In this document: in pieces, positions 1 through 64,000 of the stretch | How positions within the stretch are numbered: position 1 is the stretch's first letter | Layout of the letters: every line of letters begins with the position of its first letter | Source: a virus | Length of the DNA stretch: 64,000 nucleotides | Strand: one strand, 5' to 3' | IMG/VR virus record: IMGVR_UViG_3300005529_000001 | Span: 144,882-208,881 of that record | Position numbers and translations under genes: made by a program | The notes under the pieces: model-generated | What the model was told of the DNA's origin: nothing | The model's database searches: none | What the model saw: the letters and a program-made list of their open reading frames with translations, nothing else

Positions 1-51
1 CAACTCTGATACAGGGAGCGTGTCAGACCATATTCATGATCTTAGAGGTGA

Positions 52-945
52 GTGATGAAGCGTCTTGCTTTGTGGGCCAGTGTTGTATTGCTGCCTGCTT
101 GTTGCGTCATGGCCAAGACGTCTACAACGAACCCGGCGAGCCACGATACGTTAGTCGAACAACTCGAACAGGAGACCCCAGCGATAGTCCGTTGGTACGA
201 CGAAGACAAGACTGACGATGACGATCATCCCATCCATTACGATGATCCCGAGAAGATTCCTGATGATGCCAAGACAACGTTGAGAGCCTTCTGCTCGGCG
301 GTGTGGCTGACAAACGATGTCATGTTGACCGCGGCACACTGTGTTGATGACATTGGCAAGCCCGCCAGCAGTGATGACGACGATGACATCACCGATCCGG
401 TTGGAAAGCTCCAACACTTGCTGGAGATGTTGCAACACGGGCAAAACCCAATGACCGAAACGGCTCGTTGGAGCCCAGTTGGTCAGACTGTCTATTACTC
501 TTCACATGGTGATGTCGATGTCAAACACAAGGCGTATCACTCAGGCAAGGTGAAAGCCGTTGACTGGAACAACGACATCGCTCTGATAAAGGCTGACAGC
601 CCAGGAAACCATCCCGTTGCTCGCCTCCGTGTGAGCGACGTCCATGACGGAGAAGAGCTTCACATTATCGGTCATCCCCTGGGCATGTGGTGGACATACG
701 TTCACGGGTATGTTGCAGCACAACGTCCAGAGTACCACGATGATCACGGGCACGTCTACCCCATCACCCAAGTGTCAGCCCCCGTTTACTTCGGGAACTC
801 TGGTGGCGGAGCGTTTGATGTTGATGGCAACCTCATCGGGATGGCAGACGCCATCACCAAGGCACCCGACACTGCGATCTTCATCCCGGTGACAACGATC
901 CGTGCCTTCATGGAGCACGAACAGGTCATCCCACCCAAGCGTTAG
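52..945 (+). CDS. Secreted trypsin-like (S1 chymotrypsin-family) serine protease
   Basis: N-terminal signal peptide (MMKRLALWASVVLLPACC). Catalytic triad motifs: LTAAHCV (His), DIALIK (Asp), GNSGGG (Ser). GTG start. Only plus-strand gene in the first 42 kb. Confidence 0.7.
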   Translation: MMKRLALWASVVLLPACCVMAKTSTTNPASHDTLVEQLEQETPAIVRWYDEDKTDDDDHPIHYDDPEKIPDDAKTTLRAFCSAVWLTNDVMLTAAHCVDDIGKPASSDDDDDITDPVGKLQHLLEMLQHGQNPMTETARWSPVGQTVYYSSHGDVDVKHKAYHSGKVKAVDWNNDIALIKADSPGNHPVARLRVSDVHDGEELHIIGHPLGMWWTYVHGYVAAQRPEYHDDHGHVYPITQVSAPVYFGNSGGGAFDVDGNLIGMADAITKAPDTAIFIPVTTIRAFMEHEQVIPPKR

Positions 946-1235
946 TGTCCCGGGGGCCCGTCCCAACACTTCAGCTGGCACGCTGTGAGACACTCGCTGT
1001 CGTCAGCAAGACATGCAACGTCACAGCTGTCGATACAGCACTCAAACCACGTCTTCTTCTTGATGAAGTCGTGCCAGCTCTCACCTGGAACGGGAGCGTT
1101 CAAGACCACGCAAGAATCTAACGTCATCTTGACAGCTTGCTTGCTAGGCTGAACAGAGGTCGTGAAGACCGCGCAACCAGCAACAAACACTGTCGTCACA
1201 AACCAGGGCTTCAAGCAACCCTCTGTCGGAACCAA
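942..1235 (-). CDS. Small Cys-rich putative lipoprotein
   Basis: Fills the otherwise unoccupied 945-1211 interval on the prevailing strand. N-terminal hydrophobic segment ends FVAGC (lipobox-like). 12 Cys in 97 aa. Confidence 0.3.
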   Translation of the reverse strand: MVPTEGCLKPWFVTTVFVAGCAVFTTSVQPSKQAVKMTLDSCVVLNAPVPGESWHDFIKKKTWFECCIDSCDVACLADDSECLTACQLKCWDGPPGH

Positions 1236-1642
1236 CGCCAGTAATCATTAAGGGCGTGGTCATTGGGACATTCATCACCGATGGTTCCCTGGCAGAAGAT
1301 CTCCCAAGACCTTGCACCGTACTCCCCGATGCCATGCAGCTCTCGAGCGTGAGACCACCCGCCGTCCACGAACTGGTGGGTCATCTTCATCATGTTGTCT
1401 GTCCGTCTCGTTGCAAAGCCCAGGCTTCGGCAGACGTCCGCAACTGCAAGCGGGTTAGCATCGAGGAACGCTTGCGGCGTGGGCCACAGTCTTCTGAATT
1501 CAGGCAGTACCTTCTCGACTTGTTTCCTGCTCGTCTGGTTCAGCATCATGCAAGAGATCAGGATCATCCACTCGTTGGGCCACAGGTCCTCCTGCAGCAA
1601 CCCGAACGGGCTCCTGGGCGGTGTCCACTTTGTGTTCATCAT
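1211..1642 (-). CDS. HhH-GPD superfamily DNA glycosylase-like protein (EndoIII/MagIII-like, lacks the C-terminal FeS region)
   Basis: ILISCMMLNQTSRKQVEKVLPEFRRLWPTPQAFLDANPLAVADV aligns with the EndoIII N-terminal helices. HhH motif LHGIGEYGARSW, then an Asp-containing loop PNDHALNDYW (cf. VDTHIFRV). The protein ends about 10 aa later. Overlaps 1500-2036. Confidence 0.45.
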   Translation of the reverse strand: MMNTKWTPPRSPFGLLQEDLWPNEWMILISCMMLNQTSRKQVEKVLPEFRRLWPTPQAFLDANPLAVADVCRSLGFATRRTDNMMKMTHQFVDGGWSHARELHGIGEYGARSWEIFCQGTIGDECPNDHALNDYWRWFRQRVA

Positions 1643-2036
1643 TGTTCCCTCGCATCATTGCGAGCAATTTTGCTTGCTCCGCAATGAGTTCAGCTTGCTC
1701 GGCTCTTGCATCTTTCAACGCAGTGATCGCCGTTTCTCGGAATGAAGTGTATGACTTATCAACGTAGTGTGAGCTGCTCGCGTTCGAACGTAACTGGCTT
1801 ATTTGGTTTTCAAGCTCTTTTCGTCGTTCTAACAACACCGTCAGAGCCTGCTGGGCTGGGTTGTCTTTGATCGGTGGCGTGTCAAGCTCTGCTTGCCTCA
1901 GGTCGTTCTCAGCTTGGTACCTCTCAACGCTAGCACGCGTTGAAACGGCATGCTTGCTGATGCTAGAGCCAACCAGCAACGCAATAACGATCACCAGGGT
2001 GACACAACCCACGATGATGAAAGGTAACGAAACCAT
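1500..2036 (-). CDS. N-terminally membrane-anchored coiled-coil protein
   Basis: One TM helix (LPFIIVGCVTLVIVIALLVG) followed by a long charged coiled-coil region. The 3' end overlaps the start of 1211-1642. Start ATG is preceded by GTGTTAGGGTGAcaac. Confidence 0.4.
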   Translation of the reverse strand: MVSLPFIIVGCVTLVIVIALLVGSSISKHAVSTRASVERYQAENDLRQAELDTPPIKDNPAQQALTVLLERRKELENQISQLRSNASSSHYVDKSYTSFRETAITALKDARAEQAELIAEQAKLLAMMRGNNDEHKVDTAQEPVRVAAGGPVAQRVDDPDLLHDAEPDEQETSREGTA

Positions 2037-2073
2037 GTTGTCACCCTAACACAAGAAACGGTGCTTTGACAAC

Positions 2074-3147
2074 TCAGACGTATTTGTAGCTTGCCAGCAA
2101 CTTTCCAGCAGCCTCAAAGTCTTCGGGAGTTTTGATTGGTTGGTAACGTGCCTGTCGGGGTACACAGACGTATTGCGTTGGAAACTCTTCGGTGTATTGC
2201 TGCAACAATCGTTCGTGTTGGACGACGAGTTTGTTACCCATCTGTTTTCTGGTGCGATGCCAACGCCATTCGATGTTTGATTTTAGGACGTCAACATCAA
2301 TGATCATTGTATTGGTATTGTGAAACTTTGCCTCATCAGCAAAACCAGCGGGTAACCGCCAGTCTTCAGCAACCTGCAAGCGGTTGTTGACATACGCTAA
2401 CACGCCACCTTTGTCACTTGGCAAGCGCTCGACAACCTCTACTGTTACGTTAACGCCCTGGCGCTTGTGGAAACCCAACAAGCCGCTATGTGGTGCAGCT
2501 AGCACGTTATCAACGTTACAGATGAAAGCGTACTTGACGTCGGGATACTCGTCAAGGACCCCGTTCTCAACCAGAGCAGGTCCCACATCACCGTGGCCCA
2601 ACGGATATAGATCGGGGGCACCGGGAGCGAACAGAGCAAGCCTGTTGTCCGGTGTCAACCTATAACCCTCAAACTGGGTGAAGATGCTTCCACGCGTCTT
2701 TGGTGACAACGCAAGCGTATGCATGTGACGAGCGACGCTGCTTTGCATGTCAGGCGAGGTCATGATCCAGATGGGCATGTCTCCACCCTGCATCAGTTTC
2801 CAAGCCAACAAGCTGGTTTCGACGCCCGGGATCTTGGCAAAGACCTTGGGACCACCCACCCGAGTCCCGGTCCCGCCCGCCAAAATGACAAAAGCGACCT
2901 CACCCCGACGAACCATCTCGTCTCCAACGAGTTCATCACCGTTGCTGATCTCATCAATTGAGTAAACGCTCTTTGGGTCTGGGTGATCGGGCAAGTACAT
3001 CGCGGGGTCTGCGTCCTGCCTAGTCGTCATCCGGACGAGCTCTTCGTCAGTCAACCCACCAGCTCGATGGACTCGAGCCTGGAATTCGGGCAACACCTGG
3101 GTCAGCTCTTCACGTAACGAACGTGCGAAGCCAGGTTCAGGTTTCAC
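2074..3147 (-). CDS. UDP-sugar pyrophosphorylase (UDPGP family; UAP1/UGPase-like nucleotidyltransferase)
   Basis: VAFVILAGGTGTRVGGPKVFAKIPG matches the LAGGQGTRLGxxxPKG signature of eukaryotic-type UDP-GlcNAc/UDP-glucose pyrophosphorylases. 357 aa. Confidence 0.55.
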   Translation of the reverse strand: MKPEPGFARSLREELTQVLPEFQARVHRAGGLTDEELVRMTTRQDADPAMYLPDHPDPKSVYSIDEISNGDELVGDEMVRRGEVAFVILAGGTGTRVGGPKVFAKIPGVETSLLAWKLMQGGDMPIWIMTSPDMQSSVARHMHTLALSPKTRGSIFTQFEGYRLTPDNRLALFAPGAPDLYPLGHGDVGPALVENGVLDEYPDVKYAFICNVDNVLAAPHSGLLGFHKRQGVNVTVEVVERLPSDKGGVLAYVNNRLQVAEDWRLPAGFADEAKFHNTNTMIIDVDVLKSNIEWRWHRTRKQMGNKLVVQHERLLQQYTEEFPTQYVCVPRQARYQPIKTPEDFEAAGKLLASYKYV

Positions 3148-3335
3148 TTGAACTCTTCGAACGCCTTGGTCAACATCGCATCAGATCGTTGGCAACGAGC
3201 TTGGGTTTCGTTGTCAACTGATCCCGATTTTCGATACTGAGCGTATGCCATCTTGAGGCATCGTTGTCGTTCAGCAACGGCAATACGAAGCTGCACATAC
3301 TCCCACGGGATGATGTTGTTCATTCGCACTTGCAT
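3144..3335 (-). CDS. Hypothetical small protein
   Basis: 63-aa ORF on the prevailing strand with a 4-nt overlap to the upstream gene's stop. No recognisable motif. Confidence 0.25.
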   Translation of the reverse strand: MQVRMNNIIPWEYVQLRIAVAERQRCLKMAYAQYRKSGSVDNETQARCQRSDAMLTKAFEEFK

Positions 3336-4045
3336 GAGCTTTGTGACCAGACCTTGACTACACTAAAACCGTTGATGACATCAGACCCAGCGCCACCGCA
3401 GATGTCTCCGACCTCGCCCCCGCCCTTGTCATCAAAGTACCCAGTGCTGACATCGGGGTCAGTGACGGTTTCATAGAGCTCGTGTGAAACGGTCGCGTTC
3501 AAGTTCGAGACGTTGTTGTTATAACCGATGATAGCAAATGAGTAGGGAACCGTTCCGTAGTTCGAAGTGTAATGGTAACCATTCCACTTGTTCGACTTCA
3601 TTTTCTGCGTGATTGCTCCCGGAGGGAGGAAAACGACGTATATGCTGCTGTTGTCAGGAACAGGAAGAAACCCATTCTGAAAGTCAGACTCCAATTGAGT
3701 GGTTATCTTGCCATCGTCGATCGGGTTCCCGGTCGGGAGCGGATCATTGAACTGTTTGTCATCCATGACTCCTTCCTGGATCCCGTATTCGGCCAGACGG
3801 TCGAAAACTTTGCTCGCATTCAACAACGTCAGCCATTCACCCATCTCGTTTTGAGATTCGTTGCTCGTTGACCAGTAATCGCCCAAGAACACAAACCTGA
3901 CGACAGGTTGTGGGATCAACCGCGGGGGTGATGCATGTGCAACAACGTCGTGTGCACAGCTAGTTGGTGTTGGGCTAAACGATTCAGTGGCACCGCTGCA
4001 CGCGATGAATGTCACAAAACCCAACGTGGTCAACCACTTCTTCAT
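3320..4045 (-). CDS. Putative secreted lipoprotein, unknown function
   Basis: An internal Met gives MKKWLTTLGFVTFIACSG (signal peptide plus lipobox-like FIAC). The first 12 codons of the longer ORF look like read-through. C-terminal Cys pair. Confidence 0.45.
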   Translation of the reverse strand: MKKWLTTLGFVTFIACSGATESFSPTPTSCAHDVVAHASPPRLIPQPVVRFVFLGDYWSTSNESQNEMGEWLTLLNASKVFDRLAEYGIQEGVMDDKQFNDPLPTGNPIDDGKITTQLESDFQNGFLPVPDNSSIYVVFLPPGAITQKMKSNKWNGYHYTSNYGTVPYSFAIIGYNNNVSNLNATVSHELYETVTDPDVSTGYFDDKGGGEVGDICGGAGSDVINGFSVVKVWSQSSCKCE

Positions 4046-4052
4046 GTTTGCC

Positions 4053-4256
4053 TCAGTTCGCGAAAGTTCGATGCTTGACAAAGACCATGCACTTATCGCT
4101 GCCTTTCGCAGCGATCTGTTCCAGGAACAATTCTAATTGGTTCTTGGTGAAGACCAAGACATAACCGTCCTTGACGGTGACGACAGCAACTCCTTCACGA
4201 TCGGCCATGTCTAAAATGTCACTCGGGCCCAGGTCGGACTTGACTGTCATGATCAA
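4053..4256 (-). CDS. Small protein with Phd/YefM-antitoxin-like sequence features
   Basis: 67 aa. VAVVTVKDGYVLVFTKNQLELFLEQIA resembles the Phd/YefM beta-strand/helix core. No obvious toxin partner is adjacent. Confidence 0.3.
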   Translation of the reverse strand: MIMTVKSDLGPSDILDMADREGVAVVTVKDGYVLVFTKNQLELFLEQIAAKGSDKCMVFVKHRTFAN

Positions 4257-4298
4257 AGTCTACAACCTGGGCCCGAGTTTGTTACTCAGGGTTGTTCA

Positions 4299-5366
4299 TC
4301 AGGAAGTGGGCCAGTTCTCTATCAACAACGCGATCACATCATCAAGTGACAGCAACGATCCCGTTACTGGCGCTGGATCGGGCTGAGGATCTGGACACGG
4401 ATCCGGTGGAACGGGTTGCGGGTCTGGCGGGGGAAGTGGAACCGGAATGGGAGCTGGTGCCGGAGGAGGCGCGGGCGGCGCCGGTGGAACTGGCGCGGGC
4501 GGCGGGACTGGAACGGGAGCCGGAGGGATCGGCGCTGGTGCTGGGACGGGCGCAGGAACCGGAGCGTTCCCGCCCATCACATTGAAATCATTGACCAGGT
4601 CGGTCCAAGCGACCCCGTTCGGTGCTGATGTCGCCCCCTTCGCAAGCTGGTCGCTCGTCAGCATCACGTAGAGCTCACCGCCACCTGCTGCGCTGCACAG
4701 GTGCGAAAGCGCTGCCCAAGTCAACGTTCCGATGAGACCCCAGCTGTCGATCTGGACACCCTGGGCGTTGTAACCGACGCCCATGACACAGTGGCCGTTG
4801 TTTGGATCGGGCGTGCCATCGTCCCAAACGAAACCGTTGGCTGACGGGAAAGGGTTGATCCAAGCGTCGGGCAACGCCATGCCGATGTAAAGGTTCTCAA
4901 ACAGGTACATCGCCTGCATGACCTCTGTCTTGTTGGAGGCATCGACCGCCAAGTAAGCGATGAGTTTCGTCCCATCAGCAAACTGGTTCTTGATCCACCA
5001 GTCCATCGCCGTCGGCAGGTCGGTACCATTGTCAGTCGACGGATCACCCTTGACATAGCCAGCGATCGCGCTATAGTCTGACACGATCTGGTCGTTGGTT
5101 GCAACGAAGCCGTCACCCGCGTTGCCCGTCTCGGTGCCGACAACGTGGTATCCACCAGCGATGACGCAGTCACCCAGCGTGTCATTCATAAAGACCTGTG
5201 TCAGCGACACAGCCTTGGCACTGTAATCGACAGTTGCAGGCGGCGCTGGCAGCGTCTTCAGGTAGTCTGCCAGCTTCAGGTGCTTGAGTGACGGATCAGA
5301 AGGCTTGCGGCCTCCCAGCTTGATGATGTGGCCCAGGTGTGGGGCTGTGACTTCCTTCAAGGACAT
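4299..5366 (-). CDS. Papain-like (C1-like) cysteine peptidase with long Pro-rich C-terminal linker
   Basis: GDCVIAGGY (Cys), NGHCVMGVGYN (cf. HAVAAVGYG His), IDSWG (cf. NSWG) in papain order. The C-terminus is about 70 aa of PAPVPAP-type repeats. Start has CATACTTAC at -27 and a GGAGG SD. Confidence 0.5.
   Translation of the reverse strand: MSLKEVTAPHLGHIIKLGGRKPSDPSLKHLKLADYLKTLPAPPATVDYSAKAVSLTQVFMNDTLGDCVIAGGYHVVGTETGNAGDGFVATNDQIVSDYSAIAGYVKGDPSTDNGTDLPTAMDWWIKNQFADGTKLIAYLAVDASNKTEVMQAMYLFENLYIGMALPDAWINPFPSANGFVWDDGTPDPNNGHCVMGVGYNAQGVQIDSWGLIGTLTWAALSHLCSAAGGGELYVMLTSDQLAKGATSAPNGVAWTDLVNDFNVMGGNAPVPAPVPAPAPIPPAPVPVPPPAPVPPAPPAPPPAPAPIPVPLPPPDPQPVPPDPCPDPQPDPAPVTGSLLSLDDVIALLIENWPTS
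4370..4570 (-). repeat. GC-rich imperfect coding repeat encoding (P-A/V-P)n linker
   Basis: Direct reading shows reiterated ggcgcgggcggcg / ggaacgggagccgg-type units inside the papain-like peptidase gene. Confidence 0.4.
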
Positions 5367-5381
5367 TTACGACCTCCGGCC

Positions 5382-5390
5382 GTAAGTATG
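5382..5390 (-). promoter_or_regulatory. CATACTTAC promoter-like motif upstream of 4299-5366
   Basis: Minus-sense CATACTTACggccGGAGGtcgtaaATG. Confidence 0.35.
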
Positions 5391-5411
5391 TCCCTCAAGA
5401 AAACGCGGGTG

Positions 5412-5975
5412 TTACTTTTCAGGCAATCCTAGTTTGGCCCACAGCTGTTTGTTGTAGTTACCAAAAGGCCCCGCGAACAGGACAGAGGGTTTGACCCACT
5501 TGATGACGCCCGTCTCGGGCGTGTTGATCTCACCTTCTACTTCACACGCAAAAGTGTACGTGATGTAACCGTCATCTTCCTGGTGGGTGAAGACGTGGGA
5601 GAGCTTGGTCGCGGTCAGGCCCGTCTCTTCGTAGAGCTCACGGGCCGCAGCTTGTTCGGGAGTCTCACCGGGATCGACTTTACCACCCGGTAAACCAAAC
5701 GCTGATGGGTCGTCCTTGCGGCTGACGGCCAAAGCATGACCATCGTCTGTCAGGATCAGACAACACGCCGCCAGCTTCTTGCCTTGCATCTCCTGGTTCT
5801 CCTCGTTAGCTTCGTCATCAAGAATGTTGCTGCTAGCACCAGGCCTGATGCCCGCATCGCCCGTCGAGTTTCCTGTTGGGAACAACGGGCCTGCAACGCC
5901 GTCCTTGCCATACTCCTTGTTGCCGAAGCCCGTCAGGACTTCAACAATGTATTCACGGAGCAATCGTTTGCTCAT
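5412..5975 (-). CDS. NUDIX hydrolase
   Basis: Nudix box GLPGGKVDPGETPEQAAARELYEETGL. N-terminus MSKRLLREYIVEVLTG resembles the targeting-peptide family. Confidence 0.7.
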   Translation of the reverse strand: MSKRLLREYIVEVLTGFGNKEYGKDGVAGPLFPTGNSTGDAGIRPGASSNILDDEANEENQEMQGKKLAACCLILTDDGHALAVSRKDDPSAFGLPGGKVDPGETPEQAAARELYEETGLTATKLSHVFTHQEDDGYITYTFACEVEGEINTPETGVIKWVKPSVLFAGPFGNYNKQLWAKLGLPEK

Positions 5976-6184
5976 TGGTATCGCTCCGGGTTGAACGGGC
6001 TCATTCCATGCTTACCACCGGGCGTTGGACACGAAGTGGTACTGGTGCAAATGGGCGTTTCTGTTGTGGAATGCCCGTCGTCAGAAACAACCCTGTGTTG
6101 CTGGCACTGTGAGCACAGGTTGCTGATGACAACGAGGCCAAACATGAACGCAAGCAGGAACAGGATGCCCTTGTTTACTTTCAT
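5972..6184 (-). CDS. Small secreted Cys-rich protein
   Basis: Signal-like N-terminus (MKVNKGILFLLAFMFGLVVIS) and 7 Cys. 4-nt overlap with the NUDIX gene start. Confidence 0.3.
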   Translation of the reverse strand: MKVNKGILFLLAFMFGLVVISNLCSQCQQHRVVSDDGHSTTETPICTSTTSCPTPGGKHGMSPFNPERYQ

Positions 6185-6501
6185 CAGTCTTCACCCTCAC
6201 TCAACCTCGTGTCGAGCAAGTTGTACATCGTCTGTCTCGCGGCGTGTTTGTCGCCCCGGAAACGGCTGACAAGCATGGGCCACTTCCGAGCCACATAACG
6301 GTGGACGCGCAGCTTGTGATGGTGAGACCGTTCACCCATTTCTTCTAGCCACTCATCAGCGATGTGATGTGCTTCCTTGTCGGAAGGTTCGTCAGGAGAG
6401 TCTTGAAAGCCAGTCCCGTGTAGGACAGACATCATCCTGGGATCGATGCGTAGCTCCGCCAACGTGGCGTGAATGAACTGGCGCAGCAAGCTTGACATCA
6501 C
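6184..6501 (-). CDS. Hypothetical protein
   Basis: 105-aa ORF tiling the prevailing strand. N-terminus MMSSLLRQFIHATLAEL is targeting-peptide-like. Confidence 0.35.
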   Translation of the reverse strand: MMSSLLRQFIHATLAELRIDPRMMSVLHGTGFQDSPDEPSDKEAHHIADEWLEEMGERSHHHKLRVHRYVARKWPMLVSRFRGDKHAARQTMYNLLDTRLSEGED

Positions 6502-7754
6502 GTCCTCGGTTTCAACAACATCTTAACCAACCAGGTGATGGCATCGATGAAGCTCTGGAAGCCCGACTTGGCTGGCCCATGGACGGGGACAGGAGTGACT
6601 GGCGCGGGCAGAGGGGTGGGCATTGGCCCGGGTTGCACGGGCGGTGGAGGGGGCGGCGTGGGGGCCGGCTGGTCCTGCACGAGGACGGGGATGCCGAGCT
6701 TGTCTGGGTCCCACCACTCTTGCATGGGCCTGCCAAGGGACGTCAGGACGTTCCCGGTACCCTCCGTGATCGCGTTGTTGGCGCGGCCACCTCCGCCATG
6801 GTCAGCGATGCCGTTTGCATCGACATCGCTGAGACACCACTCAACGTGGTCGTTATTGGTTCCCGGCGTGTTGTAACGCATCAGAGCGCCACGCTTTGGC
6901 ATTGTCTTTCCATCAAACTTGACAAGAGCGCCCGTGTTGATGCCGATCTGTCGGACCCATGACACCGCCATGCCCGACACGTACTTCTTGTTCAGGATCG
7001 GGTCACGGACACCCGCCTCAGCCATGATGCCCAAAGCGGACGTTGCACAGTTGGTGGAGACGGTGACGACCGCGTTTGGGTCATCGACGCCACGTGCCAC
7101 AAGCTTGCCCAGCTCATCACGCCGCGTGCTGAGGTTGCAACCGACGTGCGACTTCACCAGCCTGACGATCCGGTCAGCTGGGCTCTCGTTCGCGAGCAAC
7201 GGTTGCTGGTTGACGGGAACGTTGCTGCTCGAGGGATCAGGATGGGTTGGTGGCGCTGGTGGAGGGGGAGGATCGATGGGAGCTGGGTGAACCAACGGCT
7301 GGCCATCGGGGGTCAAGAACAGCTGACGTTCGCGGACTCGCCGGTTGTAGAGGCCCTTGTCTTGAGTCAGCTTGCCGTTGATGACAGCGTGGCACCAGAG
7401 GAGCATCGCGTCAGCTGCGCCCGCAACATCGCCAGCATTTAGCTTGGTTCGCATCGACGAACCGGCCAACGAACCTGTGCCGCAGTTGAAGGTGAACGAC
7501 ACCAGGGCATCAAACATGTTCTGGGTCAAGCCGGAGTACGTGATGTCCTTGTTGACAGCACCTTCCGCAGTGCTCACGTCACCGGCTAGGATCTGCAACG
7601 CTTGGTCATGGGTGATGCCGTTTGGGAACGACTCACCAGGCCGCACAACGTGCCCGATCCCGATCGTTGGGATCCCAGCAATGTCCTTGTAAACGTGATC
7701 GACTTCCCCTTCTTCGCGTGCGATGAAGTTAAGTCCATTCTGGGACGTTTTCAT
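6498..7754 (-). CDS. Multidomain endolysin: N-terminal GH24 (T4-lysozyme-like) muramidase, Pro-rich linkers, Cys/His-containing C-terminal domain
   Basis: GLNFIAREEGEVDHVYKDIAGIPTIGIGH resembles the T4 lysozyme [21 protein letters not shown] catalytic region. PPPPPAPP linkers. Middle domain has conserved Cys (TNCATSA) and His (DHVEWC). C-terminal amphipathic helix. Confidence 0.65.
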   Translation of the reverse strand: MKTSQNGLNFIAREEGEVDHVYKDIAGIPTIGIGHVVRPGESFPNGITHDQALQILAGDVSTAEGAVNKDITYSGLTQNMFDALVSFTFNCGTGSLAGSSMRTKLNAGDVAGAADAMLLWCHAVINGKLTQDKGLYNRRVRERQLFLTPDGQPLVHPAPIDPPPPPAPPTHPDPSSSNVPVNQQPLLANESPADRIVRLVKSHVGCNLSTRRDELGKLVARGVDDPNAVVTVSTNCATSALGIMAEAGVRDPILNKKYVSGMAVSWVRQIGINTGALVKFDGKTMPKRGALMRYNTPGTNNDHVEWCLSDVDANGIADHGGGGRANNAITEGTGNVLTSLGRPMQEWWDPDKLGIPVLVQDQPAPTPPPPPPVQPGPMPTPLPAPVTPVPVHGPAKSGFQSFIDAITWLVKMLLKPRT

Positions 7755-7769
7755 GTCCCTAAATAGGCG
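7755..7769 (-). promoter_or_regulatory. CCTATTTAGGGAC start-proximal motif upstream of the endolysin gene
   Basis: Minus-sense cgCCTATTTAGGGACATG. Confidence 0.3.
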
Positions 7770-7777
7770 TGGGACGG

Positions 7778-8080
7778 TCAGGCAGCTACGGGCTTTTTCT
7801 CGCCCTTCGGTGCTGCAGACTTGAGCTTCGCGACGCTTGCTCGGATGAGAGCGGTGACCTGGTTATGCAGGTCTGACATCTCCCTCTCGACGTCCTGGGG
7901 CGGGAACTGTGCTTTCAGCTTCTCGCCCACCGTGTTGACGAGCTGGGCGACCTGTTGCTTGACGCTGCCCTCAGCACCGCTGCCCGGTTCACCGCCTTTT
8001 GCAGCGGGATCCCTGGGGGCGTCCATGGCTTCTTTGACGAGCTTCTTGATGAGTGCGTTGGTAACAGGGGTGCGGGCCAT
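7778..8080 (-). CDS. Hypothetical protein
   Basis: 100 aa. N-terminus MARTPVTNALIKKLVKEAMD matches the LxxL[IV]xEA targeting-like motif. Confidence 0.4.
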   Translation of the reverse strand: MARTPVTNALIKKLVKEAMDAPRDPAAKGGEPGSGAEGSVKQQVAQLVNTVGEKLKAQFPPQDVEREMSDLHNQVTALIRASVAKLKSAAPKGEKKPVAA

Positions 8081-8088
8081 GCCAGTAA

Positions 8089-8604
8089 CTAGGCTTTCAC
8101 CCGTGCGACTGCTTCATCAAACCAACGGCTGACAGTCTTGGGAAAGGGCCACATGTAACCGTAAGCGCTCGAGACGAACTGCTTCAAGTACCAAGCTCGA
8201 CGCTTGTCATCATTGTAATCGATCCCGTAATCTGCAAAAGCTTGGAGAGACTCTGCATACGCTTGCTGTTCCAGCTTGGCTCGGCAATAGGACAGGCCCA
8301 CCGGGAAAAGGATGAGCAAGTAAAGAAGGGCATACACGGGGTACGTCAACGTGCGTGATTGCCGCATGTGAACGCGCTCGTGACGCAGGATCGAGCACCT
8401 ATCGTCATCGCCGAACGTCTCCCAGCCATCAGGCACGTACACCGTGTGATAGATCGTCGTCACGTAGCTAGTCATGAATTGCTGGCCCAGGACGAGTCCA
8501 ACCAGCTTCATGAACCAGCTATCGTTCTTTTTAGCGATGTTGAAAGAGGGGAACTCTGTTTTTATCTCGGCGCACAGACCTTGATAATCAGGTGTGATTG
8601 TCAT
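8089..8604 (-). CDS. Hypothetical protein
   Basis: 171-aa ORF on the prevailing strand with tight spacing to neighbours. Confidence 0.4.
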   Translation of the reverse strand: MTITPDYQGLCAEIKTEFPSFNIAKKNDSWFMKLVGLVLGQQFMTSYVTTIYHTVYVPDGWETFGDDDRCSILRHERVHMRQSRTLTYPVYALLYLLILFPVGLSYCRAKLEQQAYAESLQAFADYGIDYNDDKRRAWYLKQFVSSAYGYMWPFPKTVSRWFDEAVARVKA

Positions 8605-8608
8605 GCTG

Positions 8609-9103
8609 TTACGTATTCTTCTTGGACGGCAGCTTGAGCCGTCCTTCTGTTGCAGCCCTCTTCACCGCACCGATGACGTCCACCACTTGACCAGCTGCGC
8701 GTCGCGCGTCGATCTCAAATGGGTTGTCATAGTAGGGGTGAGCGTGCAAGCAGAACTTCAGTCCCACGTACGCTAGTCCGTAAAAGATGGGCAAGAAAAC
8801 GCCCAGCACCATGCCCTGACGTACGTGTTCCTGTTCGTGTCGCAGGGCCATGCGACCGTGGTGGGTGTCCAGGTTCCCGTTAAGAACGACGACGTTGCCG
8901 ATGGTGTGCCCCGCCCAGTGCCTCCACGAGTATCTCAACCAGCTGGGCATCAGGTCATTGTTGACAAACCAAACCAGCGCGTCATCTTTGCGACCCTCGT
9001 TGGTGTACCACCCAAGGACGGTGAATGCTGTGACGTAGATGAGGCCACACAACGTGAGCGGGAGGGCCCACAACCAGCCCAACGTCCGCCAAGGTTGCTT
9101 CAC
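8609..9103 (-). CDS. Hypothetical membrane protein
   Basis: Several hydrophobic helices (LGWLWALPLTLCGLIYVTAFTVLGW; VLGVFLPIFYGLAYVGL). Confidence 0.4.
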   Translation of the reverse strand: MKQPWRTLGWLWALPLTLCGLIYVTAFTVLGWYTNEGRKDDALVWFVNNDLMPSWLRYSWRHWAGHTIGNVVVLNGNLDTHHGRMALRHEQEHVRQGMVLGVFLPIFYGLAYVGLKFCLHAHPYYDNPFEIDARRAAGQVVDVIGAVKRAATEGRLKLPSKKNT

Positions 9104-9147
9104 ACCCCACCTCCCATACGGGTAGGTAGGCCAGTTCGTTCAATTGT

Positions 9148-9552
9148 TCACTTCGGAAGAATCACGTGTGGCACTCGTGACTTCCACTCAACGTACTCGC
9201 CAACAACCTTCTGGTGACGCTTGCGAAGCTGCTCAAACTTCTCAGTGAAGTCGACATTCAGGGCAACCCTCTCAACAAAGAGATCGTCCCAAGTAACCTT
9301 GGGCAACGCCACCTTCAGTTCCCAGAGGTTGGCACCTTCAATCGCACCAGGAGCGTCGTTGTAAAACGTGACAGTTGAGACCCCCTGGGGTGAATCGAAT
9401 TCAACGAGCGCCCCATCTATTGACAGCTTTTTGCCCTCTTGGCGAATGACGTCTTTCAAACCCTCGAGGTCGGCTGTCAGCGACCTGATGGTGCGATTGA
9501 GTTCCACTGCTTTGGCGATGGCCTGGCTCACGCGAGCGTTCTTGACCGGCAT
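9148..9552 (-). CDS. Hypothetical protein
   Basis: 134-aa ORF. GGAGG SD 5 nt upstream. Conserved 12-mer TTGTGGTAGACT upstream. Confidence 0.4.
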   Translation of the reverse strand: MPVKNARVSQAIAKAVELNRTIRSLTADLEGLKDVIRQEGKKLSIDGALVEFDSPQGVSTVTFYNDAPGAIEGANLWELKVALPKVTWDDLFVERVALNVDFTEKFEQLRKRHQKVVGEYVEWKSRVPHVILPK

Positions 9553-9594
9553 GGTGCCTCCACACCATCCAGTCTACCACAAATCATACATGAC

Positions 9595-9858
9595 TTACAC
9601 TGTCGGAACCCACTCCATTTTGGAGCGGTCGAAGCGCATGATGTGAGGCGGTTTCTTGCATATCAAGATGACATCTTTTGGAGCAACCATCGCTAGCTGG
9701 TAATCGAGCGGTAGCTCGAACGCAGGCAGGTCCTCCCATGTCTTCACTCCCTCTGGGATGGGAAACAGGTGGATGAGGTTGATGTATGCGTTTGGGTCGA
9801 TGAGAAGCAGCTGGCCTGGCGTGATCTTGACGATGGGAATCGTTGCTTTGGTGCTCAT
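9595..9858 (-). CDS. Hypothetical protein
   Basis: An internal Met start (MSTKATIP) abuts the FEN gene stop. The longer ORF would overlap FEN by 112 nt. Confidence 0.3.
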   Translation of the reverse strand: MSTKATIPIVKITPGQLLLIDPNAYINLIHLFPIPEGVKTWEDLPAFELPLDYQLAMVAPKDVILICKKPPHIMRFDRSKMEWVPTV

Positions 9859-10697
9859 TGTGGACCCCACAGAGGATCGAACGTTGCGACGAACTTGTCC
9901 CAAGTTGATTCCTTTAGCATGCTCTTGAAAGCCATCCCTTCGAACTCGGCCTTTATGAGCGTCCAATCACGTGGACAGCCCGATGACCGCATCTTCAACG
10001 CTTCTGCGTCAGACCACCTGTAGAACCTGATGAGCCTGACGTTACGGTCAGCGTGTTCAGCCAACGTGTTGTCCTTATCAAGGAAGTTCATCAGCTTGTG
10101 TGGGTCGCTCGCAAGCTCAGCGGCCCGCGTGTCTCCAACGCCCGGCAACCCCGGGATGTTGTCACTGCCGTCTCCCCTCAGAGACTTCCACACAACGTAG
10201 CTGTAACCCTCGGGAGGGCTGACATACTTTTTGGTGATCGGGTTGTAGAGCTTGACGTTGCCAAACTCCTGGAGCATCTGGATGAAATCGGTGTCAGTCG
10301 AGACCACAGTGAACTCGATCGCCGAGCTCGCTCGACAGACCAGATTATAGATCAGGTCGTCAGCCTCAAAATCGGGGTGTTGTACCACGGTGATCGGCAA
10401 CATGTGTGACAGGATGCGAACGATGATCTCGTTCTGCCGCCTGTAATCTTCCTCGCTACGCTTTCCCTCCTTGGGCTCATCACGCCCAATGCGGTTTGCC
10501 TTGTACGTGGGAAGCATGTCTAGCTGACGTTTTGGTGCGCCCTCCAACGTGAAATAGACCCGGGTCGGTTCCATCGTCTCAACCAATGACCGCAGGTTAC
10601 GGACAAAGTTGAAGACGACGTTAAAGTCACCCAACTGGAAGCCAGCGCGAGCACGGTACATGAAATTGTGCCCGTCAATGATCAGTACCTTGCTCAT
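9855..10697 (-). CDS. 5'-3' exonuclease / flap endonuclease (FEN, T4 RNase H / PolI 5'-exo family)
   Basis: MSKVLIIDGHNFMYRA (cf. LLLVDGSSLAYRA) and EADDLIYNL acidic motif. Several conserved Asp clusters. Confidence 0.75.
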   Translation of the reverse strand: MSKVLIIDGHNFMYRARAGFQLGDFNVVFNFVRNLRSLVETMEPTRVYFTLEGAPKRQLDMLPTYKANRIGRDEPKEGKRSEEDYRRQNEIIVRILSHMLPITVVQHPDFEADDLIYNLVCRASSAIEFTVVSTDTDFIQMLQEFGNVKLYNPITKKYVSPPEGYSYVVWKSLRGDGSDNIPGLPGVGDTRAAELASDPHKLMNFLDKDNTLAEHADRNVRLIRFYRWSDAEALKMRSSGCPRDWTLIKAEFEGMAFKSMLKESTWDKFVATFDPLWGPQ

Positions 10698-11032
10698 GTT
10701 CTCCCCAGCGGGTACTCCTTGTCGGGTACCATGTTTGTGTGTTCGGGTGGCCCAGAAACCACACCTTGTTCAGCGAACCTGCAACAGGGCCCATCACCTT
10801 GCGTGTTGTGGTCATATAGGACGGTCATGAAGTATCGCCCGTCAGCTTGCTTGCGAGCCCACCAGTCGATGCTGGGCATGATGTCCTTGCATGACGTTAC
10901 GTCAATGACGACTCCACGAGGCGTGACATCTACGACCCGGTGCGCCCATGTCCGGATACCAAAAGTGACAACGTCACCGACCTTGAACTTCCGTTGCGCC
11001 TTCTTGCGCTGGGCTCGGGTCAGGTTTCTCAC
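10694..11032 (-). CDS. Hypothetical protein (GTG start)
   Basis: 112 aa. The conserved 12-mer TTGTGGTAGACT lies 6 nt upstream of the GTG. Confidence 0.35.
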   Translation of the reverse strand: MRNLTRAQRKKAQRKFKVGDVVTFGIRTWAHRVVDVTPRGVVIDVTSCKDIMPSIDWWARKQADGRYFMTVLYDHNTQGDGPCCRFAEQGVVSGPPEHTNMVPDKEYPLGRT

Positions 11033-11068
11033 CAGACAAGTCTACCACAACCGGGGCGAAAATTACAC

Positions 11069-11356
11069 TTACTTGTTGCCAAGGGCGCTGGAGCGATCGA
11101 GGTCATGCAATACCTCATCAATGATTCCCATCGCCTGCCGTAAGCGGACATCGATCGTCGGTGTCGGCGGGATGCCTCTCAGAGCAGCATACCTCTTCAC
11201 GTCCTCGCGTGAAGCGAAAATCTTCTCCCATGCTGAAGCAAGTCGCGCCTGCAAGACATCGATGGGACCGTCAGGGATGTCACGTTTTCGGGCGGTGACC
11301 TCGAGCCGTGCCAGTGTGGCTTGTGAATCGTGCCGCAAAGCCTGTTCTCCGTTCAT
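11069..11356 (-). CDS. Hypothetical protein
   Basis: 95-aa ORF tiling the prevailing strand. Confidence 0.3.
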   Translation of the reverse strand: MNGEQALRHDSQATLARLEVTARKRDIPDGPIDVLQARLASAWEKIFASREDVKRYAALRGIPPTPTIDVRLRQAMGIIDEVLHDLDRSSALGNK

Positions 11357-12273
11357 GGCGTGCTCTTTTCCAACAGAGATCCGACAACACTCTGGCCCAG
11401 TTGTTCAGCGATCTGGTCAAGCGTCAGGTCACAGACCTCGTCGATCCAATCACCCACAACATAGAGGACACGACGGTCCTTCATCAAGCCAAACAAGATC
11501 GGGTCACGCTTGGCTGCTTTTTCAGCCTGCGTCTCAGCATAAGACTTGGCTTGGGGATCGTAATGAAGGACAGCATAGTTGTCAAAGATGCCCAGCTCGT
11601 TGGCGCGTTGCATCTTGGCGACGATGTTCTCTGGGATGGTTCGTCCAAAGTTGCGAACCCAATCCAATCGTAGGCCCTTCTTGGCTTGCTTGACGAACTT
11701 GACGACCGTCTCTTCGGTCAAGAACTTGGGCATGCCGAGAGCAACGAGCTGCGTCTCCATCCTGTAAGCATTGAGCCCGCCCTTCAGTTGCTCAACCAAG
11801 GCGTGTTGGCCCGCGGCCAAAGCGTTGGTGATGGCGCGGTCGTAACCCTTGGCTCGGGCTTCAACAACGCTGAGCTCCTCAGCGTTGTTTTTCAGGTGAC
11901 TGAAGAACTCCAGGATGGTAATGCCCGGGTTTTCCTCCGGGGACGGTGGGGGCGGAGGTGGCTTTCGCCAGAAGGCGAGCCTAGACCAGAAACCTGGTCC
12001 CTCTTTTTTAGAAGAGTCATATGGGACCATGCGAATGTTGAAGTCGCTGTTTAACGCGGTGCCCAAGTTGACGACTTGCGCCGGGCCCGCGGGATTTAAG
12101 ACGATACTCCCGTTCCACGGGTTCCCCATCATCACTTCGCCCTCGCTGTCCTCTAACGTGTCGTCATACTTCGACGTCTTGTCACGCTTCTTGCCCTTCT
12201 GGAACTTGGGCAACAGAGGATCAGTCACGAAGAACTCAAACACCTCGAGCTTGTTGTTGCGGATCATTGCCAC
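11353..12273 (-). CDS. Hypothetical protein
   Basis: 306 aa. 4-nt overlap with the downstream gene. Internal PPPPPP stretch. Confidence 0.4.
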   Translation of the reverse strand: MAMIRNNKLEVFEFFVTDPLLPKFQKGKKRDKTSKYDDTLEDSEGEVMMGNPWNGSIVLNPAGPAQVVNLGTALNSDFNIRMVPYDSSKKEGPGFWSRLAFWRKPPPPPPSPEENPGITILEFFSHLKNNAEELSVVEARAKGYDRAITNALAAGQHALVEQLKGGLNAYRMETQLVALGMPKFLTEETVVKFVKQAKKGLRLDWVRNFGRTIPENIVAKMQRANELGIFDNYAVLHYDPQAKSYAETQAEKAAKRDPILFGLMKDRRVLYVVGDWIDEVCDLTLDQIAEQLGQSVVGSLLEKSTP

Positions 12274-13412
12274 TCCAACGCATCGCGGTACTCGCGTGCG
12301 GTTTGCCTAATGTCCTCGTGCTGCTTTTTGTCCCACTCCCTACGCCTGCGATCGCGCTCCTCAAGGGAGAGCCGCCAGTCATCGCTATGGTAGTAGGGAC
12401 GCCGGCAACCGGGTCCCAGCTTCCACTCTTCGGCAAGGTCAGTCCACTGTTGTGCGGTGCGGTAGTTGTGCCTGTTGTGCTCGTTGGTTCGGATCTCAGC
12501 AACGAAGTCATCGCTGACCTCGCCGACGTCAGCCTCAAACTTGGGCGATGCCATGAAGATGATCGGTGGATTGCTGTAGCGATCTCCTTCTTTGCTGACG
12601 TAATAGAGATTTGGCTCTTCATTCCAGTAAAAGTTGCACCTCTCAAGCCACGTCATCTTGTCCCAGTTGCGGCAGACCTCCATGTACCGCTTCCGACCCG
12701 CTTTCCAGGTGTCAGAAGCGTATTCGAGATCATCAATGTCCTCGTCCGTCTGGTCGGCCTCTTTGTTCGAGGGCGGCATCTCAACGAAGGCAAACTGGAC
12801 CTTGGCACACCTCGGCCTCTTCACCCTGCCCAAAAAGAGGTGCAGCGTCTTGTCTTTCTTCCTGTAGATGTGGCCTACCTGTAACGTGCTCTCAGTCGGG
12901 GTCAGCCCCGCCTTTTGGGCAAGCTCGAATGCCTTCTTGTCGTTGGCACCGCGCAGCATCGACTGGTGCAGCTCGCCGTCAACAAGCACGAGGCGTACCT
13001 GGCTCCCCAACACGCCCCAGACGAAAGTGCCTGACACGATCCCCATTGGGAGGATACCCACCCGTTTCATCACCTCGAGGACCTGGTCTTCGCGGAGGTC
13101 AAACCTGCGGTTGTTGTCATCGATGACCTTGTAGGCTCGGCCACCCTCACTCCTGACGTGGAGGTCGGTGATGGTGATAGCGAAGGGCTCGTTGTCTCGG
13201 ACAATGACTTCGGGTTCGTGCTTGTCGTTGCTTCGCCAACCATAACCCCGTGCCCAACGTTTGGCTGTCTCGGGAGCTGTCTTCGACTCAGGGTTGTACG
13301 GGAAGGTGTCTCGTACCTCGATCTTCTCATCAACGATGTTGGTTGCTTTGCACTTGGGCCGCATGCAGTAAGCGACCCTATCGAGCAACCGACCGCCCTC
13401 GGGAGACTTCAT
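12264..13412 (-). CDS. Hypothetical protein
   Basis: 382 aa. Start preceded by GTGTTAGGGTGgtgac, the same 11-mer as upstream of 1500-2036. Confidence 0.4.
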   Translation of the reverse strand: MKSPEGGRLLDRVAYCMRPKCKATNIVDEKIEVRDTFPYNPESKTAPETAKRWARGYGWRSNDKHEPEVIVRDNEPFAITITDLHVRSEGGRAYKVIDDNNRRFDLREDQVLEVMKRVGILPMGIVSGTFVWGVLGSQVRLVLVDGELHQSMLRGANDKKAFELAQKAGLTPTESTLQVGHIYRKKDKTLHLFLGRVKRPRCAKVQFAFVEMPPSNKEADQTDEDIDDLEYASDTWKAGRKRYMEVCRNWDKMTWLERCNFYWNEEPNLYYVSKEGDRYSNPPIIFMASPKFEADVGEVSDDFVAEIRTNEHNRHNYRTAQQWTDLAEEWKLGPGCRRPYYHSDDWRLSLEERDRRRREWDKKQHEDIRQTAREYRDALEWQ

Positions 13413-13443
13413 GTCACCACCCTAACACGTCAGGGGGTGTTTT

Positions 13444-13860
13444 TCATACATTCATCAAAACACAACCCGCAACGATCATGATCCCGCCGAGAGCACGGAC
13501 CACGGTCATCGGTTCACCCAACAACAGCCACGCTAGCACGAAAGCGATGCCTGGGTAAACGCTGGTCAGTGACGCAACGACATTGACTGGCTTGTGTTCA
13601 AGCGCGAACATGAACGCATAGACCGCAATCAGACCAAGCACCGATGTCACTGTTGCCCAAAAGATGCCAGGACGCGTCCATGCAAACGTGTCACCACGCC
13701 ACTTCATCCACAAGAAAACGAGCGGAGCGACTGAGGAGTAAACATACAGCGTCACCAGCTGGACCAGCATCGGTGACATGTTGCGAACGGCGAGTTTTGA
13801 TGTGATGACCCACGTGCCCCAACCCAAAAGAGCGCACGCGATGTAAAACCAATCACGCAT
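13444..13860 (-). CDS. Small 4-TM membrane protein (DMT/EamA-like half-transporter fold)
   Basis: 138 aa with four predicted TM helices. N-terminus WFYIACALLGWGTWVITSKLAV. Confidence 0.4.
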   Translation of the reverse strand: MRDWFYIACALLGWGTWVITSKLAVRNMSPMLVQLVTLYVYSSVAPLVFLWMKWRGDTFAWTRPGIFWATVTSVLGLIAVYAFMFALEHKPVNVVASLTSVYPGIAFVLAWLLLGEPMTVVRALGGIMIVAGCVLMNV

Positions 13861-14186
13861 CAGATGTCCTTCAGTTTTTCACCGCCCAAGATGTGGAAAT
13901 GCAAGTGTTTCATCGTCTGGCCCGAATCTGAACCTACGTTGGTCACGATCCGGTAACCCTCCGGGAGGTTGATGTTGGCAAAGTGAGTGGCCAGCGACAG
14001 CATCCTTCCCGCGTGGACGAAATCACGTTGGCAGGTGGCATGGATGTCGGGGTCACAGTGACGGCCAATCGCCAGGTAATGCCTGGTAGCTGCTGGGTCT
14101 TTGGCACGGATGATGATCCCGACCTCGTTTGTGTCAAGGATCTCGGTTGAGATCTCTTTGTTCACGATCTTACAGAAGACGCACAT
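13860..14186 (-). CDS. HIT-family (histidine triad) nucleotide hydrolase/transferase
   Basis: CVFCKIV N-terminal motif and histidine triad HLHFHILGG. Confidence 0.7.
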   Translation of the reverse strand: MCVFCKIVNKEISTEILDTNEVGIIIRAKDPAATRHYLAIGRHCDPDIHATCQRDFVHAGRMLSLATHFANINLPEGYRIVTNVGSDSGQTMKHLHFHILGGEKLKDI

Positions 14187-14566
14187 CAGTTAACCTTCTT
14201 GGACGCCTCGGCCCGTTCTTTCTCAGTCACGCCCTCGCTCAGCTTGCCATGCCCAATGTTCCAGGTGCAACCCGCGGCTTCGCTGACAATCAAGCTCCAA
14301 AACTTGCCCTTGACCAGTTTCATCACATCACACAGCTCAGCATGGATGCCCGAAGCGTTGTACTCTTTCTTCTCTTCCTCGGACTTCGGAGCTCGATGGA
14401 TGGACAAAGCAACTACACACGCTGGGGACTCCTCGTACTCGAGGATCATGCACCGTGCTAGCGGGCCGACCGTCCACCCACGCCTGATCATCTTTGCACA
14501 CAAAGCTTCGGCAAAGTTCGTGTTTGACGTAGTAAACCAGACATACCAGATTGCTGACAAGTTCAC
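14186..14566 (-). CDS. Hypothetical protein
   Basis: 126-aa ORF. Stop/start overlap with neighbours. Confidence 0.35.
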   Translation of the reverse strand: MNLSAIWYVWFTTSNTNFAEALCAKMIRRGWTVGPLARCMILEYEESPACVVALSIHRAPKSEEEKKEYNASGIHAELCDVMKLVKGKFWSLIVSEAAGCTWNIGHGKLSEGVTEKERAEASKKVN

Positions 14567-15000
14567 CCCTGCTTCAAGTGATCAGTTGATGGCATCTCGT
14601 ATTGAGCCATTGCGACCTCACCCTGGAACGCTTTGCCGATGGCCTCGCTAATGAACATCTTGCGGTGGTAACGTTGTCGATAGTAAGCGGCATGAAAGAC
14701 CTCGGTCTCTCCCTCTTTCCTAGGAACCCTGACCAGGTGATCGATGCTCTTTCCCCAACCGCCAAAAGAAACGAAGTCATCGATGCTCAGCGTCCGGTAA
14801 CCGAGACCGCTGTAAGCCTTTTCCGTCAGTTGCCACTGGTCTAGCAACCTGTCAAAGCCGACGCACTCTCCCATGTAGATCATGGAGACAACGCTACCCA
14901 TCTCCGCGCCTGCAAGGACATACGCTTCGATGATCTCATCATCTCGGAAGACCCGGACGTCCTTGCCAAACCGGTTGCGCCACCACCGTTTGAGTCCCAT
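14563..15000 (-). CDS. Hypothetical protein
   Basis: 145-aa ORF with 4-nt overlaps on both sides. Confidence 0.35.
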   Translation of the reverse strand: MGLKRWWRNRFGKDVRVFRDDEIIEAYVLAGAEMGSVVSMIYMGECVGFDRLLDQWQLTEKAYSGLGYRTLSIDDFVSFGGWGKSIDHLVRVPRKEGETEVFHAAYYRQRYHRKMFISEAIGKAFQGEVAMAQYEMPSTDHLKQG

Positions 15001-15206
15001 CAGACTGCCTCACCGATCTCTTCATCGATCGCAGCACAAACGAGCTCACCAGCCGTGGCAGGCAAGCTGACTGCGACCTGGTCCTTGAGCCGGTACAGGC
15101 TCATGACGTGTCTCAGCTTCATCGTGTAAACTTGCCGAGCTCGCCGGCTCTCGCTCCAGATGAGCGCAAAGACCAGGAACCCGATCACCGCCACGATGAA
15201 GTGCAT
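15000..15206 (-). CDS. Small membrane protein
   Basis: 68 aa with one TM helix (HFIVAVIGFLVFALIW). TGTAGGGTTAGGC immediately upstream. Confidence 0.3.
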   Translation of the reverse strand: MHFIVAVIGFLVFALIWSESRRARQVYTMKLRHVMSLYRLKDQVAVSLPATAGELVCAAIDEEIGEAV

Positions 15207-15237
15207 GCCTAACCCTACAACGGGTTGCGCGCTTTTT

Positions 15238-15510
15238 TCAGGCGCTCTTCTTGGTGGGATGGCCCGCCATCTTCGACCAGACTTCGAATGGGACCATCTT
15301 GAGCGCTTTCAATGCCATGTCAGCAGCGTCTGCCCACGCCTCCACACCAGCTTGGTCGTTGATCTCGCCTGACTTGACCAAGTCAATGATGTGTTGCTGC
15401 ATGTGCTCGCGAACGGCTTCCTTCTTCATGTAATCAGGATGAGCAGCGATACGAGCTTCCTCTATCGCTTTCGCAAACATCTGGCGCAGCCTACCGACTG
15501 TCGTCCGCAT
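15238..15510 (-). CDS. Hypothetical protein, MKTT-family N-terminus
   Basis: MRTTVGRLRQMFAKAIEEA closely parallels MKTTVGNLKAMVAQVIAE (53690-54004). Confidence 0.4.
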   Translation of the reverse strand: MRTTVGRLRQMFAKAIEEARIAAHPDYMKKEAVREHMQQHIIDLVKSGEINDQAGVEAWADAADMALKALKMVPFEVWSKMAGHPTKKSA

Positions 15511-15525
15511 TCTCGTAAGTATCGA

Positions 15526-16068
15526 TCAGCCCTGCATGCTTTCGGGCACTTTGATGCTGTTTACCTTCACCCGTGTGCCATCGGGCATCTCAACCTCTAG
15601 CTTCTCGTTGTCAGCCTGGAGTTCAGCAGCGAGTTCAGCGAGTTCGGGGGGCGGGGCCTGAGGCCGCTTGGGTTGCTTCTTGGGCGGGGGCGGGACCCGG
15701 GTCTGCTTGATCTGTCCCGGCTCTGCGGGCTTCAGGGGCACGGGCATGTCCTCTGAATTTGTCTCCTCGAACCCAGAAGGGTACCACTCCTGTGCTTTAG
15801 CAACCGCAGCCTCTACCATCGTGTTGATCCCGCTGGTCGCTCGCTCTAAGAGAGCTCTCTGGACCTTGGCAGCGGAGTCGAAGAATTCCCCCTCGACCCT
15901 GTCAATCGCAACGGGTTCACCAGCTGACGGACCACCGCGGACCATGTAGGTGACAGCTTGGCCCTCGAGAGTCTTCCGAGACACCTCCTCGACGACCTGC
16001 ATCGGGTAGATCTTGGTCTCCTTGTGGAGGACCACATACAGGATCTGGCCGACACGGTAAGATGTCAC
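15526..16068 (-). CDS. Hypothetical protein
   Basis: 180-aa ORF with a Pro/Lys-rich C-terminus. Confidence 0.4.
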   Translation of the reverse strand: MTSYRVGQILYVVLHKETKIYPMQVVEEVSRKTLEGQAVTYMVRGGPSAGEPVAIDRVEGEFFDSAAKVQRALLERATSGINTMVEAAVAKAQEWYPSGFEETNSEDMPVPLKPAEPGQIKQTRVPPPPKKQPKRPQAPPPELAELAAELQADNEKLEVEMPDGTRVKVNSIKVPESMQG

Positions 16069-16550
16069 TTTCGCTTCCCCTTGGTCACAGCAGCCTGACG
16101 TGCGGGCTTTTTCCGTGTGGGCTTGGTGGGTTCAGGAGCACCCCCATCATCGTCATCACCAGGGTGGAAGTGAGGACCGGTCTCCGGCTCGTGAAAGAGA
16201 GCTGACGGGTCTCCGTCAGGGCCGAGCTGTTCCTCTTCACCCATGTCATCTGCGATCCTGATGACATCGAGGATGGGTGCACCCGTTGTCATGACAACAA
16301 AATCCGGCGCTTCCTTGTTGAGCGGGATGTTAGCGCTCTTACAGAGAGCTGACACCTCTGCCCATAGCTGGGTCTCAGCGATGGAACGCTGCTCGCTCGC
16401 GGCCAGTGCTTGGCTCACCGTCCGCGACCCGTCAGGAGGTAGCAAGACCGACAGCACGTCACGCAGGTGTAGCAGCTGCACCTTGGTTAGCAACAGCTCC
16501 CACGTAGGTTGGGGAGTCAGCTGGATTGGTTTGTCCTTCTTGGCCGGCAT
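16065..16550 (-). CDS. Hypothetical protein
   Basis: 161-aa ORF with a 4-nt overlap to the downstream gene. Confidence 0.35.
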   Translation of the reverse strand: MPAKKDKPIQLTPQPTWELLLTKVQLLHLRDVLSVLLPPDGSRTVSQALAASEQRSIAETQLWAEVSALCKSANIPLNKEAPDFVVMTTGAPILDVIRIADDMGEEEQLGPDGDPSALFHEPETGPHFHPGDDDDGGAPEPTKPTRKKPARQAAVTKGKRK

Positions 16551-16572
16551 GATGCGATCCTACTACACACGT

Positions 16573-16869
16573 TCACTCAGTGGGATCGGTCAGCGCCTCG
16601 ATGAACAGGTCAAAAGCGTCACGACGTTGGACTGCGTTCTGGAGCTTGATGATCCGCAGAGCGATCTGGAGCGTTTTCATGTCCAGCTTCTCTTTGTACT
16701 CTTCGATCAGCTCTTTCTTGTCCTGCTTGAGCGTCTCAATCTCGTTGTCGATGTTCTCAGCCTTGGTCATGAACTCCTTGACGAGTTCACGGAGAGCATT
16801 GAGCTCATCCGGCTGCATCTCAGCAATCGCCTTGTCAACCGTGGGTGCGTTTTTCTTTCCTCGTGCCAT
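16573..16869 (-). CDS. Hypothetical coiled-coil protein
   Basis: 98 aa with heptad-like charged repeats. AAAGTAGGGTGgcagc upstream of the ATG. Confidence 0.4.
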   Translation of the reverse strand: MARGKKNAPTVDKAIAEMQPDELNALRELVKEFMTKAENIDNEIETLKQDKKELIEEYKEKLDMKTLQIALRIIKLQNAVQRRDAFDLFIEALTDPTE

Positions 16870-16901
16870 GCTGCCACCCTACTTTGCGGAGCGCTAAAAG
16901 A

Positions 16902-17222
16902 TCACTCATTGCGGAACGGTGGGCAACACTGGCCTTCGTGGTTGTCAACGAGCCGACACAAGCCCATCTTTCCCTCAGAATCATAGACAGGCGAGTTGCA
17001 ACGTGGTGCCCGTTCCGCTTCCGGCGTCCAGTTGTCGATATGGATGTTCGGAGCTGACAAATCATTTTCTGCGCCGAACGTGATCGTTGCTCCAGTCACG
17101 TTCTGACCAGCTTTACGAAGCTGCTTGACGAACTCCGCCGCCAGACGATCAGCGTCAGTCGGGCTGCTGTTGTGGTGACACCCGATGCCCTTGATTACGA
17201 TGGACCAGTTTCCCATGGTCAC
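16902..17222 (-). CDS. Hypothetical protein
   Basis: 106-aa ORF on the prevailing strand. Confidence 0.35.
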   Translation of the reverse strand: MTMGNWSIVIKGIGCHHNSSPTDADRLAAEFVKQLRKAGQNVTGATITFGAENDLSAPNIHIDNWTPEAERAPRCNSPVYDSEGKMGLCRLVDNHEGQCCPPFRNE

Positions 17223-17234
17223 ATCTTACTTCGA

Positions 17235-18323
17235 TCACAGCGACTTGATCTTGCTGATCGTCTGCTGGTAATCTTGCGCGATCGGAGAGTTTCCAAACTT
17301 CTTCGCTTGTTGTTGCAAGCTCTTGACGTAAAAAGCCTTCATCGACTTCTTGACGCCAACTAGCAGCTGCTGTTCTGCAGCTCGACGAGCGTTTGGCTCG
17401 ATCTGGGCCAACTTCTCTGCACCCTTGATTCGCTTGCCCAGCTTTTGTTGCAAGTCTTGGACCGAGTTCGCTTTCAACACTGCTTGCGCTTGCTTGTAGA
17501 CTTGCGTTAGGGGCGTCCTGATGAGTTGCTGCGCCTGCTGTCGCATCTTACGACCCAACTGGCTGTCGTTGACAGCAGCGATCAGTTTCGGGTTGTTGAG
17601 CATCTGGTCGCCGCTGGCTTGCTGTTTATCCGCATCTTCACGGATGACGCCCTCCATGTGCCCACCAAAGCCCATGTCGCCGTAGCCGCCGAGGTCATAG
17701 CCCCCACCACCTCCCATTGCCTTGTTGAGGTTCTTGTCATCCTTGCGATGGGGACCCTCTTCACCGCCCAGCTCTTTCTTGAGACGATCGAGGTAACCGT
17801 CAATGGTTCCTCCAGTGAGCGTGCTCAGCAGGCCGATCGCTGCACCTGGCGCTTTCTTTGCAAGCGAACCGATGATGAACTTGGCGGGGTCATACATGAA
17901 TGACAAGAACAAGAAATCTTCGTCCTTGAAGGCGTCCCAGTTCGCTTGGTAAACCTCAGCGTACTCCTGACGGATCTTGTCGATGTTCTCTTTTTCTTTC
18001 TGGAAGATCTCGTTGTACGAGTCTGTCAGGACCGGGATCAGAGTCGTAGCGATGGTCTCAAAAGCGACCCTAACGAGGGTCTGCGCTTTCTGGGACAGCT
18101 CTTTGGTCTTGCCCGCCGCAGTCTGGACTACGTCAACGAAGGGCCGAACGAAGATGTTGTAGAGCTGGTCGTTGGAGCCGAACGAGACTCCCCAGGGAGA
18201 GTTCGTGGCATCCCACATGGCCAGGTCATAGTAGGTGGAATCTCCACCAAACCCACCATCGTCCTCTTGTAGGACCTCTTGGACAAACTCCTTGAGAAGG
18301 ACCTTTTCAGCTAGACGCCCCAT
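17235..18323 (-). CDS. Hypothetical Gly-rich protein (possible virion component)
   Basis: 362 aa. N-terminus MGRLAEKVLLKEFVQEVLQE is T4 capsid-targeting-sequence-like. GGGGGYDLGGYGDMGFGG stretch. CCTATTTAGGGTGG immediately upstream. Confidence 0.4.
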   Translation of the reverse strand: MGRLAEKVLLKEFVQEVLQEDDGGFGGDSTYYDLAMWDATNSPWGVSFGSNDQLYNIFVRPFVDVVQTAAGKTKELSQKAQTLVRVAFETIATTLIPVLTDSYNEIFQKEKENIDKIRQEYAEVYQANWDAFKDEDFLFLSFMYDPAKFIIGSLAKKAPGAAIGLLSTLTGGTIDGYLDRLKKELGGEEGPHRKDDKNLNKAMGGGGGYDLGGYGDMGFGGHMEGVIREDADKQQASGDQMLNNPKLIAAVNDSQLGRKMRQQAQQLIRTPLTQVYKQAQAVLKANSVQDLQQKLGKRIKGAEKLAQIEPNARRAAEQQLLVGVKKSMKAFYVKSLQQQAKKFGNSPIAQDYQQTISKIKSL

Positions 18324-18338
18324 CCACCCTAAATAGGC
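18324..18338 (-). promoter_or_regulatory. CCTATTTAGGGTGG start-proximal motif upstream of 17235-18323
   Basis: Minus-sense gagCCTATTTAGGGTGGATG. Confidence 0.3.
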
Positions 18339-18800
18339 TCACAGAGGCCTAGCGACGTTCCCGTTCTCCAAGTGCTTGAACAGGGCTTCTACGCCCGTCG
18401 CGACCAGTGGACGCTGGTAGACGTGGATCGTTGGGAGCTCCCCCACGTCGAACCACCGAGCGTCGGCAACCTCGCTGTCGGGATCATCGTGCCGCGGGTC
18501 ATCACTGCCCACCACGGTGCATAACCAGGAGACAACTGTCTTGTCTTCGTTTTGCGTCAAGCAGCCCACGTCGGGCAGCTTCATCCCAAGGACGACTTGG
18601 ACACCAGCTTCCTCACGAACTTCACGAATTGCGCACTCTTCCTGAGTCTCTCCCGGGTGCATGTGCCCCTTCGGGATTCCCCATGAGTCCTTGTGAGCAA
18701 ACTGCTTGATCAGGAGCACCTCGATCCGTCCGTCGCGCTGTCGCCAGGGCAGCCCGCCGCAGGACATTGACTTCCTACGTTCCTTGTTCTCTGTCTTCAT
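18339..18800 (-). CDS. NUDIX hydrolase
   Basis: Nudix box GIPKGHMHPGETQEECAIREVREEAGV. Sits directly downstream of the HxGH nucleotidyltransferase gene. Confidence 0.7.
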   Translation of the reverse strand: MKTENKERRKSMSCGGLPWRQRDGRIEVLLIKQFAHKDSWGIPKGHMHPGETQEECAIREVREEAGVQVVLGMKLPDVGCLTQNEDKTVVSWLCTVVGSDDPRHDDPDSEVADARWFDVGELPTIHVYQRPLVATGVEALFKHLENGNVARPL

Positions 18801-18821
18801 GCTACCACTGTAACCCAGGCT

Positions 18822-20492
18822 TCAGCTCGTTGACACACCGCCCAAGAGAAGCGCCCAAACGGCTTCACCATCAATGCTGTTGGGTAGGTTCTTGACGAAT
18901 TGAGCCTTGTCACCGTTAGCGAGCCAATGGCGCATCTGGGTACCAGACACATCTACTGTGGAAGAACGCTCAATTGCTCTTGTCTTGATCTGTCCGTTAG
19001 CAACCAAAGTACCAGCATACTTGGGCAGGGTATCAAACCTGTTGGCGTCGCTGGGGTCTGAATAGATGCTGAAGATGTCACGGCTGGAGTCGTCGTTAGC
19101 GTGACCCAGGAGCTCGAAGACCTTGCCCACTGGCGAGCCCCCGTATACGACAGCAACGTTGTCAGGTAGCGAGGGTACGATCTGCTCTTGCCAGATTCGC
19201 TCCATTGCTTTGCCGCTGATGTTGTCACGATCTGATAGCGACACAAAGACAGTGACCCTATCGTTTTCCTGTGCAGCCAGTCGGATGATAGCATCATGAC
19301 CCGCATGGTAAGGTTTGTATGCACCAGGAACGAGACCGATCTTCATGGGTGTTACCATCGATGCAGGCTGGAAGTATTTGAAGTGCGCATCGCCTTTAGA
19401 CATGTTGAGAAACTTCACTGTCTTGTCATAGTCGGCTTTTGGGATAACGAGGTATTGGGTGGGTCTATCCACGGGACGCACCAGGAAGATGTAATCAGTG
19501 AAGAAACTCTCGCTGCCCTTCATCGTGTGGCTGACATACCTGCAGAAATGGTAGATGCCTTCCGGATCTCGGATCATCTGGTCTTCGCGGTACAGGCTCG
19601 GCGTGCCGTTCCAATCAAGGTGATTAAGGATCTCAATCACGGAATAAAACTCTTGCCAGTCACCGAGGTGCATGTTGCCATACTCAAGGCTGGCATTGAC
19701 ATTGTTGAGCAACCTGACAACCCACTCAAGTTTTCGAACCTCTTGGTCAGACAGTCGCTTGCCTGCTTTCTTGATCAGATCAGGCATAATGTCGATGATC
19801 CGTTCAATTCGGCGTCGGACACGGTTGATGTTTCGCCGAGAGTGAGCTCCCCCGCGGAAGGTGTTGTCGTCAGTTGCTTTGGTTTCCGCAGTCTCTCCGC
19901 CAGGTAATGCATGGTCGCACCGGCCACCCTTGGGAGGAATTGCACCCATCAACGCATTGATCTCGTTCTCCCCAGGACCCTTGCCTCGTGCGTACTTGAC
20001 ATCAGCAGTCACGGGTGGCAGGTGCAACCAGGTATGAAACGCTGGAAACTGGAACTTGGGACCGTCTGGGAAGACGATGGGAGGCAGCGCGGGTCGGACA
20101 CGACAAGTGAACTCTTCTGGGATCTCTCCCAACTCAATGGCAAGGTCTCGTGCTAATTGCCTGTCTTCGGCGATGTACTTGGGCTCAACGGGATAACGCC
20201 GGAGGTTCCGTAGCTTGGCTGCGGTATTGCACTTAGCTTTGTCACGTTCCCACCGTTCTTTTTCAGCTGCTAGAAACTGGTCGAACGTCTCCAACTTGGA
20301 GCTGACATCAACCAGTCGATCGAACGTGGCGACACGTTGTAGCTCGATGGTGGTCGGGTCTTCCAGTTCACGGAGAGGTTGGACCCGATCGCGGATGCTC
20401 TCAAGCAGCATGCTCAACTCTACACAACATGTGAAGCTAAGTTCAGCCGCCAGCGAGTGCGTCGATATACTCGAGAGCCTTCTCGGGCTCAT
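18822..20492 (-). CDS. Two-domain protein: unknown N-terminal region plus C-terminal HxGH-motif nucleotidyltransferase (NMN/NaMN adenylyltransferase- or cytidylyltransferase-like)
   Basis: C-terminal GLVPGAYKPYHAGHDAII (HxGH) then VTVFVSLSDRD, typical of the NadD/NMNAT/CTase Rossmann family. The true start may be the internal Met at about 20411 (MLLESIRDRVQPL), which avoids overlap with 20443-21258. Confidence 0.5.
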   Translation of the reverse strand: MSPRRLSSISTHSLAAELSFTCCVELSMLLESIRDRVQPLRELEDPTTIELQRVATFDRLVDVSSKLETFDQFLAAEKERWERDKAKCNTAAKLRNLRRYPVEPKYIAEDRQLARDLAIELGEIPEEFTCRVRPALPPIVFPDGPKFQFPAFHTWLHLPPVTADVKYARGKGPGENEINALMGAIPPKGGRCDHALPGGETAETKATDDNTFRGGAHSRRNINRVRRRIERIIDIMPDLIKKAGKRLSDQEVRKLEWVVRLLNNVNASLEYGNMHLGDWQEFYSVIEILNHLDWNGTPSLYREDQMIRDPEGIYHFCRYVSHTMKGSESFFTDYIFLVRPVDRPTQYLVIPKADYDKTVKFLNMSKGDAHFKYFQPASMVTPMKIGLVPGAYKPYHAGHDAIIRLAAQENDRVTVFVSLSDRDNISGKAMERIWQEQIVPSLPDNVAVVYGGSPVGKVFELLGHANDDSSRDIFSIYSDPSDANRFDTLPKYAGTLVANGQIKTRAIERSSTVDVSGTQMRHWLANGDKAQFVKNLPNSIDGEAVWALLLGGVSTS

Positions 20493-21258
20493 CTCCCAAC
20501 AAGCGAGGTGTCTTCGTCACAAGCTCACGCATCTCACTGGCAAACGTCAGCATGATTTGTGGACCAAGCTTCTTCCAACGTGACCGGAACAGCGCGACAA
20601 CGACGCCCTCAAACGTCCGTGTGTCCTGGGCTGACGCTTTCTTGCCAAACACCTTGTGAACGATGGTGTCCGGGTCGCTGCTGACGCGGAAACGACAATT
20701 AGTTTTCCAGTCTTTCAGGACCCGCCCGTTCTTTCCCCTTTTCGTCTGCTTGACTTCAAACAGTCCCATGTCAAAGTCAATGCACCACCTGTAACGTTCA
20801 AGGGGAGAGACGCTGGGCCACTTCTCTTCTGAGGCAAAACGGGTTATGACGTTTAGCAACACGTTCCGAGCCACGTTCTTGACGTGGCTGTAATCTGGGT
20901 GCTTTGGGTCTTCTGATGTGCCTGCTCGGGCCCACCGAAGGTATGTTGGATCACCCAGCATGATGTCGACTTGATATCCAGGGTCTTCTGCACCGTAACA
21001 CACAGACACGATGTTGCCACCGACCCGACGGGTGTTATGCTTGCCGAAGTGCTGGGCGATGGCTTCATACGCTTCTTCAGGGGTTCCCTTAAACTTGCAA
21101 GCAACATCGATGTCGCCCATCAGCTGCTTCTTGCCAGTGGTACCGATTGGCTCTGGATCTGTCAAACCTGCCATCGCTAGATCACGTTGCAGCTGCGGCC
21201 ACTCCCTCTCAAACATCTCAAGGGTGATGGGTTCGATGGTGTCAAACCTGTTACACAT
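20443..21258 (-). CDS. Pol-beta-superfamily-like nucleotidyltransferase candidate
   Basis: GKKQLMGDIDVACKF fits the minimal nucleotidyltransferase G[GS]x9-13DxD pattern. The start is set at the internal ATG (MCNRFD) with a GGAG SD. The 105-aa upstream extension is R/S-rich and overlaps the neighbour. Confidence 0.35.
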   Translation of the reverse strand: MCNRFDTIEPITLEMFEREWPQLQRDLAMAGLTDPEPIGTTGKKQLMGDIDVACKFKGTPEEAYEAIAQHFGKHNTRRVGGNIVSVCYGAEDPGYQVDIMLGDPTYLRWARAGTSEDPKHPDYSHVKNVARNVLLNVITRFASEEKWPSVSPLERYRWCIDFDMGLFEVKQTKRGKNGRVLKDWKTNCRFRVSSDPDTIVHKVFGKKASAQDTRTFEGVVVALFRSRWKKLGPQIMLTFASEMRELVTKTPRLLGDEPEKALEYIDALAGG

Positions 21259-22471
21259 GCTGCATCTCCATCTTCGGGATGTCCTTGCGACCGAACTTGA
21301 ACAGCGCCATGATCTGGTGAGCGGGAGCAAAAGCTCCTGTGAACTTGTATGCTTGGCCCTTGTAGAAGAAGACGATTCCCTCCATCGCCGCGGCCAGGTT
21401 CTCGACGCTGCCCAGGCGTGACATCTCCTTCCGCAGGACTGCCATGGCTGCCTGGTGCCCGCTAGCCTGGATTGTCTCGATGGCTCGAGCGAGGTATGCC
21501 TGCAGCCTCGCAACCTCTGCGTCGGATCGGGAAATGAGTGACGATGGCAAGCCCCGCAACACTTCAATGGCAAACGCGTGGATCGTCTTCTCGATAGGTG
21601 CCAAGTACTTGGGCTTCAGCACCTCGTCGCTATGCCGGACAAAGACCTGGATCTTCTCGTGGAGTTCCTTGGGAGCGACACGCTTGATAGTGATGACAGT
21701 GGGCGCCCCGGGCCTGCCCACCACACGTTCTAACGTCATCTTGGCAACGACGCCGGGTAAGTCGAGAGCCCTGACATCAAGTTCCAGACGTTTGTTGAGA
21801 TAGTCGTAGATACTGGCGCCTTCGGTAACGCCGGCAACGACCATCGCCGCTTCAAATTGCCAGAACGCCTTGTTCACGACCGAGAAAGGTAGCGTCTTGA
21901 GCTTCAAGCCGACAGGGCCACGGACATGCCAGTCCTTGACGGTCACCGCCTGCTGCATCCTGTCCAGCTGGCTGAGCATCAGCTCCAAACCACGGTTGTC
22001 GTCAACCTGCGTGAACTCGTCACCGGTTGCCTGATAGATGGGCCAGCTATGGAAAACGACGCTGTTGGAGTCGTATGTGATGACGTTGGGGTCAGCCGCG
22101 TAGATGATCTCCATCGAGTACCAGCGGTGACCGCCCTTGAAGATCCACTGACGTTGCCTGTCGCTCAGCGAGTTCAGAGCTTGGGTCAACACCTTGAAGG
22201 CATCGTTGAACGCGGTCTCGACGTTGCCCCTGCCAAAGAACTTCTTGGCCAACGCTGCAGCGTCCATGCCCCCGCTCCTGATGTCATTGGGATTTCGGGC
22301 GACCCTGAGCACCTCACCGTCACAGGTGAAGACGAGGTTCATCCCATCAAGCTTCTCGGTGACCCCCTCGAGTTTTCCAGCTGCCGCAGAGGCAAGCACT
22401 TCCTTGATCTCGCCAAAGGTGAGACCTAGGTTCTCGTAGAGGTGTTGGAGATGGCCTGCTGCGCCACCCAT
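21251..22471 (-). CDS. ATP-dependent polynucleotide ligase-like protein (probable RNA ligase; KxDG adenylyltransferase)
   Basis: EKLDGMN matches the covalent nucleotidyltransferase motif I (KxDG[ILMV]). 406 aa. Overlaps the downstream gene by 8 nt. Confidence 0.5.
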   Translation of the reverse strand: MGGAAGHLQHLYENLGLTFGEIKEVLASAAAGKLEGVTEKLDGMNLVFTCDGEVLRVARNPNDIRSGGMDAAALAKKFFGRGNVETAFNDAFKVLTQALNSLSDRQRQWIFKGGHRWYSMEIIYAADPNVITYDSNSVVFHSWPIYQATGDEFTQVDDNRGLELMLSQLDRMQQAVTVKDWHVRGPVGLKLKTLPFSVVNKAFWQFEAAMVVAGVTEGASIYDYLNKRLELDVRALDLPGVVAKMTLERVVGRPGAPTVITIKRVAPKELHEKIQVFVRHSDEVLKPKYLAPIEKTIHAFAIEVLRGLPSSLISRSDAEVARLQAYLARAIETIQASGHQAAMAVLRKEMSRLGSVENLAAAMEGIVFFYKGQAYKFTGAFAPAHQIMALFKFGRKDIPKMEMQHV

Positions 22472-22475
22472 GGCA

Positions 22476-22769
22476 CTACCTCGAATCGGTGCTGGTTGGT
22501 GCGGGGTTGTCGACCTTGCCCGAGCGCTTCGCTGATGACAGCTCGCTCTTCAAGCGTCCGATCAGACGTGAGTAGTTAGCCCGCGCTTCGCTACCACGCT
22601 TCTGTTTGCTACGAAAGTGCATCAGTTCCTCGATGCGGCGTTCCAGGTCGCGGATGTGCTTGGTGGATCCGTGCTTCACCCGAGAGCCGTCACTGACGTC
22701 AGCTTCCCTGACTTTTCTTTCGACGACGAGTTCGACGAACTCTTTCAGGGTTTTCTTCGGGCTTGGCAT
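22476..22769 (-). CDS. Hypothetical protein
   Basis: 97 aa. N-terminus KTLKEFVELVVE resembles the T4 CTS (KTYQEFIAEA). Overlaps 22699-23022. Confidence 0.3.
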   Translation of the reverse strand: MPSPKKTLKEFVELVVERKVREADVSDGSRVKHGSTKHIRDLERRIEELMHFRSKQKRGSEARANYSRLIGRLKSELSSAKRSGKVDNPAPTSTDSR

Positions 22770-23022
22770 CCTGCTTCATCTCCCGCTCGGCCTTGTCAAC
22801 AGCGCCGTTGAGGCTACCCCATACATACATCCGAACGTGGTCGTCATCCAGGGTCTGGTCACCCGTGAGCCCATAGTGCTGGCGCAGCTTGGCGATGAAC
22901 TGGGGTGACATTTCAACCTCCAGCACGCCGCCTTGGGGCAAGGTGATGCTGCGTTTTTCAGCGACCTTGTCAGGCGGGAGTTGGGGGTGGTTGCTCATGT
23001 GGGAACAGTAACCCATTCCCAA
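22699..23022 (-). CDS. Hypothetical protein
   Basis: 107-aa ORF. The basic C-terminus overlaps 22476-22769 by 71 nt, so one of the two may be mis-called. Confidence 0.3.
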   Translation of the reverse strand: MGMGYCSHMSNHPQLPPDKVAEKRSITLPQGGVLEVEMSPQFIAKLRQHYGLTGDQTLDDDHVRMYVWGSLNGAVDKAEREMKQDAKPEENPERVRRTRRRKKSQGS

Positions 23023-23031
23023 ACAAGTGTT

Positions 23032-23811
23032 TCACTTACGTCTTTTCGGGACGATGGGTGAGGGCGGTGTGGTGTCTTCCTCGGCTCCCGCACCAGCCGG
23101 TGCAGGACCGCCAGCGGGTGCAGCGGGTTTCGGTGATGCCTTGCTGGTCTCGCCGGGCCCCTTGATGACATTGGGCTTCTTCTGGATCGTCTTGGGCTCG
23201 TTGCCCTTTTCCATGTTGACGTCAGCGGGTTGTGCGTCAGGCGAGACAGCGGCTTGGCCGGGCACCTCTCCTGTCACGATCTGGCTGATCCCCTGGAGGA
23301 ATGACATCAGGGCCACGCGCTCGGGCTTCTTCAGCTTGGCAACGTAAGTGTCGATAGCTTGTGAGACTGCGCTGTCCTTGAAGGACTTGCCGCTGCGGAT
23401 CGAGTTCAGCTTCTCGACGATGTCCTTGACACTGATGTCGCCACGCTTCAGCTTATCAGCGGTGTCATCAGCGGGCTCGACCTGGTCATCCTTGTCAGGC
23501 ATGTTGTCGGGCATCGGGCTCTCTGCATCCTCGGCGCCGCCACCCGCCATCGCATCATCCCCACCAGCGTCACCGCCCCCGCCGTCGAACAGGCTGTCAA
23601 CGTCACCGCCCAAGTCCGGTTCTGAAGCAGGCTCATCAGGCTTGCCCGCCACAGAGCTAGCTGTCTTCAGCTGCTTCTCCTTCTCAGTCAACGCTTTGTG
23701 CGCCAACGAGCTCTTGTAACCCGTCTCAAAGACGTGGCCCAGGTATGCTCGCAACGACTTTCCGCTGTCGATCTTCACCGTACGTTCGTCTGACATCACC
23801 GGCCTCCCCAT
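23032..23811 (-). CDS. Acidic low-complexity (D/G/A-rich) protein
   Basis: 259 aa. Long GGDVDSLFDGGGGDAGGDDAMAGGGAEDAE region and a Pro/Ala-rich C-terminus. Confidence 0.4.
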   Translation of the reverse strand: MGRPVMSDERTVKIDSGKSLRAYLGHVFETGYKSSLAHKALTEKEKQLKTASSVAGKPDEPASEPDLGGDVDSLFDGGGGDAGGDDAMAGGGAEDAESPMPDNMPDKDDQVEPADDTADKLKRGDISVKDIVEKLNSIRSGKSFKDSAVSQAIDTYVAKLKKPERVALMSFLQGISQIVTGEVPGQAAVSPDAQPADVNMEKGNEPKTIQKKPNVIKGPGETSKASPKPAAPAGGPAPAGAGAEEDTTPPSPIVPKRRK

Positions 23812-24176
23812 CGTGTCTTGTTCATCGGACGGTCCTGGATGCGAGCCGCGCGCCGGCGTTGCGGGTTGTCCTCGGTCTTGCGATCGATCTTCTGGCGCTG
23901 GTGTTCATCAACAACGATGCGGTCCATGAACTTGTCGAACTCCGTCACCTTGTTTTCGAATTGCCTCTCACCTGGCGGCAAGAAAGACTTTGAAAGATCG
24001 TAGTCTTCGTCCCTATCGACATGACCGCCTTCCTCTTCTGGGCAGCCCATGCCTGGGATGCACGGGCCATCGTGGCCGTCACGGCCCCCGCAACCATAGC
24101 AGATCGCTTCGTCAGGAAGCTCCATGTCGAGGTCTTCGGGACCCTCTAATCCTGTGCGTGGTGCCATACCGGGCAT
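23796..24176 (-). CDS. Hypothetical Cys-rich protein
   Basis: 126 aa. CYGCGGRDGHDGPCIPGMGC metal-binding-like cluster. Confidence 0.35.
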   Translation of the reverse strand: MPGMAPRTGLEGPEDLDMELPDEAICYGCGGRDGHDGPCIPGMGCPEEEGGHVDRDEDYDLSKSFLPPGERQFENKVTEFDKFMDRIVVDEHQRQKIDRKTEDNPQRRRAARIQDRPMNKTRWGGR

Positions 24177-24208
24177 GATCTTCTCCTGTGATAACTAGGA
24201 GGTTCGAG

Positions 24209-24631
24209 TCACCGTGCGGGGCGCTTGAGACCAAGGCCCAGGACGCACAGACCGTTCCTGACGTCCAGATGGTCCATCCGTGCCGCCTTGATCAGGAAGG
24301 GACCCGGAGCCTTGATGACACGATCGCCATAGTGCAGCTCGTAACCCTGGAAGACAAGCTGTGCCGCTGACACGACATTGAATGCGTCTTCGAGCGTTAC
24401 CTTGAACTCTAGCTCGGGTTCGACATCGAACAGGACTGACTGCAGGTGACCGACAACCGCGGTGCCCTTGCCCGAACCAAATTGGATGTTCGCCACGACG
24501 GTGACAACGGAACCCTCGAGCTGGTCAGCTGCTTGGACGATCGCCTCGTCTTCTAGCTCCGCAGGGACCTGGCCCCTGAGGACCTCGCTCATCAGGACTT
24601 TAGACGTCTCCGGTTGGATCCTCGTCTCCAT
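24209..24631 (-). CDS. Hypothetical protein
   Basis: 140-aa ORF. TAGGAGG SD upstream. Confidence 0.35.
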   Translation of the reverse strand: METRIQPETSKVLMSEVLRGQVPAELEDEAIVQAADQLEGSVVTVVANIQFGSGKGTAVVGHLQSVLFDVEPELEFKVTLEDAFNVVSAAQLVFQGYELHYGDRVIKAPGPFLIKAARMDHLDVRNGLCVLGLGLKRPAR

Positions 24632-25016
24632 CCTCGAATCCTACAACAACGTTGGGCCTGGAGACGAGGTCTTTGAAGACACAGTCAGCAAACCGAGCGT
24701 ATTCCTTGTCTAGCTCGGTCACGCGTTCAGCGGTCTTGGTCTGCACCCTGAGGCTCACTTCGCCCTCATCGATCCTGATCTGCGCGTTGTGCTGGACATC
24801 ACGCTCGTGGGCTAACAATGCGATGACAAACTGGTCACGTTGGTCGCCCTCGCGGAACGTGTAGGTCTTGTAGAGGGCGCCGTCAGCTTCGTGCCACCTG
24901 TCCATCGGGATGATGGGCGCTTGGGGCGTACGCGCTCTGATGGGCAAGCCACCGAGCTGCATCGGGCGCTGCGCTCGTTGGATGAACTGTTCGTTGAGTT
25001 GCGTTAGCTTGGTCAT
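24600..25016 (-). CDS. Hypothetical protein
   Basis: 138-aa ORF. N-terminus MTKLTQLNEQFIQRA. Confidence 0.35.
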   Translation of the reverse strand: MTKLTQLNEQFIQRAQRPMQLGGLPIRARTPQAPIIPMDRWHEADGALYKTYTFREGDQRDQFVIALLAHERDVQHNAQIRIDEGEVSLRVQTKTAERVTELDKEYARFADCVFKDLVSRPNVVVGFEDGDEDPTGDV

Positions 25017-25564
25017 CAGTTCTTTTGTGAGCCGGGCTCGTCTTCTGGGTATGTGTTATCAATTGTACCCTCTTGCCAGTGTTCTCGGACAGTCATTGAC
25101 GTGTCTGTAACGATCCACGCGCCAGGCGAGCTTGGAATGAAAACGGCGAGGATGACTTTGTCCCCTGGCTTGAAACGCGTCTTTTTGATGGGCTGGAATC
25201 CGGTGGGATCCATGTCAGCCGCGAGATCAGGGTAGCTGATCATAACGCTTGACCCGGCATCGTAGCTGTCACCAAACGCATGTTCGACTGTCGTTATTGC
25301 GGTACCCTTGATGAGGGGATCGCCGGCGGGCAAGACGATTGGGCACCCGTCAGCTTCACCAGGATCATTTTCAATCTCCTGCTTGTCAGTGATGTGCGTG
25401 CCAAGCAACGTTGCCATCTGCTGGGCGGCAGCATGGCACGCTTGTTCGTTGCCTTTGACAAACCAAGCACAAAGATCACCTTCCCAGTCAAACATGCACG
25501 TCATGAACTGGCCTTTTGCGGCTTCCGCAATCAGAGCACGAAGTTGTCTTAGAGTAGTTTTCAT
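25016..25564 (-). CDS. MKTT-family protein (candidate virion-packaged/ejected protein with CTS-like propeptide)
   Basis: N-terminus MKTTLRQLRALIAEAAKG. Paralogous N-terminus and near-identical upstream region to 25572-25961. Confidence 0.5.
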   Translation of the reverse strand: MKTTLRQLRALIAEAAKGQFMTCMFDWEGDLCAWFVKGNEQACHAAAQQMATLLGTHITDKQEIENDPGEADGCPIVLPAGDPLIKGTAITTVEHAFGDSYDAGSSVMISYPDLAADMDPTGFQPIKKTRFKPGDKVILAVFIPSSPGAWIVTDTSMTVREHWQEGTIDNTYPEDEPGSQKN

Positions 25565-25571
25565 CCCAACA

Positions 25572-25961
25572 TCACATCTCCCACTCGTCGCCCGTCCATT
25601 TCATGTCGCTGCCACCGCCAGCGAGATTCGCGACGGCTTCATCGTCATAGAAGTGAAGAACGTATCCGGGGAAATCGGACAATGCATTTTCATAGTATGG
25701 GCTATCAAAATCACCGAACGCTTGCAACGACCAACGGCACTGATCAGGTGAAAGCAACCCAGGCTCTTGTGGGTCCCAATCTCCCGTCTCTTTGGCGGCT
25801 TCTACGTTATCTTTGTAGAGTTCCAGTGCAGAAGCCCATGCTTCAGGAAAGAACTGCATGACCTGGTCAATTGACAATGGCACGGTATGCTGACCGCTAC
25901 TAATGTCTGGCTTGAGGGCTTCTTGAATCAGCTTCTTGAGCTTACCGATTGTTGTTTTCAT
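25572..25961 (-). CDS. MKTT-family protein (candidate virion-packaged/ejected protein with CTS-like propeptide)
   Basis: N-terminus MKTTIGKLKKLIQEALKPD. GGAG SD. Tandem with 25016-25564. Confidence 0.5.
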   Translation of the reverse strand: MKTTIGKLKKLIQEALKPDISSGQHTVPLSIDQVMQFFPEAWASALELYKDNVEAAKETGDWDPQEPGLLSPDQCRWSLQAFGDFDSPYYENALSDFPGYVLHFYDDEAVANLAGGGSDMKWTGDEWEM

Positions 25962-26734
25962 CCCAGCACCACAACTCCACCAACGACCGCTGCTTCCGTG
26001 AAGCTGCTGCCATGTGTCCAGATCCGACGGTCACGGTCGATGACACATGACCCACCCTTGTATGACATGTCACGTTCAGTGCCCACGCGGTTGCTGACGA
26101 CCACGTTTGCGCGTGTCTCCTCAACCAGCTCGACCCAAGCGTTGTCCGGGTAACCGTACGCAGCGCCCCAGTTCGTCAGCAGGGCGATGGTGTCAACGCT
26201 GCCCAGCTTGTAAAAACGCTGTGTTGTTGCATGGTGGATGTACGACTCACGGTAACGGTTCGATGCGTCTCTGCAGATCAGGACACCCAACCTTCCCGCG
26301 GGGGTGATGATGACCGGAGCGGGTGCCTCGCTGGGCTGTGCCCACAGGTTGTCGCTGCCATAGAGGTTGTGCTTCTGGGCGTTGCCCGCCAACCCGTTGG
26401 GTCCCACGACGGCGGCTGAGTTGTACAGCTTTCCCTCACAGAGCTCGGTGTAACCGAAGACGACGTAGCAACCAAACTTCCGGGTGATAGCTTCGAAAGC
26501 ACAGGTTTGGTAACCATCACGTGTCTGTGCGACCTCGACGGCTTCACGGGGCGAGTGCAGGTTGTAACCCCCGATACAAGTCTCGGGCAACACGACCAGC
26601 ATCGCGCCCTTGGCTGCAGCTTCGAACGTCAGCTCGAGCGCAGTCGCCAGGTTCTCTTGGACCCGCCCGAGCTTGGGCTCGTACTGGACCGCAGCGACAA
26701 CCTGTGTCTGTGGGATCGCGGTGACAAACTCCAT
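25958..26734 (-). CDS. Carbon-nitrogen hydrolase (nitrilase superfamily)
   Basis: Catalytic E-K-C motifs: LVVLPETCIGG, KHNLYG, VLICRDAS. Start set at the internal ATG (MEFVTAIP) forming TGATG with the upstream stop. Confidence 0.6.
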   Translation of the reverse strand: MEFVTAIPQTQVVAAVQYEPKLGRVQENLATALELTFEAAAKGAMLVVLPETCIGGYNLHSPREAVEVAQTRDGYQTCAFEAITRKFGCYVVFGYTELCEGKLYNSAAVVGPNGLAGNAQKHNLYGSDNLWAQPSEAPAPVIITPAGRLGVLICRDASNRYRESYIHHATTQRFYKLGSVDTIALLTNWGAAYGYPDNAWVELVEETRANVVVSNRVGTERDMSYKGGSCVIDRDRRIWTHGSSFTEAAVVGGVVVLG

Positions 26735-28230
26735 CACTTCTTGCCCTTCTTGGGAGACTCCTTGATCACGTTGGACCACTTCTCTCCGTTTGGCATCTCA
26801 ACGATGAAGATGCCCTTCTTACCGTGACGGTGGACGTTGACCTTGGTGCCCGCCCTGTACTGCGTCTTGTTTGGGTTCGTTGGCCGAGCCTCGACGCCGT
26901 CAGCGATGACGTACGGTCCCTTGTTATCAGCCATGACCATCGCGGCGGCTTCAGATAGCAACGGGCTCTTCGCTCGCTTGCTCTCGTCAAACCCGCTCCA
27001 GTCAACAGCAGCTGACTTGCCCGATGCCATCTTGACATCCTTGCTCTTGCCCGGGCGACCCACTGGCTTTGACGGCTTGCTTGGGTCAGCTGCAACGCTC
27101 TTGCCGCTGATGTTTGCAGGGTCATCCTCGTCAAGCTGTTCATCGCCCTCGCCCAACGGGTCCTCGAGATCTTCGGGCTTGGCTTTCATGTTGCGACGGA
27201 TAGTGTTGTGAAGGTACTCACGGAAACCGTCCAGCTCACGGACGATGTCTGGGTGGTCCTTCATCAGCTGGACATCAGCCGCGGTCAGCTCACCCGTCTT
27301 GTTCAGCATGCCGATGTAATCGTTCATTGCCGTCAAGACCAGGATCTCACGGTCATCTTCCGGCAGCTCATAAAGGAACTTGAACCGCAGCAACGCCTTG
27401 TCGACGGCTTGCTTGGCGCCTGACACCGACATGCCAGCTTCTTTGGCGATGTCCTCAAATGAAGCAGCGCCGACCTGGCCCAGAGCTCCGATCTCCTGGT
27501 GAGCGTGCTTCGGCTTCTTCTCAGCCTCTTCATCACCACCCTCTTCGTCTGGGAGATGGGGTTCTTCTTCAGCCGCGGGCTCCTCCTCGTACTTCTCGAC
27601 AGATGGGCCCAACGTCTTCCGCAGGTCTCCGACAGTCTTCTCGTGCCGCTTCTGGTATTCACCACCGTGAACGCCCATCGGGATCTTCTTTGCGACCACG
27701 TTGTTCGGGTTCGTGGCGGGCGACAAGTCTTTCTTCTCCTTGCCAGCTTGATCCAGGTCCGCCTCAGTCAGGCCACGTGCTTCCAGGATCGCCTTGCGGA
27801 TGCGTGCCCGCAGCATTTCTTCTACCTTGTTCGTCGTCGGCATCTTGCCCTCGTGTTGTTCCTTGTCTTTGCCGCTGTTGCCAGCGTTGTCGATCGCTTC
27901 TTGGCTACCGGCCACCATGGCTGCCTGGGTCGCAGCATCAATCTCGTCTTTTTCGCTACGCCTGTCAAGTGCAGTCTTGACCGCGGTGAACACCGCCGGC
28001 ATGTCGGTGTCAGGCAGGTTCTTGACCAGCTGCTGGATCGCCACTCCGAACTCTGTCTTGTCCTGTGGCGTGAAGTTCGGGTTGACGGGGTCAGTCACAG
28101 CGACGGACGGGTCGGTGATGGGATTGATCTTAACAGCCGGGCTCTCGCCCTCGCCTGACCATCCCGTCGAATCCAGGGCTTCGCGCACCATCTCCCGGAG
28201 CGCTTTGTCGCTGATGACGACCTTTGTCAC
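26734..28230 (-). CDS. DNA-binding protein with sigma-70 region-4-like HTH; CTS-like N-terminus
   Basis: SFEDIAKEAGMSVSGAKQAVDKALLRFK parallels sigma region 4.2 ([28 protein letters not shown]). Start set at a GTG with a perfect GGAGG SD 5 nt upstream, giving MTKVVISDKALREMVREALD. Lys-rich C-terminus. Confidence 0.45.
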   Translation of the reverse strand: MTKVVISDKALREMVREALDSTGWSGEGESPAVKINPITDPSVAVTDPVNPNFTPQDKTEFGVAIQQLVKNLPDTDMPAVFTAVKTALDRRSEKDEIDAATQAAMVAGSQEAIDNAGNSGKDKEQHEGKMPTTNKVEEMLRARIRKAILEARGLTEADLDQAGKEKKDLSPATNPNNVVAKKIPMGVHGGEYQKRHEKTVGDLRKTLGPSVEKYEEEPAAEEEPHLPDEEGGDEEAEKKPKHAHQEIGALGQVGAASFEDIAKEAGMSVSGAKQAVDKALLRFKFLYELPEDDREILVLTAMNDYIGMLNKTGELTAADVQLMKDHPDIVRELDGFREYLHNTIRRNMKAKPEDLEDPLGEGDEQLDEDDPANISGKSVAADPSKPSKPVGRPGKSKDVKMASGKSAAVDWSGFDESKRAKSPLLSEAAAMVMADNKGPYVIADGVEARPTNPNKTQYRAGTKVNVHRHGKKGIFIVEMPNGEKWSNVIKESPKKGKK

Positions 28231-28231
28231 T

Positions 28232-28588
28232 TCAGCCTCCCGACACTGGGTTCTTCGCGTTTGAATCAACCCAGTGACGTCCGAAGTACAACGTCAGGAT
28301 CGGGATGAAGTATGCACCCGCAGCCGCGGCGTCAAAGGGCCTGAAAGAGACAGGACCTACTTTGTCAACGATCGACAGGATGTATGCGATTGACGTGATG
28401 ACAAAAGCGACGGTGACGAACGTGGTGCTGACGCTCCCGTTTCCGTTGGTGTCCTTGATCCAGAACCACGATGCCTTGACCTCGGTGGGATCTGACACGG
28501 GCGTCTCACTGACCGCTTGGGCTGGCACATGTTGCACTCCAGCAGCGGGAGCCTGGGGATCGGGCGGGAGGGGCTGTGACTCGTCCAT
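28232..28588 (-). CDS. Membrane protein
   Basis: 118 aa with two C-terminal TM helices. A promoter-like CCTACTTAC plus TATAGT lies upstream. Confidence 0.4.
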   Translation of the reverse strand: MDESQPLPPDPQAPAAGVQHVPAQAVSETPVSDPTEVKASWFWIKDTNGNGSVSTTFVTVAFVITSIAYILSIVDKVGPVSFRPFDAAAAGAYFIPILTLYFGRHWVDSNAKNPVSGG

Positions 28589-28627
28589 GGTTACCTCTGA
28601 TGGGCACTATACCACAGCCCACCGCAG

Positions 28628-28636
28628 GTAAGTAGG
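28628..28636 (-). promoter_or_regulatory. CCTACTTAC motif plus TATAGT and GAGGT SD upstream of 28232-28588
   Basis: Minus-sense CCTACTTACctgcggtgggctgtggTATAGTgcccatcaGAGGTaaccATG. Confidence 0.3.
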
Positions 28637-28648
28637 ATGCCCGGGACG

Positions 28649-29197
28649 TCAGTGTGTGGCTTTCGAGAGCGCAAAAGCCGTCAGGACGGTGGTAACCACC
28701 CCGCCGACGAACCCGACACCGATCCACACCCCAGCTCCAGGCCCGCCCGTGTTCTTTTTAAGCTGGTCCTGCAAGATCTGGCTCTGCTTCTGTGCATCGG
28801 TGAGCTGGGCGTTCAGGATGTTCTTGTCAGCTGTGCACGTAGTCGCTGATGAATCTAGCGCGTATTTCTTGTCAGCTGCGTCAACCTCCTGTTGGCGCTG
28901 GACCGCGAGCTGTGCTGCCGCTGCTGCGGTGTCACGTTGCGCGATGACTGATGCCACCGCCTCGGGAGAAAACAGCACCCCCGTCAAAGGAGACGCTTGC
29001 CCCTTGTTAAGCGGGTAGATGACCGGGGGCGGCGAGGGAGCCGCAGGAGCAGTCGCAACAGGTGCTGCTGGCGCGGGAGGGCTTGCCCAAGCGGGTGAGG
29101 CAGTGACCAGCATCGTGGTGACGAGCAACGCTGAGATTCCTCTGTAGATGGGCCGAGGGGGGAGGGGCCGGGGTGACTTTTTCATGTTGGACCTCAT
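28649..29197 (-). CDS. Secreted/membrane coiled-coil protein
   Basis: Signal-like N-terminus with a Pro/Ala-rich region, a coiled coil and a C-terminal hydrophobic helix. 4-nt overlap with the upstream gene. Confidence 0.4.
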   Translation of the reverse strand: MRSNMKKSPRPLPPRPIYRGISALLVTTMLVTASPAWASPPAPAAPVATAPAAPSPPPVIYPLNKGQASPLTGVLFSPEAVASVIAQRDTAAAAAQLAVQRQQEVDAADKKYALDSSATTCTADKNILNAQLTDAQKQSQILQDQLKKNTGGPGAGVWIGVGFVGGVVTTVLTAFALSKATH

Positions 29198-29589
29198 TGC
29201 GCTGGCACCTGGACGACGAACCCGAACTTCGATGCAGCGAGGTCAGCGAGCCCTTTCGCATCGTTGCCATACTTCTTGACGATCTGGCTGGTCTCCTGTG
29301 TCTGTTGCTGCTGCAGCTGAGCCTGAGCCTGGACGTACTCCTGTTGGATCTGAGCTAACTGCGTTTGGTACTGCTGCAACTCTTGCTGGTGCTGTGCCAC
29401 CTCGTCAGCGCGAGCCTTGTTGACTGCCGCTATCTCCTGTGCATGTGCAGCATCAAGCTTGTTGACGATGTCAACCTGAGCTTTCTGTTCGTGCCTGACC
29501 CAGGCGTAACCCACAACGATGGCAACAACCAGCAAGATCGCTTGCCAGTGGGTTTTGAAGAAACTCCAGACAGACGTGAGCACGGGCAT
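29194..29589 (-). CDS. N-terminal-TM coiled-coil protein (i-spanin-like architecture)
   Basis: TM (WQAILLVVAIVVGYAWV) followed by a Q/A-rich coiled coil, as in inner-membrane spanin subunits. Confidence 0.4.
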   Translation of the reverse strand: MPVLTSVWSFFKTHWQAILLVVAIVVGYAWVRHEQKAQVDIVNKLDAAHAQEIAAVNKARADEVAQHQQELQQYQTQLAQIQQEYVQAQAQLQQQQTQETSQIVKKYGNDAKGLADLAASKFGFVVQVPAQ

Positions 29590-29622
29590 GTTTACCTCAG
29601 AGGATGGGATCAGTTCCGGGAA

Positions 29623-29979
29623 TCAATTTGGTTTCTCCCCAGCTTGTTTACGAAGCTTTGCAGCTTCGACAGCGGTGGTATCTTTGGTGTCGATGACGGG
29701 CGTCTCGATGTCGGGCATCTCCATGTTCATCGAGTTCTCATTGAGCTTCTTGAAGATGACCTGCTGCATCTGCCACATCTGCTGCATCACTCCGTGGTGG
29801 ACGCGCTGGTTGTGGGCGAGGACGGCAACTGCTTCCGCGACGTGACCCAGCTGCTCAGCACAAGCATGAAGACCTAGGGCTAACATCTTGACAGTCCGCG
29901 TTGCTTCGACGGCTTTGTCAAAGACGCGATCGATAAACGACACCGCATCCTCAGCCTCAGGCGGATAGTGAATCTTCAT
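29623..29979 (-). CDS. Hypothetical protein
   Basis: 118-aa ORF on the prevailing strand. Confidence 0.3.
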   Translation of the reverse strand: MKIHYPPEAEDAVSFIDRVFDKAVEATRTVKMLALGLHACAEQLGHVAEAVAVLAHNQRVHHGVMQQMWQMQQVIFKKLNENSMNMEMPDIETPVIDTKDTTAVEAAKLRKQAGEKPN

Positions 29980-30283
29980 CGTCGATTTCCTCCGAATCGT
30001 CGTTTATCAAATCGTACAACGTATCAGAGTCAAGTTCATTAAGCCCACGTCGTCGGGTACGAAGCCCAGGCCTCAAACCCGTACCAGCCAGAGCAGCTCG
30101 TGCCCGTTCACGTTTCATCTGCTCGACCAGGCGAACAGCTGACTTGTTGCCCTCAGCCACGCACTTGGCAAACCACTCGAACGCTTCTTGCATCGAAGCG
30201 TCCATCTCAACCAGGGTCGACTTGAACCTGGTGTGGACGGGCTTCATCAGCTTCACGTGAACGTTGGTGCTCTTGCCCTCCAC
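29957..30283 (-). CDS. Hypothetical protein
   Basis: 108-aa ORF with a short overlap to its neighbour. Confidence 0.3.
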   Translation of the reverse strand: MEGKSTNVHVKLMKPVHTRFKSTLVEMDASMQEAFEWFAKCVAEGNKSAVRLVEQMKRERARAALAGTGLRPGLRTRRRGLNELDSDTLYDLINDDSEEIDDEDSLSA

Positions 30284-30286
30284 TTG

Positions 30287-30964
30287 TCACGCCGGCGCGC
30301 CGCCGCCTCCTGGGCCCGCCTCAGCAGAGCCGCTTGCACGAGCAGCGGGCGGTGCTGGGAATTTGTCGTCATCGACTGACTGCCTATCCTGGCCGGGGAC
30401 CATGCCATGATCGTCACGCATGACGTTGTCAAACGCTTGCAGGACCTCGTCGTTGTAGTTCTTCTGCAAGAAACCACGCGCTCGGCGCATCAACGTAGCC
30501 TTGACTTCAAGCAAGCTGTCATAGTTCTCAATGAGCCTGACGACATCATCACAGAACTTGGCGACATCAACGTCTTCCATCGTCAGCTTCCCAGCGTCAT
30601 CGTCACCCATCATGTCGTCAGCACCGGGAGCAGCATCATCAGCGCCCTGGGCATCCTTGTCTCCCTGGCCCGCCTCGATCAGGACTCCCTTGACCAGGTC
30701 ACGCCAGTCCATCGCTTCCATCTGTGCGGCGCTGCCGGGACCCTGGAGCGAGTTGTCTGTCTTCTTGGAATCGGTCTCGTACTGCATCAGGTACTTGTCG
30801 ACCTGCTCATCCAGCGAGTCACCGCTAGCGCCCGTCACGTGTGCCTGGCTGTCATCGGGCGCTTCCTCAGGAGCCTCCTCGAGGACACGAAGGTAAGTGT
30901 CCATCCGACCGCGTTTTGCTTCGGACATGATCTGACGGAGATCACCCATCCTTAATCGCATCAT
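30287..30964 (-). CDS. Acidic protein with CTS-like N-terminus
   Basis: MMRLRMGDLRQIMSEAKRG. Asp-rich, 225 aa. Parallels MMRLTLGQLRNLLSEE (55226-55450). Confidence 0.45.
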   Translation of the reverse strand: MMRLRMGDLRQIMSEAKRGRMDTYLRVLEEAPEEAPDDSQAHVTGASGDSLDEQVDKYLMQYETDSKKTDNSLQGPGSAAQMEAMDWRDLVKGVLIEAGQGDKDAQGADDAAPGADDMMGDDDAGKLTMEDVDVAKFCDDVVRLIENYDSLLEVKATLMRRARGFLQKNYNDEVLQAFDNVMRDDHGMVPGQDRQSVDDDKFPAPPAARASGSAEAGPGGGGAPA

Positions 30965-31719
30965 GAGCCCCTCTTCTGTCCCTGGCCCATCACCTGTGCC
31001 AGCTCCTCAGCCTTCTTGAAACGTTCTTCGATGACATCGAAGTTAAGCTCTTTCATCATCGCAACCAGGTATGACTCCTTGTCGGTCTGGTAATCTTTGA
31101 AGTACGAGTGCTCGTGCATGTCAATGACGACCAACGGGTAGAACCCGAGCATCACGTCTTGTGAGTTGTTGCTGACCATCGTGTTGATGTAGCGTTGGAG
31201 GTACATGTGATAGCCGCAGACAGCCCATCCCTGCCCGCTGCCCATCGCGCAAGCCATGAAGTCTTTCTGCCAGTCGTTGAATGTTCCAAAGTCACGTTCT
31301 AACCTCAGGTACGTCATCGAGTCCATGTAGACTTCGCTGTGAGGATCGAAGCAGTTGGCAAAGTACAGCTCGTGAAGCCACACTGCATTGAGGTTGTATG
31401 TCTCATCCAGCTTCAGGCTACGGTAATCGCTGTGCTTGCTGTCGGCTTGCGCTCGTTCTGCGGTGTCGAGCTCGCTGCTGACGCGGTTCAGCGTCTCGAT
31501 GTGGCCCTTGTAAAGAGCCTCGTGAGCGTCCTTCGTCTTCTGTGACGCAAACTCGGTCACCTGACTGTACTGCTTGGGTTGCGCGACGTACGCCTCGTCA
31601 AGCGGTTCGGGTCCCGGGATCTGCTTCTTCAGCGACTCTTTGATGATGCCAGCGAGGTCAACACCCTCTGCAAGACCCAGCAAGCCGTCACCTGTCTTTC
31701 CGTTCGAGCTCATGGCCAT
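30961..31719 (-). CDS. Fe/Mn superoxide dismutase-like protein with ~45-aa N-terminal extension
   Basis: ERDFGTFNDWQKDF (cf. ERDFGSVDNFKAEF), VIDMHEHSYFKDYQTDKESYL (cf. [20 protein letters not shown]) and AHEALYKGHIETLN (cf. HHTKHHQTYVNN). The four metal-ligand positions are occupied: His, His, Asp, His. Confidence 0.5.
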   Translation of the reverse strand: MAMSSNGKTGDGLLGLAEGVDLAGIIKESLKKQIPGPEPLDEAYVAQPKQYSQVTEFASQKTKDAHEALYKGHIETLNRVSSELDTAERAQADSKHSDYRSLKLDETYNLNAVWLHELYFANCFDPHSEVYMDSMTYLRLERDFGTFNDWQKDFMACAMGSGQGWAVCGYHMYLQRYINTMVSNNSQDVMLGFYPLVVIDMHEHSYFKDYQTDKESYLVAMMKELNFDVIEERFKKAEELAQVMGQGQKRGS

Positions 31720-31725
31720 ACTTAT
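31716..31725 (+). promoter_or_regulatory. CCATACTTAT promoter-like motif upstream of 31747-32022
   Basis: Plus-sense ggCCATACTTATcaggtgggtcgggcgcaggacATG. Overlaps the start codon of the divergent SOD-like gene. Confidence 0.3.
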
Positions 31726-31746
31726 CAGGTGGGTCGGGCGCAGGAC

Positions 31747-32022
31747 ATGACAGAACAGCTCCTCAGGCAGTTCATCAAGGAGACTCTGGACAGTCTCGAC
31801 CTCGACCAGAGCCTGGTCAAGAAGGATGACACTGACGGCAAGCCCGTCATTCGCAAACTAGTCACCTTCAAGAAACGTGGCACACGGTTTCACAAGGGCG
31901 ACAACCTGAACACTGACATCAACATGGATGGTAACCTCGTCGTTGATGACAGTGAGATCTGGGAACCCGATATGACCAAAGAGAAGGTCAAGACGGGCCG
32001 GACCGTCCACCGAGTAGCGTAA
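31747..32022 (+). CDS. Small plus-strand protein with CTS-like N-terminus
   Basis: MTEQLLRQFIKETLDSL. CCATACTTA promoter-like motif 22 nt upstream. Minus-strand ORFs overlapping it are judged spurious or less likely. Confidence 0.4.
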   Translation: MTEQLLRQFIKETLDSLDLDQSLVKKDDTDGKPVIRKLVTFKKRGTRFHKGDNLNTDINMDGNLVVDDSEIWEPDMTKEKVKTGRTVHRVA

Positions 32023-32254
32023 ATAGCTGGCCTCGGATGACATCGTCACGGATGTCGTGAGCAAACTTGACGCATTCCGGGTCCTTGGAATGAGCCTCCT
32101 GGTCCTCGTAGGCCTCATCGCACCCACACGGAGAACCGTTGATGTCACGGGTGCCCCCGTTGCAACAGTTGTTACCACAGTCGGCGCAGATGACCATGTC
32201 ACACTCGCAACCGAAACAGTATGACAGGGTGTGACGAGACGGGCGTGCCATGGG

Positions 32255-32914
32255 TCAGACTGTAAACTGTCCAGCTTTGAATTGTTTGTCAGTCACTCTT
32301 ATCAACTTCAAGTTATTCTTGTGGAACCACTCGTCCTGTCGCCTATCGATCTGGTACTTCAACAGGATTGTACGATCGCGTGGCGTCTTGAACCTCATAA
32401 TCTCTTCCAGCGAGCGGTCAAGCCCGTGCCAGTACTCGCCGTCAAACTGCACGTAGGTATCGATGCTCTTAACGTAAAAGTCGATGGGCCACTTGTTGAC
32501 GACAACTTGACGTTCTACGTTGCCGAACTGTAACACGAGCCACTCGTAAAACGCATCTTCACTCTTGGAGTTGAAGTACGAACCGTTCCGTTTCATCGTC
32601 TCATGACGTTGTCGGCACTTTTCGGGCGTGTTAGCTAGAAAATGTACTTCAGGAAGCGAGAGAACTGATTTGACACCAAAGCGTGCTAGTACGGTCGCTT
32701 GTTGCTTAGCAACAACATCAGGTTGAACTCTTGCCTGCGTACACAGTTCTCGATGTTCAGCTTGCGAACACTTACATGAACAGAAGTGTTGTGGTTGGCT
32801 CTCATATCCCGACGAGAAGTTTGTTACGAATCTTCGACCACAGTGATCACACTGAACTTCCAGCTTTTGAAGAGGCTTACGACGACTAGGCACTGAAAAC
32901 TTACGAAGCAACAC
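32255..32914 (-). CDS. Zn-finger plus DUF559/Vsr-like (PD-(D/E)XK) endonuclease; probable homing-endonuclease-type mobile gene
   Basis: CDHCGRRF...CSCKC Zn-finger. C-terminal FYVKSIDTYVQFDGEYWHGL matches the DUF559 core (hhhDFyh...hEhDGxxWH). Local GC about 45% versus about 58% in flanks. Confidence 0.5.
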   Translation of the reverse strand: MLLRKFSVPSRRKPLQKLEVQCDHCGRRFVTNFSSGYESQPQHFCSCKCSQAEHRELCTQARVQPDVVAKQQATVLARFGVKSVLSLPEVHFLANTPEKCRQRHETMKRNGSYFNSKSEDAFYEWLVLQFGNVERQVVVNKWPIDFYVKSIDTYVQFDGEYWHGLDRSLEEIMRFKTPRDRTILLKYQIDRRQDEWFHKNNLKLIRVTDKQFKAGQFTV

Positions 32915-32954
32915 GAGATCTACATATCTCCCGCGTCTAATTCGTACTCAGTTT

Positions 32955-33236
32955 CTAGTCCAACTCATATTCTTGTTCGAGCGTAGACTTATCGACGATG
33001 AACTTCTCGTCCTCAGGCGTCCTTAGGATGACATCCCGGGGTCCAACGCTGTCGATGGTGTAACGGATCTGACTGCCCTTGTGCTTCACCTTGAGCTCGG
33101 GCGACAGCACGTCCTTCGGGTCGTGACCGACCTTCGAGTTCATGACCATGTCGATCTGCTCGGCGAGCTGGTCAACCTTCTTCTGCCACTCCTCACGCAT
33201 CACACGGAGGACGTCTGCTTCTGTTAGCGGCTTCAC
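32955..33236 (-). CDS. Hypothetical protein, MKP-LTEA N-terminal subfamily
   Basis: MKPLTEADVLRVMREEW parallels MKPQLTEAHVAEIMEHLLE (52728-53687). Confidence 0.4.
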   Translation of the reverse strand: MKPLTEADVLRVMREEWQKKVDQLAEQIDMVMNSKVGHDPKDVLSPELKVKHKGSQIRYTIDSVGPRDVILRTPEDEKFIVDKSTLEQEYELD

Positions 33237-33244
33237 GACAGTAA

Positions 33245-33805
33245 CTATCGCCGGGCCAGAGCTTGGTAGATGGCTTCCTGCAGGGTCAACACCTCGACCC
33301 CAGCGCTTTTCAGGAGATCGATCCCATCAGTGATCCGATACGGGATCTCATAGACGACTCTGGCAATCTCCGCGTTGACGATCAGCTTCGCACACTCCTT
33401 GCACGGGCTGTTCGTCACGTACATGTGCTTCGGTCTGGCAAAGTTGTAGTCGCACTTGACGAGAGCGTTGACCTCAGCGTGGACAGTGCCGCTCTTCCCG
33501 CGTTCGAGCGATTCAACGTGATTGGGACCGCCCTTCCACATCCCGTTGTACCCTACGCTGAGCATCTGCGTGTTGTTCGACGAAACGACGATCGCTCCCA
33601 CTTTCAATGCCGGGTCGATCGAGCGCAAAGCGATTGTCTTTGCGACCTGCATCCAGACTGACGGCCAGGTCGGACGTTCGGGTTCCTTGTCCTCAACGAG
33701 AACAGTCAAGCAGAACTTGCACGTCTGCCCACCGGCATCATTCTCCACCCAATGATGGAAGATGTCTTTGGTGTTTGCTAGACACGCTTCGTTTAGGTTT
33801 CCCAT
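33245..33805 (-). CDS. dCMP deaminase (zinc-dependent cytidine/deoxycytidylate deaminase family) with N-terminal extension
   Basis: HAEVNAL (Zn His/Glu) and SPCKECAKLI (PCxxC). Resembles T4 Cd. Confidence 0.75.
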   Translation of the reverse strand: MGNLNEACLANTKDIFHHWVENDAGGQTCKFCLTVLVEDKEPERPTWPSVWMQVAKTIALRSIDPALKVGAIVVSSNNTQMLSVGYNGMWKGGPNHVESLERGKSGTVHAEVNALVKCDYNFARPKHMYVTNSPCKECAKLIVNAEIARVVYEIPYRITDGIDLLKSAGVEVLTLQEAIYQALARR

Positions 33806-34980
33806 CAAGCCCCCACCATGGATTGGAACAACTCGCTCTCAAGGCGATGGATTTCCTGGCCTAGCGCTTTGCCCGAAAACCCCTGTGCCATCAGGGGCTC
33901 ACCCCTGAAAGGCTCAGAGCCCAGGTACCGCAAGAAAGCATCGAACTCTGCGTTCGAGGGCATCCCGCGAGCACGAACGTACTCAACGTACATCGTGAAG
34001 GCGTCATCTTCTGACATGCCCAGGGCTTTCTCGGCCTTGCGGAGCTTCAGAGCGGTGTCCTTCGTGATGTTACGGAGCCGGAGCAAGAACGTGACTTGCG
34101 CGACCTCGTCAACCGAGTACTTCAGGTGAAGCAGCTTTTTCCCCAACGTCTCAAGGTTCTCATCATCCAAGATGAGAGCTAGCACGACCGGGACGGTGTT
34201 GGAATCGACCCCACGCGTAGACACGAGGTTGTCCAGGTACGTTGACACTTTGAGCCCGGGCAGCACCCGATCCCACAACCCCAACGACGTCATGAGGTTC
34301 ATCAACCGTTGTGGTTTCTCAGCTGCTACGATCGACTTGACAAGCTCGTCCCGGACCCGTTCAAACGAGACGCCATCAAGGTTGTTGTCACGCTGAATGG
34401 CTGCGAACGTTTCTTTGGAGATCTCAAAGCCGAGCTTGACTGCGAACCTGATGGCTCGCAACACCCTGAGCCTGTCTTCGGCAAACCTGTCCTCGGGACG
34501 TCCAACCGTCCTGATGACCTTGTGACGAATGTCATCGAGCCCGCCGACTAGGTCAACGACCTCTTGCGCGGTGATGTCATAGAACAGAGCGTTGATCGTC
34601 AGGTCCCGACGTTGCACGTCTTCCTTGATCGTCGCGAAGCGTACCTGTGGGTGGCGACCCGCGCTCAGGTCCTCACGGAACGTTGCGATCTCGTACTCCT
34701 CGGAAGGAGACCCATCGTGGGTGTACGTCCTCGTTCGGATGACGCCGAAAGCCTTGCCGACTGCATCCGTTAGCCATCGTCCCGTGGTGTGGAGCAAGCG
34801 CTCCACTTGGTCAGGAGTGGCATCAGTTGCGAGGTCGAAATCCTTGGGCTTCTTGCCCATCACCGCGTCACGCACTGCACCACCGACCAGGTGCAGTGCG
34901 TAGCCATTCGTATGAAAGAGCATCGCCAGCGATTTGACATCGCTGTGCAAGTCAATCTTGAGAGGCTGACGGACTACCAT
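33805..34980 (-). CDS. cca: CCA-adding enzyme / poly(A) polymerase-family tRNA nucleotidyltransferase
   Basis: Class II head domain LVGGAVRDAVMGKKPKDFDLATDATP. 391 aa. Confidence 0.7.
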   Translation of the reverse strand: MVVRQPLKIDLHSDVKSLAMLFHTNGYALHLVGGAVRDAVMGKKPKDFDLATDATPDQVERLLHTTGRWLTDAVGKAFGVIRTRTYTHDGSPSEEYEIATFREDLSAGRHPQVRFATIKEDVQRRDLTINALFYDITAQEVVDLVGGLDDIRHKVIRTVGRPEDRFAEDRLRVLRAIRFAVKLGFEISKETFAAIQRDNNLDGVSFERVRDELVKSIVAAEKPQRLMNLMTSLGLWDRVLPGLKVSTYLDNLVSTRGVDSNTVPVVLALILDDENLETLGKKLLHLKYSVDEVAQVTFLLRLRNITKDTALKLRKAEKALGMSEDDAFTMYVEYVRARGMPSNAEFDAFLRYLGSEPFRGEPLMAQGFSGKALGQEIHRLESELFQSMVGA

Positions 34981-35012
34981 GCGGTCATCCTACCATCGTT
35001 GGTGGTTGGTTT

Positions 35013-35594
35013 TCACTCTTTCGCGATGTTCGCTCGTTTGTCAACGGCAAGATGGTGGCGAAAGCAACGCGGCTCATAGAGCTCCGCGCCACCGACCTGG
35101 ATCTCCTCGCCGTCTGTCTGTTTCTTGTGAGTGTAGAAAGCGTCACGCCCACATTCAGTGCAGACCGCTGCACATTTTTCGACATGCGTTGCCCAAGCCA
35201 TCAGCTTCTCGACCTCGTGGAATGGCTTGCCCAGGTATGACAGGTCCAACGTTGAGACCACGACATCGATGCCGAGCTGGTAAAGGTAGATCAGGACGTC
35301 GGCGACGCCCGGGATCATGAACGCTTCGTCAACGGCAACCACCTCGGGCATCTGTTCCGCTTCCGCAAGCGCGCCCAAGATGTCTGACCCCTCCTTGACA
35401 AGGGTAGCATCGTGTTTCCAGCCCGAGTGACTGACAACCTCAGTGTTGCTGTACCTGGCATCGATCGCGGGCTTGAAGACCTGGATTCGCTTGTGTTGGT
35501 ACTTGGCACGCTCAAGAGCGAGCAACAGTTTCGTCGTTTTTGACGAGAACATTGCGCCCGCGAAGACCGTCAGCGTTGGGTTCTGCCCGCTCAT
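35013..35594 (-). CDS. tdk: Thymidine kinase
   Basis: P-loop FAGAMFSSKTTKLL, VDEAFMIPG, C-terminal Zn ribbon CxxC...C. Confidence 0.75.
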   Translation of the reverse strand: MSGQNPTLTVFAGAMFSSKTTKLLLALERAKYQHKRIQVFKPAIDARYSNTEVVSHSGWKHDATLVKEGSDILGALAEAEQMPEVVAVDEAFMIPGVADVLIYLYQLGIDVVVSTLDLSYLGKPFHEVEKLMAWATHVEKCAAVCTECGRDAFYTHKKQTDGEEIQVGGAELYEPRCFRHHLAVDKRANIAKE

Positions 35595-36148
35595 GCGAAC
35601 CTATGTTCCAGGATGACGAAGGGAGCGCGGCACACCGAGTCATACCTTGCTGCAGCCTCAAGGGCTAACGTGATTCGTTTCTTTGGGTCCATTTGCATGT
35701 CTCTTGTCGCGTACATTGCCCCGTTGGCAACTTGCGCGCCCACACCGATGCAACAGTAATCATCCTGAGGACAACCAACATCAAAATCTTCTTCGATGGA
35801 ATAGAGCTTGCCGTTGTATCCCACCAGCAACCCAACCGAGTGAAACTCTTCTTCGTCTTCCCTCTTCAGAGATCCTTTTTCCTTGTGCAACTCTCTGACA
35901 GCATCGATGAAGTTGATGACCATGTAAGCCATGTCATCGTGCTTCTTGGGCTTGTCAGGTGCTTCGAAAGCGTACCGCAACAGCTGTCCCACACGGAAGC
36001 TTCCCGCAAAACCTATGATGAAGTCACCGTTGATGAAGACTTTTTCGTCAGCCCGGCCGAGAACAGAGGTGCCTTTCGTATCGGATGCCAACGAATCAGC
36101 ACCCATATAGATCACGCCGTTCTCGACCAAGCCAACGATACAGGTCAT
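35591..36148 (-). CDS. HslV-like N-terminal-Thr peptidase (proteasome beta-type Ntn hydrolase), copy 1
   Basis: MTCIVGLVENGVIYMGAD, ADEKVFINGDFIIGFAGS and CIGVGAQVANGAMYA align with HslV TTIVSVRRNGHVVIAGD / [20 protein letters not shown] / IAIGSGGPYAQAAARA. Thr follows the initiator Met. Confidence 0.6.
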   Translation of the reverse strand: MTCIVGLVENGVIYMGADSLASDTKGTSVLGRADEKVFINGDFIIGFAGSFRVGQLLRYAFEAPDKPKKHDDMAYMVINFIDAVRELHKEKGSLKREDEEEFHSVGLLVGYNGKLYSIEEDFDVGCPQDDYCCIGVGAQVANGAMYATRDMQMDPKKRITLALEAAARYDSVCRAPFVILEHRFA

Positions 36149-36152
36149 GGAC

Positions 36153-36722
36153 TCAGTTCCGGTTCTTCACCACCAGCGTATCGAACGGTGGAGCACAGCC
36201 TGCGTTCTTGGTAGAAGCTTCGAGTGCCATGAGAACACGCTTCTTGGCGCCGCCCCACATTTTCTTGGTCGCTTCGAACGAACCGAGCGCCAGCTTGCTG
36301 CCGCTGCCGACAGAAGCAAACTTCTCATCGCCTTCGACCAGCTGAAAGTTACCCTCGAGCGTGTAGAGATGGCCACGATAAGCGACCAACATCGCGCCTT
36401 CAAAGCAGATCTCACCGTTACCGCCGAATGGGCTGTTGTCAGGACCCGCTGCGTCGAGCTTCTTGAGGCCCTCGCGGATCGCTGGAACTAGCTCGGTCAC
36501 TAGGAACTGCCTATCATCGCCGCCTGCCTGGATGGGCAGCTCGATGCCATGTTTTAGCGCGTCCATGACCTTGGGCAGGCCGCAGACACCAAAGCCCACA
36601 TCGCCCTTTGCAAAGATCTTGGGCTCCTTGAGCAAGGTCCTATTGAGACCGCCATCCGTGGCCGCCCGATCTCCGCCGAGCCACACCTTGTTCCCATCAA
36701 CCAAACCGACTATGCAGGTCAT
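36153..36722 (-). CDS. HslV-like N-terminal-Thr peptidase, copy 2
   Basis: MTCIVGLVDGNKVWLGGD, KIFAKGDVGFGVCG, GSGSKLALGS. Paralog of 35591-36148, 4 nt upstream. Confidence 0.6.
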   Translation of the reverse strand: MTCIVGLVDGNKVWLGGDRAATDGGLNRTLLKEPKIFAKGDVGFGVCGLPKVMDALKHGIELPIQAGGDDRQFLVTELVPAIREGLKKLDAAGPDNSPFGGNGEICFEGAMLVAYRGHLYTLEGNFQLVEGDEKFASVGSGSKLALGSFEATKKMWGGAKKRVLMALEASTKNAGCAPPFDTLVVKNRN

Positions 36723-36901
36723 GACTTGTTCTCCGAGCTTGACTTCTTGGTGTCCTGTTCACCGGCAACGTACGACGACCAAGCGATCAACGTCATCGCG
36801 TTGAATGCTTCGCCAGTGTAGCCGAGTTTCTTTGCTGCCTTGATCGCTTTCGTGATCGACGAAGCGAGTGTATCACGCCAAACAGTGTTGTCTTCGCTCA
36901 T
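36719..36901 (-). CDS. Hypothetical small protein
   Basis: 60 aa. GGAAGG SD. Overlaps the stop of the upstream gene. Confidence 0.3.
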   Translation of the reverse strand: MSEDNTVWRDTLASSITKAIKAAKKLGYTGEAFNAMTLIAWSSYVAGEQDTKKSSSENKS

Positions 36902-36904
36902 TAG

Positions 36905-37672
36905 TCATCCTTCCTTTGTGTTGTACGGCGAGTCTGGGTAGAGTTCACGGTATTGTGACTTGGATACGGCGATCTCTCCCGTCTTGGTAAAATGGTCTAC
37001 CAAGTAGAAGTGTCGCTCGTAGACGTGGAGACTGCCTGCGCTCCAGTGAATGTCACCCTCAGGCAACTGGAGATCCTTGGCAAGGTTGGCAAGGACGGTA
37101 TACTGCCAGGCTCGATCGTTCTTGTAACCCAGAACCGCGTCATTGGATCGCATCTGGACCACGGCATGAAGAGCACCATCACGGACTAGGTACTGTACCG
37201 CGTTGGTGCACATGAAGTCGCTCCGGCCATCGATGTTGTACTCCTCCCACATCGAGGGACGGGTGTAGATGACAACAGCCCTCCGGCTCTCCGGGTTTTT
37301 CTTGAGCTCGGCCAGCACTTTTGTGTACTGGCCACCGTTCTCTGGGCTGTAGGTCGTCCACCCGTAGTTGCTGTTGATGGTACCGTCCTTAGAAGCGACA
37401 GCTTTCCACACCGTGGGTGCCCCGCCCGGGATGTCATTGACGTTCCGGCTCTGGCTCATGTACCACATCTCCTCGCGGTGGATGTAGTCCCAGTCAACCT
37501 TGCCGAACAGGGCGTCGTCCGAAGCGATGAAGTTAGCCCCAACGATCTCAATCGTCCTCTTGCCAACCAGAGAGGTCATCGACGCTTCCCGGTTGACGCT
37601 AGTGAATTTCTCCTCGGCAAGAAGAGAAGCGAATTGGTCCCTGATCGACTGCGTTGAATTGTAGAGCGTCAT
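36905..37672 (-). CDS. Thymidylate-synthase-family pyrimidine C5-modifying enzyme (divergent; ThyA or dNMP hydroxymethylase-like)
   Basis: FMCTNAVQYLVRDGALHAVVQMRSNDAVLGYKND aligns with ThyA [33 protein letters not shown]: catalytic Cys, RSxD and Asn retained. IHREEMWYM matches IHELLWFL. The folate/N-terminal regions diverge far more than between true ThyAs. Confidence 0.6.
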   Translation of the reverse strand: MTLYNSTQSIRDQFASLLAEEKFTSVNREASMTSLVGKRTIEIVGANFIASDDALFGKVDWDYIHREEMWYMSQSRNVNDIPGGAPTVWKAVASKDGTINSNYGWTTYSPENGGQYTKVLAELKKNPESRRAVVIYTRPSMWEEYNIDGRSDFMCTNAVQYLVRDGALHAVVQMRSNDAVLGYKNDRAWQYTVLANLAKDLQLPEGDIHWSAGSLHVYERHFYLVDHFTKTGEIAVSKSQYRELYPDSPYNTKEG

Positions 37673-38622
37673 TTGTTAAGCTTCATCTTTCCGACCCAAT
37701 CCCAGTTGTCTTCGTACCATTTGACGGTCCGATCCAGACCCTCCCAGAACCTGACCAGTGGGACATATCCTAACAACTGTTGTGCTTTTGTCACGTCGGC
37801 TTGGGTGTGCATGACATCGCCGGCGCGCCAGGGCGCGTTGCAGACCTGAGCACCTGGATAACGCTTGCCCAGCTCGATGATGATGTCACGGTTAGTCGTT
37901 CGGTCTCCACATGCTACGTTGATGCACTCAGCATTGAGCAAACCTGATACGTTTCCAGCCTTGACACACGCATCGACAACGTTGTCAACGTAACACATGT
38001 CGCGGCTCTGGCTGCCGTCGCCGTCGCTACGAAGAGGGATGCCCTTCTTGATCGCTGTCAACCAGGCTGACACCGCGGTTGAATACGGGCTGTCACCCAG
38101 CTGGTTGGGTCCAAAGACATTGAAGAAACGCAAACAAACGCTGTCAAGCTTGTAAAGATCGCGGTACAAGACCAGGTAATCTTCAATGATCGACTTCTGA
38201 AGAGCATATGGTGACTTGGGGTTCTTACGCTCGTTCTCGCTGGTGGGTAGTATGTCAGCCCCACCGTATACCGACGAGCTAGACGCGAAAACGAACCGCT
38301 TGACGTTGTCCCGACAGGCATCCATCAACGCCAACGTCCGGGACACGTTGACGTGGTTGGTTTCTAGCGGGTGCTCGACTGAGTACGACACCCTGGGAAC
38401 AGCCGCCAAGTGAAAGATGACATCGTACCTGCCCTGCTTTATCTCGTGCAATACATCAGCATGAGCAAAATCTTTCGTGATTACCGCCTGGCCATGAGGT
38501 ACAAACTCCAGGTGACCGTTGGACAGATCGTCAACAGTGTCAACATCCCACCCTTCGTCCAAGCAACGCTTGACAAGGTTCGATCCGATGAAGCCCGCGC
38601 CGCCAGTGACAAGGACGTGCAT
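37669..38622 (-). CDS. NAD-dependent nucleotide-sugar 4-epimerase (GalE/WbpP-like extended SDR)
   Basis: VLVTGGAGFIGSNLV Rossmann motif, SSSSVYG, catalytic YALQK. 4-nt overlap (translational coupling) with the TS-family gene. Confidence 0.75.
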   Translation of the reverse strand: MHVLVTGGAGFIGSNLVKRCLDEGWDVDTVDDLSNGHLEFVPHGQAVITKDFAHADVLHEIKQGRYDVIFHLAAVPRVSYSVEHPLETNHVNVSRTLALMDACRDNVKRFVFASSSSVYGGADILPTSENERKNPKSPYALQKSIIEDYLVLYRDLYKLDSVCLRFFNVFGPNQLGDSPYSTAVSAWLTAIKKGIPLRSDGDGSQSRDMCYVDNVVDACVKAGNVSGLLNAECINVACGDRTTNRDIIIELGKRYPGAQVCNAPWRAGDVMHTQADVTKAQQLLGYVPLVRFWEGLDRTVKWYEDNWDWVGKMKLNK

Positions 38623-38655
38623 GAGCGGATCATAACCCGCCCGCCGTCCAAAGTT

Positions 38656-39177
38656 TCAGTACCGCGTGGTGTCGACCCAAGCACCGTCGGCAGGAACCCA
38701 CTGCCACGGTGGCATGTCTTCCTCTTCGCTTGGTTCACCCTCGGTTGCCATCAGAGCCCAAGGAACACCATCAACAACAATCGATGGGTCATTTTCGTCG
38801 ACCGCTTCAAGGACGTAAAAGTACGTGAGATCAGCAGGAGCATCAGCAAGAGCAACAACGGCTTCAGGCACCATCTTTTCTAGCTCTTGAAGGGTGAATG
38901 CCTGCATGTGATGCAAGCCCTCAGACAACACCTTCATGGCATCGTTGACGTAATAGTCGAGGATGTCGGCTTCGACCTTGTTGGATCCTGCTTCCTGGAC
39001 TGCGCTGCTCCAGCTCGTGAAGGTAGTGTCCCACCCATCACTGTCATCTGTGAACCGGCGACCGATCTTAGCCTCGACAAGACGTCGAAACTTCCGATGA
39101 TCATCAATGATCATTTCTTCATTCAGTGCGCGTTCGATCTCCTCACGCACCAGGGCCCTTAGCGACTTCTCATCCAT
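38656..39177 (-). CDS. Acidic protein with CTS-like N-terminus
   Basis: Start set at the internal ATG (MDEKSLRALVREEIERALNE) right after the upstream stop, with CCTACTTAC 5 nt upstream. The upstream ORF extension looks non-coding. Confidence 0.4.
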   Translation of the reverse strand: MDEKSLRALVREEIERALNEEMIIDDHRKFRRLVEAKIGRRFTDDSDGWDTTFTSWSSAVQEAGSNKVEADILDYYVNDAMKVLSEGLHHMQAFTLQELEKMVPEAVVALADAPADLTYFYVLEAVDENDPSIVVDGVPWALMATEGEPSEEEDMPPWQWVPADGAWVDTTRY

Positions 39178-39178
39178 G

Positions 39179-40612
39179 TCAGGTAAGTAGGCCCATCCTG
39201 CGCATGGCGGCGGGAGTTGTTGCCTCGTAGGAGCACCGCTTCCTGATGACTTCCAACAGCTTCTGGTTGATGTTGTGACGGGCATTCTCCCGTGATGGAC
39301 ACTGAACACGCCCAATCGACCTGTCAAGCAAATCAACCAAATTGATGAGATTTACTTCACCCAGCACGTATTGGCTCACCCCAGCCTCCTCAGCCAGGCT
39401 CGAATACTCGTAGTTGTCGAGCCACAGTGGCATGCATCCCAACTCGACGCATTCTCGAGCAGCTGTCCCGCCATACGGATCCTTGTTATAGAGGCCCAGA
39501 GCGATGTGGGAGTTCCGTGCCACGTACTTGTACTCGTCACGGTTGAAAGTGTCATCCGTCAGCTTGACGTAGCCGTTGGCCCCACATTTCTCTTCGAGCT
39601 CAGCGTTAGAGAACTTGAAATTTGGATTGCCACACACTACGACGTAGTCCCGTCGCCGTTGTCGCAGCTGGGGAAGGATATCGAACATGAACTTCATACC
39701 GTTGGTATAGTCGCCGCTCGACGGAGAGATCCGATTGGGGAAGAACAGGACGCACTTTCCCTCCGTCTTGGCTTTCCATTCCGCCGCAGAAAAACGGACG
39801 TTCTTCATGTCAGGTTCCAGCAACGTCTCCGCCGAGGAGTACCCGTCGTCCCAGGGCATTGACTTGGCACGAACGTCATCAACCACGTCCTGGGTGAACC
39901 ACTTGCCCATGCTGTCAAAGAACTGCAACATCGCTGACTCGCACTGCCAGAAGTTGTAGTCGGCCCGGAGTGCGGCTTCACACTGGCCAAGCCACAGTGA
40001 ACACTCTTGCGGGAACTTGGGGACTTCAGGCACATCTACAAAGTGGGAGTGGACGTAGAACTTGGGTTGGTAACCACCGTTGATGTGAAACATCGCCTTG
40101 AAGTTACGAAGGTGCATCGGATCATTGATGTAGACCGCGTCGTACTTCAACTCTGGGTGCTTTTTGTGATTGTGGATCCCGATGCTCAGGGAGACCTTGT
40201 TGAAGTTGAGATCGTACCTGGTCGCCAGCGCGTTTGCCATTACTTCGTGCTGGATATAGTTGAGCCGGCCCCGGTCTTCTTTGGTCGGATCGACATAACC
40301 ATAGAGGCAATGCCAGTCAAGATCCGGGTTGACGATCCACGGATAATCAACGCACTGGCTAGCGTTTTCATAGTAGGTATCGAACAGCTTCGGTCCCATC
40401 ACGTCGATCTGGAGATCTGGGTTGCGGCGCAACATCTCTCGCACCCGCCCCATCACCATCTGCCACCCGCTGTCGCAAGCCAGGTCAAACTTGTTGTGTT
40501 TGTAGTTGATGTTACTCAGCTGAGTCTGGACTAGCAGGCGCATGCTTGAACCTTTCCCTGATGTCGGCGTGGTGTTCATCGCAGTGTGCACGTGCCTGCT
40601 CAAAAAGCGCAA
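39179..40612 (-). CDS. Putative glycosyltransferase (GT-B-like C-terminal domain)
   Basis: DPYGGTAARECVELGCMPLWL resembles the GT4 Ex7E motif (EGFGLxxLEAMAxGxPVI). 477 aa. The true start may be the internal Met at 40543 or 40579. Confidence 0.35.
   Translation of the reverse strand: MRFLSRHVHTAMNTTPTSGKGSSMRLLVQTQLSNINYKHNKFDLACDSGWQMVMGRVREMLRRNPDLQIDVMGPKLFDTYYENASQCVDYPWIVNPDLDWHCLYGYVDPTKEDRGRLNYIQHEVMANALATRYDLNFNKVSLSIGIHNHKKHPELKYDAVYINDPMHLRNFKAMFHINGGYQPKFYVHSHFVDVPEVPKFPQECSLWLGQCEAALRADYNFWQCESAMLQFFDSMGKWFTQDVVDDVRAKSMPWDDGYSSAETLLEPDMKNVRFSAAEWKAKTEGKCVLFFPNRISPSSGDYTNGMKFMFDILPQLRQRRRDYVVVCGNPNFKFSNAELEEKCGANGYVKLTDDTFNRDEYKYVARNSHIALGLYNKDPYGGTAARECVELGCMPLWLDNYEYSSLAEEAGVSQYVLGEVNLINLVDLLDRSIGRVQCPSRENARHNINQKLLEVIRKRCSYEATTPAAMRRMGLLT
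39183..39191 (-). promoter_or_regulatory. CCTACTTAC promoter-like motif upstream of 38656-39177
   Basis: Minus-sense gcCTACTTACctgacATG. Confidence 0.3.
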
Positions 40613-40922
40613 CTAGGATGCGACGCAGTTTCCTGTTGTCGTCGAAAGTCAGGTCTTCAATGATTTCCCTGGCGCAGTGCTCAGCCCACTTCTCCTTGTT
40701 GAACGTGACCTCACCGTACTGATCATCGATCACCCATGACCCGGGCGCTGCGGCTTTTGACCTGAACTTGGTCTTGAAGGTGATGTGACCGCTCGACCAA
40801 TCCTCGAAGCCAGGAACGCACTCCTTTCGAGCGTCGAGCATGTGGAACTCGACGCCCATGATGAAAGCGCTCTTGCTCATGTCGTGCTTCGCTTCAGGTT
40901 CTGTCTCAGCCACTCGGTACAC
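40512..40922 (-). CDS. Hypothetical protein
   Basis: 136-aa ORF. Overlaps both neighbours. Confidence 0.3.
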   Translation of the reverse strand: MYRVAETEPEAKHDMSKSAFIMGVEFHMLDARKECVPGFEDWSSGHITFKTKFRSKAAAPGSWVIDDQYGEVTFNKEKWAEHCAREIIEDLTFDDNRKLRRILVALFEQARAHCDEHHADIRERFKHAPASPDSAE

Positions 40923-41440
40923 TCCTTACCATGTGCGATGCTCTCGAGAACGTCGTCTTGGGCACGGTGCGCTTGGGCTTTCTTGAGCTGCGGCATTCCC
41001 ATCGACCGGCAGTACAGTTTCAGCACCGAGACGTCATAGCACCTGACATCGTTCTCACGGAACTCGAACCGCGTTGCTACCCTAGGCATGTGGACTTTCA
41101 TGAACTTGTAATCAAAACGGATGCTAGATCCTCCCATGACGGGTCGTTCGTCTGGGTCACCAACAAGCGGGACAACACGAAGGAGGTCTTCCTCAACGTC
41201 CCGTACCTGTTTCGCAAGCCACGACGAACAGTCAGCAAGCAGACCGTTCTTGGTGTGCATCTCCAAGACGATCGGTCTCAGATCAGATGGAATCCACGGG
41301 GCCAACGGCATCACTGCATGGTACACGGGCCTGGCGTTGAAGGGGTCGTTGAAGTCCGCGACGGACACCGCGAGCTCCAACGGCTTGTCTTTGTCAGGAT
41401 CGATGCCCGTTGACTCAAAGTCAAGCCAGAAGATCTTCAT
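40877..41440 (-). CDS. DEDD-family 3'-5' exonuclease (DnaQ/oligoribonuclease-like)
   Basis: Exo I motif IFWLDFESTGIDPDKD, with later conserved acidic/His positions (HxxxD near HRAQDDV). Confidence 0.6.
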   Translation of the reverse strand: MKIFWLDFESTGIDPDKDKPLELAVSVADFNDPFNARPVYHAVMPLAPWIPSDLRPIVLEMHTKNGLLADCSSWLAKQVRDVEEDLLRVVPLVGDPDERPVMGGSSIRFDYKFMKVHMPRVATRFEFRENDVRCYDVSVLKLYCRSMGMPQLKKAQAHRAQDDVLESIAHGKECTEWLRQNLKRSTT

Positions 41441-41721
41441 GCGTTTCTCAGCGCAGCTGTCAGCAAACCGATCAATGGTCGCAACGTTTGTCCCGTACGC
41501 GCTGCCTCTTTCCCACCGCGACTGAGCAGCGCATCTAAGGATAACGCCATTGCTCGAGCTTCATCGTGGTCGAGCTCAATGGTGACTGTCTTCGCCAACC
41601 GCTTGGGATCAGTCTTAGCGTTCTCCCAGATGCCCAAGCAAGTGGGACACCCATCGGGATACTTCGCTGTCTTCATCGGCATCCGACGTGCCTGGTACTT
41701 CGGGTGTTCTTTGCACTTCAT
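41437..41721 (-). CDS. Hypothetical Zn-ribbon-like protein
   Basis: 94 aa. CKEH...CPTC Cys pairs. Confidence 0.35.
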   Translation of the reverse strand: MKCKEHPKYQARRMPMKTAKYPDGCPTCLGIWENAKTDPKRLAKTVTIELDHDEARAMALSLDALLSRGGKEAARTGQTLRPLIGLLTAALRNA

Positions 41722-42272
41722 CAGACCACCCTGTAGATGAAATAATGAACGTCATCGAGCTCACGTTGGAGGTTCTCATCGTCAACGTTGAGCTTCAGGA
41801 GCTTGCATTTGGTCCATGACGCAAAGTCCATGTACGCATCATGGATCTGCTGGAGCGTCTCCCCCTTGACGGTTGGGTCAAGATCATCAACGATCTTTGA
41901 GTAATCTGTACGGCAAGCAAGGATGATGCGAGCGTCGAGCTTGGCCCACTCTTCGTCGAGATGCCTCAGCATCCTGTCGTCAGTCACCCGGCCGAACGTC
42001 TTGCTGTAAGCATACTCGCATGGGTAACCACGATCGAAGATGACAGACTGGCCTGTTTGTTTGAGCAGGTCCATAACCCGGGGGTCAGCATACCGCAGCT
42101 GTTCTAGGAACAGCTCACGTTTCGAGACCCGGCTTGACAAGAAAGCATCGTGCTCGCTCGACGCCTTGAAGTAAGGGATGTCGGTGACCCTGGAGAGGGC
42201 CTTGCTTATCTCTGTTTTCCCAGACATGTCGGGCCCAACGAAGAAAACGATGCGTTGCCGTCCCACGTACAT
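41721..42272 (-). CDS. P-loop nucleotide/polynucleotide kinase-like protein
   Basis: Walker A VGPDMSGKTEISKAL near the N-terminus. 183 aa, the size of dNMP/thymidylate or polynucleotide kinase domains. Confidence 0.5.
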   Translation of the reverse strand: MYVGRQRIVFFVGPDMSGKTEISKALSRVTDIPYFKASSEHDAFLSSRVSKRELFLEQLRYADPRVMDLLKQTGQSVIFDRGYPCEYAYSKTFGRVTDDRMLRHLDEEWAKLDARIILACRTDYSKIVDDLDPTVKGETLQQIHDAYMDFASWTKCKLLKLNVDDENLQRELDDVHYFIYRVV

Positions 42273-42304
42273 GGCTCTATCCTAACCTACCGCCCTGCAA
42301 ATCG

Positions 42305-42312
42305 ATACTTAG
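42305..42312 (+). promoter_or_regulatory. ATACTTAG promoter-like motif upstream of 42319-45432
   Basis: Plus-sense cgATACTTAGagagtcATG in the divergent intergenic region 42273-42318. Confidence 0.3.
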
Positions 42313-42318
42313 AGAGTC

Positions 42319-45300
42319 ATGAGGGTCAGTCTGGGCGTCCTGAGGGACTACGTCTCCAACCTGTTGGTTGAGAATCGCATCGATGATGCACGTGAAAAAT
42401 ACCCCGACATCGAAGAGGATGTCTTCCAAAACCTCGTCGCGAACCAACCCGGCGGGTCGAACAACAAGTACCTGATGTGGTCAGCCAAGCAGGTTGACGA
42501 CGAGGTAATGCCTGAAGAGGTCATCATGGCCATCAGGTTGTTTCACGACAACGTTCACCGTCTCAAGCAAAAGGACATCAACCAGTACGAGAGCGTCGAA
42601 GCCCTCGACACCGCCATTGACGAGCTCCAGAAGAACAAGAGCAAGAGCCAAGAAGCCAAGCAAGCGAAGGCTGACACCCAGGTCATCTACAACGACGACA
42701 ACTGGCTCGTTGTCCGCCCGTACACTGCTGACGCATCATGCAAGTACGGCGCAGGTTCAAAGTGGTGCATCTCGGCCACTGCATCTCGCAACTACTTCAA
42801 CTCGTACTCAGAGACCAACAACAAGTTCTACTTTGTCATCGACAAGAAATCAACTAGCAACACGCCCAACTCAAAGTTCGCTATCGCTATCGTTGCAGCG
42901 GGCTTGGCTGCCGCCGGTCGCGAGATCCAGGTCTACAACGCCTCCGATAGCTTGGTGTCTCTGAACACCGTAGCTAGCGCCGTCGGTAGCAAGTGGCCTG
43001 AAATCTGGGAAAAGATCCAAGCTCACGTCGCAGCAAACCCGAAGACCCGTGAGGTCGAAGACGCTGAGAGAGCGACTGAAGAGCATGTTGCTGCGTTGTT
43101 GAAAGGCGAGAAGCTTAGCGACCAAGCGATGAAGAAGGTCGCCAAGAGCGGCAAGCTATCAAACCAAGTCATCAAGAAGATCCTCGGACGTTACGAGAAC
43201 TACACGGGACCCACCGATTACCGTGATGAACGACAGGACATCATGAACTCGTTGTCCAGCCGCGCCAGTGAGATGGAATCTGAAGGGGCGATGGCTGTAT
43301 TGAAGTGGATCTCAGAGAACAGCGCCAACAGCTATTGGCGTACTTCCTACCTCGAACGCATGTTGGCAGCCGCTCCCTTCAAACCAGAAGACTTCCGTGA
43401 GATCGCTAAGACTAACGATGAAGAGATCCTCGCTAACATCTTTAGTAACCCAGCAACTCCTGATGACGTAAAGCGAGTGATCTCTGATGCTGCAATGCGT
43501 TTCGTGTCGGAGTCAGCTACCCGAAAAGTTTACTGGGAGCTCATCAAGTCGGGTGCCATCACCAAAGAGCAGATGGCACACGCGATGGAGATGGATAACA
43601 AGAGGGGCTCATACAGGTACCTGACAAGCCAGATCCTCAACCATCCTGAAGACGTTCGCATGGAACCCGAGTTGGTCAAGATGTTAACCATCAACAACGC
43701 AGGAGAGTTCAAAAACCTGTTGCGGATCCCGAACGTCCCACACGATTTTGCTGTCAAGATCCTCAGCAAGCTGATGAGCAGCGAGAGCCTGAAGAAATAC
43801 GACATGCTCGAGTTGCTCCGGACAACACCGTTGGGTCCGAAGCAGATCGAGAAGCTGTGGGCTGACTGGCCCCAAGCAACCGTCAGGACAGCGTTGCTAC
43901 AAAACCCTGGGATCGGTGAGGGGAACGCTAACAAGTTCGCCAAAAGCAAGAACAGCGCGTACCGTTTTTCGGTTGCACACAACACCATCACTCCAGTTGA
44001 TGCGCTCAACACACTCTCCAAAGACGAGTCAGTCTCAACCAGGTCAGCTGTCGCTGCTAACCCCAAGACATCACCCGAGACGCTGTACACGCTAGCAAAG
44101 GACCAAGCTGTTGCGGTCAGAGCGAGCGTCGCTAGCAACGCATCGTCACCGACCAACCTTGTACGTGCTCTGAAACGAGACTCAGACGACTTTGTCAGGA
44201 AAGCTGCTCGGAAGACGCTCAAAGCTTTGGACGTGACAGAAGCTTACATCGGGATGGCGATGGGCATGCGTGGTTTGCTCGTTGAAGAGCTGACCGATGA
44301 TGATGTCACGCCTGACATCATGAACCCAAGCTGGCGTGACATCATTCCTAGCACCATTGACAAGGAAGAGTTTGTCGCGGTCTTTCTGTTGCAGAACAAT
44401 GGTAGCGCAACGCGAGAAGAGATCACCAAAGCGTACAAGGATTGGATGGGCAGCGCTGGTGGAGCGGGCGAGCTCTGGAAGACAAACAAGTGGAGTGACC
44501 AGATCATCCGCGGCATCATGTCTCAGGGTAAGGGCTGGTTCTGGTCGCCTCCAGGCATCAACAAAGGTGCTCTGTTTCGTCTGACGCCAGCAGGTGCGAG
44601 CGCAGCTTTGGACATTATCAGGAAACTCGCTCACCTCACGAACCTATCTTCTCCCGTACAGATCACGTCTGCCAAGGCTCGACCAGGAAAGACGTACTTT
44701 GTCAAGGGCGCTGAAGAAGCCCTTGACGTCACGGGCATGGAGAAGGGTGACCTTGAGGTCGAAGAAGTTGCAGCAAACTACAACAACGAGCCCATCAAGA
44801 CTGATGGGAAATACACGAAGCTGTCACCAAACCGCAGCTGGCGACAGAAGCGCCGCCAACGCAGCGTGAAGATGTTCAAGTACACCTCCCCAACAGGGGA
44901 AGTGAAGTACACTCGAGAGCTTCCCAAGGTCTCCGTCCCCAACAATGCCAAGGTACAGTTCATCAAGACATTCCACGGCCAGGCGACGAATGACAGGTAT
45001 TCCACCAGCGAACCCAACCGAGCGATCGTCAAGTACAACGACAAGTACCTGCTTGTCAAGTTCCCGATGTGGGCAAAAGAGGGTGGTGCTGTTCCAGACA
45101 ACTCCGAAAAGGAGACAAACGTACCGCCGCCCGTCAGGAAGTCTCCTCCACCACGTGAGCTGACGGGCGAACCCGCCGCTGCACCAGCACGAACTGGTGG
45201 GGGTGAAGCTCCCGCAGCTCCCCGTGGACCCAAAGTCGGTTACAAGATCTACGGCCGCCACCGTGGGGCTCCCGCTCACACGCGTCTGAAGGGCCAAGCT

Positions 45301-45432
45301 TACGCTGCACCTACAGACACCCAGTTCTCACCCGGAGAGCAAGCGACCATCCAGGTCGGTGCTGATGGCAAGCTGAAGGTCAAGAAAGTGGCTGGCGATC
45401 ACGAACAGACGTGGGACCCCGTCGAGGGTTGA
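42319..45432 (+). CDS. Large (1037 aa) protein with HEAT/LRV-type repeats; possible virion/ejected protein
   Basis: Clean 3.1-kb plus-strand ORF. Repeats of type VSTRSAVAANPKTSPETLYTLAKDQAVAVRASVASNAS (leucine-rich-repeat-variant-like). N-terminus MRVSLGVLRDYVSNLLVEN is CTS-like. ATACTTAG promoter-like motif upstream. Confidence 0.55.
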   Translation: MRVSLGVLRDYVSNLLVENRIDDAREKYPDIEEDVFQNLVANQPGGSNNKYLMWSAKQVDDEVMPEEVIMAIRLFHDNVHRLKQKDINQYESVEALDTAIDELQKNKSKSQEAKQAKADTQVIYNDDNWLVVRPYTADASCKYGAGSKWCISATASRNYFNSYSETNNKFYFVIDKKSTSNTPNSKFAIAIVAAGLAAAGREIQVYNASDSLVSLNTVASAVGSKWPEIWEKIQAHVAANPKTREVEDAERATEEHVAALLKGEKLSDQAMKKVAKSGKLSNQVIKKILGRYENYTGPTDYRDERQDIMNSLSSRASEMESEGAMAVLKWISENSANSYWRTSYLERMLAAAPFKPEDFREIAKTNDEEILANIFSNPATPDDVKRVISDAAMRFVSESATRKVYWELIKSGAITKEQMAHAMEMDNKRGSYRYLTSQILNHPEDVRMEPELVKMLTINNAGEFKNLLRIPNVPHDFAVKILSKLMSSESLKKYDMLELLRTTPLGPKQIEKLWADWPQATVRTALLQNPGIGEGNANKFAKSKNSAYRFSVAHNTITPVDALNTLSKDESVSTRSAVAANPKTSPETLYTLAKDQAVAVRASVASNASSPTNLVRALKRDSDDFVRKAARKTLKALDVTEAYIGMAMGMRGLLVEELTDDDVTPDIMNPSWRDIIPSTIDKEEFVAVFLLQNNGSATREEITKAYKDWMGSAGGAGELWKTNKWSDQIIRGIMSQGKGWFWSPPGINKGALFRLTPAGASAALDIIRKLAHLTNLSSPVQITSAKARPGKTYFVKGAEEALDVTGMEKGDLEVEEVAANYNNEPIKTDGKYTKLSPNRSWRQKRRQRSVKMFKYTSPTGEVKYTRELPKVSVPNNAKVQFIKTFHGQATNDRYSTSEPNRAIVKYNDKYLLVKFPMWAKEGGAVPDNSEKETNVPPPVRKSPPPRELTGEPAAAPARTGGGEAPAAPRGPKVGYKIYGRHRGAPAHTRLKGQAYAAPTDTQFSPGEQATIQVGADGKLKVKKVAGDHEQTWDPVEG

Positions 45433-45780
45433 TCACCCGCCGTGGCCGACGACGCCGTTCACGACTGCAACGGTCGAGAACACAACATCGGGTGGTAACG
45501 AGATCGTCTGGGTGTTCTGTGACAACGTCACGATCTCCTGCTCACGAGCGTCAATCTCGCTCGCCATGCTTGATGCGATCTCAGCGAGCTGGCGAAGCTG
45601 TGCGGCGGTCAAGTGCCGACTGAGGTACATCTCAGCCTTGCCGTCGCGGTAAGTCACCTGGAAGTCTTGGGTGTGAAGAGAGATCAACCCGCTCCCGGGC
45701 CCCTGTGACAGGGTGAAGTCGGGTTCGAGCGTGTGGGGTGGGCGACTCAGCGTTAGCCTTGTGTCATACGCGATGAGCAT
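45433..45780 (-). CDS. Hypothetical protein
   Basis: 115-aa ORF. Abuts the convergent plus gene with zero spacer. Confidence 0.35.
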   Translation of the reverse strand: MLIAYDTRLTLSRPPHTLEPDFTLSQGPGSGLISLHTQDFQVTYRDGKAEMYLSRHLTAAQLRQLAEIASSMASEIDAREQEIVTLSQNTQTISLPPDVVFSTVAVVNGVVGHGG

Positions 45781-45784
45781 GTTT

Positions 45785-46153
45785 TTACTCCAAAGGTTTC
45801 ATGTCAACGAAGCCCCACTGCCGTCGTTTGGGCCCGGTGATGACGATCGACCAGTTGACCTTCTGACCGGTGATGACGTTGTGAACGAACTCCGCAGGCC
45901 TGAACAGTACACTACCCGGGCCGCGCCACTTGCGTTCAGCCTGTGTCCGTTCTAGGTAACCACCCCATAACACGATCGCAACGAAAGACCACGGGTGATC
46001 GTGACCTTGCGGGTGCCACACTGGGCACCACAGCCTGTGAACAAACACCCTGAACCAGGGCGTGACCAACAACCGGTAGCGAGTGAACTCTTCGCCGACT
46101 TCGGTCCACCCGATCTCTTCGTGTGGAAAGATGTCAAACCAGCTCTTCACCAC
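45785..46153 (-). CDS. Hypothetical His/Trp-rich protein
   Basis: 122 aa. HRLWCPVWHPQGHDHPW His cluster (possible metal site). Confidence 0.35.
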   Translation of the reverse strand: MVKSWFDIFPHEEIGWTEVGEEFTRYRLLVTPWFRVFVHRLWCPVWHPQGHDHPWSFVAIVLWGGYLERTQAERKWRGPGSVLFRPAEFVHNVITGQKVNWSIVITGPKRRQWGFVDMKPLE

Positions 46154-46365
46154 TCACCAGGCCGGCAATACGATGGGTGCTCAGGATGGCGCCGGTCCAT
46201 CCCGTGCTCGACGCAAAATAATTCATGACAAAGTTTGCACTCATCACCGTAAGTGTGATGGAGGTTATGATCGTTGGGCGTGTTTCGCAGCGGCATCTCA
46301 CATTGGGGACACTTGTACGTGGACGGACTAGATTGCGGAACGATTATCGGTGGCACCCACATCAC
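46147..46365 (-). CDS. Zn-ribbon protein
   Basis: CPQCE...CKLCHELFCVEHG. Overlaps the DnaE start by 4 nt, so probably co-translated. Confidence 0.4.
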   Translation of the reverse strand: MMWVPPIIVPQSSPSTYKCPQCEMPLRNTPNDHNLHHTYGDECKLCHELFCVEHGMDRRHPEHPSYCRPGEW

Positions 46366-49300
46366 GCGATCTCCTTCACCTTGTAAGCGCTGGTCGCAAA
46401 CCCATAATCGTCCCGGCGGACCTCAGCCGCCATCAGCTTGAAGGGCTCGTACAGGTCCTCTCGCCCCCACACCGTGAGGCGGACTGGCTTCCCGACCGGG
46501 CCCGTGACAAACGCTTGGATGTACCCCTTCCCCTTCTTGGTCTTTTTCTGGAGCCCGGCGGTGGGCTTGCCACCCTTCTTACCCGCCGCCAGCACGGTGA
46601 CGAACCAACAGAACCTGTTGTCGCCATGTTCCAGGTCTTCGATTGGGATGACTCCCATCTTGTCAAGCTTGCTGAGCATCGCCTGCTCAAACATCTGGGT
46701 CGGGTCCGAAGTGCCGAAGTAAAAGGCGTTGAACTCAACCCGTTCACGGTTCGTCCACTCGTCTCGGGCGTCGGTCTCGGCGAGGGCTCTCGCCAGCTCG
46801 TAAAAGTTCTTGCGCCCCTCGTGCGGGTCCTTCTTGGTTGACCGTCGGATCAGGGCCGCGTGTTCACGGACACGCTCGACCATGATGCCCGTGCCCTTCT
46901 TTTTCTCAACGGTGTCGGTGTACTCACCCAACAACGTTTCGTGCATGTGCTTGTACGACTTGAAGACCTTGTCCTCACCGATGCAGCCGACTGACTCGAA
47001 AGCGCCGATCTTGATGAGAGCTTCCAGCGCCTTCTTGTTGAACTTGCTGGGCCGCCAGGTTCCATCCTCGTTCCACAGCATCTCTTCTATGCTGTTGATG
47101 GGCCGCATCTGGATTATCTCCTCGACCGCTGACTCCCCCACCCCCTTCACCGACGTCATCGATGGCATCAGCTTCTTGCCTGGCAACACCGTCCAACCCA
47201 GGCCAGCATGGTTGATGTCGATCGGGACGATGGTGTAACCCAGGGCCCGTGCTTCACCAAATGCTTTGGCACGCTTGACGGGCGTCGTTGAGTACGCTTC
47301 AAGGTAAGCCGATAGCCATTGTTCCTCGTAGTATGTCATCAGCCAGGCACACCAGAATGAATCGATAGCATACGCCACCGCGTGGGCCTTGTTGAAGCCG
47401 TAACCGGCAAAGTAGAGGATCTTGTCATACAGGTTGTTGGCGACCTTGTCGGTGTAACCGTTCTTGATGCAACCTTGGACGAACCCGTCACGGGTCTCTT
47501 GTGCTGCTTTCTTTGCTGCCTCGCCGCCGGAGATCGACCGTTTCATGATGGCGCGGCGGACCTCATCGCACTTGTCCTTCGGGAAGCCAGCCACCTTCTC
47601 GGCGAGCTCCATGACCTGCTCCTGGAAGATGATGCAGGAGTTGGTCTTTTTCAGGATGTCATTGATGCGATGGTCACCCCACTCGAGCTCCTTTCCATCG
47701 TTCTTAGCCTCGAGGTACAGCTTGTCAACGTGAGCTGCCAACGGGCCCGGCCGGTAGATGCTGGTCAGGGTCGCGATGTCGATGATGCTCTTTGGCTTGG
47801 CCTTGACGAACAGGCGTTGCGCGCCTTGACTCGTCAGCTGGAAGATGCCTCCCCACTTCGCCTTCTCGTAAACTTCGTAAGGTTTGGGATCGTTGAAGTT
47901 GACCCTTGACGGATGAAGGTGTTCCTCGTACCATGCTTTGACATCGTCAAAAGCGTGGGGCTTGCCTTCCTTGATGAGGATCAGCTCGATCGTCCGCTCG
48001 ATGAGTCGCAGAGTTTCAAGACCGAGCAGGTCATACTTGATGAACTCACCGATCTTCTCAAGGTGCTTGTAGTTGACGCCCTCGACCCAGGGTGATTGCG
48101 GTTCACGCTTGCCACCATCGCCCTTCGACGTCACGAGCGGCATCTTGTTGGGAAGGTCGTCGGCGATGAGAACGCCACCAGCGTGCCGACCCAATGACCT
48201 GTTCTGCTTGAACAGGATCTTGATTGACTCAGCCACCACGGGATTTTTGTCAATGAAAGACCTGAACGACGGTGACACGGGCGTGTTACATGACTCAGTG
48301 CAACCCTGACAGACTGACTTCGACACAGCGGTCTTGGGCGCCTTGCAATGGAAACCCATTGCCTCGTCATAGGTGAGGACGAACAGGTTCTTGTCATCGC
48401 CCTCCTTCATTGTTGCCTTGCGGACCTCGTCCTCGACTGACCGGGTCGCTGCATTGGTCTCCTCGAAGGAGACACCGTAAAACTTGCCGATGTCCTTCAC
48501 CAGCGTCTTCAGCTTGAAAGTGTTGTAGTTGGAGATAGGAACAACGTTCTCCCAACCGAAGAAGCCCCGAAGCTGCTCCAGTACCTTGTCACGGTCAGCG
48601 AGGTCAGTGTCAATGTCAGGCGCGCCTTTGCGATAGACGCTAAGGAAACGGGCGAATGGCAAGTCCCAAAACAGAGGATCGAGGTCGGTGATGTAGAGGA
48701 CGTAGGCGACCAACGAACCACCGCCGGAACCACGACCGGGTCCGCAGAGGCACACCTTCCGCGCCAGCTCCATGATCTTCTGGTACGAGATGAAGTAGTC
48801 AGCGTTCTTCATCTGCTTGATGACACCGAGCTCTTCTTTGATGCGATCGATATACTCGGGTCTGTCTTGCAAGCCACGTTTCCGCATACCGTCCATGCAG
48901 AGCTTGACCAGGTGATTGAAGGACGGCGTCCCCTCGGGGATCAGGAGCTTGTTGGGAAACTTGGGTGACCGATCGGGCGGAACCTCACCGATGACCTGGT
49001 GAGCGATGTCATGGGTCCGCTCGATCGCATCGGCGATCAAGTCGTCATCATAGAAACCCGTCCCATCCTTGGAGATGCAATACTCATCCCACATCTGCTG
49101 GGCGTTCTTCGGGTACAACTCACACTTGAGCTGCTCTTTGGACTTGGGAAGAGAGTCAGCGTTGATCTCGGTGTAGTTCATCCAGCCGAGTTTCTTGTAG
49201 AGCTCACGGTCCTTCCACCGGTCAGGGTTGAAGTAGTGAGCATCACCAGTGACTATCAACTGTTGGGTCTTGTTGTTGCGACGGCAGAACTCGATGATGG

Positions 49301-50171
49301 CACGGTTCACCAGGTTCTGGGCTGGCAGCCGGTTGAACTGGAGCTCGAGGAAGTAGTTCCCCTCGCCGACGGCTTCCACCATCGAGTCATAGACGTTGGC
49401 CACAGCCTGGACGCACTTGTCCATCAAGACCTTGTCATCCAACAGCTTCTCGCTGAACTGGTCGAACTGGATCTTCTGCATTTCCTGGAAGACTGCGTAT
49501 GCCGGCATCCCACCGATGCAGGCTGAAGTGACGACCAGGTTACCGTCCTTGCCTGCCTCACGCAGGACCTTCCAGTCGACGCGGGGAAACTTGTAGAACC
49601 CGTTTAGGTATGCCTTGGACGAAGCCGCGAAGATTTGTTGGAGGCCCCTCTGGTTCTTGGGTAGGATGACGAGATGATGCCGACGATTGATCGGGTTGAA
49701 GTGCTTGGTTGACTTGGTTTCGTCCTCATTCTCAACAGTCAACGCATTGGTTGTCTCGATCTCTTCGGTCTCATCGGCCTGATCAACGACTGCGATGACC
49801 TTGGTCGGCAGCTCTTCTTCTTTGTCTTTTAGCTTTTTGGCAACTTTCTTGTCGAGCTTCGCCTTTTCAGCGGCTTCGTAATCACGTTGCCATTGCTCAA
49901 GGTCGGGATGATAGTACGCCTCGATGCCTGGGATGTACTTGAACTTCTTGTCCTTGTTGGACTTGGACCAGTCCTCGATCCAGAGCTGAGCATGCGCGTA
50001 CGAATTTAGGTTCCCGTGTTCCGTGATGGCATGGGCATCGATGCCGTTTGCCATGCAAAACTTAAAATGCTCGTCAGGATACCCCAGCCCGTCAAACGGT
50101 GAAAAACCCGTGTGATTGTGAAGACCAACAAAGCGATTCGGGACCCTGGACATGTGTGTCCATCGTACCAC
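46362..50171 (-). CDS. dnaE: DNA polymerase III alpha subunit (DnaE-type C-family replicase) with N-terminal PHP domain
   Basis: PHP motif LHNHTGFSPFDGLGYPDEHFKFCMANGIDAHAITEHGN. 1269 aa. Polymerase core region GRGSGGGSLVAYVLYITDLDPL and others. Confidence 0.9.
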   Translation of the reverse strand: MVRWTHMSRVPNRFVGLHNHTGFSPFDGLGYPDEHFKFCMANGIDAHAITEHGNLNSYAHAQLWIEDWSKSNKDKKFKYIPGIEAYYHPDLEQWQRDYEAAEKAKLDKKVAKKLKDKEEELPTKVIAVVDQADETEEIETTNALTVENEDETKSTKHFNPINRRHHLVILPKNQRGLQQIFAASSKAYLNGFYKFPRVDWKVLREAGKDGNLVVTSACIGGMPAYAVFQEMQKIQFDQFSEKLLDDKVLMDKCVQAVANVYDSMVEAVGEGNYFLELQFNRLPAQNLVNRAIIEFCRRNNKTQQLIVTGDAHYFNPDRWKDRELYKKLGWMNYTEINADSLPKSKEQLKCELYPKNAQQMWDEYCISKDGTGFYDDDLIADAIERTHDIAHQVIGEVPPDRSPKFPNKLLIPEGTPSFNHLVKLCMDGMRKRGLQDRPEYIDRIKEELGVIKQMKNADYFISYQKIMELARKVCLCGPGRGSGGGSLVAYVLYITDLDPLFWDLPFARFLSVYRKGAPDIDTDLADRDKVLEQLRGFFGWENVVPISNYNTFKLKTLVKDIGKFYGVSFEETNAATRSVEDEVRKATMKEGDDKNLFVLTYDEAMGFHCKAPKTAVSKSVCQGCTESCNTPVSPSFRSFIDKNPVVAESIKILFKQNRSLGRHAGGVLIADDLPNKMPLVTSKGDGGKREPQSPWVEGVNYKHLEKIGEFIKYDLLGLETLRLIERTIELILIKEGKPHAFDDVKAWYEEHLHPSRVNFNDPKPYEVYEKAKWGGIFQLTSQGAQRLFVKAKPKSIIDIATLTSIYRPGPLAAHVDKLYLEAKNDGKELEWGDHRINDILKKTNSCIIFQEQVMELAEKVAGFPKDKCDEVRRAIMKRSISGGEAAKKAAQETRDGFVQGCIKNGYTDKVANNLYDKILYFAGYGFNKAHAVAYAIDSFWCAWLMTYYEEQWLSAYLEAYSTTPVKRAKAFGEARALGYTIVPIDINHAGLGWTVLPGKKLMPSMTSVKGVGESAVEEIIQMRPINSIEEMLWNEDGTWRPSKFNKKALEALIKIGAFESVGCIGEDKVFKSYKHMHETLLGEYTDTVEKKKGTGIMVERVREHAALIRRSTKKDPHEGRKNFYELARALAETDARDEWTNRERVEFNAFYFGTSDPTQMFEQAMLSKLDKMGVIPIEDLEHGDNRFCWFVTVLAAGKKGGKPTAGLQKKTKKGKGYIQAFVTGPVGKPVRLTVWGREDLYEPFKLMAAEVRRDDYGFATSAYKVKEIA

Positions 50172-50202
50172 TCGTCAAGTCAGTCCTACACCTTAAACGA
50201 CA

Positions 50203-50224
50203 AACGGGTCCAATCGGACCCGTT
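50203..50224 (-). terminator. Intergenic perfect hairpin (9-bp stem AACGGGTCC / GGACCCGTT, 4-nt loop) between the small membrane gene and dnaE
   Basis: Seen directly in the sequence. Followed in minus sense by GTCGTTTAAGG, a weak T-run. Confidence 0.3.
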
Positions 50225-50248
50225 CATCATCACTTCGTGTTGGTTACT

Positions 50249-50524
50249 TCACTTCGCGGCGGGGGCCTTCTCCGCCTCAGCAAGGCCAGGCAGGAGCAGA
50301 GCGGCAGACGTGACGATCGCAGTCATCACATCGGTGCCTGTTGCAGCGCCACCAAACCAGGTGATGACCTGCGGGAGGTCAAGGACCAGGACGGGAGCAG
50401 CGACCGCGAGCCAACGTGGCATCTTCGCCCAGTAGGGCTGTGCTGCAACGAGAAGCTTTGAAGCGGCGAGAGCACCAGCTCCGACGTAAGACACGACATC
50501 GACAAAAGTGGTTCCAACGGACAT
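50249..50524 (-). CDS. Small multi-TM membrane protein (holin-like topology)
   Basis: Start set at the ATG with a GGAGG SD 8 nt upstream; the TTG-start extension is unnecessary. 2-3 hydrophobic helices. CATAGTTAC promoter-like motif upstream. Confidence 0.35.
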   Translation of the reverse strand: MSVGTTFVDVVSYVGAGALAASKLLVAAQPYWAKMPRWLAVAAPVLVLDLPQVITWFGGAATGTDVMTAIVTSAALLLPGLAEAEKAPAAK

Positions 50525-50542
50525 GATTGAATCCTCCGTCAA

Positions 50543-50551
50543 GTAACTATG
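50543..50551 (-). promoter_or_regulatory. CATAGTTAC promoter-like motif upstream of 50249-50524
   Basis: Minus-sense CATAGTTACttgacGGAGGattcaatcATG, the same architecture as upstream of 4299-5366. Confidence 0.3.
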
Positions 50552-50554
50552 GCT

Positions 50555-50812
50555 TCAACGCCTGTTTCGCCAAGCTGCCCGTTTCGCAACTTCTTCGTGC
50601 GTGGTGCCCTCTTCCTTACAGCGGGTGTCGTAGAGCACATCCAAGATCCCGATCACAAATCCGCTTGCGAGTGCACCGTGCGTGCAGCTATCCAGCACCT
50701 CAAGCACCTGGAGCGTTGATGGCGGGCAATCCCACTTTTCGATCATCAGCTTCGCCGTGTCATCCAGCTGTGAATTTGGCGCTCGCAGCAGAACCTCTAT
50801 TGCTTCTTTCAC
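50555..50812 (-). CDS. Hypothetical protein
   Basis: 85-aa ORF. 4-nt overlap with the UXS-like gene. Confidence 0.3.
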   Translation of the reverse strand: MKEAIEVLLRAPNSQLDDTAKLMIEKWDCPPSTLQVLEVLDSCTHGALASGFVIGILDVLYDTRCKEEGTTHEEVAKRAAWRNRR

Positions 50813-51807
50813 TTCGTCACTTTTTGGATGTACGCGATCGTCTTATCAAGGCCCTGATCCAATGTCACGACTGGGTTCCATCCCAACAATGTTTTTGCTC
50901 TGCTGATGTCCGGGCATCGGCGTCTCGGATCATCGATGGGCAGGTCGCGCATCTGAATGTTGTTGTTGATACCGTTTGAGTCTAGAGGAATGTTGTGTAC
51001 CTTGTTGATCACCTTGCACGCCAGATGCCAGACAGTAAACTCATCTGGGTTACCCAAGTTGACAGGACAGCGTGGGTTCTCTTTGAGAGCTCCCATTGCA
51101 ACGATGCCCCGGATCAGGTCATCAACATAACAAAACGACCGCGTCTGCCTACCCTCGCCATAGACCGTCAGCTGTTCGTTCTTGAGAGCTTGGCGGATGA
51201 AATTGCTGACGACACGCCCATCAAACGGGTCCATGTTAGGACCGTAAGTGTTGAAGATCCTGACAAGACGAGCGTCAACTCCCTCCTGATTGAGGTAATC
51301 AAAACATAGAGCTTCCGCAGCGCGCTTTCCCTCGTCATAGCACGAGCGTGGACCGTATGAGTTGACACAACCCTTGTAATCTTCCCGCTGCGGTGACACA
51401 TCTGGGTCGCCATACACCTCGCTGGTTGACGCATGAACTAGCACTGCGTCATAGTGATCAGCGAGTCGCAGCATCCGTTCAGTGCCCACAACGCAGGTCA
51501 ACATCGTGTGGATGGGCTGTTCCTGATAGCGTGGTGGCGAAGCAGGACACGCAAAGTTATAGATGAGATTGAGCCCACGGTGGTGGTACTGCCATCCGTT
51601 GACATGGCTAGCGATCGCCGGGTCGGTGATGTTGCTCTGGGCGAAGCTGAAGTTCTCGTAAGAACACAGGTCTTTCAGGTGAAGAGAGCCCTTGTCAGAC
51701 GAGCTGAAATCATCAACGCCGAGGACCCTGTCGCCCTTCTCAAGGTGGTGTTTCGCCAGGTGCGATCCCAAGAACCCCGCTGCGCCCGTCACCAGAACGT
51801 TCTTCAT
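50809..51807 (-). CDS. UDP-glucuronate decarboxylase (UDP-xylose synthase, UXS)-like SDR
   Basis: MKNVLVTGAAGFLGSHL and YGDPDVSPQREDYKGCVNSYGPRSCYDEGKRAAEALCFDY closely parallel UXS ([40 protein letters not shown]). Confidence 0.75.
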   Translation of the reverse strand: MKNVLVTGAAGFLGSHLAKHHLEKGDRVLGVDDFSSSDKGSLHLKDLCSYENFSFAQSNITDPAIASHVNGWQYHHRGLNLIYNFACPASPPRYQEQPIHTMLTCVVGTERMLRLADHYDAVLVHASTSEVYGDPDVSPQREDYKGCVNSYGPRSCYDEGKRAAEALCFDYLNQEGVDARLVRIFNTYGPNMDPFDGRVVSNFIRQALKNEQLTVYGEGRQTRSFCYVDDLIRGIVAMGALKENPRCPVNLGNPDEFTVWHLACKVINKVHNIPLDSNGINNNIQMRDLPIDDPRRRCPDISRAKTLLGWNPVVTLDQGLDKTIAYIQKVTK

Positions 51808-52147
51808 CTGCAGACACTACCCCGTGTTCTACGTCCTGTTCAGGGTACGCAGATCGGAAGATATCGAGCAACTCACGTGCCAGAGTCGCGCCCTGTTCAC
51901 CCTCAAGCTGTTGGTTAAACCAGAACATGAACGTGCTCTGGATTGTGTGATAAGCGTGTTCATACGCGTCCTGTTCGGGCATCCTGATTATGAGGCCCTC
52001 AACGAACCTTGATAGGATCGATAACGCTTCCGATTCATACTCTCTCTCCCTGTTTGGGTCGTCAGGAGAGCAGTATCCCAGCGGGTCACGTTCGAAAAGG
52101 TGTTTGGTGAACTCTTCTAGGAGTTGCGAGCGACTCTTCTTCATCAT
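51740..52147 (-). CDS. Hypothetical protein
   Basis: 135-aa ORF. The C-terminal 68 nt overlap the UXS start. Confidence 0.3.
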   Translation of the reverse strand: MMKKSRSQLLEEFTKHLFERDPLGYCSPDDPNREREYESEALSILSRFVEGLIIRMPEQDAYEHAYHTIQSTFMFWFNQQLEGEQGATLARELLDIFRSAYPEQDVEHGVVSADEERSGDGRSGVLGIAPGETPP

Positions 52148-52154
52148 GTCAAGC

Positions 52155-52682
52155 TCACGGCGTGACGGTGAGTGTTCCCTTCATCATCATGTAATGGCCG
52201 GGGAACGTGCAGATGTACGGGTACTTGCCCGCCTCGGGCGCGGTAAACGTGACCTCAGTGCTCTCGCCCGCCTTTGCCTGCGGCGTGAACGTCATCAGGT
52301 CATGGTCCCTGACATCAACGTATCCCGCTCTCTCGCCCATGTTGAGACCGTGAAGCGCAACGCTCGCTTCAGTCCCAGGCCTCACCAGTGCCCAGTTGTG
52401 CTGCATGGTGGTCATCGTCGAGTTGTTCTTGAAAACGAGGTGAACCTCGGCACCCGTTGGGACCGTCAGAGTTACCTTGTCAAACCTCATCTCGTTGCCG
52501 ACGCTAGCAACTTGCAACTCGACGTGAACAGCCGGTGGTTTGGGAGCCTCAACGACGGACGGTGTCGGGGCTGGAGCCACAACGGTGGGTGCGGGTGGAG
52601 CAACGTTCTGCTGGGGAGCGGGCTTTCCGCAAGCGAAACAAGCGACAGTCGCTAGAGCGATCAGGTGAGCTTTCATGGCCAC
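52155..52682 (-). CDS. Azurin-like type-1 copper protein (cupredoxin), lipoprotein with Pro/Ala-rich linker
   Basis: YPYICTFPGHYMMMKGTLTV matches the azurin Cys-x2-Pro-Gly-His-x4-Met copper site (YMFFCTFPGHSALMKGTLTL). GNEMRFDKVTLTV and MQHNWAL match the azurin N-terminal region including the His46-equivalent ligand. Signal plus Cys lipobox, then an APAPTPSVVEAPKPP linker. Confidence 0.75.
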   Translation of the reverse strand: MAMKAHLIALATVACFACGKPAPQQNVAPPAPTVVAPAPTPSVVEAPKPPAVHVELQVASVGNEMRFDKVTLTVPTGAEVHLVFKNNSTMTTMQHNWALVRPGTEASVALHGLNMGERAGYVDVRDHDLMTFTPQAKAGESTEVTFTAPEAGKYPYICTFPGHYMMMKGTLTVTP

Positions 52683-52713
52683 AAAGTAGGCCCCCGCACC
52701 GCTCGTGTTCAGC

Positions 52714-52722
52714 CATACTTAC
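52714..52722 (+). promoter_or_regulatory. CATACTTAC promoter-like motif upstream of 52728-53687
   Basis: Plus-sense agCCATACTTACccatcATG in the divergent intergenic region with the azurin gene. Confidence 0.35.
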
Positions 52723-52727
52723 CCATC

Positions 52728-53687
52728 ATGAAACCACAGCTGACAGAAGCTCACGTTGCCGAGATCATGGAACACTTGCTGGAGCGTTTCGGCGAGCCCA
52801 TCGGCGATGCACAGGGTGATCGCCAAGGGATCCCATCCAAGGGCGGTCGCAAGGAAAAGATGGGCAACCGGGGCTTCGGTGCGAAGCTTGAACACGTCGG
52901 GCTGCCCGGAGCGTGTGGGGGTTGTGGCGGCATGATGGGAATCGAGGGCGACACTTGCACTAACTGCGGCGAGATGCCCAACGCCCTGGAGCCCTCTCCC
53001 AGCCCGCCCAAGACTGCAGGCAACAGCGTCGCCATCGTTGTCAAGGGATCAACACCCGAGGGTGGCAGCCGCGGGGGCAAGTTCGCCCAGGGCCTGAAGG
53101 TCAAGGACATGGACGGCATCCCATCAACGGGATCAGGCCGGGGCACGCAAGCTCCGGCATCCCCTCCGAAACCGATGCCCAAGGCTCCGGCTCCCGGTCC
53201 AGCTGAGCCCACCCCCATGCCAGCAACGCTCGATCAGGCTGACCTTGCGGGTGCTGATGAGCTCGACGAAGAGTCGACAGAAGACAAGCAAGAGCGTCTG
53301 CACTATGATATCGACCGTGATGGCGAGGTTGGTGAGAGCCCGGAACACCGTGAGAAGGTTCTTGGTCACGAAGACGATGAGCTCGACGAAGATGCGATGC
53401 CAAGCGGCAGCTCTTCGCCCCCTCCTCCCCCGTCTAGCAGCTCTCCCGCTCCAGCACCAAAGCCACCGTCGCCCCCGCCATCATCAGGTGGATCATCACC
53501 CCCTCCCCCAAGCGGCGGGTCGTCATCGTCTCCGCCGCCCGCTGAGGAGATGCAGGAAGACATGGACCTCGATGAGGTCACGCCTCCCGGACGTGAGAAG
53601 CAAGTCAAAGCCCTGAAAAAGAAGGGCGACGTCAAGAACCCATGGGCAGTCGCTTGGTCTTCCTACAACAAGAGTCACAAGAAGTGA
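52728..53687 (+). CDS. Intrinsically disordered Pro/Ser/acidic-rich protein with CTS-like N-terminus
   Basis: Start set at the ATG (MKPQLTEAHVAEIMEHLLE), 5 nt downstream of CATACTTAC. The GTG extension would overlap the divergent azurin start. SSSPPPPPSSSSPAPAPKPPSPPP repeats. Confidence 0.45.
   Translation: MKPQLTEAHVAEIMEHLLERFGEPIGDAQGDRQGIPSKGGRKEKMGNRGFGAKLEHVGLPGACGGCGGMMGIEGDTCTNCGEMPNALEPSPSPPKTAGNSVAIVVKGSTPEGGSRGGKFAQGLKVKDMDGIPSTGSGRGTQAPASPPKPMPKAPAPGPAEPTPMPATLDQADLAGADELDEESTEDKQERLHYDIDRDGEVGESPEHREKVLGHEDDELDEDAMPSGSSSPPPPPSSSSPAPAPKPPSPPPSSGGSSPPPPSGGSSSSPPPAEEMQEDMDLDEVTPPGREKQVKALKKKGDVKNPWAVAWSSYNKSHKK
53395..53545 (+). repeat. Coding low-complexity repeat encoding SSSPPPPP/SGGSSPPPP units
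   Basis: Direct reading within 52728-53687. Confidence 0.35.
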
Positions 53688-53689
53688 CC

Positions 53690-54004
53690 ATGAAAACAAC
53701 AGTTGGTAATTTGAAGGCGATGGTTGCTCAAGTCATCGCTGAAACCCGTGGTCACCTCAACCCACAGGAAGTGCTGACCACATACGAAGACCTGTACATC
53801 AACTCGGTCAGGAACAACCGCGCTGGTGACCACGCTATGGGCCCGGCGGGAGTTGTCCCGCTGGAGACGCTAGCCAGCATGCTCGGTGCATCGCCCGAAC
53901 AGCTCGCTGCTGTGATGCACAAAGCGGGTCTGATTGTTGATCGTGACGGCAACGTGGTCGAGCGCGGCAACACGCCGCCCCCGATGAAAGCCGTCAAGGG
54001 CTAA
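53690..54004 (+). CDS. MKTT-family small protein
   Basis: Start set at the ATG 2 nt after the upstream TGA. N-terminus MKTTVGNLKAMVAQVIAETRG. Confidence 0.5.
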   Translation: MKTTVGNLKAMVAQVIAETRGHLNPQEVLTTYEDLYINSVRNNRAGDHAMGPAGVVPLETLASMLGASPEQLAAVMHKAGLIVDRDGNVVERGNTPPPMKAVKG

Positions 54005-54008
54005 GGGC

Positions 54009-55193
54009 TTAGTTCAGTGAGACGGTGAAGCCGACCTTTGAAAGGTCGACTGGGTGGGTCGTCCACTGGAGCCTGATGGGCTCACCTGCCGCAGCTTGCC
54101 TCTTGTTCCAGTGCTCGCAGAACATGTCGAGCGCTCGCTCGTCGATTGCACGGAAAGAACCACCGTGAGGCAACCAGCCGATGACAGGCATCGGGGTGAC
54201 CTTGGTGTTGCCCTCGCCGAGACGGTACTTGCGAATCGCCATCGGGAGCTGCCCTTCCTGGACGCGGAACAACGTCTTGGCTTGCTCGATGAACTGCTCA
54301 CCCGTCAGACGGGCCTCAACCAGCTTGCGGACCGGGTCTTCGACCTCGTTGAGCTCGGGCAGCATGCCCTCGTTCAGGGCCTCTTCCTCTGCCTGTTGCT
54401 CGAGGTAAGCAAGCGTTGACTTGAGGGCGTTCTCTCTCAGAGAGTTTCGTTCCATGGCGAGTTCTTCCTTTTCTTTGATCAGGTCTTTGACACACTTCAG
54501 AAGCTTGGTTTCGTCGATCTCAATCAATGACGTTGCCTTGATGCTGTTGCAGAATCGACGGACCGCCAACTCTTCCCAAGCGTATTCAATGTTACGTCCG
54601 TACTCGTGCATCAATCGCCAAGCTTGCTGGCGGTACCAAGTCTCGCTAAGTTCGGGACCCGGCGCGGTCTTGGCTGCGTCGCCGTAAGCTTCCGCGCCCT
54701 CAACCGGGTCATGGCCCATCGGTTCAGCCTTGGGTTGGGAGACACCTGCCTCATGGAGCTTAGCTGCCTTGCGCTTGCGATAGATGAGACGCAGTTCATC
54801 ATCATTCTTGAACTTCTTCAACATCTCGCGGACAGTCTCGAGCGGGACGCGGCTGGCGACGATGTGACGGACCTTGGGCTCAGCATCGCTCGTCAGCTTG
54901 CCAAGGAATTTCTCGGGCACCACACGTGCCGCGAACTCACGGACTGACGGGTGACGGTGATCGAGGAAACCCGTTGTCACTTGAGCGAGGAAATCAAACC
55001 GAGACGAACGTCCCGTGCGGTCAAGGACATCCATCCAGCTGTTTGCTGACTGGACAACGTCTTCGATCCGGCCTTCAATGATGACCGCTGGACCAAGGAC
55101 GCGCTTGATCTCATTCTTGAGTTCCTCAACTGCCCTCTCTTCGTCGAGGGTCCGCTTGACAGCGGCCTGTAGGTCCCTGAGGTTCAGACGCAT
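54009..55193 (-). CDS. Hypothetical protein with CTS-like N-terminus
   Basis: 394 aa. MRLNLRDLQAAVKRTLDEE. CATACTTAC promoter-like motif plus AGGAG SD upstream. Confidence 0.45.
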   Translation of the reverse strand: MRLNLRDLQAAVKRTLDEERAVEELKNEIKRVLGPAVIIEGRIEDVVQSANSWMDVLDRTGRSSRFDFLAQVTTGFLDHRHPSVREFAARVVPEKFLGKLTSDAEPKVRHIVASRVPLETVREMLKKFKNDDELRLIYRKRKAAKLHEAGVSQPKAEPMGHDPVEGAEAYGDAAKTAPGPELSETWYRQQAWRLMHEYGRNIEYAWEELAVRRFCNSIKATSLIEIDETKLLKCVKDLIKEKEELAMERNSLRENALKSTLAYLEQQAEEEALNEGMLPELNEVEDPVRKLVEARLTGEQFIEQAKTLFRVQEGQLPMAIRKYRLGEGNTKVTPMPVIGWLPHGGSFRAIDERALDMFCEHWNKRQAAAGEPIRLQWTTHPVDLSKVGFTVSLN

Positions 55194-55212
55194 GCGTGCA
55201 CGGCTCCTGGGG

Positions 55213-55221
55213 GTAAGTATG
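55213..55221 (-). promoter_or_regulatory. CATACTTAC promoter-like motif upstream of 54009-55193
   Basis: Minus-sense CCATACTTACccccAGGAGccgtgcacgcATG. Confidence 0.35.
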
Positions 55222-55225
55222 GCCC

Positions 55226-55450
55226 TCAGGGGCGTCCCCTCTTCATCGGTCGAGACAGTCCCATCTTCTCAAGGTACGAGCTGATCTGCTTCTTGACATC
55301 GTTGGGCACCATGACGCTTTCTTTCTGGTGCGCAGGATCGTCTTCGAGCAGCTCGCTATATGTCTCGTCAGGCCGGGAGCCACCCCAACAATCGGGTTCG
55401 ATCTCCTCAGATAACAGGTTCCGTAGCTGGCCCAGGGTTAAGCGCATCAA
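55226..55450 (-). CDS. Small protein with CTS-like N-terminus
   Basis: MMRLTLGQLRNLLSEEIEPD. 74 aa. Confidence 0.4.
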   Translation of the reverse strand: MMRLTLGQLRNLLSEEIEPDCWGGSRPDETYSELLEDDPAHQKESVMVPNDVKKQISSYLEKMGLSRPMKRGRP

Positions 55451-55824
55451 GCACCCTCAAGGGGGAACCAATCATCACGGTGTGGGTCCCAGGTTGCCAG
55501 CTCGACTTGCGGCATCTCAGCCATCGAGACCCGTAATTGCTGTCCGATCTTGAACCACAACGACCGGGCCTTGATGACCTGTGGATCGTCAGCAAACGGG
55601 TAATCTGGGAACATGTCAGGAACGACTTCGGCCCACGCGTCAGCAGCGCCGGGGAACATGTGCTCGACCTGGGCAGTTGACAGCTCTTGGTTCTCTTCTT
55701 CGACCTTGCCGAGCTTGAATTGCCGGCCGCCGGGCTTAGTCTTTCGCAGGCCTCCTGACGGTGTCCCGAACTCGTTCAGAGCCTCAGCAAGCAGCTGCCG
55801 GACCTTGCCCCATGTCGTTTTCAT
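55447..55824 (-). CDS. MKTT-family protein
   Basis: MKTTWGKVRQLLAEALNE. 4-nt overlap with the downstream gene. Confidence 0.45.
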   Translation of the reverse strand: MKTTWGKVRQLLAEALNEFGTPSGGLRKTKPGGRQFKLGKVEEENQELSTAQVEHMFPGAADAWAEVVPDMFPDYPFADDPQVIKARSLWFKIGQQLRVSMAEMPQVELATWDPHRDDWFPLEGA

Positions 55825-56007
55825 GGAGACTAAATACCACGATCTCCCTGTCTAGACGCCGACGAGCACGGCGGAGACCCTTCTTGCGTCCCCACCGCCA
55901 GCTCGCGTGGCGTTTCTTGTCACGGTAGCACGGGACCATGCCCGCGTGGAGACCGTCCCAACCGTGCATGCTGGGACGCTGAGCGCGGATAACGCTAGCC
56001 GCCGCGC

Positions 56008-56538
56008 TCACTCTTCCCTCGGGATGAACGTGTCCCAGTCCTCGTGCCAGCTGTCGCTACGAAGCGCGTCCCAGAAGTGCAGGGAAGTCGGGTTCACCGG
56101 CTTCTTCAGCAACTTCATGCCCGCTTCTTCGGGCGTCTGACAGTCTTTCCGCCTGTTGCACGGGCGACAAGCTGACACACAGTTCAGCCACGATGTGGGC
56201 CCACCACGGGCCTGGGGCATGACGTGGTCAATGGTGATCGACTGCCATCCTAGCTTGGTCCCGCAGTACTGGCACTTCCAACCGTCGCGGTTGAACAGCA
56301 CCTTCTTGCGAAAACGCGGTGGCTTCCACTTCTTCTTGACCCACTTGAGGACGCGGATCGTGGCCGGGACACGGATCGAGGTGGAGGGCGAGCTCCAGAC
56401 CTCGTCCCACTCAGACGGTTTGCCCGTCGCAGTGTTGACGTAGACCTCCGCGCGCCCCTTGTAGAAGAGGATGATCGCCTCCTCGTCCGACACAAAGTGC
56501 AACGGAGTAAAATCCGAATTGAGCAGCAGGGCTCTCAC
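56008..56538 (-). CDS. HNH endonuclease
   Basis: CQYCGTKLGWQSITIDHVMPQARGGPTSWLNCVSACRPCNRRK (HNH motif with Zn Cys pairs). GTG start. Confidence 0.65.
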   Translation of the reverse strand: MRALLLNSDFTPLHFVSDEEAIILFYKGRAEVYVNTATGKPSEWDEVWSSPSTSIRVPATIRVLKWVKKKWKPPRFRKKVLFNRDGWKCQYCGTKLGWQSITIDHVMPQARGGPTSWLNCVSACRPCNRRKDCQTPEEAGMKLLKKPVNPTSLHFWDALRSDSWHEDWDTFIPREE

Positions 56539-56605
56539 TGTACGTCACGTCTCCCATCTCGCCAGTTTTCACAATCCTATATCTAGGACGCACGATTGTG
56601 CACCG

Positions 56606-56992
56606 TCATTTGAAGGTAATCGAGTGACCGCAGCCACACCGTGACGCTTCACGAGGATTGTCAAACTCAAAACCCTGCTTCATCAACGTCTTTGTCCAAC
56701 TCACTGTTGAACCCGACAAGTAAATGGCTGACTTCTTGTCAACCATGAAAATCAAGCCGCCCTCTTGCCATGAAATGTCCCTGAGTCCGGGCATGTCGTA
56801 CTCGAAACCAAGGTAGTAAGTGAAACCCGAGCAACCCCCGCCCGTCAGCCCAAACCGGTAACCCACAGGACCCATTCCGGGATCCCTCTCGCCCAGCGCC
56901 AGCTGCTTCTGGAACTGCTCGAGGGCCTCAGGAGTAATCTTGACGACGGGGTCCATTGCCACACCGTACCGAGAACGCAAATTCTTGTTCAA
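56606..56992 (-). CDS. IscA/HesB/ErpA-type iron-sulfur cluster insertion protein
   Basis: GGGCSGFTYYLGF and C-terminal CGCGHSITF signature Cys residues. Confidence 0.7.
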   Translation of the reverse strand: MNKNLRSRYGVAMDPVVKITPEALEQFQKQLALGERDPGMGPVGYRFGLTGGGCSGFTYYLGFEYDMPGLRDISWQEGGLIFMVDKKSAIYLSGSTVSWTKTLMKQGFEFDNPREASRCGCGHSITFK

Positions 56993-57942
56993 GCCATCGC
57001 AAAGTCAAACGATACCATGCCGGTGTCAGCATCCATGGTGCACATCGCGCCGACGGGCACCGGGATCGTCCAGTCACCGTGAGAGAAGCTATAACCGTAC
57101 ACGCAAGGTGGTCCCTCGCTCAGGTACTGCACCAAGACGTCATCGATGCTTGGGACTTTGCCGTCACGCTTCTGGGGTACGTCGCAGAACTCCCCGACCA
57201 CGATGCCCGCGATCTTGTCAAGGACTCCGGCGAGCCTACAATGGATCAGGAGACGAGCGATCACCTCTCCGTCCTTGTGAACGTCCTCGATGAAGAGGAT
57301 CGCGCCTTCAAAATCAGGACAGAATGGCGAACCGAGCAACGTGCAAAAAGTGTCAAGGTTGCCACCGATGATGTGGCCCCGGGCTTTTCCGGGTGATACC
57401 GTCCTGGGCATGTATTGGTTGATGGTGAAGGGCTTCTGCTCCCATGGCTCGGGCGACATCATGAACTGCGTCGCAAACCGCAACGACTCTTCGTCGGTGT
57501 AACGAAAGTGTTGGCCCTCGTCAACCCGGATCGCTGGGTACTGCCCGTTGATGCTGATCAAGCCCGCTCCGGCAAGGATGCCGTTGTTTAGAGCGGTGAT
57601 GTCGCTGAGGCCGATGAGTGCACGTTGGCTCTGGCGGATCGCGCCATAATCAAGGTACGGGAGCAGCTCACCTGAACCCATGCCGCCGAGACAGGTATAG
57701 ATGCCCTCGATTCCTGGCGCGGTGAATGCCCACATCAGCTCCTCCACCCGGTCCATCAAGGGGGCCGCGTGGATGTCTAACGTGTTGAGGGTCTTGACAT
57801 TCTTGCCCAAGACGGGCTCTAAGCCACATTCCTTGATGATATCAAGGCCAGCAACGAGCTCGTCAGTCCGGATGGGCGAAGCAGGAGCAACAATGGCTAC
57901 ACGCGCACCAGGGTTGATCCTCTTGGGAGCGATGAAGGGCAT
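56989..57942 (-). CDS. Peptidase S66 family LD-carboxypeptidase (LdcA/MccF-like)
   Basis: N-terminal ARVAIVAPASP motif typical of S66. Start set at the ATG (MPFIAPK), 5 nt downstream of CCTACTTAG. Overlaps the IscA gene start by 4 nt. Confidence 0.6.
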   Translation of the reverse strand: MPFIAPKRINPGARVAIVAPASPIRTDELVAGLDIIKECGLEPVLGKNVKTLNTLDIHAAPLMDRVEELMWAFTAPGIEGIYTCLGGMGSGELLPYLDYGAIRQSQRALIGLSDITALNNGILAGAGLISINGQYPAIRVDEGQHFRYTDEESLRFATQFMMSPEPWEQKPFTINQYMPRTVSPGKARGHIIGGNLDTFCTLLGSPFCPDFEGAILFIEDVHKDGEVIARLLIHCRLAGVLDKIAGIVVGEFCDVPQKRDGKVPSIDDVLVQYLSEGPPCVYGYSFSHGDWTIPVPVGAMCTMDADTGMVSFDFAMA

Positions 57943-57947
57943 CGACC

Positions 57948-57956
57948 CTAAGTAGG
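57948..57956 (-). promoter_or_regulatory. CCTACTTAG promoter-like motif upstream of S66 peptidase gene
   Basis: Minus-sense gaCCTACTTAGggtcgATG. Confidence 0.3.
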
Positions 57957-58892
57957 TCACTTCGGGGGCATGCGGCGATGGATCTCCTGCATTGCAAGGT
58001 CGTACTTTAGGGGCTCCTGGAACCAGGTTGACAGCTCCAACAGCTGCTCACCCGTCATGTGTCGCATCGCGGGACCCAACATGGTCTGTATGACTTTGGG
58101 CGAAGTCAGGATGAACCTTCGTAGTTTGTCGAGCCTCTGGAGACGCTCGTCGTTCGGGTTGAGCTTCTGGATGTCTTCGATGTGGGAGGCTTTCCAGTCA
58201 AGCGTCTTTGATACGAGACGCATGATGTGATCCGCGACGGCGGGGGTCACGCTCTGGTAACGTTTGCGATGCAGCCATTTGAAGACGCGGTTTATCGTCC
58301 ACTTAGACTCCCACGTCACAACGTGAAGCATCCTCTCGCGTTCTAACATCTCCAGGTGCTCTGGGAAGACGAGTGAGTCTTCTGTCACCGCGACCATGCC
58401 GTTGTAGATGTCAAATCGTGATAGCTGTTCGACGATGGGCGCCACGTACTGGGTGATGACTTGGACACGCGCATCCCCATCAACTAGGTACTCAATCGCA
58501 GTGTTCGTCACTGTTGGAGTGATCTGTAACCCAGTCAACGACAACAACTTGGGAGAGTGCGTGAACGCCGTCAGGTTCTTCACGTGTGGGAACCAAACGT
58601 CAATGTCACCGCATCCAGCGTTTTGAAAAGGGCCAAGATCTGCGTCAAGTCGCTTTGGAGCACCTAGATGCATGCGAACTGCGTTCCATAACTCACCTTC
58701 ATCCGGCATGGGTTCCAACAACCCAAACTGGTTCCGTGCCAGGATGTTGGCAAAACCACCCGCGATATAACCACCGTTCTCGAATGCTGCTTCGAGCAAG
58801 GTCCTCGTCGTACGCTTCAGCGTAAAATTGTTAGCCATCATCTGAAGGAATGGCTTTGGAAGCTTGACGGTCTTGAAGTTCAGATCTTCCAT
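57957..58892 (-). CDS. Hypothetical protein with possible nucleotidyltransferase-like GGx...GDIDV motif
   Basis: GGYIAGGFANILARNQ...GCGDIDVWF fits the GG/GS...DxD minimal NTase pattern. 311 aa. Confidence 0.35.
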   Translation of the reverse strand: MEDLNFKTVKLPKPFLQMMANNFTLKRTTRTLLEAAFENGGYIAGGFANILARNQFGLLEPMPDEGELWNAVRMHLGAPKRLDADLGPFQNAGCGDIDVWFPHVKNLTAFTHSPKLLSLTGLQITPTVTNTAIEYLVDGDARVQVITQYVAPIVEQLSRFDIYNGMVAVTEDSLVFPEHLEMLERERMLHVVTWESKWTINRVFKWLHRKRYQSVTPAVADHIMRLVSKTLDWKASHIEDIQKLNPNDERLQRLDKLRRFILTSPKVIQTMLGPAMRHMTGEQLLELSTWFQEPLKYDLAMQEIHRRMPPK

Positions 58893-59680
58893 GACACGTC
58901 CACACCATCAAAACGCTTCTGCATCGTCTCGATGGCCCAGGGACTCGTGTCAGCTAACGTAAAGCTCCTGCCATGGACATGTGCAGCATCGCCCGTTGTC
59001 CCACTACCAGCGAACACGTCCATGACGTGGCCGCCCGGTGGGCTGCTGGCAAGCACCGCTCGTTCGATCAACAACCTGGGCTTTTGGGTGGGGTATCCGT
59101 TCCGTTCTTTGGCGTTGGTCCCAATGATACCGATGTCCCAAACGTCAGTGGGAACCTTGCCAAGAGCGATCCTCTCCTCAGCTTCTTCAGGTGACCTGCC
59201 CACGCGTTGCATCTCAGGTGCCTTGTAGGGTACCCGTGGGATGTCATCCCAGCTGAAGATGTGCTGGTCTTCTTCGCGCGAGTAAACGAGGATGTTGTCG
59301 TGTTTCTTGGGCCAGCATCGCTTGCCTCGGCCTCCAAAATCATAGGCCCAGATGATCTCATTCAAGAAGTTCTCAGCACCGAAAACTTCATCGCACATAA
59401 CCTTGGCCCGATGGACCCAGTGATGGTCGAGGTGGAGATACATGCTGCCAGTTGGCTTCAACACACGTCGGATGCCCTCAACGTGCATCTGCAACCAAGC
59501 AACGTAGTTCTTGTTGGGATCCTCGAACTCGACAAAGCTCATCACCTCACCCGCTTTCTTGCGAGCAAGGGTCTGCTTGTGTCCGGTACCAAACGGCGGG
59601 TCAATGTAAACGAGATCCACGCTGGCTTCGGGCGTCTGTCCAAGAACGCCCATCGCGTTGCAGTGCCAGACAGTGTTCAC
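58880..59680 (-). CDS. DNA N6-adenine/N4-cytosine methyltransferase (beta-class)
   Basis: Motif IV VDLVYIDPPFGTG near the N-terminus and motif I VFAGSGTTGDAA near the C-terminus (beta permutation). Confidence 0.7.
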   Translation of the reverse strand: MNTVWHCNAMGVLGQTPEASVDLVYIDPPFGTGHKQTLARKKAGEVMSFVEFEDPNKNYVAWLQMHVEGIRRVLKPTGSMYLHLDHHWVHRAKVMCDEVFGAENFLNEIIWAYDFGGRGKRCWPKKHDNILVYSREEDQHIFSWDDIPRVPYKAPEMQRVGRSPEEAEERIALGKVPTDVWDIGIIGTNAKERNGYPTQKPRLLIERAVLASSPPGGHVMDVFAGSGTTGDAAHVHGRSFTLADTSPWAIETMQKRFDGVDVSWKI

Positions 59681-59683
59681 TTT

Positions 59684-60109
59684 TCATCCACCAAACGGGT
59701 TCTCGTTCTCAGAGACCGTTGTCGCTGTGGCTGTCCCCGGAGACGGGGGCTGGATGAATGCAGCCGCGTTGTTCTGCAGCTTCGCAATGACTCCCTCGAG
59801 CTTCTTCGCCACTTCATCTGCTGCAGCGACGCACTGCTCGATCGTCTGGGTCGCGGTCACCAGGCGACGGACCATCGTTGCTTTCTTGGCTTGGTCCCAC
59901 TTCTTGGCCTTTTTGCGAGACATCAGCTCCTCAAGGCGCTCCTTTCGGAGGGTCGCTGCCCTGAGCGTGTGCTGGATGTAAGCAAGCTGGTACTGCAACA
60001 CCATCGGGTGGTCTTGCGGGACCTCAGCTGCTGGTTTCTGTCCCGTAACAGGCTGTGTCTTCTTGGAGACGGGCAGTGCCGTCGGTGACCTCAACGTGCT
60101 CTTGCGCAT
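59684..60109 (-). CDS. Hypothetical protein
   Basis: 141 aa with a coiled-coil-like middle. Overlaps the second methyltransferase ORF. Confidence 0.3.
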   Translation of the reverse strand: MRKSTLRSPTALPVSKKTQPVTGQKPAAEVPQDHPMVLQYQLAYIQHTLRAATLRKERLEELMSRKKAKKWDQAKKATMVRRLVTATQTIEQCVAAADEVAKKLEGVIAKLQNNAAAFIQPPSPGTATATTVSENENPFGG

Positions 60110-60913
60110 GGTTTGAAACTACCCACTGGCCATCACCAAGTTCACGTAAATGCTTCAACCTGTGAAGCATCTGTTCGAAGATCTCTTCGTCCTTTTCGAT
60201 GACAACGAATCTGCGACCGAGTTTACGAGCAGCAAGCGCTGTCGTCCCCGCACCCGCAAACGGGTCAACGACCCACTCACCCGGTTGGGTGTGGACTTCA
60301 ATGGGAACCTCGATGACACGTTGGGCTTTCTGAGCATCATGGACCTTCCCGCGCATCACCTCGGTCACGTCAGTCCAGACATTGGTTCGCCTGTAGTGCT
60401 CGCTCTTTGCTGGGTATTTCGCGTTGTACCCAGCGTAACCCCGCTTCTCCTCGAGAAGCGGGATGTTGAAGCACCTGGGTTTCTTGATGTCAAGCCCATT
60501 GATGAAGTAAGCACACTCTTCTCGGGTGAAAAGGTAGTTGTGCTTGACACCATAAGCACGTTTCTTTTTCCACGTGATCAAGTTTGCTAGACGAAGCGAT
60601 GTCTCTTCTTCGACCCTGACAAGGTAGCGGAAGAACGGACGAAACTCGGGCGTGCCGATGCCGCCCCAGACATAGAATGCAGCGTTCGGAAGCAACACCC
60701 GTTGCCATTGTGACGTCCAGTACATCATCCAATGGACGAACCTTGTGTCGGGTTCCATGTACTTGTCCCAATATGCGGGCAAGATGTTTCCATAAGGAGG
60801 ATCAGCAACGATCAGTGGCACATCACCAGTGAGCAAACGAATTTGGAGGGGAGTGTCAGCTTGTGCTGAGTCAGCACAGATCGCGTATCCCCCGTCAACT
60901 TTTTCGATCCTCA
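60024..60913 (-). CDS. DNA N6-adenine/N4-cytosine methyltransferase (beta-class), second copy
   Basis: Motif IV LIVADPPYGN and motif I VVDPFAGAGTTALAARKLGRRFVVIEKDE. Start set at a GTG with a GAGGTGG SD. The longer ORF's R-rich N-terminus overlaps the phosphoesterase gene in another frame. Coordinate uncertain by 1-2 nt. Confidence 0.6.
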
Positions 60914-61738
60914 CGCCACCTCTACCAGACCCGCCAAACCAGGATGCCCGTACTCGGCTCCACCGACCATCACCCTGAGGTTCGGCAAGATCTTTCCTTC
61001 GTACTTGCCGTGTGTGTGCCCTGCGAGCACGGTAAAAGTGACAGCCGGGTACGCTCTTGCAGCGTCCATCAGCATGTCTCCCATCATCTTGCTGGTGAAC
61101 CACGGCATCACATGGGGTTCACCTGGCCTGCCCTCATGGACGTGAGCTTGCGCAAACGGCGGGTAGTGAGTCAGGATGACCAGGTTCTTGTGGTAACGGA
61201 CCGCCTGTTTGATGCTGTTCTGTACGTAAGTCACACCTTCGTGTGCATATTTCCGTGCCAGAGACGCGATCGTGGCTTTGCTCCCGTTGACCTCAATGAA
61301 GTCATGGATAGCATGCCAATCCAGCATGTCAAACGAGCTGTTCTGCCAGTCGCCGTAGAGCGCATCGTACCAGCCATCATGGCCCAGGACCGCCGTTTGG
61401 CCCGACAGACCGGGACCGTTCAACGCGACGTACGGGACTGTCGGCAAGTACCGCAAAAACGGGCTAGCGTTGGTGAGGTCTTTCATCAACCGCCGGACTT
61501 CTTCGACTCGAGCACCATAGTAGTCATGGTTCCCCAACACGAAGTAGATCGGTCGCTTGCAGATCTGTTCAAGAGCGCCCAAGTGATATGCCAGCAGCTT
61601 TGCCACCGACAAATCACCGGTCAGGAAGACCCCCGTCGGGGCCTGTTGGACCAGTGACTCACCAAACTGGATGATGCGTTGCCTGTCGTCCCCGAGATGA
61701 TCGAGGTGAATGTCTGTTGCCCATGCGAACTTCGCCAT
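60911..61738 (-). CDS. Calcineurin-like metallophosphoesterase
   Basis: DIHLD, GDLS, GNHDYYG, ILTHYPP and GHTHG: the full metallophosphatase motif set. Confidence 0.7.
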   Translation of the reverse strand: MAKFAWATDIHLDHLGDDRQRIIQFGESLVQQAPTGVFLTGDLSVAKLLAYHLGALEQICKRPIYFVLGNHDYYGARVEEVRRLMKDLTNASPFLRYLPTVPYVALNGPGLSGQTAVLGHDGWYDALYGDWQNSSFDMLDWHAIHDFIEVNGSKATIASLARKYAHEGVTYVQNSIKQAVRYHKNLVILTHYPPFAQAHVHEGRPGEPHVMPWFTSKMMGDMLMDAARAYPAVTFTVLAGHTHGKYEGKILPNLRVMVGGAEYGHPGLAGLVEVA

Positions 61739-61770
61739 GCAATGATCTTACTGCACGGGCGTTACTCTGT

Positions 61771-62475
61771 TCAGTCACGGAGATCCGAACGATTCTCGAA
61801 TGTTGGATCGTAAACTTTTTTGATGAATGCCAACAAGTCGTCCTCGTTAGCGACGTGGAACTTCTTGCAATTCCACTTCACATTTTCGGGTTTAATGTCG
61901 ATCTTGTCGACGCTCTCTCCCAACAAGACGTTGTAGTCGGCTTGGTCGCAAATCCGTTCACGGAGGTGGGGGCGCAGCCTCACCGCGTCCATATAGACTT
62001 CACGGTAATGGATCGCATCGTGCAATGCGCACCGAGCAAAGAAATCGGGCGGGGCTTCGTCACTAAATTCAGCAAGCATCGCAACCAGCTTACTTGACGG
62101 GTGACAGTAGATTTTTTCTCCGCCATCGAGGCGGCGCTGGCGGTCCTTGAGCCACATCCACTTCCGTTGGACCAAGTCGGGATCGGCGAGCTTGCAATAG
62201 ACCCTGACGTACCAAAACTTTTCCTTGTACTGATCGACAGAGATCGTAGACGTCCACGGGTTACCCTGCCCGTTGATCGTTGGGTACGGGTGTTGGAGCC
62301 GTGCACCAATGAACTCTGCGATGGGTCCGATCAACTCGAAGTTCTCTTTGGCTTCTTTGCACTCGTTGGTTTCGTGCCCACGCTCAAAACACCGACGGCA
62401 AACGGGTACTTGGAACTCATTCATGTCAGAAATCCTGGATTGGTTGAGGGGTCCCGTTATTGGGATCGCTACCAT
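61771..62475 (-). CDS. Hypothetical protein with Zn-knuckle
   Basis: 234 aa. CRRCFERGHETNEC. Confidence 0.4.
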   Translation of the reverse strand: MVAIPITGPLNQSRISDMNEFQVPVCRRCFERGHETNECKEAKENFELIGPIAEFIGARLQHPYPTINGQGNPWTSTISVDQYKEKFWYVRVYCKLADPDLVQRKWMWLKDRQRRLDGGEKIYCHPSSKLVAMLAEFSDEAPPDFFARCALHDAIHYREVYMDAVRLRPHLRERICDQADYNVLLGESVDKIDIKPENVKWNCKKFHVANEDDLLAFIKKVYDPTFENRSDLRD

Positions 62476-63151
62476 CGCTCAGGGGCGTCGTTGACGGGCT
62501 CGCGCACTCGGCAAACTGAGGGATCTGCCATGGTTCAGCACAACCCGTTGAAAACCTGATGAGGACATCCTTGTAGAGGTAAAAGTTCGGGCACGTGATC
62601 AGCTTGTTTGGGCACGCGATCCCGGCACGCCACCGGCACGGGCACTGGGCAGTGGGAAGCTCTCCCTTGTTCCAACACCCGACGTTTCCAGACTCGACCG
62701 GTTTTGGCAACACCTGCTGCGTTCCATCGCAATTCAACACCCAGTCACCTGCAATTTTGACAACAAAAGACTTCTTGTCGATGGGCAAGTTAATGTGCGT
62801 GCCCTTCTCACAGTATGAGACTTGAGCAAACCCATCTGGGATGACTCCATCTGGGAAGTTTTTTGCCAAGCACGCTTGGACTTCGTTCGTCAGACGATCG
62901 ATTAGCTCTCCGGAGATGTTCTGTCCTGAGGGATCAAATGGGGTCCCCTCGGGAGTCACCATCGTCGGATTGACGTCATACCTGTCAAATTCATGTTGAG
63001 TGTAACCCAACCACACCTCGTTGCAAGAACCCGCATCGCTCGATGCTATGTCACCGCTGCTGCAACTGGTCACGGCTGTTCCCGTTGACCCGTAAAGAAC
63101 GGTCACGAACAACACGGAAAGACCACCGACAATCCAGTTCTTTAGCTTCAT
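62426..63151 (-). CDS. Secreted Cys-rich protein
   Basis: Signal peptide MKLKNWIVGGLSVLFVTVLYGSTGTAV. 15+ Cys. TATGATACAAT -10-like element upstream. Confidence 0.4.
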   Translation of the reverse strand: MKLKNWIVGGLSVLFVTVLYGSTGTAVTSCSSGDIASSDAGSCNEVWLGYTQHEFDRYDVNPTMVTPEGTPFDPSGQNISGELIDRLTNEVQACLAKNFPDGVIPDGFAQVSYCEKGTHINLPIDKKSFVVKIAGDWVLNCDGTQQVLPKPVESGNVGCWNKGELPTAQCPCRWRAGIACPNKLITCPNFYLYKDVLIRFSTGCAEPWQIPQFAECASPSTTPLSDGSDPNNGTPQPIQDF

Positions 63152-63951
63152 CCGAACATTGTATCATACGCGCCATCGATCAAGCGGTTCGGGACGATAG
63201 GCCTGTTGAGCCAGTGTTCCTCTTGGTCCATGATCGAGTTCGTAAATGAACTACGGACAAACTTGTAACGACCCAGGACATGGTCAGCGTCCTCCCACTT
63301 GATGTAAAGGCCCTCCATCAGTTCGCTGTGGTCGGTGTGACCCCACGCCTCAGCAGCTACGACTCCAGCTGCTTCGCATGCGTTGTTGAAGTTGAGGATA
63401 CGTTCCGTAGTGACAAAATGGCTACGATGGATGTAATCGCTGAGATCTTTCAGGTGTTCAAACTCACCCACGCCTAGAACCTTGACGGGATACGCAACGT
63501 CGCTAGCAAAACGAAGCAGCTTGTCACGGGCTGGCGTAGACAGGAACTTGTCGGTCTCGGTGTCCAGGACGTCGAACTCCATGAAGTAGTGGGGCAGCGC
63601 ATCGTAGAACATGGTGTGTTTGGCATACATCCACTCGCCATACATGATGTAACGAGTGCCCAACAGCTGGCGTAACTCGCTCTGACGAGCGTTGGCCCAC
63701 GTCTTTAGCAGGTCGAAGTGCTTTTCACGAGGTCCACCACGTAGGTAGTGCCCGCGTGACTGGATCAGTAGTTTGCCATCTTCATCGAAGCTGATGCCTG
63801 CATTGGCACCGTCCATTTTCTCTTCGAGAACGAGACGCACGCCACGAAGATCGTCCCAAGGAACAGCTTCAAGATCATGATCTCCGTGTTGGAATCGTGA
63901 TCCTCTTACATGTGCTGTCCGCGGATACTTTCGCATCTCAGGAGAGATCAC
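63148..63951 (-). CDS. ATP-dependent RNA ligase (Rnl-type, KxDG)
   Basis: N-terminal KYPRTAHV and EEKMDGAN (motif I KxDG) as in the DraRnl/NgrRnl-type RNA ligase family. 267 aa. Confidence 0.6.
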   Translation of the reverse strand: MISPEMRKYPRTAHVRGSRFQHGDHDLEAVPWDDLRGVRLVLEEKMDGANAGISFDEDGKLLIQSRGHYLRGGPREKHFDLLKTWANARQSELRQLLGTRYIMYGEWMYAKHTMFYDALPHYFMEFDVLDTETDKFLSTPARDKLLRFASDVAYPVKVLGVGEFEHLKDLSDYIHRSHFVTTERILNFNNACEAAGVVAAEAWGHTDHSELMEGLYIKWEDADHVLGRYKFVRSSFTNSIMDQEEHWLNRPIVPNRLIDGAYDTMFG

Positions 63952-64000
63952 TTTTCCTCTCCTCCAAGATCTGGTCGATCGTCTTCTTCTGATCGCGCCA

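Follow-up and report, generated by a model that had tools for sequence, protein, structure and literature searches.

The region analyzed here (the window) is a 64-kb stretch of DNA. The genome from which it derives is that of a 369-kb uncultivated jumbo phage. Gene starts were taken from a codon-usage caller, with a partial cross-check against database calls. A short element, (A/C)TA(C/G/T)TTA, precedes about 16 genes of the window and is termed class 2 below, while host-type TGnTAGRRT promoters are termed class 1. The class-2 sites are given first; those labeled "additional" had been missed by the first-pass annotation.

5382..5389 (-): ATACTTAC; GGAGG 5 nt downstream, ATG 5366; 355-aa product (gene 4299-5366) similar to a phage amidase/peptidase region; sole site within a strong hairpin (z=-3.8)
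7759..7766 (-): CTATTTAG; 5 nt to ATG 7754; gene 6498-7754 with a phage lysozyme domain
8085..8092 (-): CTAGTTAC; 5 nt to ATG 8080; 100-aa protein; additional
15515..15522 (-): ATACTTAC; 5 nt to ATG 15510; 90-aa protein, N-terminus MRTTVGRLRQ...; additional
18329..18336 (-): CTATTTAG; 6 nt to ATG 18323; 362-aa protein, codon bias strong, N-terminal signature present; site kept ahead of the orthologues in L158-L164
24191..24198 (-): CTAGTTAT; AGGAG 4 nt downstream, ATG 24176; Cys-rich 126-aa protein; additional
28628..28635 (-): CTACTTAC; 40 nt to ATG 28588; host-type extended -10 TGTGGTATAGT in tandem (28606-28616); heads an operon with a sigma4-like HTH gene; site kept in L158, L159 and L162-L164
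31718..31725 (+): ATACTTAT; 22 nt to ATG 31747; divergent, 27-bp shared intergenic region; 91-aa protein, N-terminus MTEQLLRQFIKE; orthologous counterpart at L159 6812
33241..33248 (-): ATAGTTAC; 5 nt to GTG 33236; 93-aa protein; additional
39183..39190 (-): CTACTTAC; 6 nt to ATG 39177; within the 3' end of the upstream gene; 173-aa protein, N-terminus MDEKSLRALVREE
42305..42312 (+): ATACTTAG; 7 nt to ATG 42319; divergent, 46-bp shared intergenic region; 1037-aa LRV-repeat protein
50543..50550 (-): ATAGTTAC; GGAGG 6 nt downstream, ATG 50524; 91-aa hydrophobic protein
52715..52722 (+): ATACTTAC; 6 nt to ATG 52728; divergent, 51-bp shared intergenic region; 319-aa protein
55213..55220 (-): ATACTTAC; AGGAG 5 nt downstream, ATG 55193; 394-aa LRV-like protein
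55830..55837 (-): variant GTATTTAG with G, not A/C, before TA; 6 nt to ATG 55824; 125-aa protein, N-terminus MKTTWGKVRQLLAE; additional
57948..57955 (-): CTACTTAG; 6 nt to ATG 57942; S66 LD-carboxypeptidase

For the last gene ATG 57942 was favored over the database GTG 57960, since the alignment with a bacterial homologue of 317 aa spans residues 1-317. Further features needed below are:

26734..28230 (-): sigma-70 region-4.2-like HTH protein, 498 aa, HTH at residues ~250-288
42279..42284 (-): representative class-1 -10 hexamer TAGGAT, 6 nt to ATG 42272; belongs to the divergent partner of the 42319 gene
50162..50170 (-): host-type extended -10 TGGTACGAT, 8 nt to the database-called DnaE start (ATG 50153)
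50195..50224 (-): intrinsic terminator AACGGGTCC-gatt-GGACCCGTT then TGTCGTTT, MFE -18.2 kcal/mol

Enrichment, geometry and conservation of the element

All 11 strings quoted in the first-pass annotation were located at the coordinates and on the strands given there. Eight of them match its 9-mer consensus CMTAYTTAS exactly, and those at 50543, 42305 and 31716 are one-mismatch variants. Using dinucleotide shuffles of the window as reference, 8 matches to the 9-mer were found on both strands versus 0.57 expected, a count reached in 0 of 100 shuffles. The core is better expressed as the 7-base (A/C)TA(C/G/T)TTA, with 16 matches in the window versus 5.2 expected (16 reached in 0/100 shuffles). 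Fifteen of these copies and the one G-variant are sense-oriented and located 4-40 nt upstream of a start, so that the earlier count of about 11 gene starts, although based on real sites, was too low by five. The proposed confinement to gene boundaries was nearly right: the 7-mer copy at 32020-32026(-) is without a nearby start, and TAGTTA copies with a preceding G at 5455 and 22573 (+ strand) are intragenic.

The positional enrichment is strong. All nine TACTTA copies point towards a predicted start and lie no more than 45 nt ahead of it, a placement open to 3.2% of strand positions (binomial P=3.5e-14); the same holds for 16 of the 19 TA[CGT]TTA copies (P=1e-21). Among all 4096 hexamers TACTTA was the top-enriched in the -40..-1 windows (Bonferroni 6e-9), and the motif is essentially absent from coding interiors in the window. 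The original observation was thus confirmed and is stronger than first described, while its interpretation was partly supported.

In a logo of promoter-context sites the base preceding TA is A or C in 55/56 cases and T in none. Conservation is limited to 7-8 bp, nothing further is conserved beyond 8 bp, C is the commonest base right after the motif, and no -35-like conservation was seen. The sequences surrounding the sites were found to share no RNA structure (mean z of about 0 and -0.5) and gave no match to an Rfam family. The two arrangements recognized before were recovered: the hexamer is followed by 5-7 nt and ATG/GTG at 10 window sites, and by 4-6 nt, GGAGG/AGGAG, 6-9 nt and ATG at 4. 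Two sites depart from these spacings: that at 28629 lies 40 nt from its start codon, and that at 31719 lies 22 nt from its own and has no clear Shine-Dalgarno sequence. The hexamer-to-ATG distance peaks at 5-6 nt and the hexamer-to-AGGAG distance is about 6 nt too, the sequence of the 5-6 nt spacer before the first mRNA element being not conserved. This register is that of the host-type TAnnnT hexamers at leaderless genes.

Related jumbo phages gave the motif result again, in 15 contigs and in an AT-rich subgroup, covering a GC content of 35-63%, with sites falling at orthologous positions with diverged flanks. In 9 close relatives, the window being excluded, ATACTTA was the top upstream 7-mer (19/22, Bonferroni 3e-24), as it was in the AT-rich subgroup (GC 35-38%; 8/12, Bonferroni 3e-7). 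TACTTA or TAGTTA ranked first or second among hexamers in L158, L159, L160, L162 and L164; L163 contains leaderless-spaced sites at an enrichment that is not significant. Ahead of orthologues of the 394-aa gene, hexamer and AGGAG were retained in 8 relatives while the flanks diverged. We are aware that the relatives share ancestry and that the replicate counts are not fully independent; selection on the motif is argued despite this, because the flanks diverge around it.

Two proposed promoter classes and their transcription units

About 18 host-type TGnTAGRRT leaderless promoters were found in the window, their TAnnnT hexamers lying 5-6 nt from the start; the spacing of host-type TAnnnT peaks at 6-7 nt. 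Besides the representative TAGGAT, TAnnnT examples are located at 34987-34992, 24638-24643, 16876-16881, 13419-13424 and 4257-4262. TANNNT adjoining open reading frames is an experimentally validated -10 element of leaderless genes (PMC12340547). The two hexamer populations are discrete, class-1 TAGRRT having T as its last base and class-2 TAbTTA having A there and A/C in front. Shared intergenic regions of the 19 divergent gene pairs are mostly 35-53 bp (27 bp at one site), with the motif on 16 gene sides and TAnnnT at 4-8 nt on 14 others. As a typical pair combines one class-2 with one class-1 element, these short regions leave no room for other promoters. The terminator at 50195..50224(-) closes the unit of the motif-driven 91-aa gene. 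The order motif, 91-aa gene, terminator, extended -10 and DnaE indicates separate units, and DnaE is assigned to class 1, not class 2, by its own host-type extended -10 at 50162..50170.

Reading of the element

The proposal of a phage-specific promoter held up against the positional check and the refuting criterion suggested in the first-pass annotation, and is supported by the start-proximal position and by conservation at orthologous sites in relatives. We consider it probable that (A/C)TA(C/G/T)TTA acts as a compact promoter of the -10 type, lacking a -35 element, and that it is particular to a clade of uncultivated jumbo phages with genomes of about 300-370 kb. The class-2 element would stand in for the host-type TGnTAGRRT -10 hexamers, whose register it shares. 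RNA polymerase would melt the DNA at the hexamer and initiate 6-7 nt downstream, a start position derived from spacing alone, either on the A of ATG or on the A/G opening the Shine-Dalgarno sequence. The transcript would then be leaderless or headed directly by its ribosome-binding site. Compared to sigma-70-type promoters, class 2 has an invariant A where those need T(-7); compared to class 1, it has TT at positions 4-5 and A/C in place of the extended -10 G. Due to these differences at positions recognized by the primary sigma factor, the reader is most likely host core RNA polymerase with a phage-encoded sigma-like or specificity factor, and a sigma acting here would have to be an unusual one, given that position 6 is A and sigma-70-family -10 recognition requires T(-7). 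A phage-encoded reader is also suggested by the motif being unchanged across GC 35-63%, while the second promoter type varies (TAGRRT in GC-rich, TATAAT in AT-rich phages) and AT-rich members have Shine-Dalgarno-led instead of leaderless leaders. The HTH protein encoded at 26734-28230, which belongs to a large jumbo-phage family and bears the N-terminal signature, is no more than a candidate for this factor: its assignment as HTH is weak, with E-values of 1e-5 or worse per member and an hhalign probability of 37%, and fold searches with the protein were negative. Across the ~82 kb of the 369-kb genome that were inspected, neither a sigma nor an RNA polymerase domain turned up.

Of the two mechanisms offered before, the -10-like element is favored by the register, the 7-8 bp extent and the unconserved spacer. 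Promoters of T7-like enzymes are normally conserved up to +1, over a length of about 17-23 bp. Here such a promoter, running to the start site, is disfavored, with C commonest after the motif, nothing conserved beyond 8 bp and 5-6 unconserved bases before the inferred start. More broadly, the motif might serve an RNA polymerase encoded by the phage as its promoter, be that enzyme single-subunit, multisubunit or virion-delivered, in which case it might mark early instead of late genes; we regard this as unlikely, yet it is the alternative that survives best. Constancy of the motif across hosts and GC content would fit it, as would the A at hexamer position 6, which misfits sigma-70 rules. Precedents come from phiKZ/AR9-type jumbo phages, whose virion RNA polymerases read AT-rich motifs centered near -10, from jumbo phages encoding RNA polymerases, in which bioinformatics picks up a motif of roughly 10 nt close to -10, ahead of early operons (PMC7598289), and from Thermus phage P23-45, in which a phage-RNA-polymerase-dependent early class stands beside host extended -10 late promoters (PMC4124052). 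The P23-45 case shows that a motif specific to the phage may just as well belong to early genes. However, the 82 kb inspected yielded no RNA polymerase gene, the host-type promoters imply that the phage does use the host polymerase, and the gene content looks late (lysozyme, LD-carboxypeptidase, amidase-like and CTS-like proteins).

Recognition by a phage DNA-binding regulator such as the 26734-28230 HTH protein, activating or repressing in the manner of actinobacteriophage stoperators or start-associated sequences, with the motif not itself recognized by polymerase, is improbable. The motif is asymmetric and its 7-8 bp are the size read by a single HTH, the HTH recognition helix hardly varies among 87 homologues, and a conserved motif copy precedes the operon of the HTH gene itself. 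The motif was also present in 9/9 further genomes sampled, all HTH-encoding and thus a set without negative controls. Against this stands, besides the weak HTH assignment, that the motif occupies the -10 position at 10 window sites which offer no other -10-like hexamer at a workable distance, so that melting must still be nucleated at the motif.

We give very little credence to a host promoter class, read by an alternative host sigma or tolerated as a primary-sigma -10 variant. The register is shared with host-type hexamers, and TACTTT, one base off the motif, serves as class-1 hexamer at 52683-52688; nevertheless, the motif is the same in phages of GC 35-63% that differ in host-type promoters and leader styles, the class-1 and class-2 populations are discrete, and it was absent upstream of the single bacterial homologue examined. 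Least credible is an action in RNA, as endonuclease processing site for leaderless or Shine-Dalgarno-first mRNAs or as non-Shine-Dalgarno translation signal: strict sense orientation, the fixed distance to start codon or Shine-Dalgarno sequence and copies at tight co-directional junctions inside would-be read-through RNA (e.g., site 39184) agree with it, but strand-switch genes with 27-53 bp shared regions would be left without promoter, equal spacing to ATG and AGGAG is unexpected for a ribosome-binding signal, shared structure and Rfam matches are lacking, the register is that of validated -10 hexamers, and the terminator parts one unit from its neighbor.

Content and probable timing of the proposed class-2 regulon

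The suspected link to CTS-like genes turned out to be statistically real: the N-terminal (CTS-like) signature is carried by 22/78 proteins from motif-headed units versus 5/144 from class-1 units (Fisher 1.9e-7), and by 16/58 versus 3/99 when only relatives are counted. Three cell-wall hydrolases, the lysozyme, the LD-carboxypeptidase and the amidase-like protein, are encoded in motif-headed units. Nucleotide-metabolism operons beyond the window, 18 kb in total length, contain zero motif sites, and no virion genes were identified in the 64-kb window. The hydrolases, the CTS-like link and the exclusion of DnaE by terminator and promoter would suit a late or cargo assignment, which gene content makes plausible. 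The compact -10-type promoter would then govern a distinct, probably late regulon, rich in capsid-targeting-like N-termini and cell-wall hydrolases.

A short sense-oriented element upstream of gene starts

The hexamer TACTTA was found nine times in the window, and every copy preceded a predicted start by 5-40 nt in the sense orientation. With the third position relaxed to C, G or T, 19 copies were obtained, 16 of them promoter-like. Using the 3.2% of strand positions located no more than 45 nt upstream of a start as background, binomial probabilities of 3.5e-14 (TACTTA, 9/9) and 1e-21 (TA[CGT]TTA, 16/19) were obtained. In the sense windows from -40 to -1 TACTTA ranked first of all 4096 hexamers for enrichment (Bonferroni 6e-9) and ATACTTA ranked first among the 7-mers. 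Positional enrichment relative to starts, which the first-pass annotation had named as a check on its promoter-like motif, is therefore present in the window by both the binomial values and the hexamer scan. All eleven strings listed there were found in place, and the exact 9-mer consensus derived from them occurred in 8 copies on both strands versus 0.57 expected from dinucleotide-preserving shuffles. The estimate of about 11 gene starts carrying the motif included only real sites, but was an undercount, as five more sites with the same geometry were found at 8085, 15515, 24191, 33241 and 55830. A literature search with the string TACTTA returned incidental matches only.

For a refined consensus, the 16 window sites were aligned with 40 promoter-context sites of close relatives, giving (A/C)TA(C/G/T)TTA. 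The base preceding TA was A or C in 55 of the 56 sites and T in none, while non-promoter copies mostly carried G or T there. The element is usually followed by C or G, with C prevailing, and no conservation is seen over the 5-6 nt after that; in this genome an additional C stands in front. Information was confined to 7-8 positions with none at upstream positions, so that there is no -35-like element. The refined 7-mer occurred in 16 copies in the window versus 5.2 expected. An orphan 7-mer, CTATTTA at 32020-32026 on the minus strand, is not close to any start codon. Its position is ~300 nt upstream of the superoxide dismutase gene start and antisense to the end of a 91-aa plus-strand gene.

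Spacing, leaderless starts and unit boundaries

The 50-nt upstream regions of every gene were listed. About 18 window genes without a Shine-Dalgarno sequence (SD) carried a TAnnnT hexamer of host type 5-6 nt before the ATG, for example TAGGAT, TAGGGT, TAGACT or TAAGAT, often with TG or TGn in front.

Examples of host-type hexamers of the form (T)TGnTAGRRT before SD-less ATGs
42279-42284, minus strand, host-type hexamer
34987-34992, minus strand, host-type hexamer
24638-24643, minus strand, host-type hexamer
18807-18812, minus strand, host-type hexamer
16876-16881, minus strand, host-type hexamer
13419-13424, minus strand, host-type hexamer
4257-4262, minus strand, host-type hexamer

Plotted as a histogram, the distance between TAnnnT and start peaked sharply: at 6 nt for 15 genes of the window, and at 6-7 nt when 15 other genomes were counted. 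In Deinococcus, TANNNT hexamers next to open reading frames were shown experimentally to be bona fide -10 elements driving leaderless mRNAs (PMC12340547), and the arrangement is common in Actinobacteria and Deinococcus-Thermus (PMC3160421). The host-type hexamers of the window are of exactly this kind. Their architecture is that of a classic leaderless promoter and implies that leaderless translation is abundant in the host.

The motif occupied the same register within one base, with a spacing peak of 5-6 nt before the ATG in the window and in the 15 other genomes. At 10 of the 16 window sites the architecture was leaderless: an SD was missing and the hexamer, at the -10 position, preceded the start codon by 5-8 nt. 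Where the motif stood farther from the ATG, GGAGG or AGGAG began 4-6 nt after it. As the spacing is alike for ATG and for GGAGG/AGGAG, the constant distance is that to the first functional mRNA element, whether ATG or SD. Such a constant distance is expected if transcription from a promoter always begins 6-7 nt further downstream, and is not expected of a ribosome-binding signal. On spacing alone, the 5-6 nt from hexamer to ATG or AGGAG fit a putative sigma-70-type start 6-8 nt downstream of the hexamer. Some starts implied by motif and leaderless geometry differed from the database calls (57942 vs 57960; 33236 vs 33200; 15510). The leaderless ATG at 57942 of the S66 peptidase was backed by a 317-aa bacterial homologue aligned over residues 1-317.

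Divergent genes were analyzed in 19 pairs from the window and nine relatives, most of them sharing intergenic regions of 35-53 bp. The motif was found on 16 gene sides at 4-25 nt from the start and TAnnnT on 14 others at 4-8 nt; the usual pair combined one motif and one TAnnnT back to back. Genes at strand switches must have promoters of their own, and the motif was accordingly read as a promoter there. An alternative model, in which the motif marks an RNA processing site, would leave these divergent genes without promoters. The window holds three real plus-strand genes (31747, 42319 and 52728), all in motif-bearing divergent pairs. At 42319 a symmetric TATCCT could in principle replace the motif, while 31747 and 52728 have no other candidate.

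Unit boundaries were visible behind the motif copy at 50543, where a clean intrinsic terminator (50195-50224, minus strand) comes after a motif-driven 91-aa gene, with an extended -10 element of host type next in line.

Extended -10 element before DnaE
50162-50170, minus strand, TGGTACGAT, 8 nt before the database DnaE start at 50153

As terminator and extended -10 stand before DnaE, the motif unit and DnaE form distinct units, and DnaE falls into the host-type class. The DnaE start itself was placed at 50153 in the database and at 50054 by our own gene caller. The motif copy at 28628 stands in tandem with the host-type sequence TGTGGTATAGT. A generic scan for -35/-10 promoters and terminators returned 7 promoter-like sites versus 7.6 expected and was uninformative.

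A structured RNA element at the sites, either a shared fold or upstream terminators, was rejected, as folding of the 50 nt upstream of the 16 sites gave a mean z of 0.02 against dinucleotide shuffles; the 66 nt around the sites gave -0.54, and no Rfam family was found in the window. A strong predicted hairpin (z=-3.8, 5340-5400, minus strand) was observed at the site 5383 only. Here, the stem is formed by the motif region and the region of the start codon (GGACATACTTACG...CGTAAATGTCC), which leaves the SD in the loop, and this predicted fold may provide site-specific control.

Replication in relatives and the genes behind the element

The window belongs to a metagenomic contig of 369,506 bp (ENA ERZ27279688, k141_1055159), as identified by exact protein matches. 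The two ends of this contig meet within the window at about 13223-13363 with an overlap of ~141 bp, the assembler's k; as the window crosses these overlapping ends, the genome is probably circular or circularly permuted, with about 369.4 kb. The window has a G+C content of 55.8% and ~93 genes, nearly all on the minus strand. Recognised functions comprise replication, nucleotide metabolism and repair (DnaE-type polymerase, ThyA, thymidine kinase, dCMP deaminase, CCA-adding enzyme, RNA ligase and methyltransferases), a lysozyme and an S66 LD-carboxypeptidase, next to many proteins without known function; no tRNA genes were found. Two adjacent paralogues of an HslV/proteasome-like peptidase (35591-36148 and 36153-36722, both minus strand) are kept in all syntenic relatives. 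Nucleotide searches revealed no similarity of the window to cultured phages. Searches with three proteins, DnaE among them, gave no relative above ~30-40% identity, and therefore no annotated genome was usable as a guide. DnaE relatives were located on IMG/VR contigs of up to 340 kb, and the source is an uncultivated jumbo phage. No close relative of the superoxide dismutase was found among species genomes. A gene on one Lentisphaeria MAG contig (JBAZJM010000001.1) shares 56% identity with the S66 peptidase and is the sole close homologue of any window gene in bacteria; no motif lies upstream of the Lentisphaeria gene. An NCBI assembly (GCA_020049755.1) includes a 142-kb contig of this phage clade (JAHZTO010000113.1). 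Both contigs are possible leads to the host; the Lentisphaeria match is too weak for naming it.

With the window left out, ATACTTA was the top upstream 7-mer in nine close relatives (DnaE 64-88% identical, GC 45-62%), with 19 of 22 copies upstream (Bonferroni 3e-24), and TAGTTA had 14 of 17. In eight relatives the orthologues of a 394-aa gene kept the hexamer and AGGAG, while neighbouring bases differed. Six more genomes, reached via homologues of another window protein, were strongly syntenic contigs of 142-359 kb with a GC of 55-63%. TACTTA or TAGTTA was the first or second hexamer in five of them; the sixth (L163) had leaderless-spaced sites, with an enrichment that was not significant. An AT-rich subgroup (IMG/VR contigs L012, L020, L026 and L027; GC 35-38%, DnaE 47% identical) again showed ATACTTA as top upstream 7-mer (8/12, Bonferroni 3e-7). 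The leaders of this subgroup were 16-25 nt long and contained an SD, and the other enriched hexamer was TATAAT, not TAGRRT. In other distant DnaE relatives the motif was absent. As the motif stays constant while host-type promoter and translation-initiation style vary, these comparisons give an indication that the recognising component would be phage-encoded.

Among motif-driven proteins, a similar amphipathic peptide at the N-terminus is frequent (for example MKTTWGKVRQLLAEALNE, MRLNLRDLQAAVKRTLDEE or MDEKSLRALVREEIERAL); it is described by M(K/R)xx(L/V)xx(L/V)(R/K)x-h-h-x-E and ends in hydrophobic-hydrophobic-x-Glu. A first test of this signature with an HMM was discarded as circular, since its seeds came from motif genes, and a class-blind regular expression ([LVIM][RKQ].[LIVMFY][LIVMF].E within the first 28 aa) was used instead. 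It matched 33 of 341 proteins versus 2.2 expected from the rate in protein bodies. In motif-headed units 22 of 78 proteins matched, compared to 5 of 144 in TAnnnT-headed units (Fisher 1.9e-7); in the relatives alone the figures were 16 of 58 and 3 of 99. The link between the motif and genes with capsid-targeting-like N-termini, already noticed in the first-pass annotation, is thus real.

Examples of window genes whose proteins carry the N-terminal signature
55447-55824, minus strand, signature carrier
25016-25564, minus strand, signature carrier
25572-25961, minus strand, signature carrier
55226-55447, minus strand, signature carrier
30287-30964, minus strand, signature carrier
31747-32022, plus strand, signature carrier
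38656-39177, minus strand, signature carrier
5412-5975, minus strand, signature carrier
54009-55193, minus strand, signature carrier, leucine-rich-repeat-variant (LRV) protein
42319-45432, plus strand, signature carrier, LRV protein
26734-28230, minus strand, signature carrier, 498-aa helix-turn-helix (HTH) protein

Past the N-terminus no paralogy was detected among the signature proteins, which are otherwise unrelated. T4 proteins carry capsid-targeting sequences, and in T4 and in giant phages prohead proteases cleave at Glu-specific sites (PMC9026906, PMC3012670). By sequence, the signature resembles both, being a short conserved N-terminus on unrelated proteins with a hydrophobic-x-Glu end. 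No prohead protease gene was found in the inspected region, and no capsid or tail genes were identified in the inspected sequence. Motif-driven genes include a lysozyme, an LD-carboxypeptidase, an amidase/peptidase-like protein and the two LRV proteins, of which the 394-aa one matches PDB 1LRV (E=4e-7). No motif site occurs in the nucleotide-metabolism operons, 18 kb in all, that flank the window. With the capsid-targeting-like proteins and wall hydrolases behind the motif and zero sites in these operons, a late, cargo- or virion-associated class, as proposed in the first-pass annotation, appears plausible.

Probable promoter type and a candidate reading factor

Judged by position, geometry, conservation and genome architecture, the interpretation of the element as a putative promoter is well supported. 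In the terms of a sigma-70-type hexamer, all 16 window sites and the 40 sites of relatives have T as first and A as second base (A-11), which holds by construction of the TA[CGT]TTA search, and position 6 (T-7) is A everywhere, likewise set by the search pattern. In contrast, the host-type hexamers of the window all end in T, and the one near-intermediate, TACTTT, behaves like a member of the host-type class. The motif further differs from these and from TANNNT promoters by a fixed TT at positions 4-5 and by A/C upstream instead of the extended -10 G, and the two populations are discrete. The positions of difference are the very ones at which primary-sigma recognition is strictest. The motif shares with the TANNNT promoters of Deinococcus-Thermus and Actinobacteria the position 5-7 nt before a start codon, the missing SD and the lack of an obligatory -35, but is also used with an SD-first leader.

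T4 late promoters (TATAAATA) are read by the host core RNA polymerase in concert with gp55, a sigma-like protein of the phage, and with gp33 and the sliding clamp. Like the motif, they are short, AT-rich, phage-specific -10-only elements of ~8 bp without a -35, and the pattern ATA-NN-TA is common to both. The architecture is alike; the T4 consensus itself differs from (A/C)TA(C/G/T)TTA and ATACTTA. T4 late genes include head-internal proteins with an N-terminal capsid-targeting sequence (PMC9026906, PMC3012670). Unlike T4, the present phage has a DnaE-type replication polymerase, is not T4-like and has many transcripts that are predicted to be leaderless. Homologues of gp55, gp33 or gp45 were not found in the ~82 kb inspected of 369 kb, and neither were sigma or RNA polymerase genes; 30 window proteins were scanned with PHROG and Pfam, and precomputed Pfam calls were used over the ~82 kb. 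Jumbo phages whose early promoters are read by virion RNA polymerases encode split beta/beta' multisubunit enzymes. A scan of viral contigs for the beta' motif NADFDGD gave at least 120 matches, mostly from giant viruses, and contigs of this clade were not among the matches listed.

The RNA-polymerase-encoding jumbo phages phiKZ, AR9 and PhiR1-37 carry AT-rich motifs of ~10 nt near -10 of early operons, which are read by virion RNA polymerases (PMC7598289). As here, the signal is bioinformatic, ~8-10 nt long, AT-rich, start-proximal, clade-specific and of non-host consensus. However, phiKZ-type phages are independent of the host polymerase, while the present phage also has many host-type promoters; their motifs precede early operons, while here the gene content looks late or cargo-like and no phage RNA polymerase was found in the ~82 kb inspected. 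The Thermus phage P23-45 combines a phage-specific class, used early by a phage RNA polymerase, with a late class of host extended -10 promoters (PMC4124052). The present phage likewise has a host extended -10 class and a phage-specific class, and its gene content suggests that the timing may be reversed. The case of P23-45 is at the same time a warning against inferring timing from promoter class.

The start-associated sequence of cluster K mycobacteriophages is 13 bp long and includes the ribosome-binding site, and the stoperators of cluster A are repressor sites. Both are, like the motif, short asymmetric sense-oriented repeats directly before some gene starts; unlike them, the motif contains no SD, occupies the -10 position and serves leaderless starts. 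Of the two mechanisms considered in the first-pass annotation, the -10-type element is preferred and a promoter of T7 type is disfavoured. T7-like promoters are conserved over ~17-23 bp up to +1, with a purine (G) start straight after the block, while the motif has 7-8 conserved bp followed by 5-6 unconserved nt. For a single-subunit polymerase of this type, the motif is too short and stands at too great a distance from the inferred start, and the following base is mostly C. Further resemblances were rejected: the yeast mitochondrial ATATAAGTA has the opposite orientation, the Bacillus sigma-K CATA-N3-TA has the wrong spacing and its CA is unconserved in the clade, and the Bacteroidetes TAnnTTTG does not fit. 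As a putative phage-specific promoter class the element is of a known kind; what is unusual about it is an A in place of T(-7), its use with leaderless starts and its conservation over a large clade of uncultivated jumbo phages.

A lead to the factor that reads this promoter class, not an identification, is the 498-aa protein at 26734-28230 (minus strand). It is strongly codon-biased, lies in the operon behind the site 28628 and bears the N-terminal signature. More than 225 relatives were retrieved with it, many on contigs of 200-360 kb. When 87 members were searched one by one, 65 matched Sigma70_r4_2 (Pfam; best E 4.9e-5) and 24 matched Sigma70_r4, and the top NCBIfam models by member count were all sigma-factor models (SigZ 50/87, sigma70-ECF 30/87). 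The sigma-model matches covered only model positions ~110-162, the HTH of region 4.2, and hhalign against five E. coli sigma factors gave a single match, to region 4.2 (P=3.6e-4, probability 37%). A weak likeness to the region 4.2 HTH is thus suggested. For region 2, responsible for core binding and -10 recognition, neither a Sigma70_r2 match in the 87 members nor an hhalign alignment was obtained. Across the family, the residues of the recognition helix hardly vary. The protein also has a C-terminal beta domain, and fold searches with it were negative. In a sample of HTH-encoding genomes only, all nine further genomes carried the motif, including the most divergent (37-41% identity), which is consistent with a link between HTH protein and motif. 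We consider it rather unlikely that the 498-aa protein founds a new family of phage transcription-initiation factors which, capsid-packaged and delivered with the DNA or made in bulk, would redirect the host RNA polymerase to 7-bp promoters breaking the T(-7) rule and so create a leaderless regulon of injected cargo in a widespread clade of 300-370 kb phages.

If the promoter interpretation is true, standard annotation would be improved, as several starts mis-set by standard gene callers would be placed correctly by motif, leaderless geometry and homologues. An element in the -10 register with A in place of the sigma-70 T would point to an unrecognised sigma-like factor or a different polymerase, and would offer a target for biochemistry. 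The motif would also flag a set of probable capsid-packaged cargo proteins. A signature of 7 bases would sort the genes of a widespread uncultivated jumbo-phage clade, whose motif-carrying contigs of 140-370 kb come from many metagenomes, into regulons from sequence alone. Finally, one promoter used with leaderless starts in GC-rich and with SD leaders in AT-rich members would be a natural comparison, and this contrast would show in what way one transcription signal of a phage goes together with translation signals specific to the host.

What the first reader, a model, noticed from the sequence alone, without database searches (positions are those of the whole stretch)
5412..26734. Possible NAD(+) salvage/reconstitution genes: HxGH adenylyltransferase-like domain fused to an unknown 350-aa N-terminal domain, adjacent NUDIX, a second NUDIX carrying a targeting-like peptide, HIT protein and nitrilase-family hydrolase
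18822-20492 ends in a classic (H/T)xGH nucleotidyltransferase domain (PYHAGH ... SLSDRD) of the NMNAT/NadD type. It is followed 22 nt later by a NUDIX hydrolase (18339-18800). That is a split version of the NadM-Nudix / phage NatV arrangement.

A second NUDIX (5412-5975) carries the CTS-like N-terminus and so may be injected. A HIT-family hydrolase (13860-14186) and a CN-hydrolase (25958-26734) could process ADP-ribose or dinucleotide derivatives.

Phage NAD-reconstitution pathways counter NAD-depleting defences (Thoeris, DSR, SIR2, SEFIR). The uncharacterised N-terminal domain fused to the adenylyltransferase is the novel element. It could be a phosphoribosyltransferase, or could bind ADP-ribose or nicotinamide.
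Basis: inference. Interest (0 to 1): 0.6.

Follow-up and report, generated by a model that had tools for sequence, protein, structure and literature searches.

The report
Tagged NMNAT-like enzyme in jumbo phage
An uncultivated giant phage encodes a nucleotide-joining enzyme that resembles the last enzyme of NAD synthesis and sits next to a NUDIX hydrolase, but the window shows no complete NAD-rebuilding pathway; the more unusual feature is a short "address" peptide shared by these and other enzymes of the phage lineage.

Summary

The HxGH domain belongs to a large metagenomic, apparently phage-borne family with 1,263 cluster representatives. Its nearest characterised relatives are NadR/NadM-type NMN adenylyltransferases, including phage Bas30_86 of NARP3 (profile E 3e-8). 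It fails every curated NMNAT threshold. By fold it is as close to PPAT as to NMNAT.

The "novel 350-aa N-domain" is the product of the upstream, fast-evolving ORFan. It became fused when the HxGH gene flipped orientation. In most relatives the HxGH gene is separate and on the opposite strand. The N-domain shows no sign of a PRTase.

The NUDIX enzymes are of Ap4A/DIPP/MutT type, not ADP-ribose type. The window holds no Nampt, Adps/Namat or PnuC. HIT and CN-hydrolase are scattered and nothing links them to NAD. The NAD-reconstitution reading is therefore only partly supported.

A terminal peptide, LLRxY[IV]RxVL, resembles the T4 capsid-targeting sequence. It marks:
- the N-terminus of NUDIX2 (93 of 104 homologues);
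- the 362-aa neighbour "C2";
- two further window proteins;
- the C-terminus of many standalone HxGH proteins.

Some HxGH proteins are fused directly to C2. This suggests a docking or targeting tag for nucleotide-handling enzymes.

The parts
18822..19366 (-). HxGH (PYHAGH ... VSGTQMR) nucleotidyltransferase domain, the C-terminal ~180 aa of the fused gene
19367..20411 (-). N-terminal ~350-aa domain. It is the product of the upstream lineage-specific ORFan, fused in frame.
   Evidence: Stand-alone 360-363-aa gene in P0003/P0005/P0006 and L012. No Pfam, NCBIfam, PHROG or PDB hit. Low-confidence, mostly helical model.
18339..18800 (-). NUDIX hydrolase 1 (153 aa), Ap4A/DIPP/MutT1-like
   Evidence: Pfam NUDIX 4e-20. 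Best PDB matches are DIPP1, Ap4A hydrolases and Ndx1. NCBIfam best match is MutT1. Adjacent to HxGH in 15 of 45 loci.
17235..18323 (-). 'C2' protein (362 aa) with the N-terminal tag KVLLKEFVQEVL, a Gly-rich linker and a helical body. It is the most constant neighbour of HxGH.
   Evidence: Found in 21 loci. Alignment A7. Fused C-terminally to HxGH in P0155, P0084, P0008, P0012, P0029/P0167, P0118 and P0109.
5412..5975 (-). NUDIX hydrolase 2 (187 aa), MutT-like, with the N-terminal tag KRLLREYIVEVL and a conserved GFGNK..GKDG extension
   Evidence: Pfam NUDIX 8e-23. MutT models 4e-12 over the full MutT length. 93 of 104 full-length homologues carry the tag.
13860..14186 (-). HIT-family protein (108 aa), Hint branch
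   Evidence: Pfam HIT/DcpS_C. NCBIfam purine nucleoside phosphoramidase 1.8e-13, below cutoff.
25958..26734 (-). Nitrilase-superfamily (CN-hydrolase) protein, 258 aa, with the family's Glu/Lys/Cys triad motifs present (read by eye)
   Evidence: Pfam 2e-27. NCBIfam archaeal nitrilase 5e-26 and the NAD synthase glutaminase domain 6e-15, both far below cutoff. No NAD synthetase domain is present.
22476..22769 (-). 97-aa protein with the N-terminal tag KKTLKEFVELVV. By size and position it probably corresponds to neighbour cluster C4 (not tested).
   Evidence: Regex scan of window genes. Other C4 members carry the tag.
42319..45432 (+). 1037-aa ORFan with the N-terminal tag LGVLRDYVSNLL
   Evidence: No Pfam hit at E <= 0.001, no NCBIfam or PDB hit, and no informative phage homologue.
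21251..22471 (-). 'C1' protein (406 aa), the most widely conserved neighbour upstream of the HxGH slot; function unknown
   Evidence: Cluster C1 occurs in 29 loci. No family hit.
41721..42272 (-). 183-aa P-loop protein, a weak lead for a small-molecule kinase
   Evidence: Pfam AAA_28 at 26.1 bits against a cutoff of 27, over most of the profile. From memory, this family contains the NadR ribosylnicotinamide-kinase domain. No NadR hit in PDB and no NCBIfam hit.

Best explanation
Gene 18822-20411(-) encodes a fusion of two parts. The first is a lineage-specific, mostly helical ORFan. The second is a member of a large, uncharacterised family of HxGH adenylyltransferase-like enzymes known only from metagenomic and viral contigs.

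SHOWN:
- The fold and both catalytic motifs ((H/T)xGH and ISxTxxR) are intact.
- The nearest characterised relatives are NadR/NadM-type NMN adenylyltransferases.
- Residues that align with the NMN/NAD pocket of phage Bas30_86 are conserved across the family. S44 aligns with S37, P80 with P84, the aromatic at position 85 with W90, and Y103-S-D...D108 with F110-S-S...D115.
- The fusion arose by inversion of the HxGH ORF, which is stand-alone and antisense to its neighbours in most relatives.
- The HxGH gene belongs to a recurrent block: C1, a variable gene, HxGH, NUDIX (optional), C2.
- HxGH is fused directly to C2 in several other phages.
- A peptide, LLRxY[IV]RxVL, sits at the N-terminus of C2, NUDIX2 and other proteins. 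It also sits at the extreme C-terminus of many stand-alone HxGH proteins. The window copy lost it when it became fused.

INFERRED:
- The enzyme transfers AMP from ATP to a mononucleotide-like acceptor. NMN, giving NAD+, is the most likely acceptor. It acts as a single salvage step that depends on host-made NMN, not as part of a full reconstitution pathway.
- The shared peptide is a docking or targeting tag. It brings nucleotide-handling enzymes (NTase, NUDIX, HAD nucleotidase-like) to a common site. In the window protein the N-terminal fusion partner may replace the tag.
For: - Motifs and ORF.
- Family size: 1,263 representatives at E <= 1e-3, 225 at E <= 1e-30.
- Model of the C-domain: pLDDT 95.
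- Profile vs PDB: 9x6f (Bas30_86, per PMC13464706) 2.9e-8 over positions 2-149; MJ0541 NMNAT 7e-7; E. coli NadR 4e-5; best PPAT 2e-4, over the HxGH motif only.
- PHROG best hit is the NMNAT family 3462.
- Column conservation: H25 86/86, R147 86/86, P80 86/86, aromatic 85 in 82/86, S44 82/86, D108 82/86.
- Inversion and fusion.
- Neighbourhood.
- HxGH-C2 fusions.
- Tag statistics: 30 of 87 family members with a tail carry it, against 0.2 expected. 93 of 104 NUDIX2 homologues carry it. In the window it is found at 4 N-termini and 0 interior sites in 20,409 residues. In neighbour genes there are 2 interior sites in 110,010 residues. A tagged HAD-type protein was also found.
Against: - No curated NMNAT model is passed: TIGR01526 21.9 bits vs a cutoff of 341; TIGR01527 15.6 vs 181.
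- The first motif reads G-A-Y-K-P instead of G-[RK]-F-x-P.
- The loop equivalent to the NMN loop is shorter (alignment).
- Foldseek TM scores to NadD, NadM and PPAT are all 0.5-0.63. The fold does not tell NMNAT from PPAT.
- The window has no gene for making NMN, and no ADP-ribose-type NUDIX.
- NUDIX is absent next to HxGH in 30 of 45 loci.
- In most relatives HxGH is divergently transcribed from NUDIX and C2, so they are not an operon.
- All neighbourhood conservation comes from one broad phage lineage and may be plain synteny.
- No experimental datum exists for any family member.
Confidence: 0.4

Rival explanations
1. The HxGH fusion, both NUDIX enzymes, HIT and the CN-hydrolase together form a phage NAD+ reconstitution or anti-defence pathway, a split NadM-Nudix/NatV plus accessory hydrolases. 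The N-domain acts as a PRTase or binds ADP-ribose or nicotinamide.
For: - The HxGH domain is NMNAT-like.
- A NUDIX gene is adjacent, and the pairing recurs.
- Phage NAD+ pathways NARP1-3 are established counter-defences (10.1101/2024.02.11.579819; PMC13464706).
- The CN-hydrolase shows weak similarity to the NAD synthase glutaminase domain.
- A sub-threshold AAA_28 P-loop protein lies 21 kb away.
Against: - The NUDIX types are Ap4A/DIPP/MutT, not ADPRase. Neither matches the NatV-like PHROG 3462.
- The window has no Nampt, Namat, Adps or PnuC.
- The N-domain is helical or disordered, evolves fast, and is a separate gene in most relatives.
- HIT is Hint-type.
- The genes are interspersed with about 30 unrelated ORFs.
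- NUDIX is dispensable beside HxGH in 30 of 45 loci.
Confidence: 0.12
2. The HxGH family uses a different acceptor. Candidates are 4'-phosphopantetheine, FMN, a sugar- or polyol-phosphate, or a protein or nucleic-acid end. It would then be unrelated to NAD. The NMNAT resemblance would only reflect the shared adenylyltransferase scaffold.
For: - PPAT scores almost equal NMNAT scores by fold.
- The first motif is atypical.
- All curated NMNAT cutoffs are missed.
- Public sources label relatives only 'cytidyltransferase-like' or 'citrate lyase synthetase'.
- The window also encodes a CCA-adding-type enzyme, an RNA ligase and sugar-nucleotide enzymes.
Against: - Full-domain sequence matches occur only to NMNATs. 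PPAT, PanC and CitC matches cover only the ~40 residues around HxGH.
- An aromatic residue and an Asp are conserved at positions that align with NMN-pocket residues of Bas30_86.
- Cytidylyltransferases align over only ~100 residues.
- The sugar genes are more than 25 kb away.
Confidence: 0.3
3. The HxGH domain is a catalytically inert structural or virion module, a degenerate enzyme fold reused as a scaffold. This would explain its many fusions to long unknown extensions.
For: - The domain is fused to many unrelated extensions without Pfam hits, in proteins up to 1,147 aa.
- Viral structural neighbours are large multidomain proteins.
- 'Cytidyltransferases' are repeatedly reported in cyanophage virion proteomes (PMC10665884).
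Against: - The catalytic residues are invariant or nearly so across 86 diverse members: H25, R147 and P80 in 86/86; G24, S142, G143 and T144 in at least 80/86.
- Most members are stand-alone ~180-aa proteins.
Confidence: 0.05

Closest known systems
NadR-type NMN adenylyltransferase domain, e.g. phage Bas30_86 of NARP3 (PDB 9X6F/9X6H; PMC13464706), and E. coli / H. influenzae NadR
   Same: It is the best sequence-profile match over the whole domain (E 2.9e-8). It shares (H/T)xGH, the V-x-S-x-x-(D/N)-R strand-2 motif, the Pro and aromatic of the NMN loop, the [FY]-S-x-x-x-D motif and IS-x-T-x-x-R. Both are phage-encoded.
   Different: - About 20% identity.
- No ribosylnicotinamide-kinase domain is fused, and no PnuC partner is present.
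- The G-K-F-x-P motif is replaced by G-A-Y-K-P.
- The NMN loop is shorter.
- It fails the curated cutoff of TIGR01526.
NadM-Nudix / phage KVP40 NatV (bifunctional NMNAT + ADP-ribose pyrophosphatase), the Nmnat half of NARP2
   Different: - The NUDIX here is of Ap4A/DIPP/MutT1 type and does not match the NatV-like PHROG.
- The pairing is optional (15 of 45 loci). In most relatives the two genes are divergently transcribed.
- The Nampt (NadV) partner that defines NARP2 was not found in the window.
'Cytidyltransferase-like' multidomain proteins of uncultured phages and T4-like cyanophages (e.g. S-PM2, P-TIM68, S-RIM2; BFVD A0A218ML49)
   Same: They are the closest structural neighbours among viral proteins (TM 0.72-0.79 for the top three). 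They show the same habit of fusing the HxGH domain to long unknown extensions. They are described as NMNAT homologues that turn up in virion proteomes (PMC10665884).
   Different: Only 16-24% identity. No function has been shown for these proteins either. The terminal LLRxYIRxVL tag and the C2 partner were not examined in them.
T4 capsid-targeting sequence (CTS, MKTYQEFIAE) of internal proteins IPI-III
   Same: Both are short N-terminal peptides shared by otherwise unrelated proteins. The core x-E-[FY]-I-x-E matches: REYIRE here, QEFIAE in T4. Both lie 4-10 residues from the initiator Met and are followed by a cargo domain. T4 internal proteins are diverse anti-defence proteins that share only the CTS (PMC3012670, PMC8442874).
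   Different: - The phage is unrelated to T4 as far as can be seen.
- The tag also occurs at the extreme C-terminus of the HxGH family, which is not known for the T4 CTS.
- No prohead protease, scaffold or capsid gene was identified in the window.
- Encapsidation and cleavage are untested.

Membership tests
HxGH (HIGH-type) nucleotidyltransferase superfamily | (H/T)xGH motif after strand 1 | tested here: met
   PYHAGH. In the family, H22 is H in 74 and T in 10 of 86; H25 is H in 86/86.
HxGH (HIGH-type) nucleotidyltransferase superfamily | C-terminal ISxTxxR motif | tested here: met
   VSGTQMR. S142 82/86, T144 80/86, R147 86/86.
HxGH (HIGH-type) nucleotidyltransferase superfamily | Rossmann-like fold with five parallel strands | tested here: met
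NMN adenylyltransferase (NadM/NadR type) | Passes a curated family model | tested here: not met
   TIGR01526 21.9 bits vs 341; TIGR01527 15.6 vs 181; PRK01153 17.6 vs 127.
NMN adenylyltransferase (NadM/NadR type) | G-[RK]-F-x-P-x-H-x-G-H first motif | tested here: not met
   The window has G-A-Y-K-P-Y-H-A-G-H. In the family, position 17 is S/A, position 18 is A/F/G, and K19 is K in 84/86. The basic residue is shifted by two positions.
NMN adenylyltransferase (NadM/NadR type) | Pocket residues for the NMN moiety (Bas30_86 S37, P84, W90, F110, S112, D115) | tested here: inconclusive
   The aligned positions S44, P80, Y/W/F85, Y103, D105 and D108 are conserved. This rests on a sequence alignment at ~20% identity, not on a superposition.
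NMN adenylyltransferase (NadM/NadR type) | NMN + ATP -> NAD+ + PPi activity | not testable with these tools
   Needs enzymology.
NadM-Nudix / NatV | NMNAT joined to an ADP-ribose-pyrophosphatase-type Nudix | tested here: not met
   The adjacent NUDIX best matches DIPP, Ap4A hydrolase and MutT1. It does not match PHROG 3462, and 2qjo/2qjt are absent from its PDB hits.
NARP1 (Adps + Namat) | PRPP-synthetase-like Adps and Nampt-like Namat genes | tested here: not met
   No such Pfam family appears among ~95 window ORFs. The remaining ~305 kb of the genome could not be examined.
NARP2 (Nampt + Nmnat) | A Nampt/NadV gene in the same genome | tested here: inconclusive
   Absent from the 64-kb window (same calls). 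The rest of the genome was not available.
NARP3 (PnuC + NadR) | PnuC transporter next to an NMNAT-RNK fusion | tested here: not met
   No PnuC, and no RNK domain fused. The only candidate is a sub-threshold AAA_28 P-loop protein 21 kb away, with no NadR match in PDB.
Glycerol-3-P / choline-P / heptose cytidylyltransferases | Closest fold and sequence neighbour is a cytidylyltransferase | tested here: not met
T4-type capsid-targeting sequence | Short N-terminal peptide shared by unrelated proteins | tested here: met
   The tag is found at 4 window N-termini and 0 interior sites, in 93 of 104 NUDIX2 homologues, and in families C2, C14 and C4.
T4-type capsid-targeting sequence | Directs encapsidation and is cleaved by the prohead protease | not testable with these tools
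   Needs virion proteomics and N-terminal mapping.

The most novel reading that the evidence does not exclude
LLRxY[IV]RxVL is a cargo-loading (capsid-targeting) or metabolon-docking peptide of a large, uncultivated jumbo-phage lineage, and it works from either terminus. Through it the phage would load or co-localise a set of nucleotide-handling enzymes: the NMNAT-like transferase, MutT/Ap4A-type NUDIX hydrolases, a HAD nucleotidase-like protein and several ORFans. C2 would be the hub. If the target is the capsid, these enzymes would be injected with the DNA and could reset host nucleotide and NAD pools before any phage gene is expressed.
Probability: 0.3. Interest if true: 0.75.

Novelty: new variant of a known kind. 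Interest (0 to 1): 0.45.

Why it matters
Phage NAD+ rebuilding (NARP1-3) is a recently recognised general counter-defence. A fourth, widespread NMNAT-like family, with more than 1,200 sequence clusters and none characterised, would extend it if the activity is confirmed.

Independently of the substrate, the shared terminal peptide links enzymes of several unrelated families. Together with the HxGH-C2 fusions, it gives a directly testable handle on how an uncultivated giant-phage lineage organises or delivers its auxiliary enzymes. This is analogous to the T4 capsid-targeting sequence, which has also been useful as an engineering tool.

The finding also corrects the idea that the 350-aa N-domain is a new catalytic module. 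It is a neighbouring gene captured by an inversion.

Tried and rejected
- **DNA similarity to cultured phages:** none.
- **tblastn against 50,697 phage records:** the N-domain and C2 gave nothing. The C-domain gave only a 25%-identical Bacteroides phage 'cytidyltransferase'. The 1037-aa protein gave only two short, uninformative matches.
- **N-domain as PRTase/Nampt:** no Pfam, NCBIfam, PHROG, PADLOC or PDB-profile hit. The model is helical or disordered. Rejected.
- **Programmed (invertase-type) inversion of the HxGH segment:** no inverted repeats at the breakpoints in the window, L002, L005 or L056. Considered unlikely.
- **Archaeal-NMNAT alignment that put family W60 on the nicotinamide-stacking Trp:** rejected. 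It needs a 29-residue gap and breaks the one-to-one strand order of the model. The colinear alignment to Bas30_86 was used instead.
- **AFDB50 fold search:** unavailable.
- **The search for related loci with the 86-sequence alignment:** failed. The 8-sequence alignment worked.
- **Exact-peptide scan for LLREYI[RS]EVL in IMG/VR:** only four loci, because the tag is degenerate.
- **P-loop protein 41721-42272 as NR kinase:** unsupported beyond a sub-threshold AAA_28 hit.

Full report
**Context**

The window is almost entirely minus-strand, tightly packed ORFs. The target protein is 100% identical to a gene on a 369,506-bp metagenomic contig.
- There is no DNA similarity to any of 50,697 phage records.
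- The DnaE-type polymerase is only 26-30% identical to those of cultured phages.
- The window also encodes thymidine kinase, a ThyA-like protein, dCMP deaminase, PolIII-alpha, a CCA-adding-type enzyme, an RNA ligase, sugar-nucleotide enzymes, two DNA methylases and a lysozyme.

This is an uncultivated jumbo phage.

**Observation**

All five domains are real.
- The HxGH ORF is continuous from 20492 to 18822. All homologues begin at the residue equivalent to M28 and the public call is 529 aa, so the gene is 18822-20411.
- NUDIX1 starts 21 nt downstream, at 18800.
- Only these two genes are adjacent. NUDIX2, HIT and the CN-hydrolase lie 13 kb, 4 kb and 6 kb away, among about 30 other genes.

**The HxGH domain**

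With the word-indexed search the full protein has only 11 relatives. An exhaustive profile search with the C-domain finds 1,263 cluster representatives, 225 of them at E <= 1e-30.
- Most are stand-alone proteins of ~175-210 aa.
- Many are fused to N- or C-terminal extensions that have no Pfam hit.
- The sources give them no functional names beyond 'cytidyltransferase-like'.

With 86 sequences, AlphaFold gives a pLDDT-95 model with five strands.

| Comparison | Result |
|---|---|
| Profile vs PDB: phage Bas30_86 (9x6f), NadR-like NMNAT of NARP3 | E 2.9e-8, whole domain |
| Profile vs PDB: archaeal NMNAT MJ0541 | E 7e-7 |
| Profile vs PDB: E. coli NadR | E 4e-5 |
| Profile vs PDB: PPAT | from E 2e-4, HxGH region only |
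| Foldseek vs PDB: NadD, NadM and PPAT alike | TM 0.5-0.63 |
| Foldseek vs viral models: multidomain 'cytidyltransferase-like' proteins | TM up to 0.79 |

The best viral structural neighbours come from uncultured phages and T4-like cyanophages. One paper calls these proteins NMNAT homologues and reports that they turn up in virion proteomes (PMC10665884).

Family-wide conservation covers both catalytic motifs. It also covers positions that align with NMN/NAD-pocket residues reported for Bas30_86:
- S44 with S37
- P80 with P84
- aromatic 85 with W90
- Y103 with F110 and D105 with S112
- D108 with D115

Against membership:
- The first motif is G-A-Y-K-P rather than G-[RK]-F-x-P.
- The NMN loop is shorter.
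- Every curated NMNAT model is missed by a wide margin.

Conclusion: this is an adenylyltransferase-class enzyme of a separate phage family. NMN is the best guess for the acceptor, but it is unproven.

**The N-domain**

- It has no hit in Pfam, NCBIfam, PHROGs, PADLOC or PDB, by single sequence or profile.
- The model is long helices plus low-confidence segments.
- In P0003, P0005, P0006 and L012 it is a separate 340-363-aa gene.

DNA comparison shows that the window is colinear with L056 and L005 up to 19366. In those relatives the HxGH ORF lies flipped, immediately downstream of that point (confirmed by reverse DNA alignment for L056 and by translation for L005). In L056 and L005 the two genes are tail-to-tail with overlapping 3' ends. 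Across 45 non-redundant loci the usual state is a stand-alone HxGH gene antisense to all its neighbours. The window, L002 and L057 carry the co-directional, fused state.

Two further points:
- The Shine-Dalgarno sequence upstream of the HxGH start in L056 (GGAGGAAG) is absent in the window. The domain is therefore probably made only as the fusion.
- No inverted repeats flank the segment.

The 'novel domain' is therefore a captured neighbour, not a new catalytic module.

**The other genes**

- NUDIX1 is closest to DIPP, Ap4A hydrolases, Ndx1 and MutT1.
- NUDIX2 is closest to MutT and Ap4A hydrolases, over the full MutT length.
- Neither matches the NatV-like PHROG.
- HIT is Hint-like.
- The CN-hydrolase is a generic nitrilase-family protein with no NAD-synthetase domain.
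- No Nampt, PRPP-synthase-like protein or PnuC occurs among ~95 window ORFs.
- A P-loop protein at 41721-42272 reaches 26.1 bits on AAA_28 (cutoff 27) but has no NadR match.

By the definitions in the literature, NARP1 is Adps + Namat, NARP2 is Nampt + Nmnat and NARP3 is PnuC + NadR. None is present in the window.

**Neighbourhood and the shared peptide**

In 48 IMG/VR loci plus the look-up loci, the recurrent order is C5, C9, C4, C1, a variable ~290-390-aa gene, HxGH, NUDIX, (C10), C2, C6, C8, C3.
- NUDIX abuts HxGH in 15 of 45 loci.
- C2, the window's 362-aa gene 17235-18323, is a neighbour in 21 loci.
- A C2 profile matches the C-terminal part of HxGH proteins P0155, P0084, P0008, P0012, P0029/P0167, P0118 and P0109. 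This is a Rosetta-stone link.

C2 begins M-x(3-8)-LLREY[IV]RE[VI]LKEDDGG. The same peptide appears as follows.

| Where | Count |
|---|---|
| After the domain in HxGH family members that have a tail | 30 of 87 (shuffled expectation 0.2), 25 of them at the extreme C-terminus |
| N-terminus of full-length NUDIX2 homologues | 93 of 104 |
| Window genes 5412-5975, 17235-18323, 22476-22769 and 42319-45432 | 4 N-termini, 0 interior sites in 20,409 residues |
| Neighbour families C14 and C4 and several singletons | N-terminal; only 2 interior sites in 110,010 residues |
| A HAD-type (DMDGVL) nucleotidase-like protein, found in three IMG/VR loci, one on a 254-kb contig that also carries an HxGH fusion | N-terminal |

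In relatives the HxGH tail reads LLRSYVREVLK*. Its antisense supplies the last codons of the N-domain gene. The window's fused copy has lost this tail.

The core REYIRE resembles the T4 capsid-targeting sequence MKTYQEFIAE. In T4 this peptide alone suffices to encapsidate any fused protein and is cleaved off. It is the only element shared by the diverse anti-defence internal proteins (PMC8442874, PMC3012670).

Whether the tag here targets the capsid, a multi-enzyme complex around C2, or something else cannot be decided in silico.

**Verdict**

- The NAD-reconstitution interpretation is partly supported. The NMNAT-like call and the NUDIX pairing hold. The pathway, the PRTase idea, and the roles of HIT and the CN-hydrolase do not.
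- The most informative result is structural-genomic. A large uncharacterised phage NMNAT-like family is tied to C2 and to other nucleotide-handling enzymes by fusion, neighbourhood and a shared terminal tag.

Noticed in passing
window 35591-36148(-) and 36153-36722(-): Two adjacent ~185-aa proteins have weak proteasome-subunit / HslV similarity (Pfam Proteasome 3.6e-4; NCBIfam HslV 1.6e-3). This may be a phage-encoded HslV/proteasome-like protease pair.
   Followed up: no
window 24600-25016(-), also L002:5448-5825: A pterin-4a-carbinolamine dehydratase-like gene (Pfam Pterin_4a in the public call; NCBIfam 4e-6) is conserved a few genes downstream of the CN-hydrolase in two related phages. Its role is unknown.
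   Followed up: no
window 13444-13860(-), also L005:10837-11253: A 138-aa EamA/DMT-type half-transporter lies directly after the HIT gene and is conserved in relatives. NARP3 pairs a transporter with its NMNAT, but this one is not PnuC and is 5 kb from the HxGH gene.
   Followed up: partly
L005:3096-4769, L056:492-2156: In close relatives the N-domain gene and the HxGH gene are convergent and overlap by 36-39 nt. The last ~12 codons of the N-domain ORF are the antisense of the HxGH tag LLRSYVREVLK. L056 has an extra 263-aa minus-strand gene between HxGH and NUDIX.
   Followed up: yes
window ~13223: The public 369.5-kb ENA contig ends at the position matching window 13223, yet the window continues for another 13 kb. 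The assembly is either circularly permuted or terminally redundant (a complete genome), or the window comes from a near-identical second assembly. The closest database copy of NUDIX2 is 99% identical, not 100%.
   Followed up: no
L058:4582-4610 (also L060, L061): A ~222-aa HAD-type (DMDGVL motif) nucleotidase-like protein carries the same N-terminal tag (SLLREYISEVL). L058 lies on a 254-kb viral contig that also encodes a 636-aa HxGH fusion (L039).
   Followed up: partly
family members P0060, P0082, P0089, P0098, P0100, P0111: A second class of HxGH proteins has no LLRxYIR tag. These end in a conserved ADGT-x-L-x-P-V-P-V-x-[KR]4-5 basic tail, which may be an alternative targeting or nucleic-acid-binding tail.
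   Followed up: no
window 52-945(+), 50809-55193 region and others: The window also holds a trypsin-like peptidase, an Fe/Mn superoxide dismutase, an LD-carboxypeptidase, an Fe-S cluster biosynthesis-like protein and LRV-repeat proteins. This is an unusually broad set of auxiliary genes.
   Followed up: no
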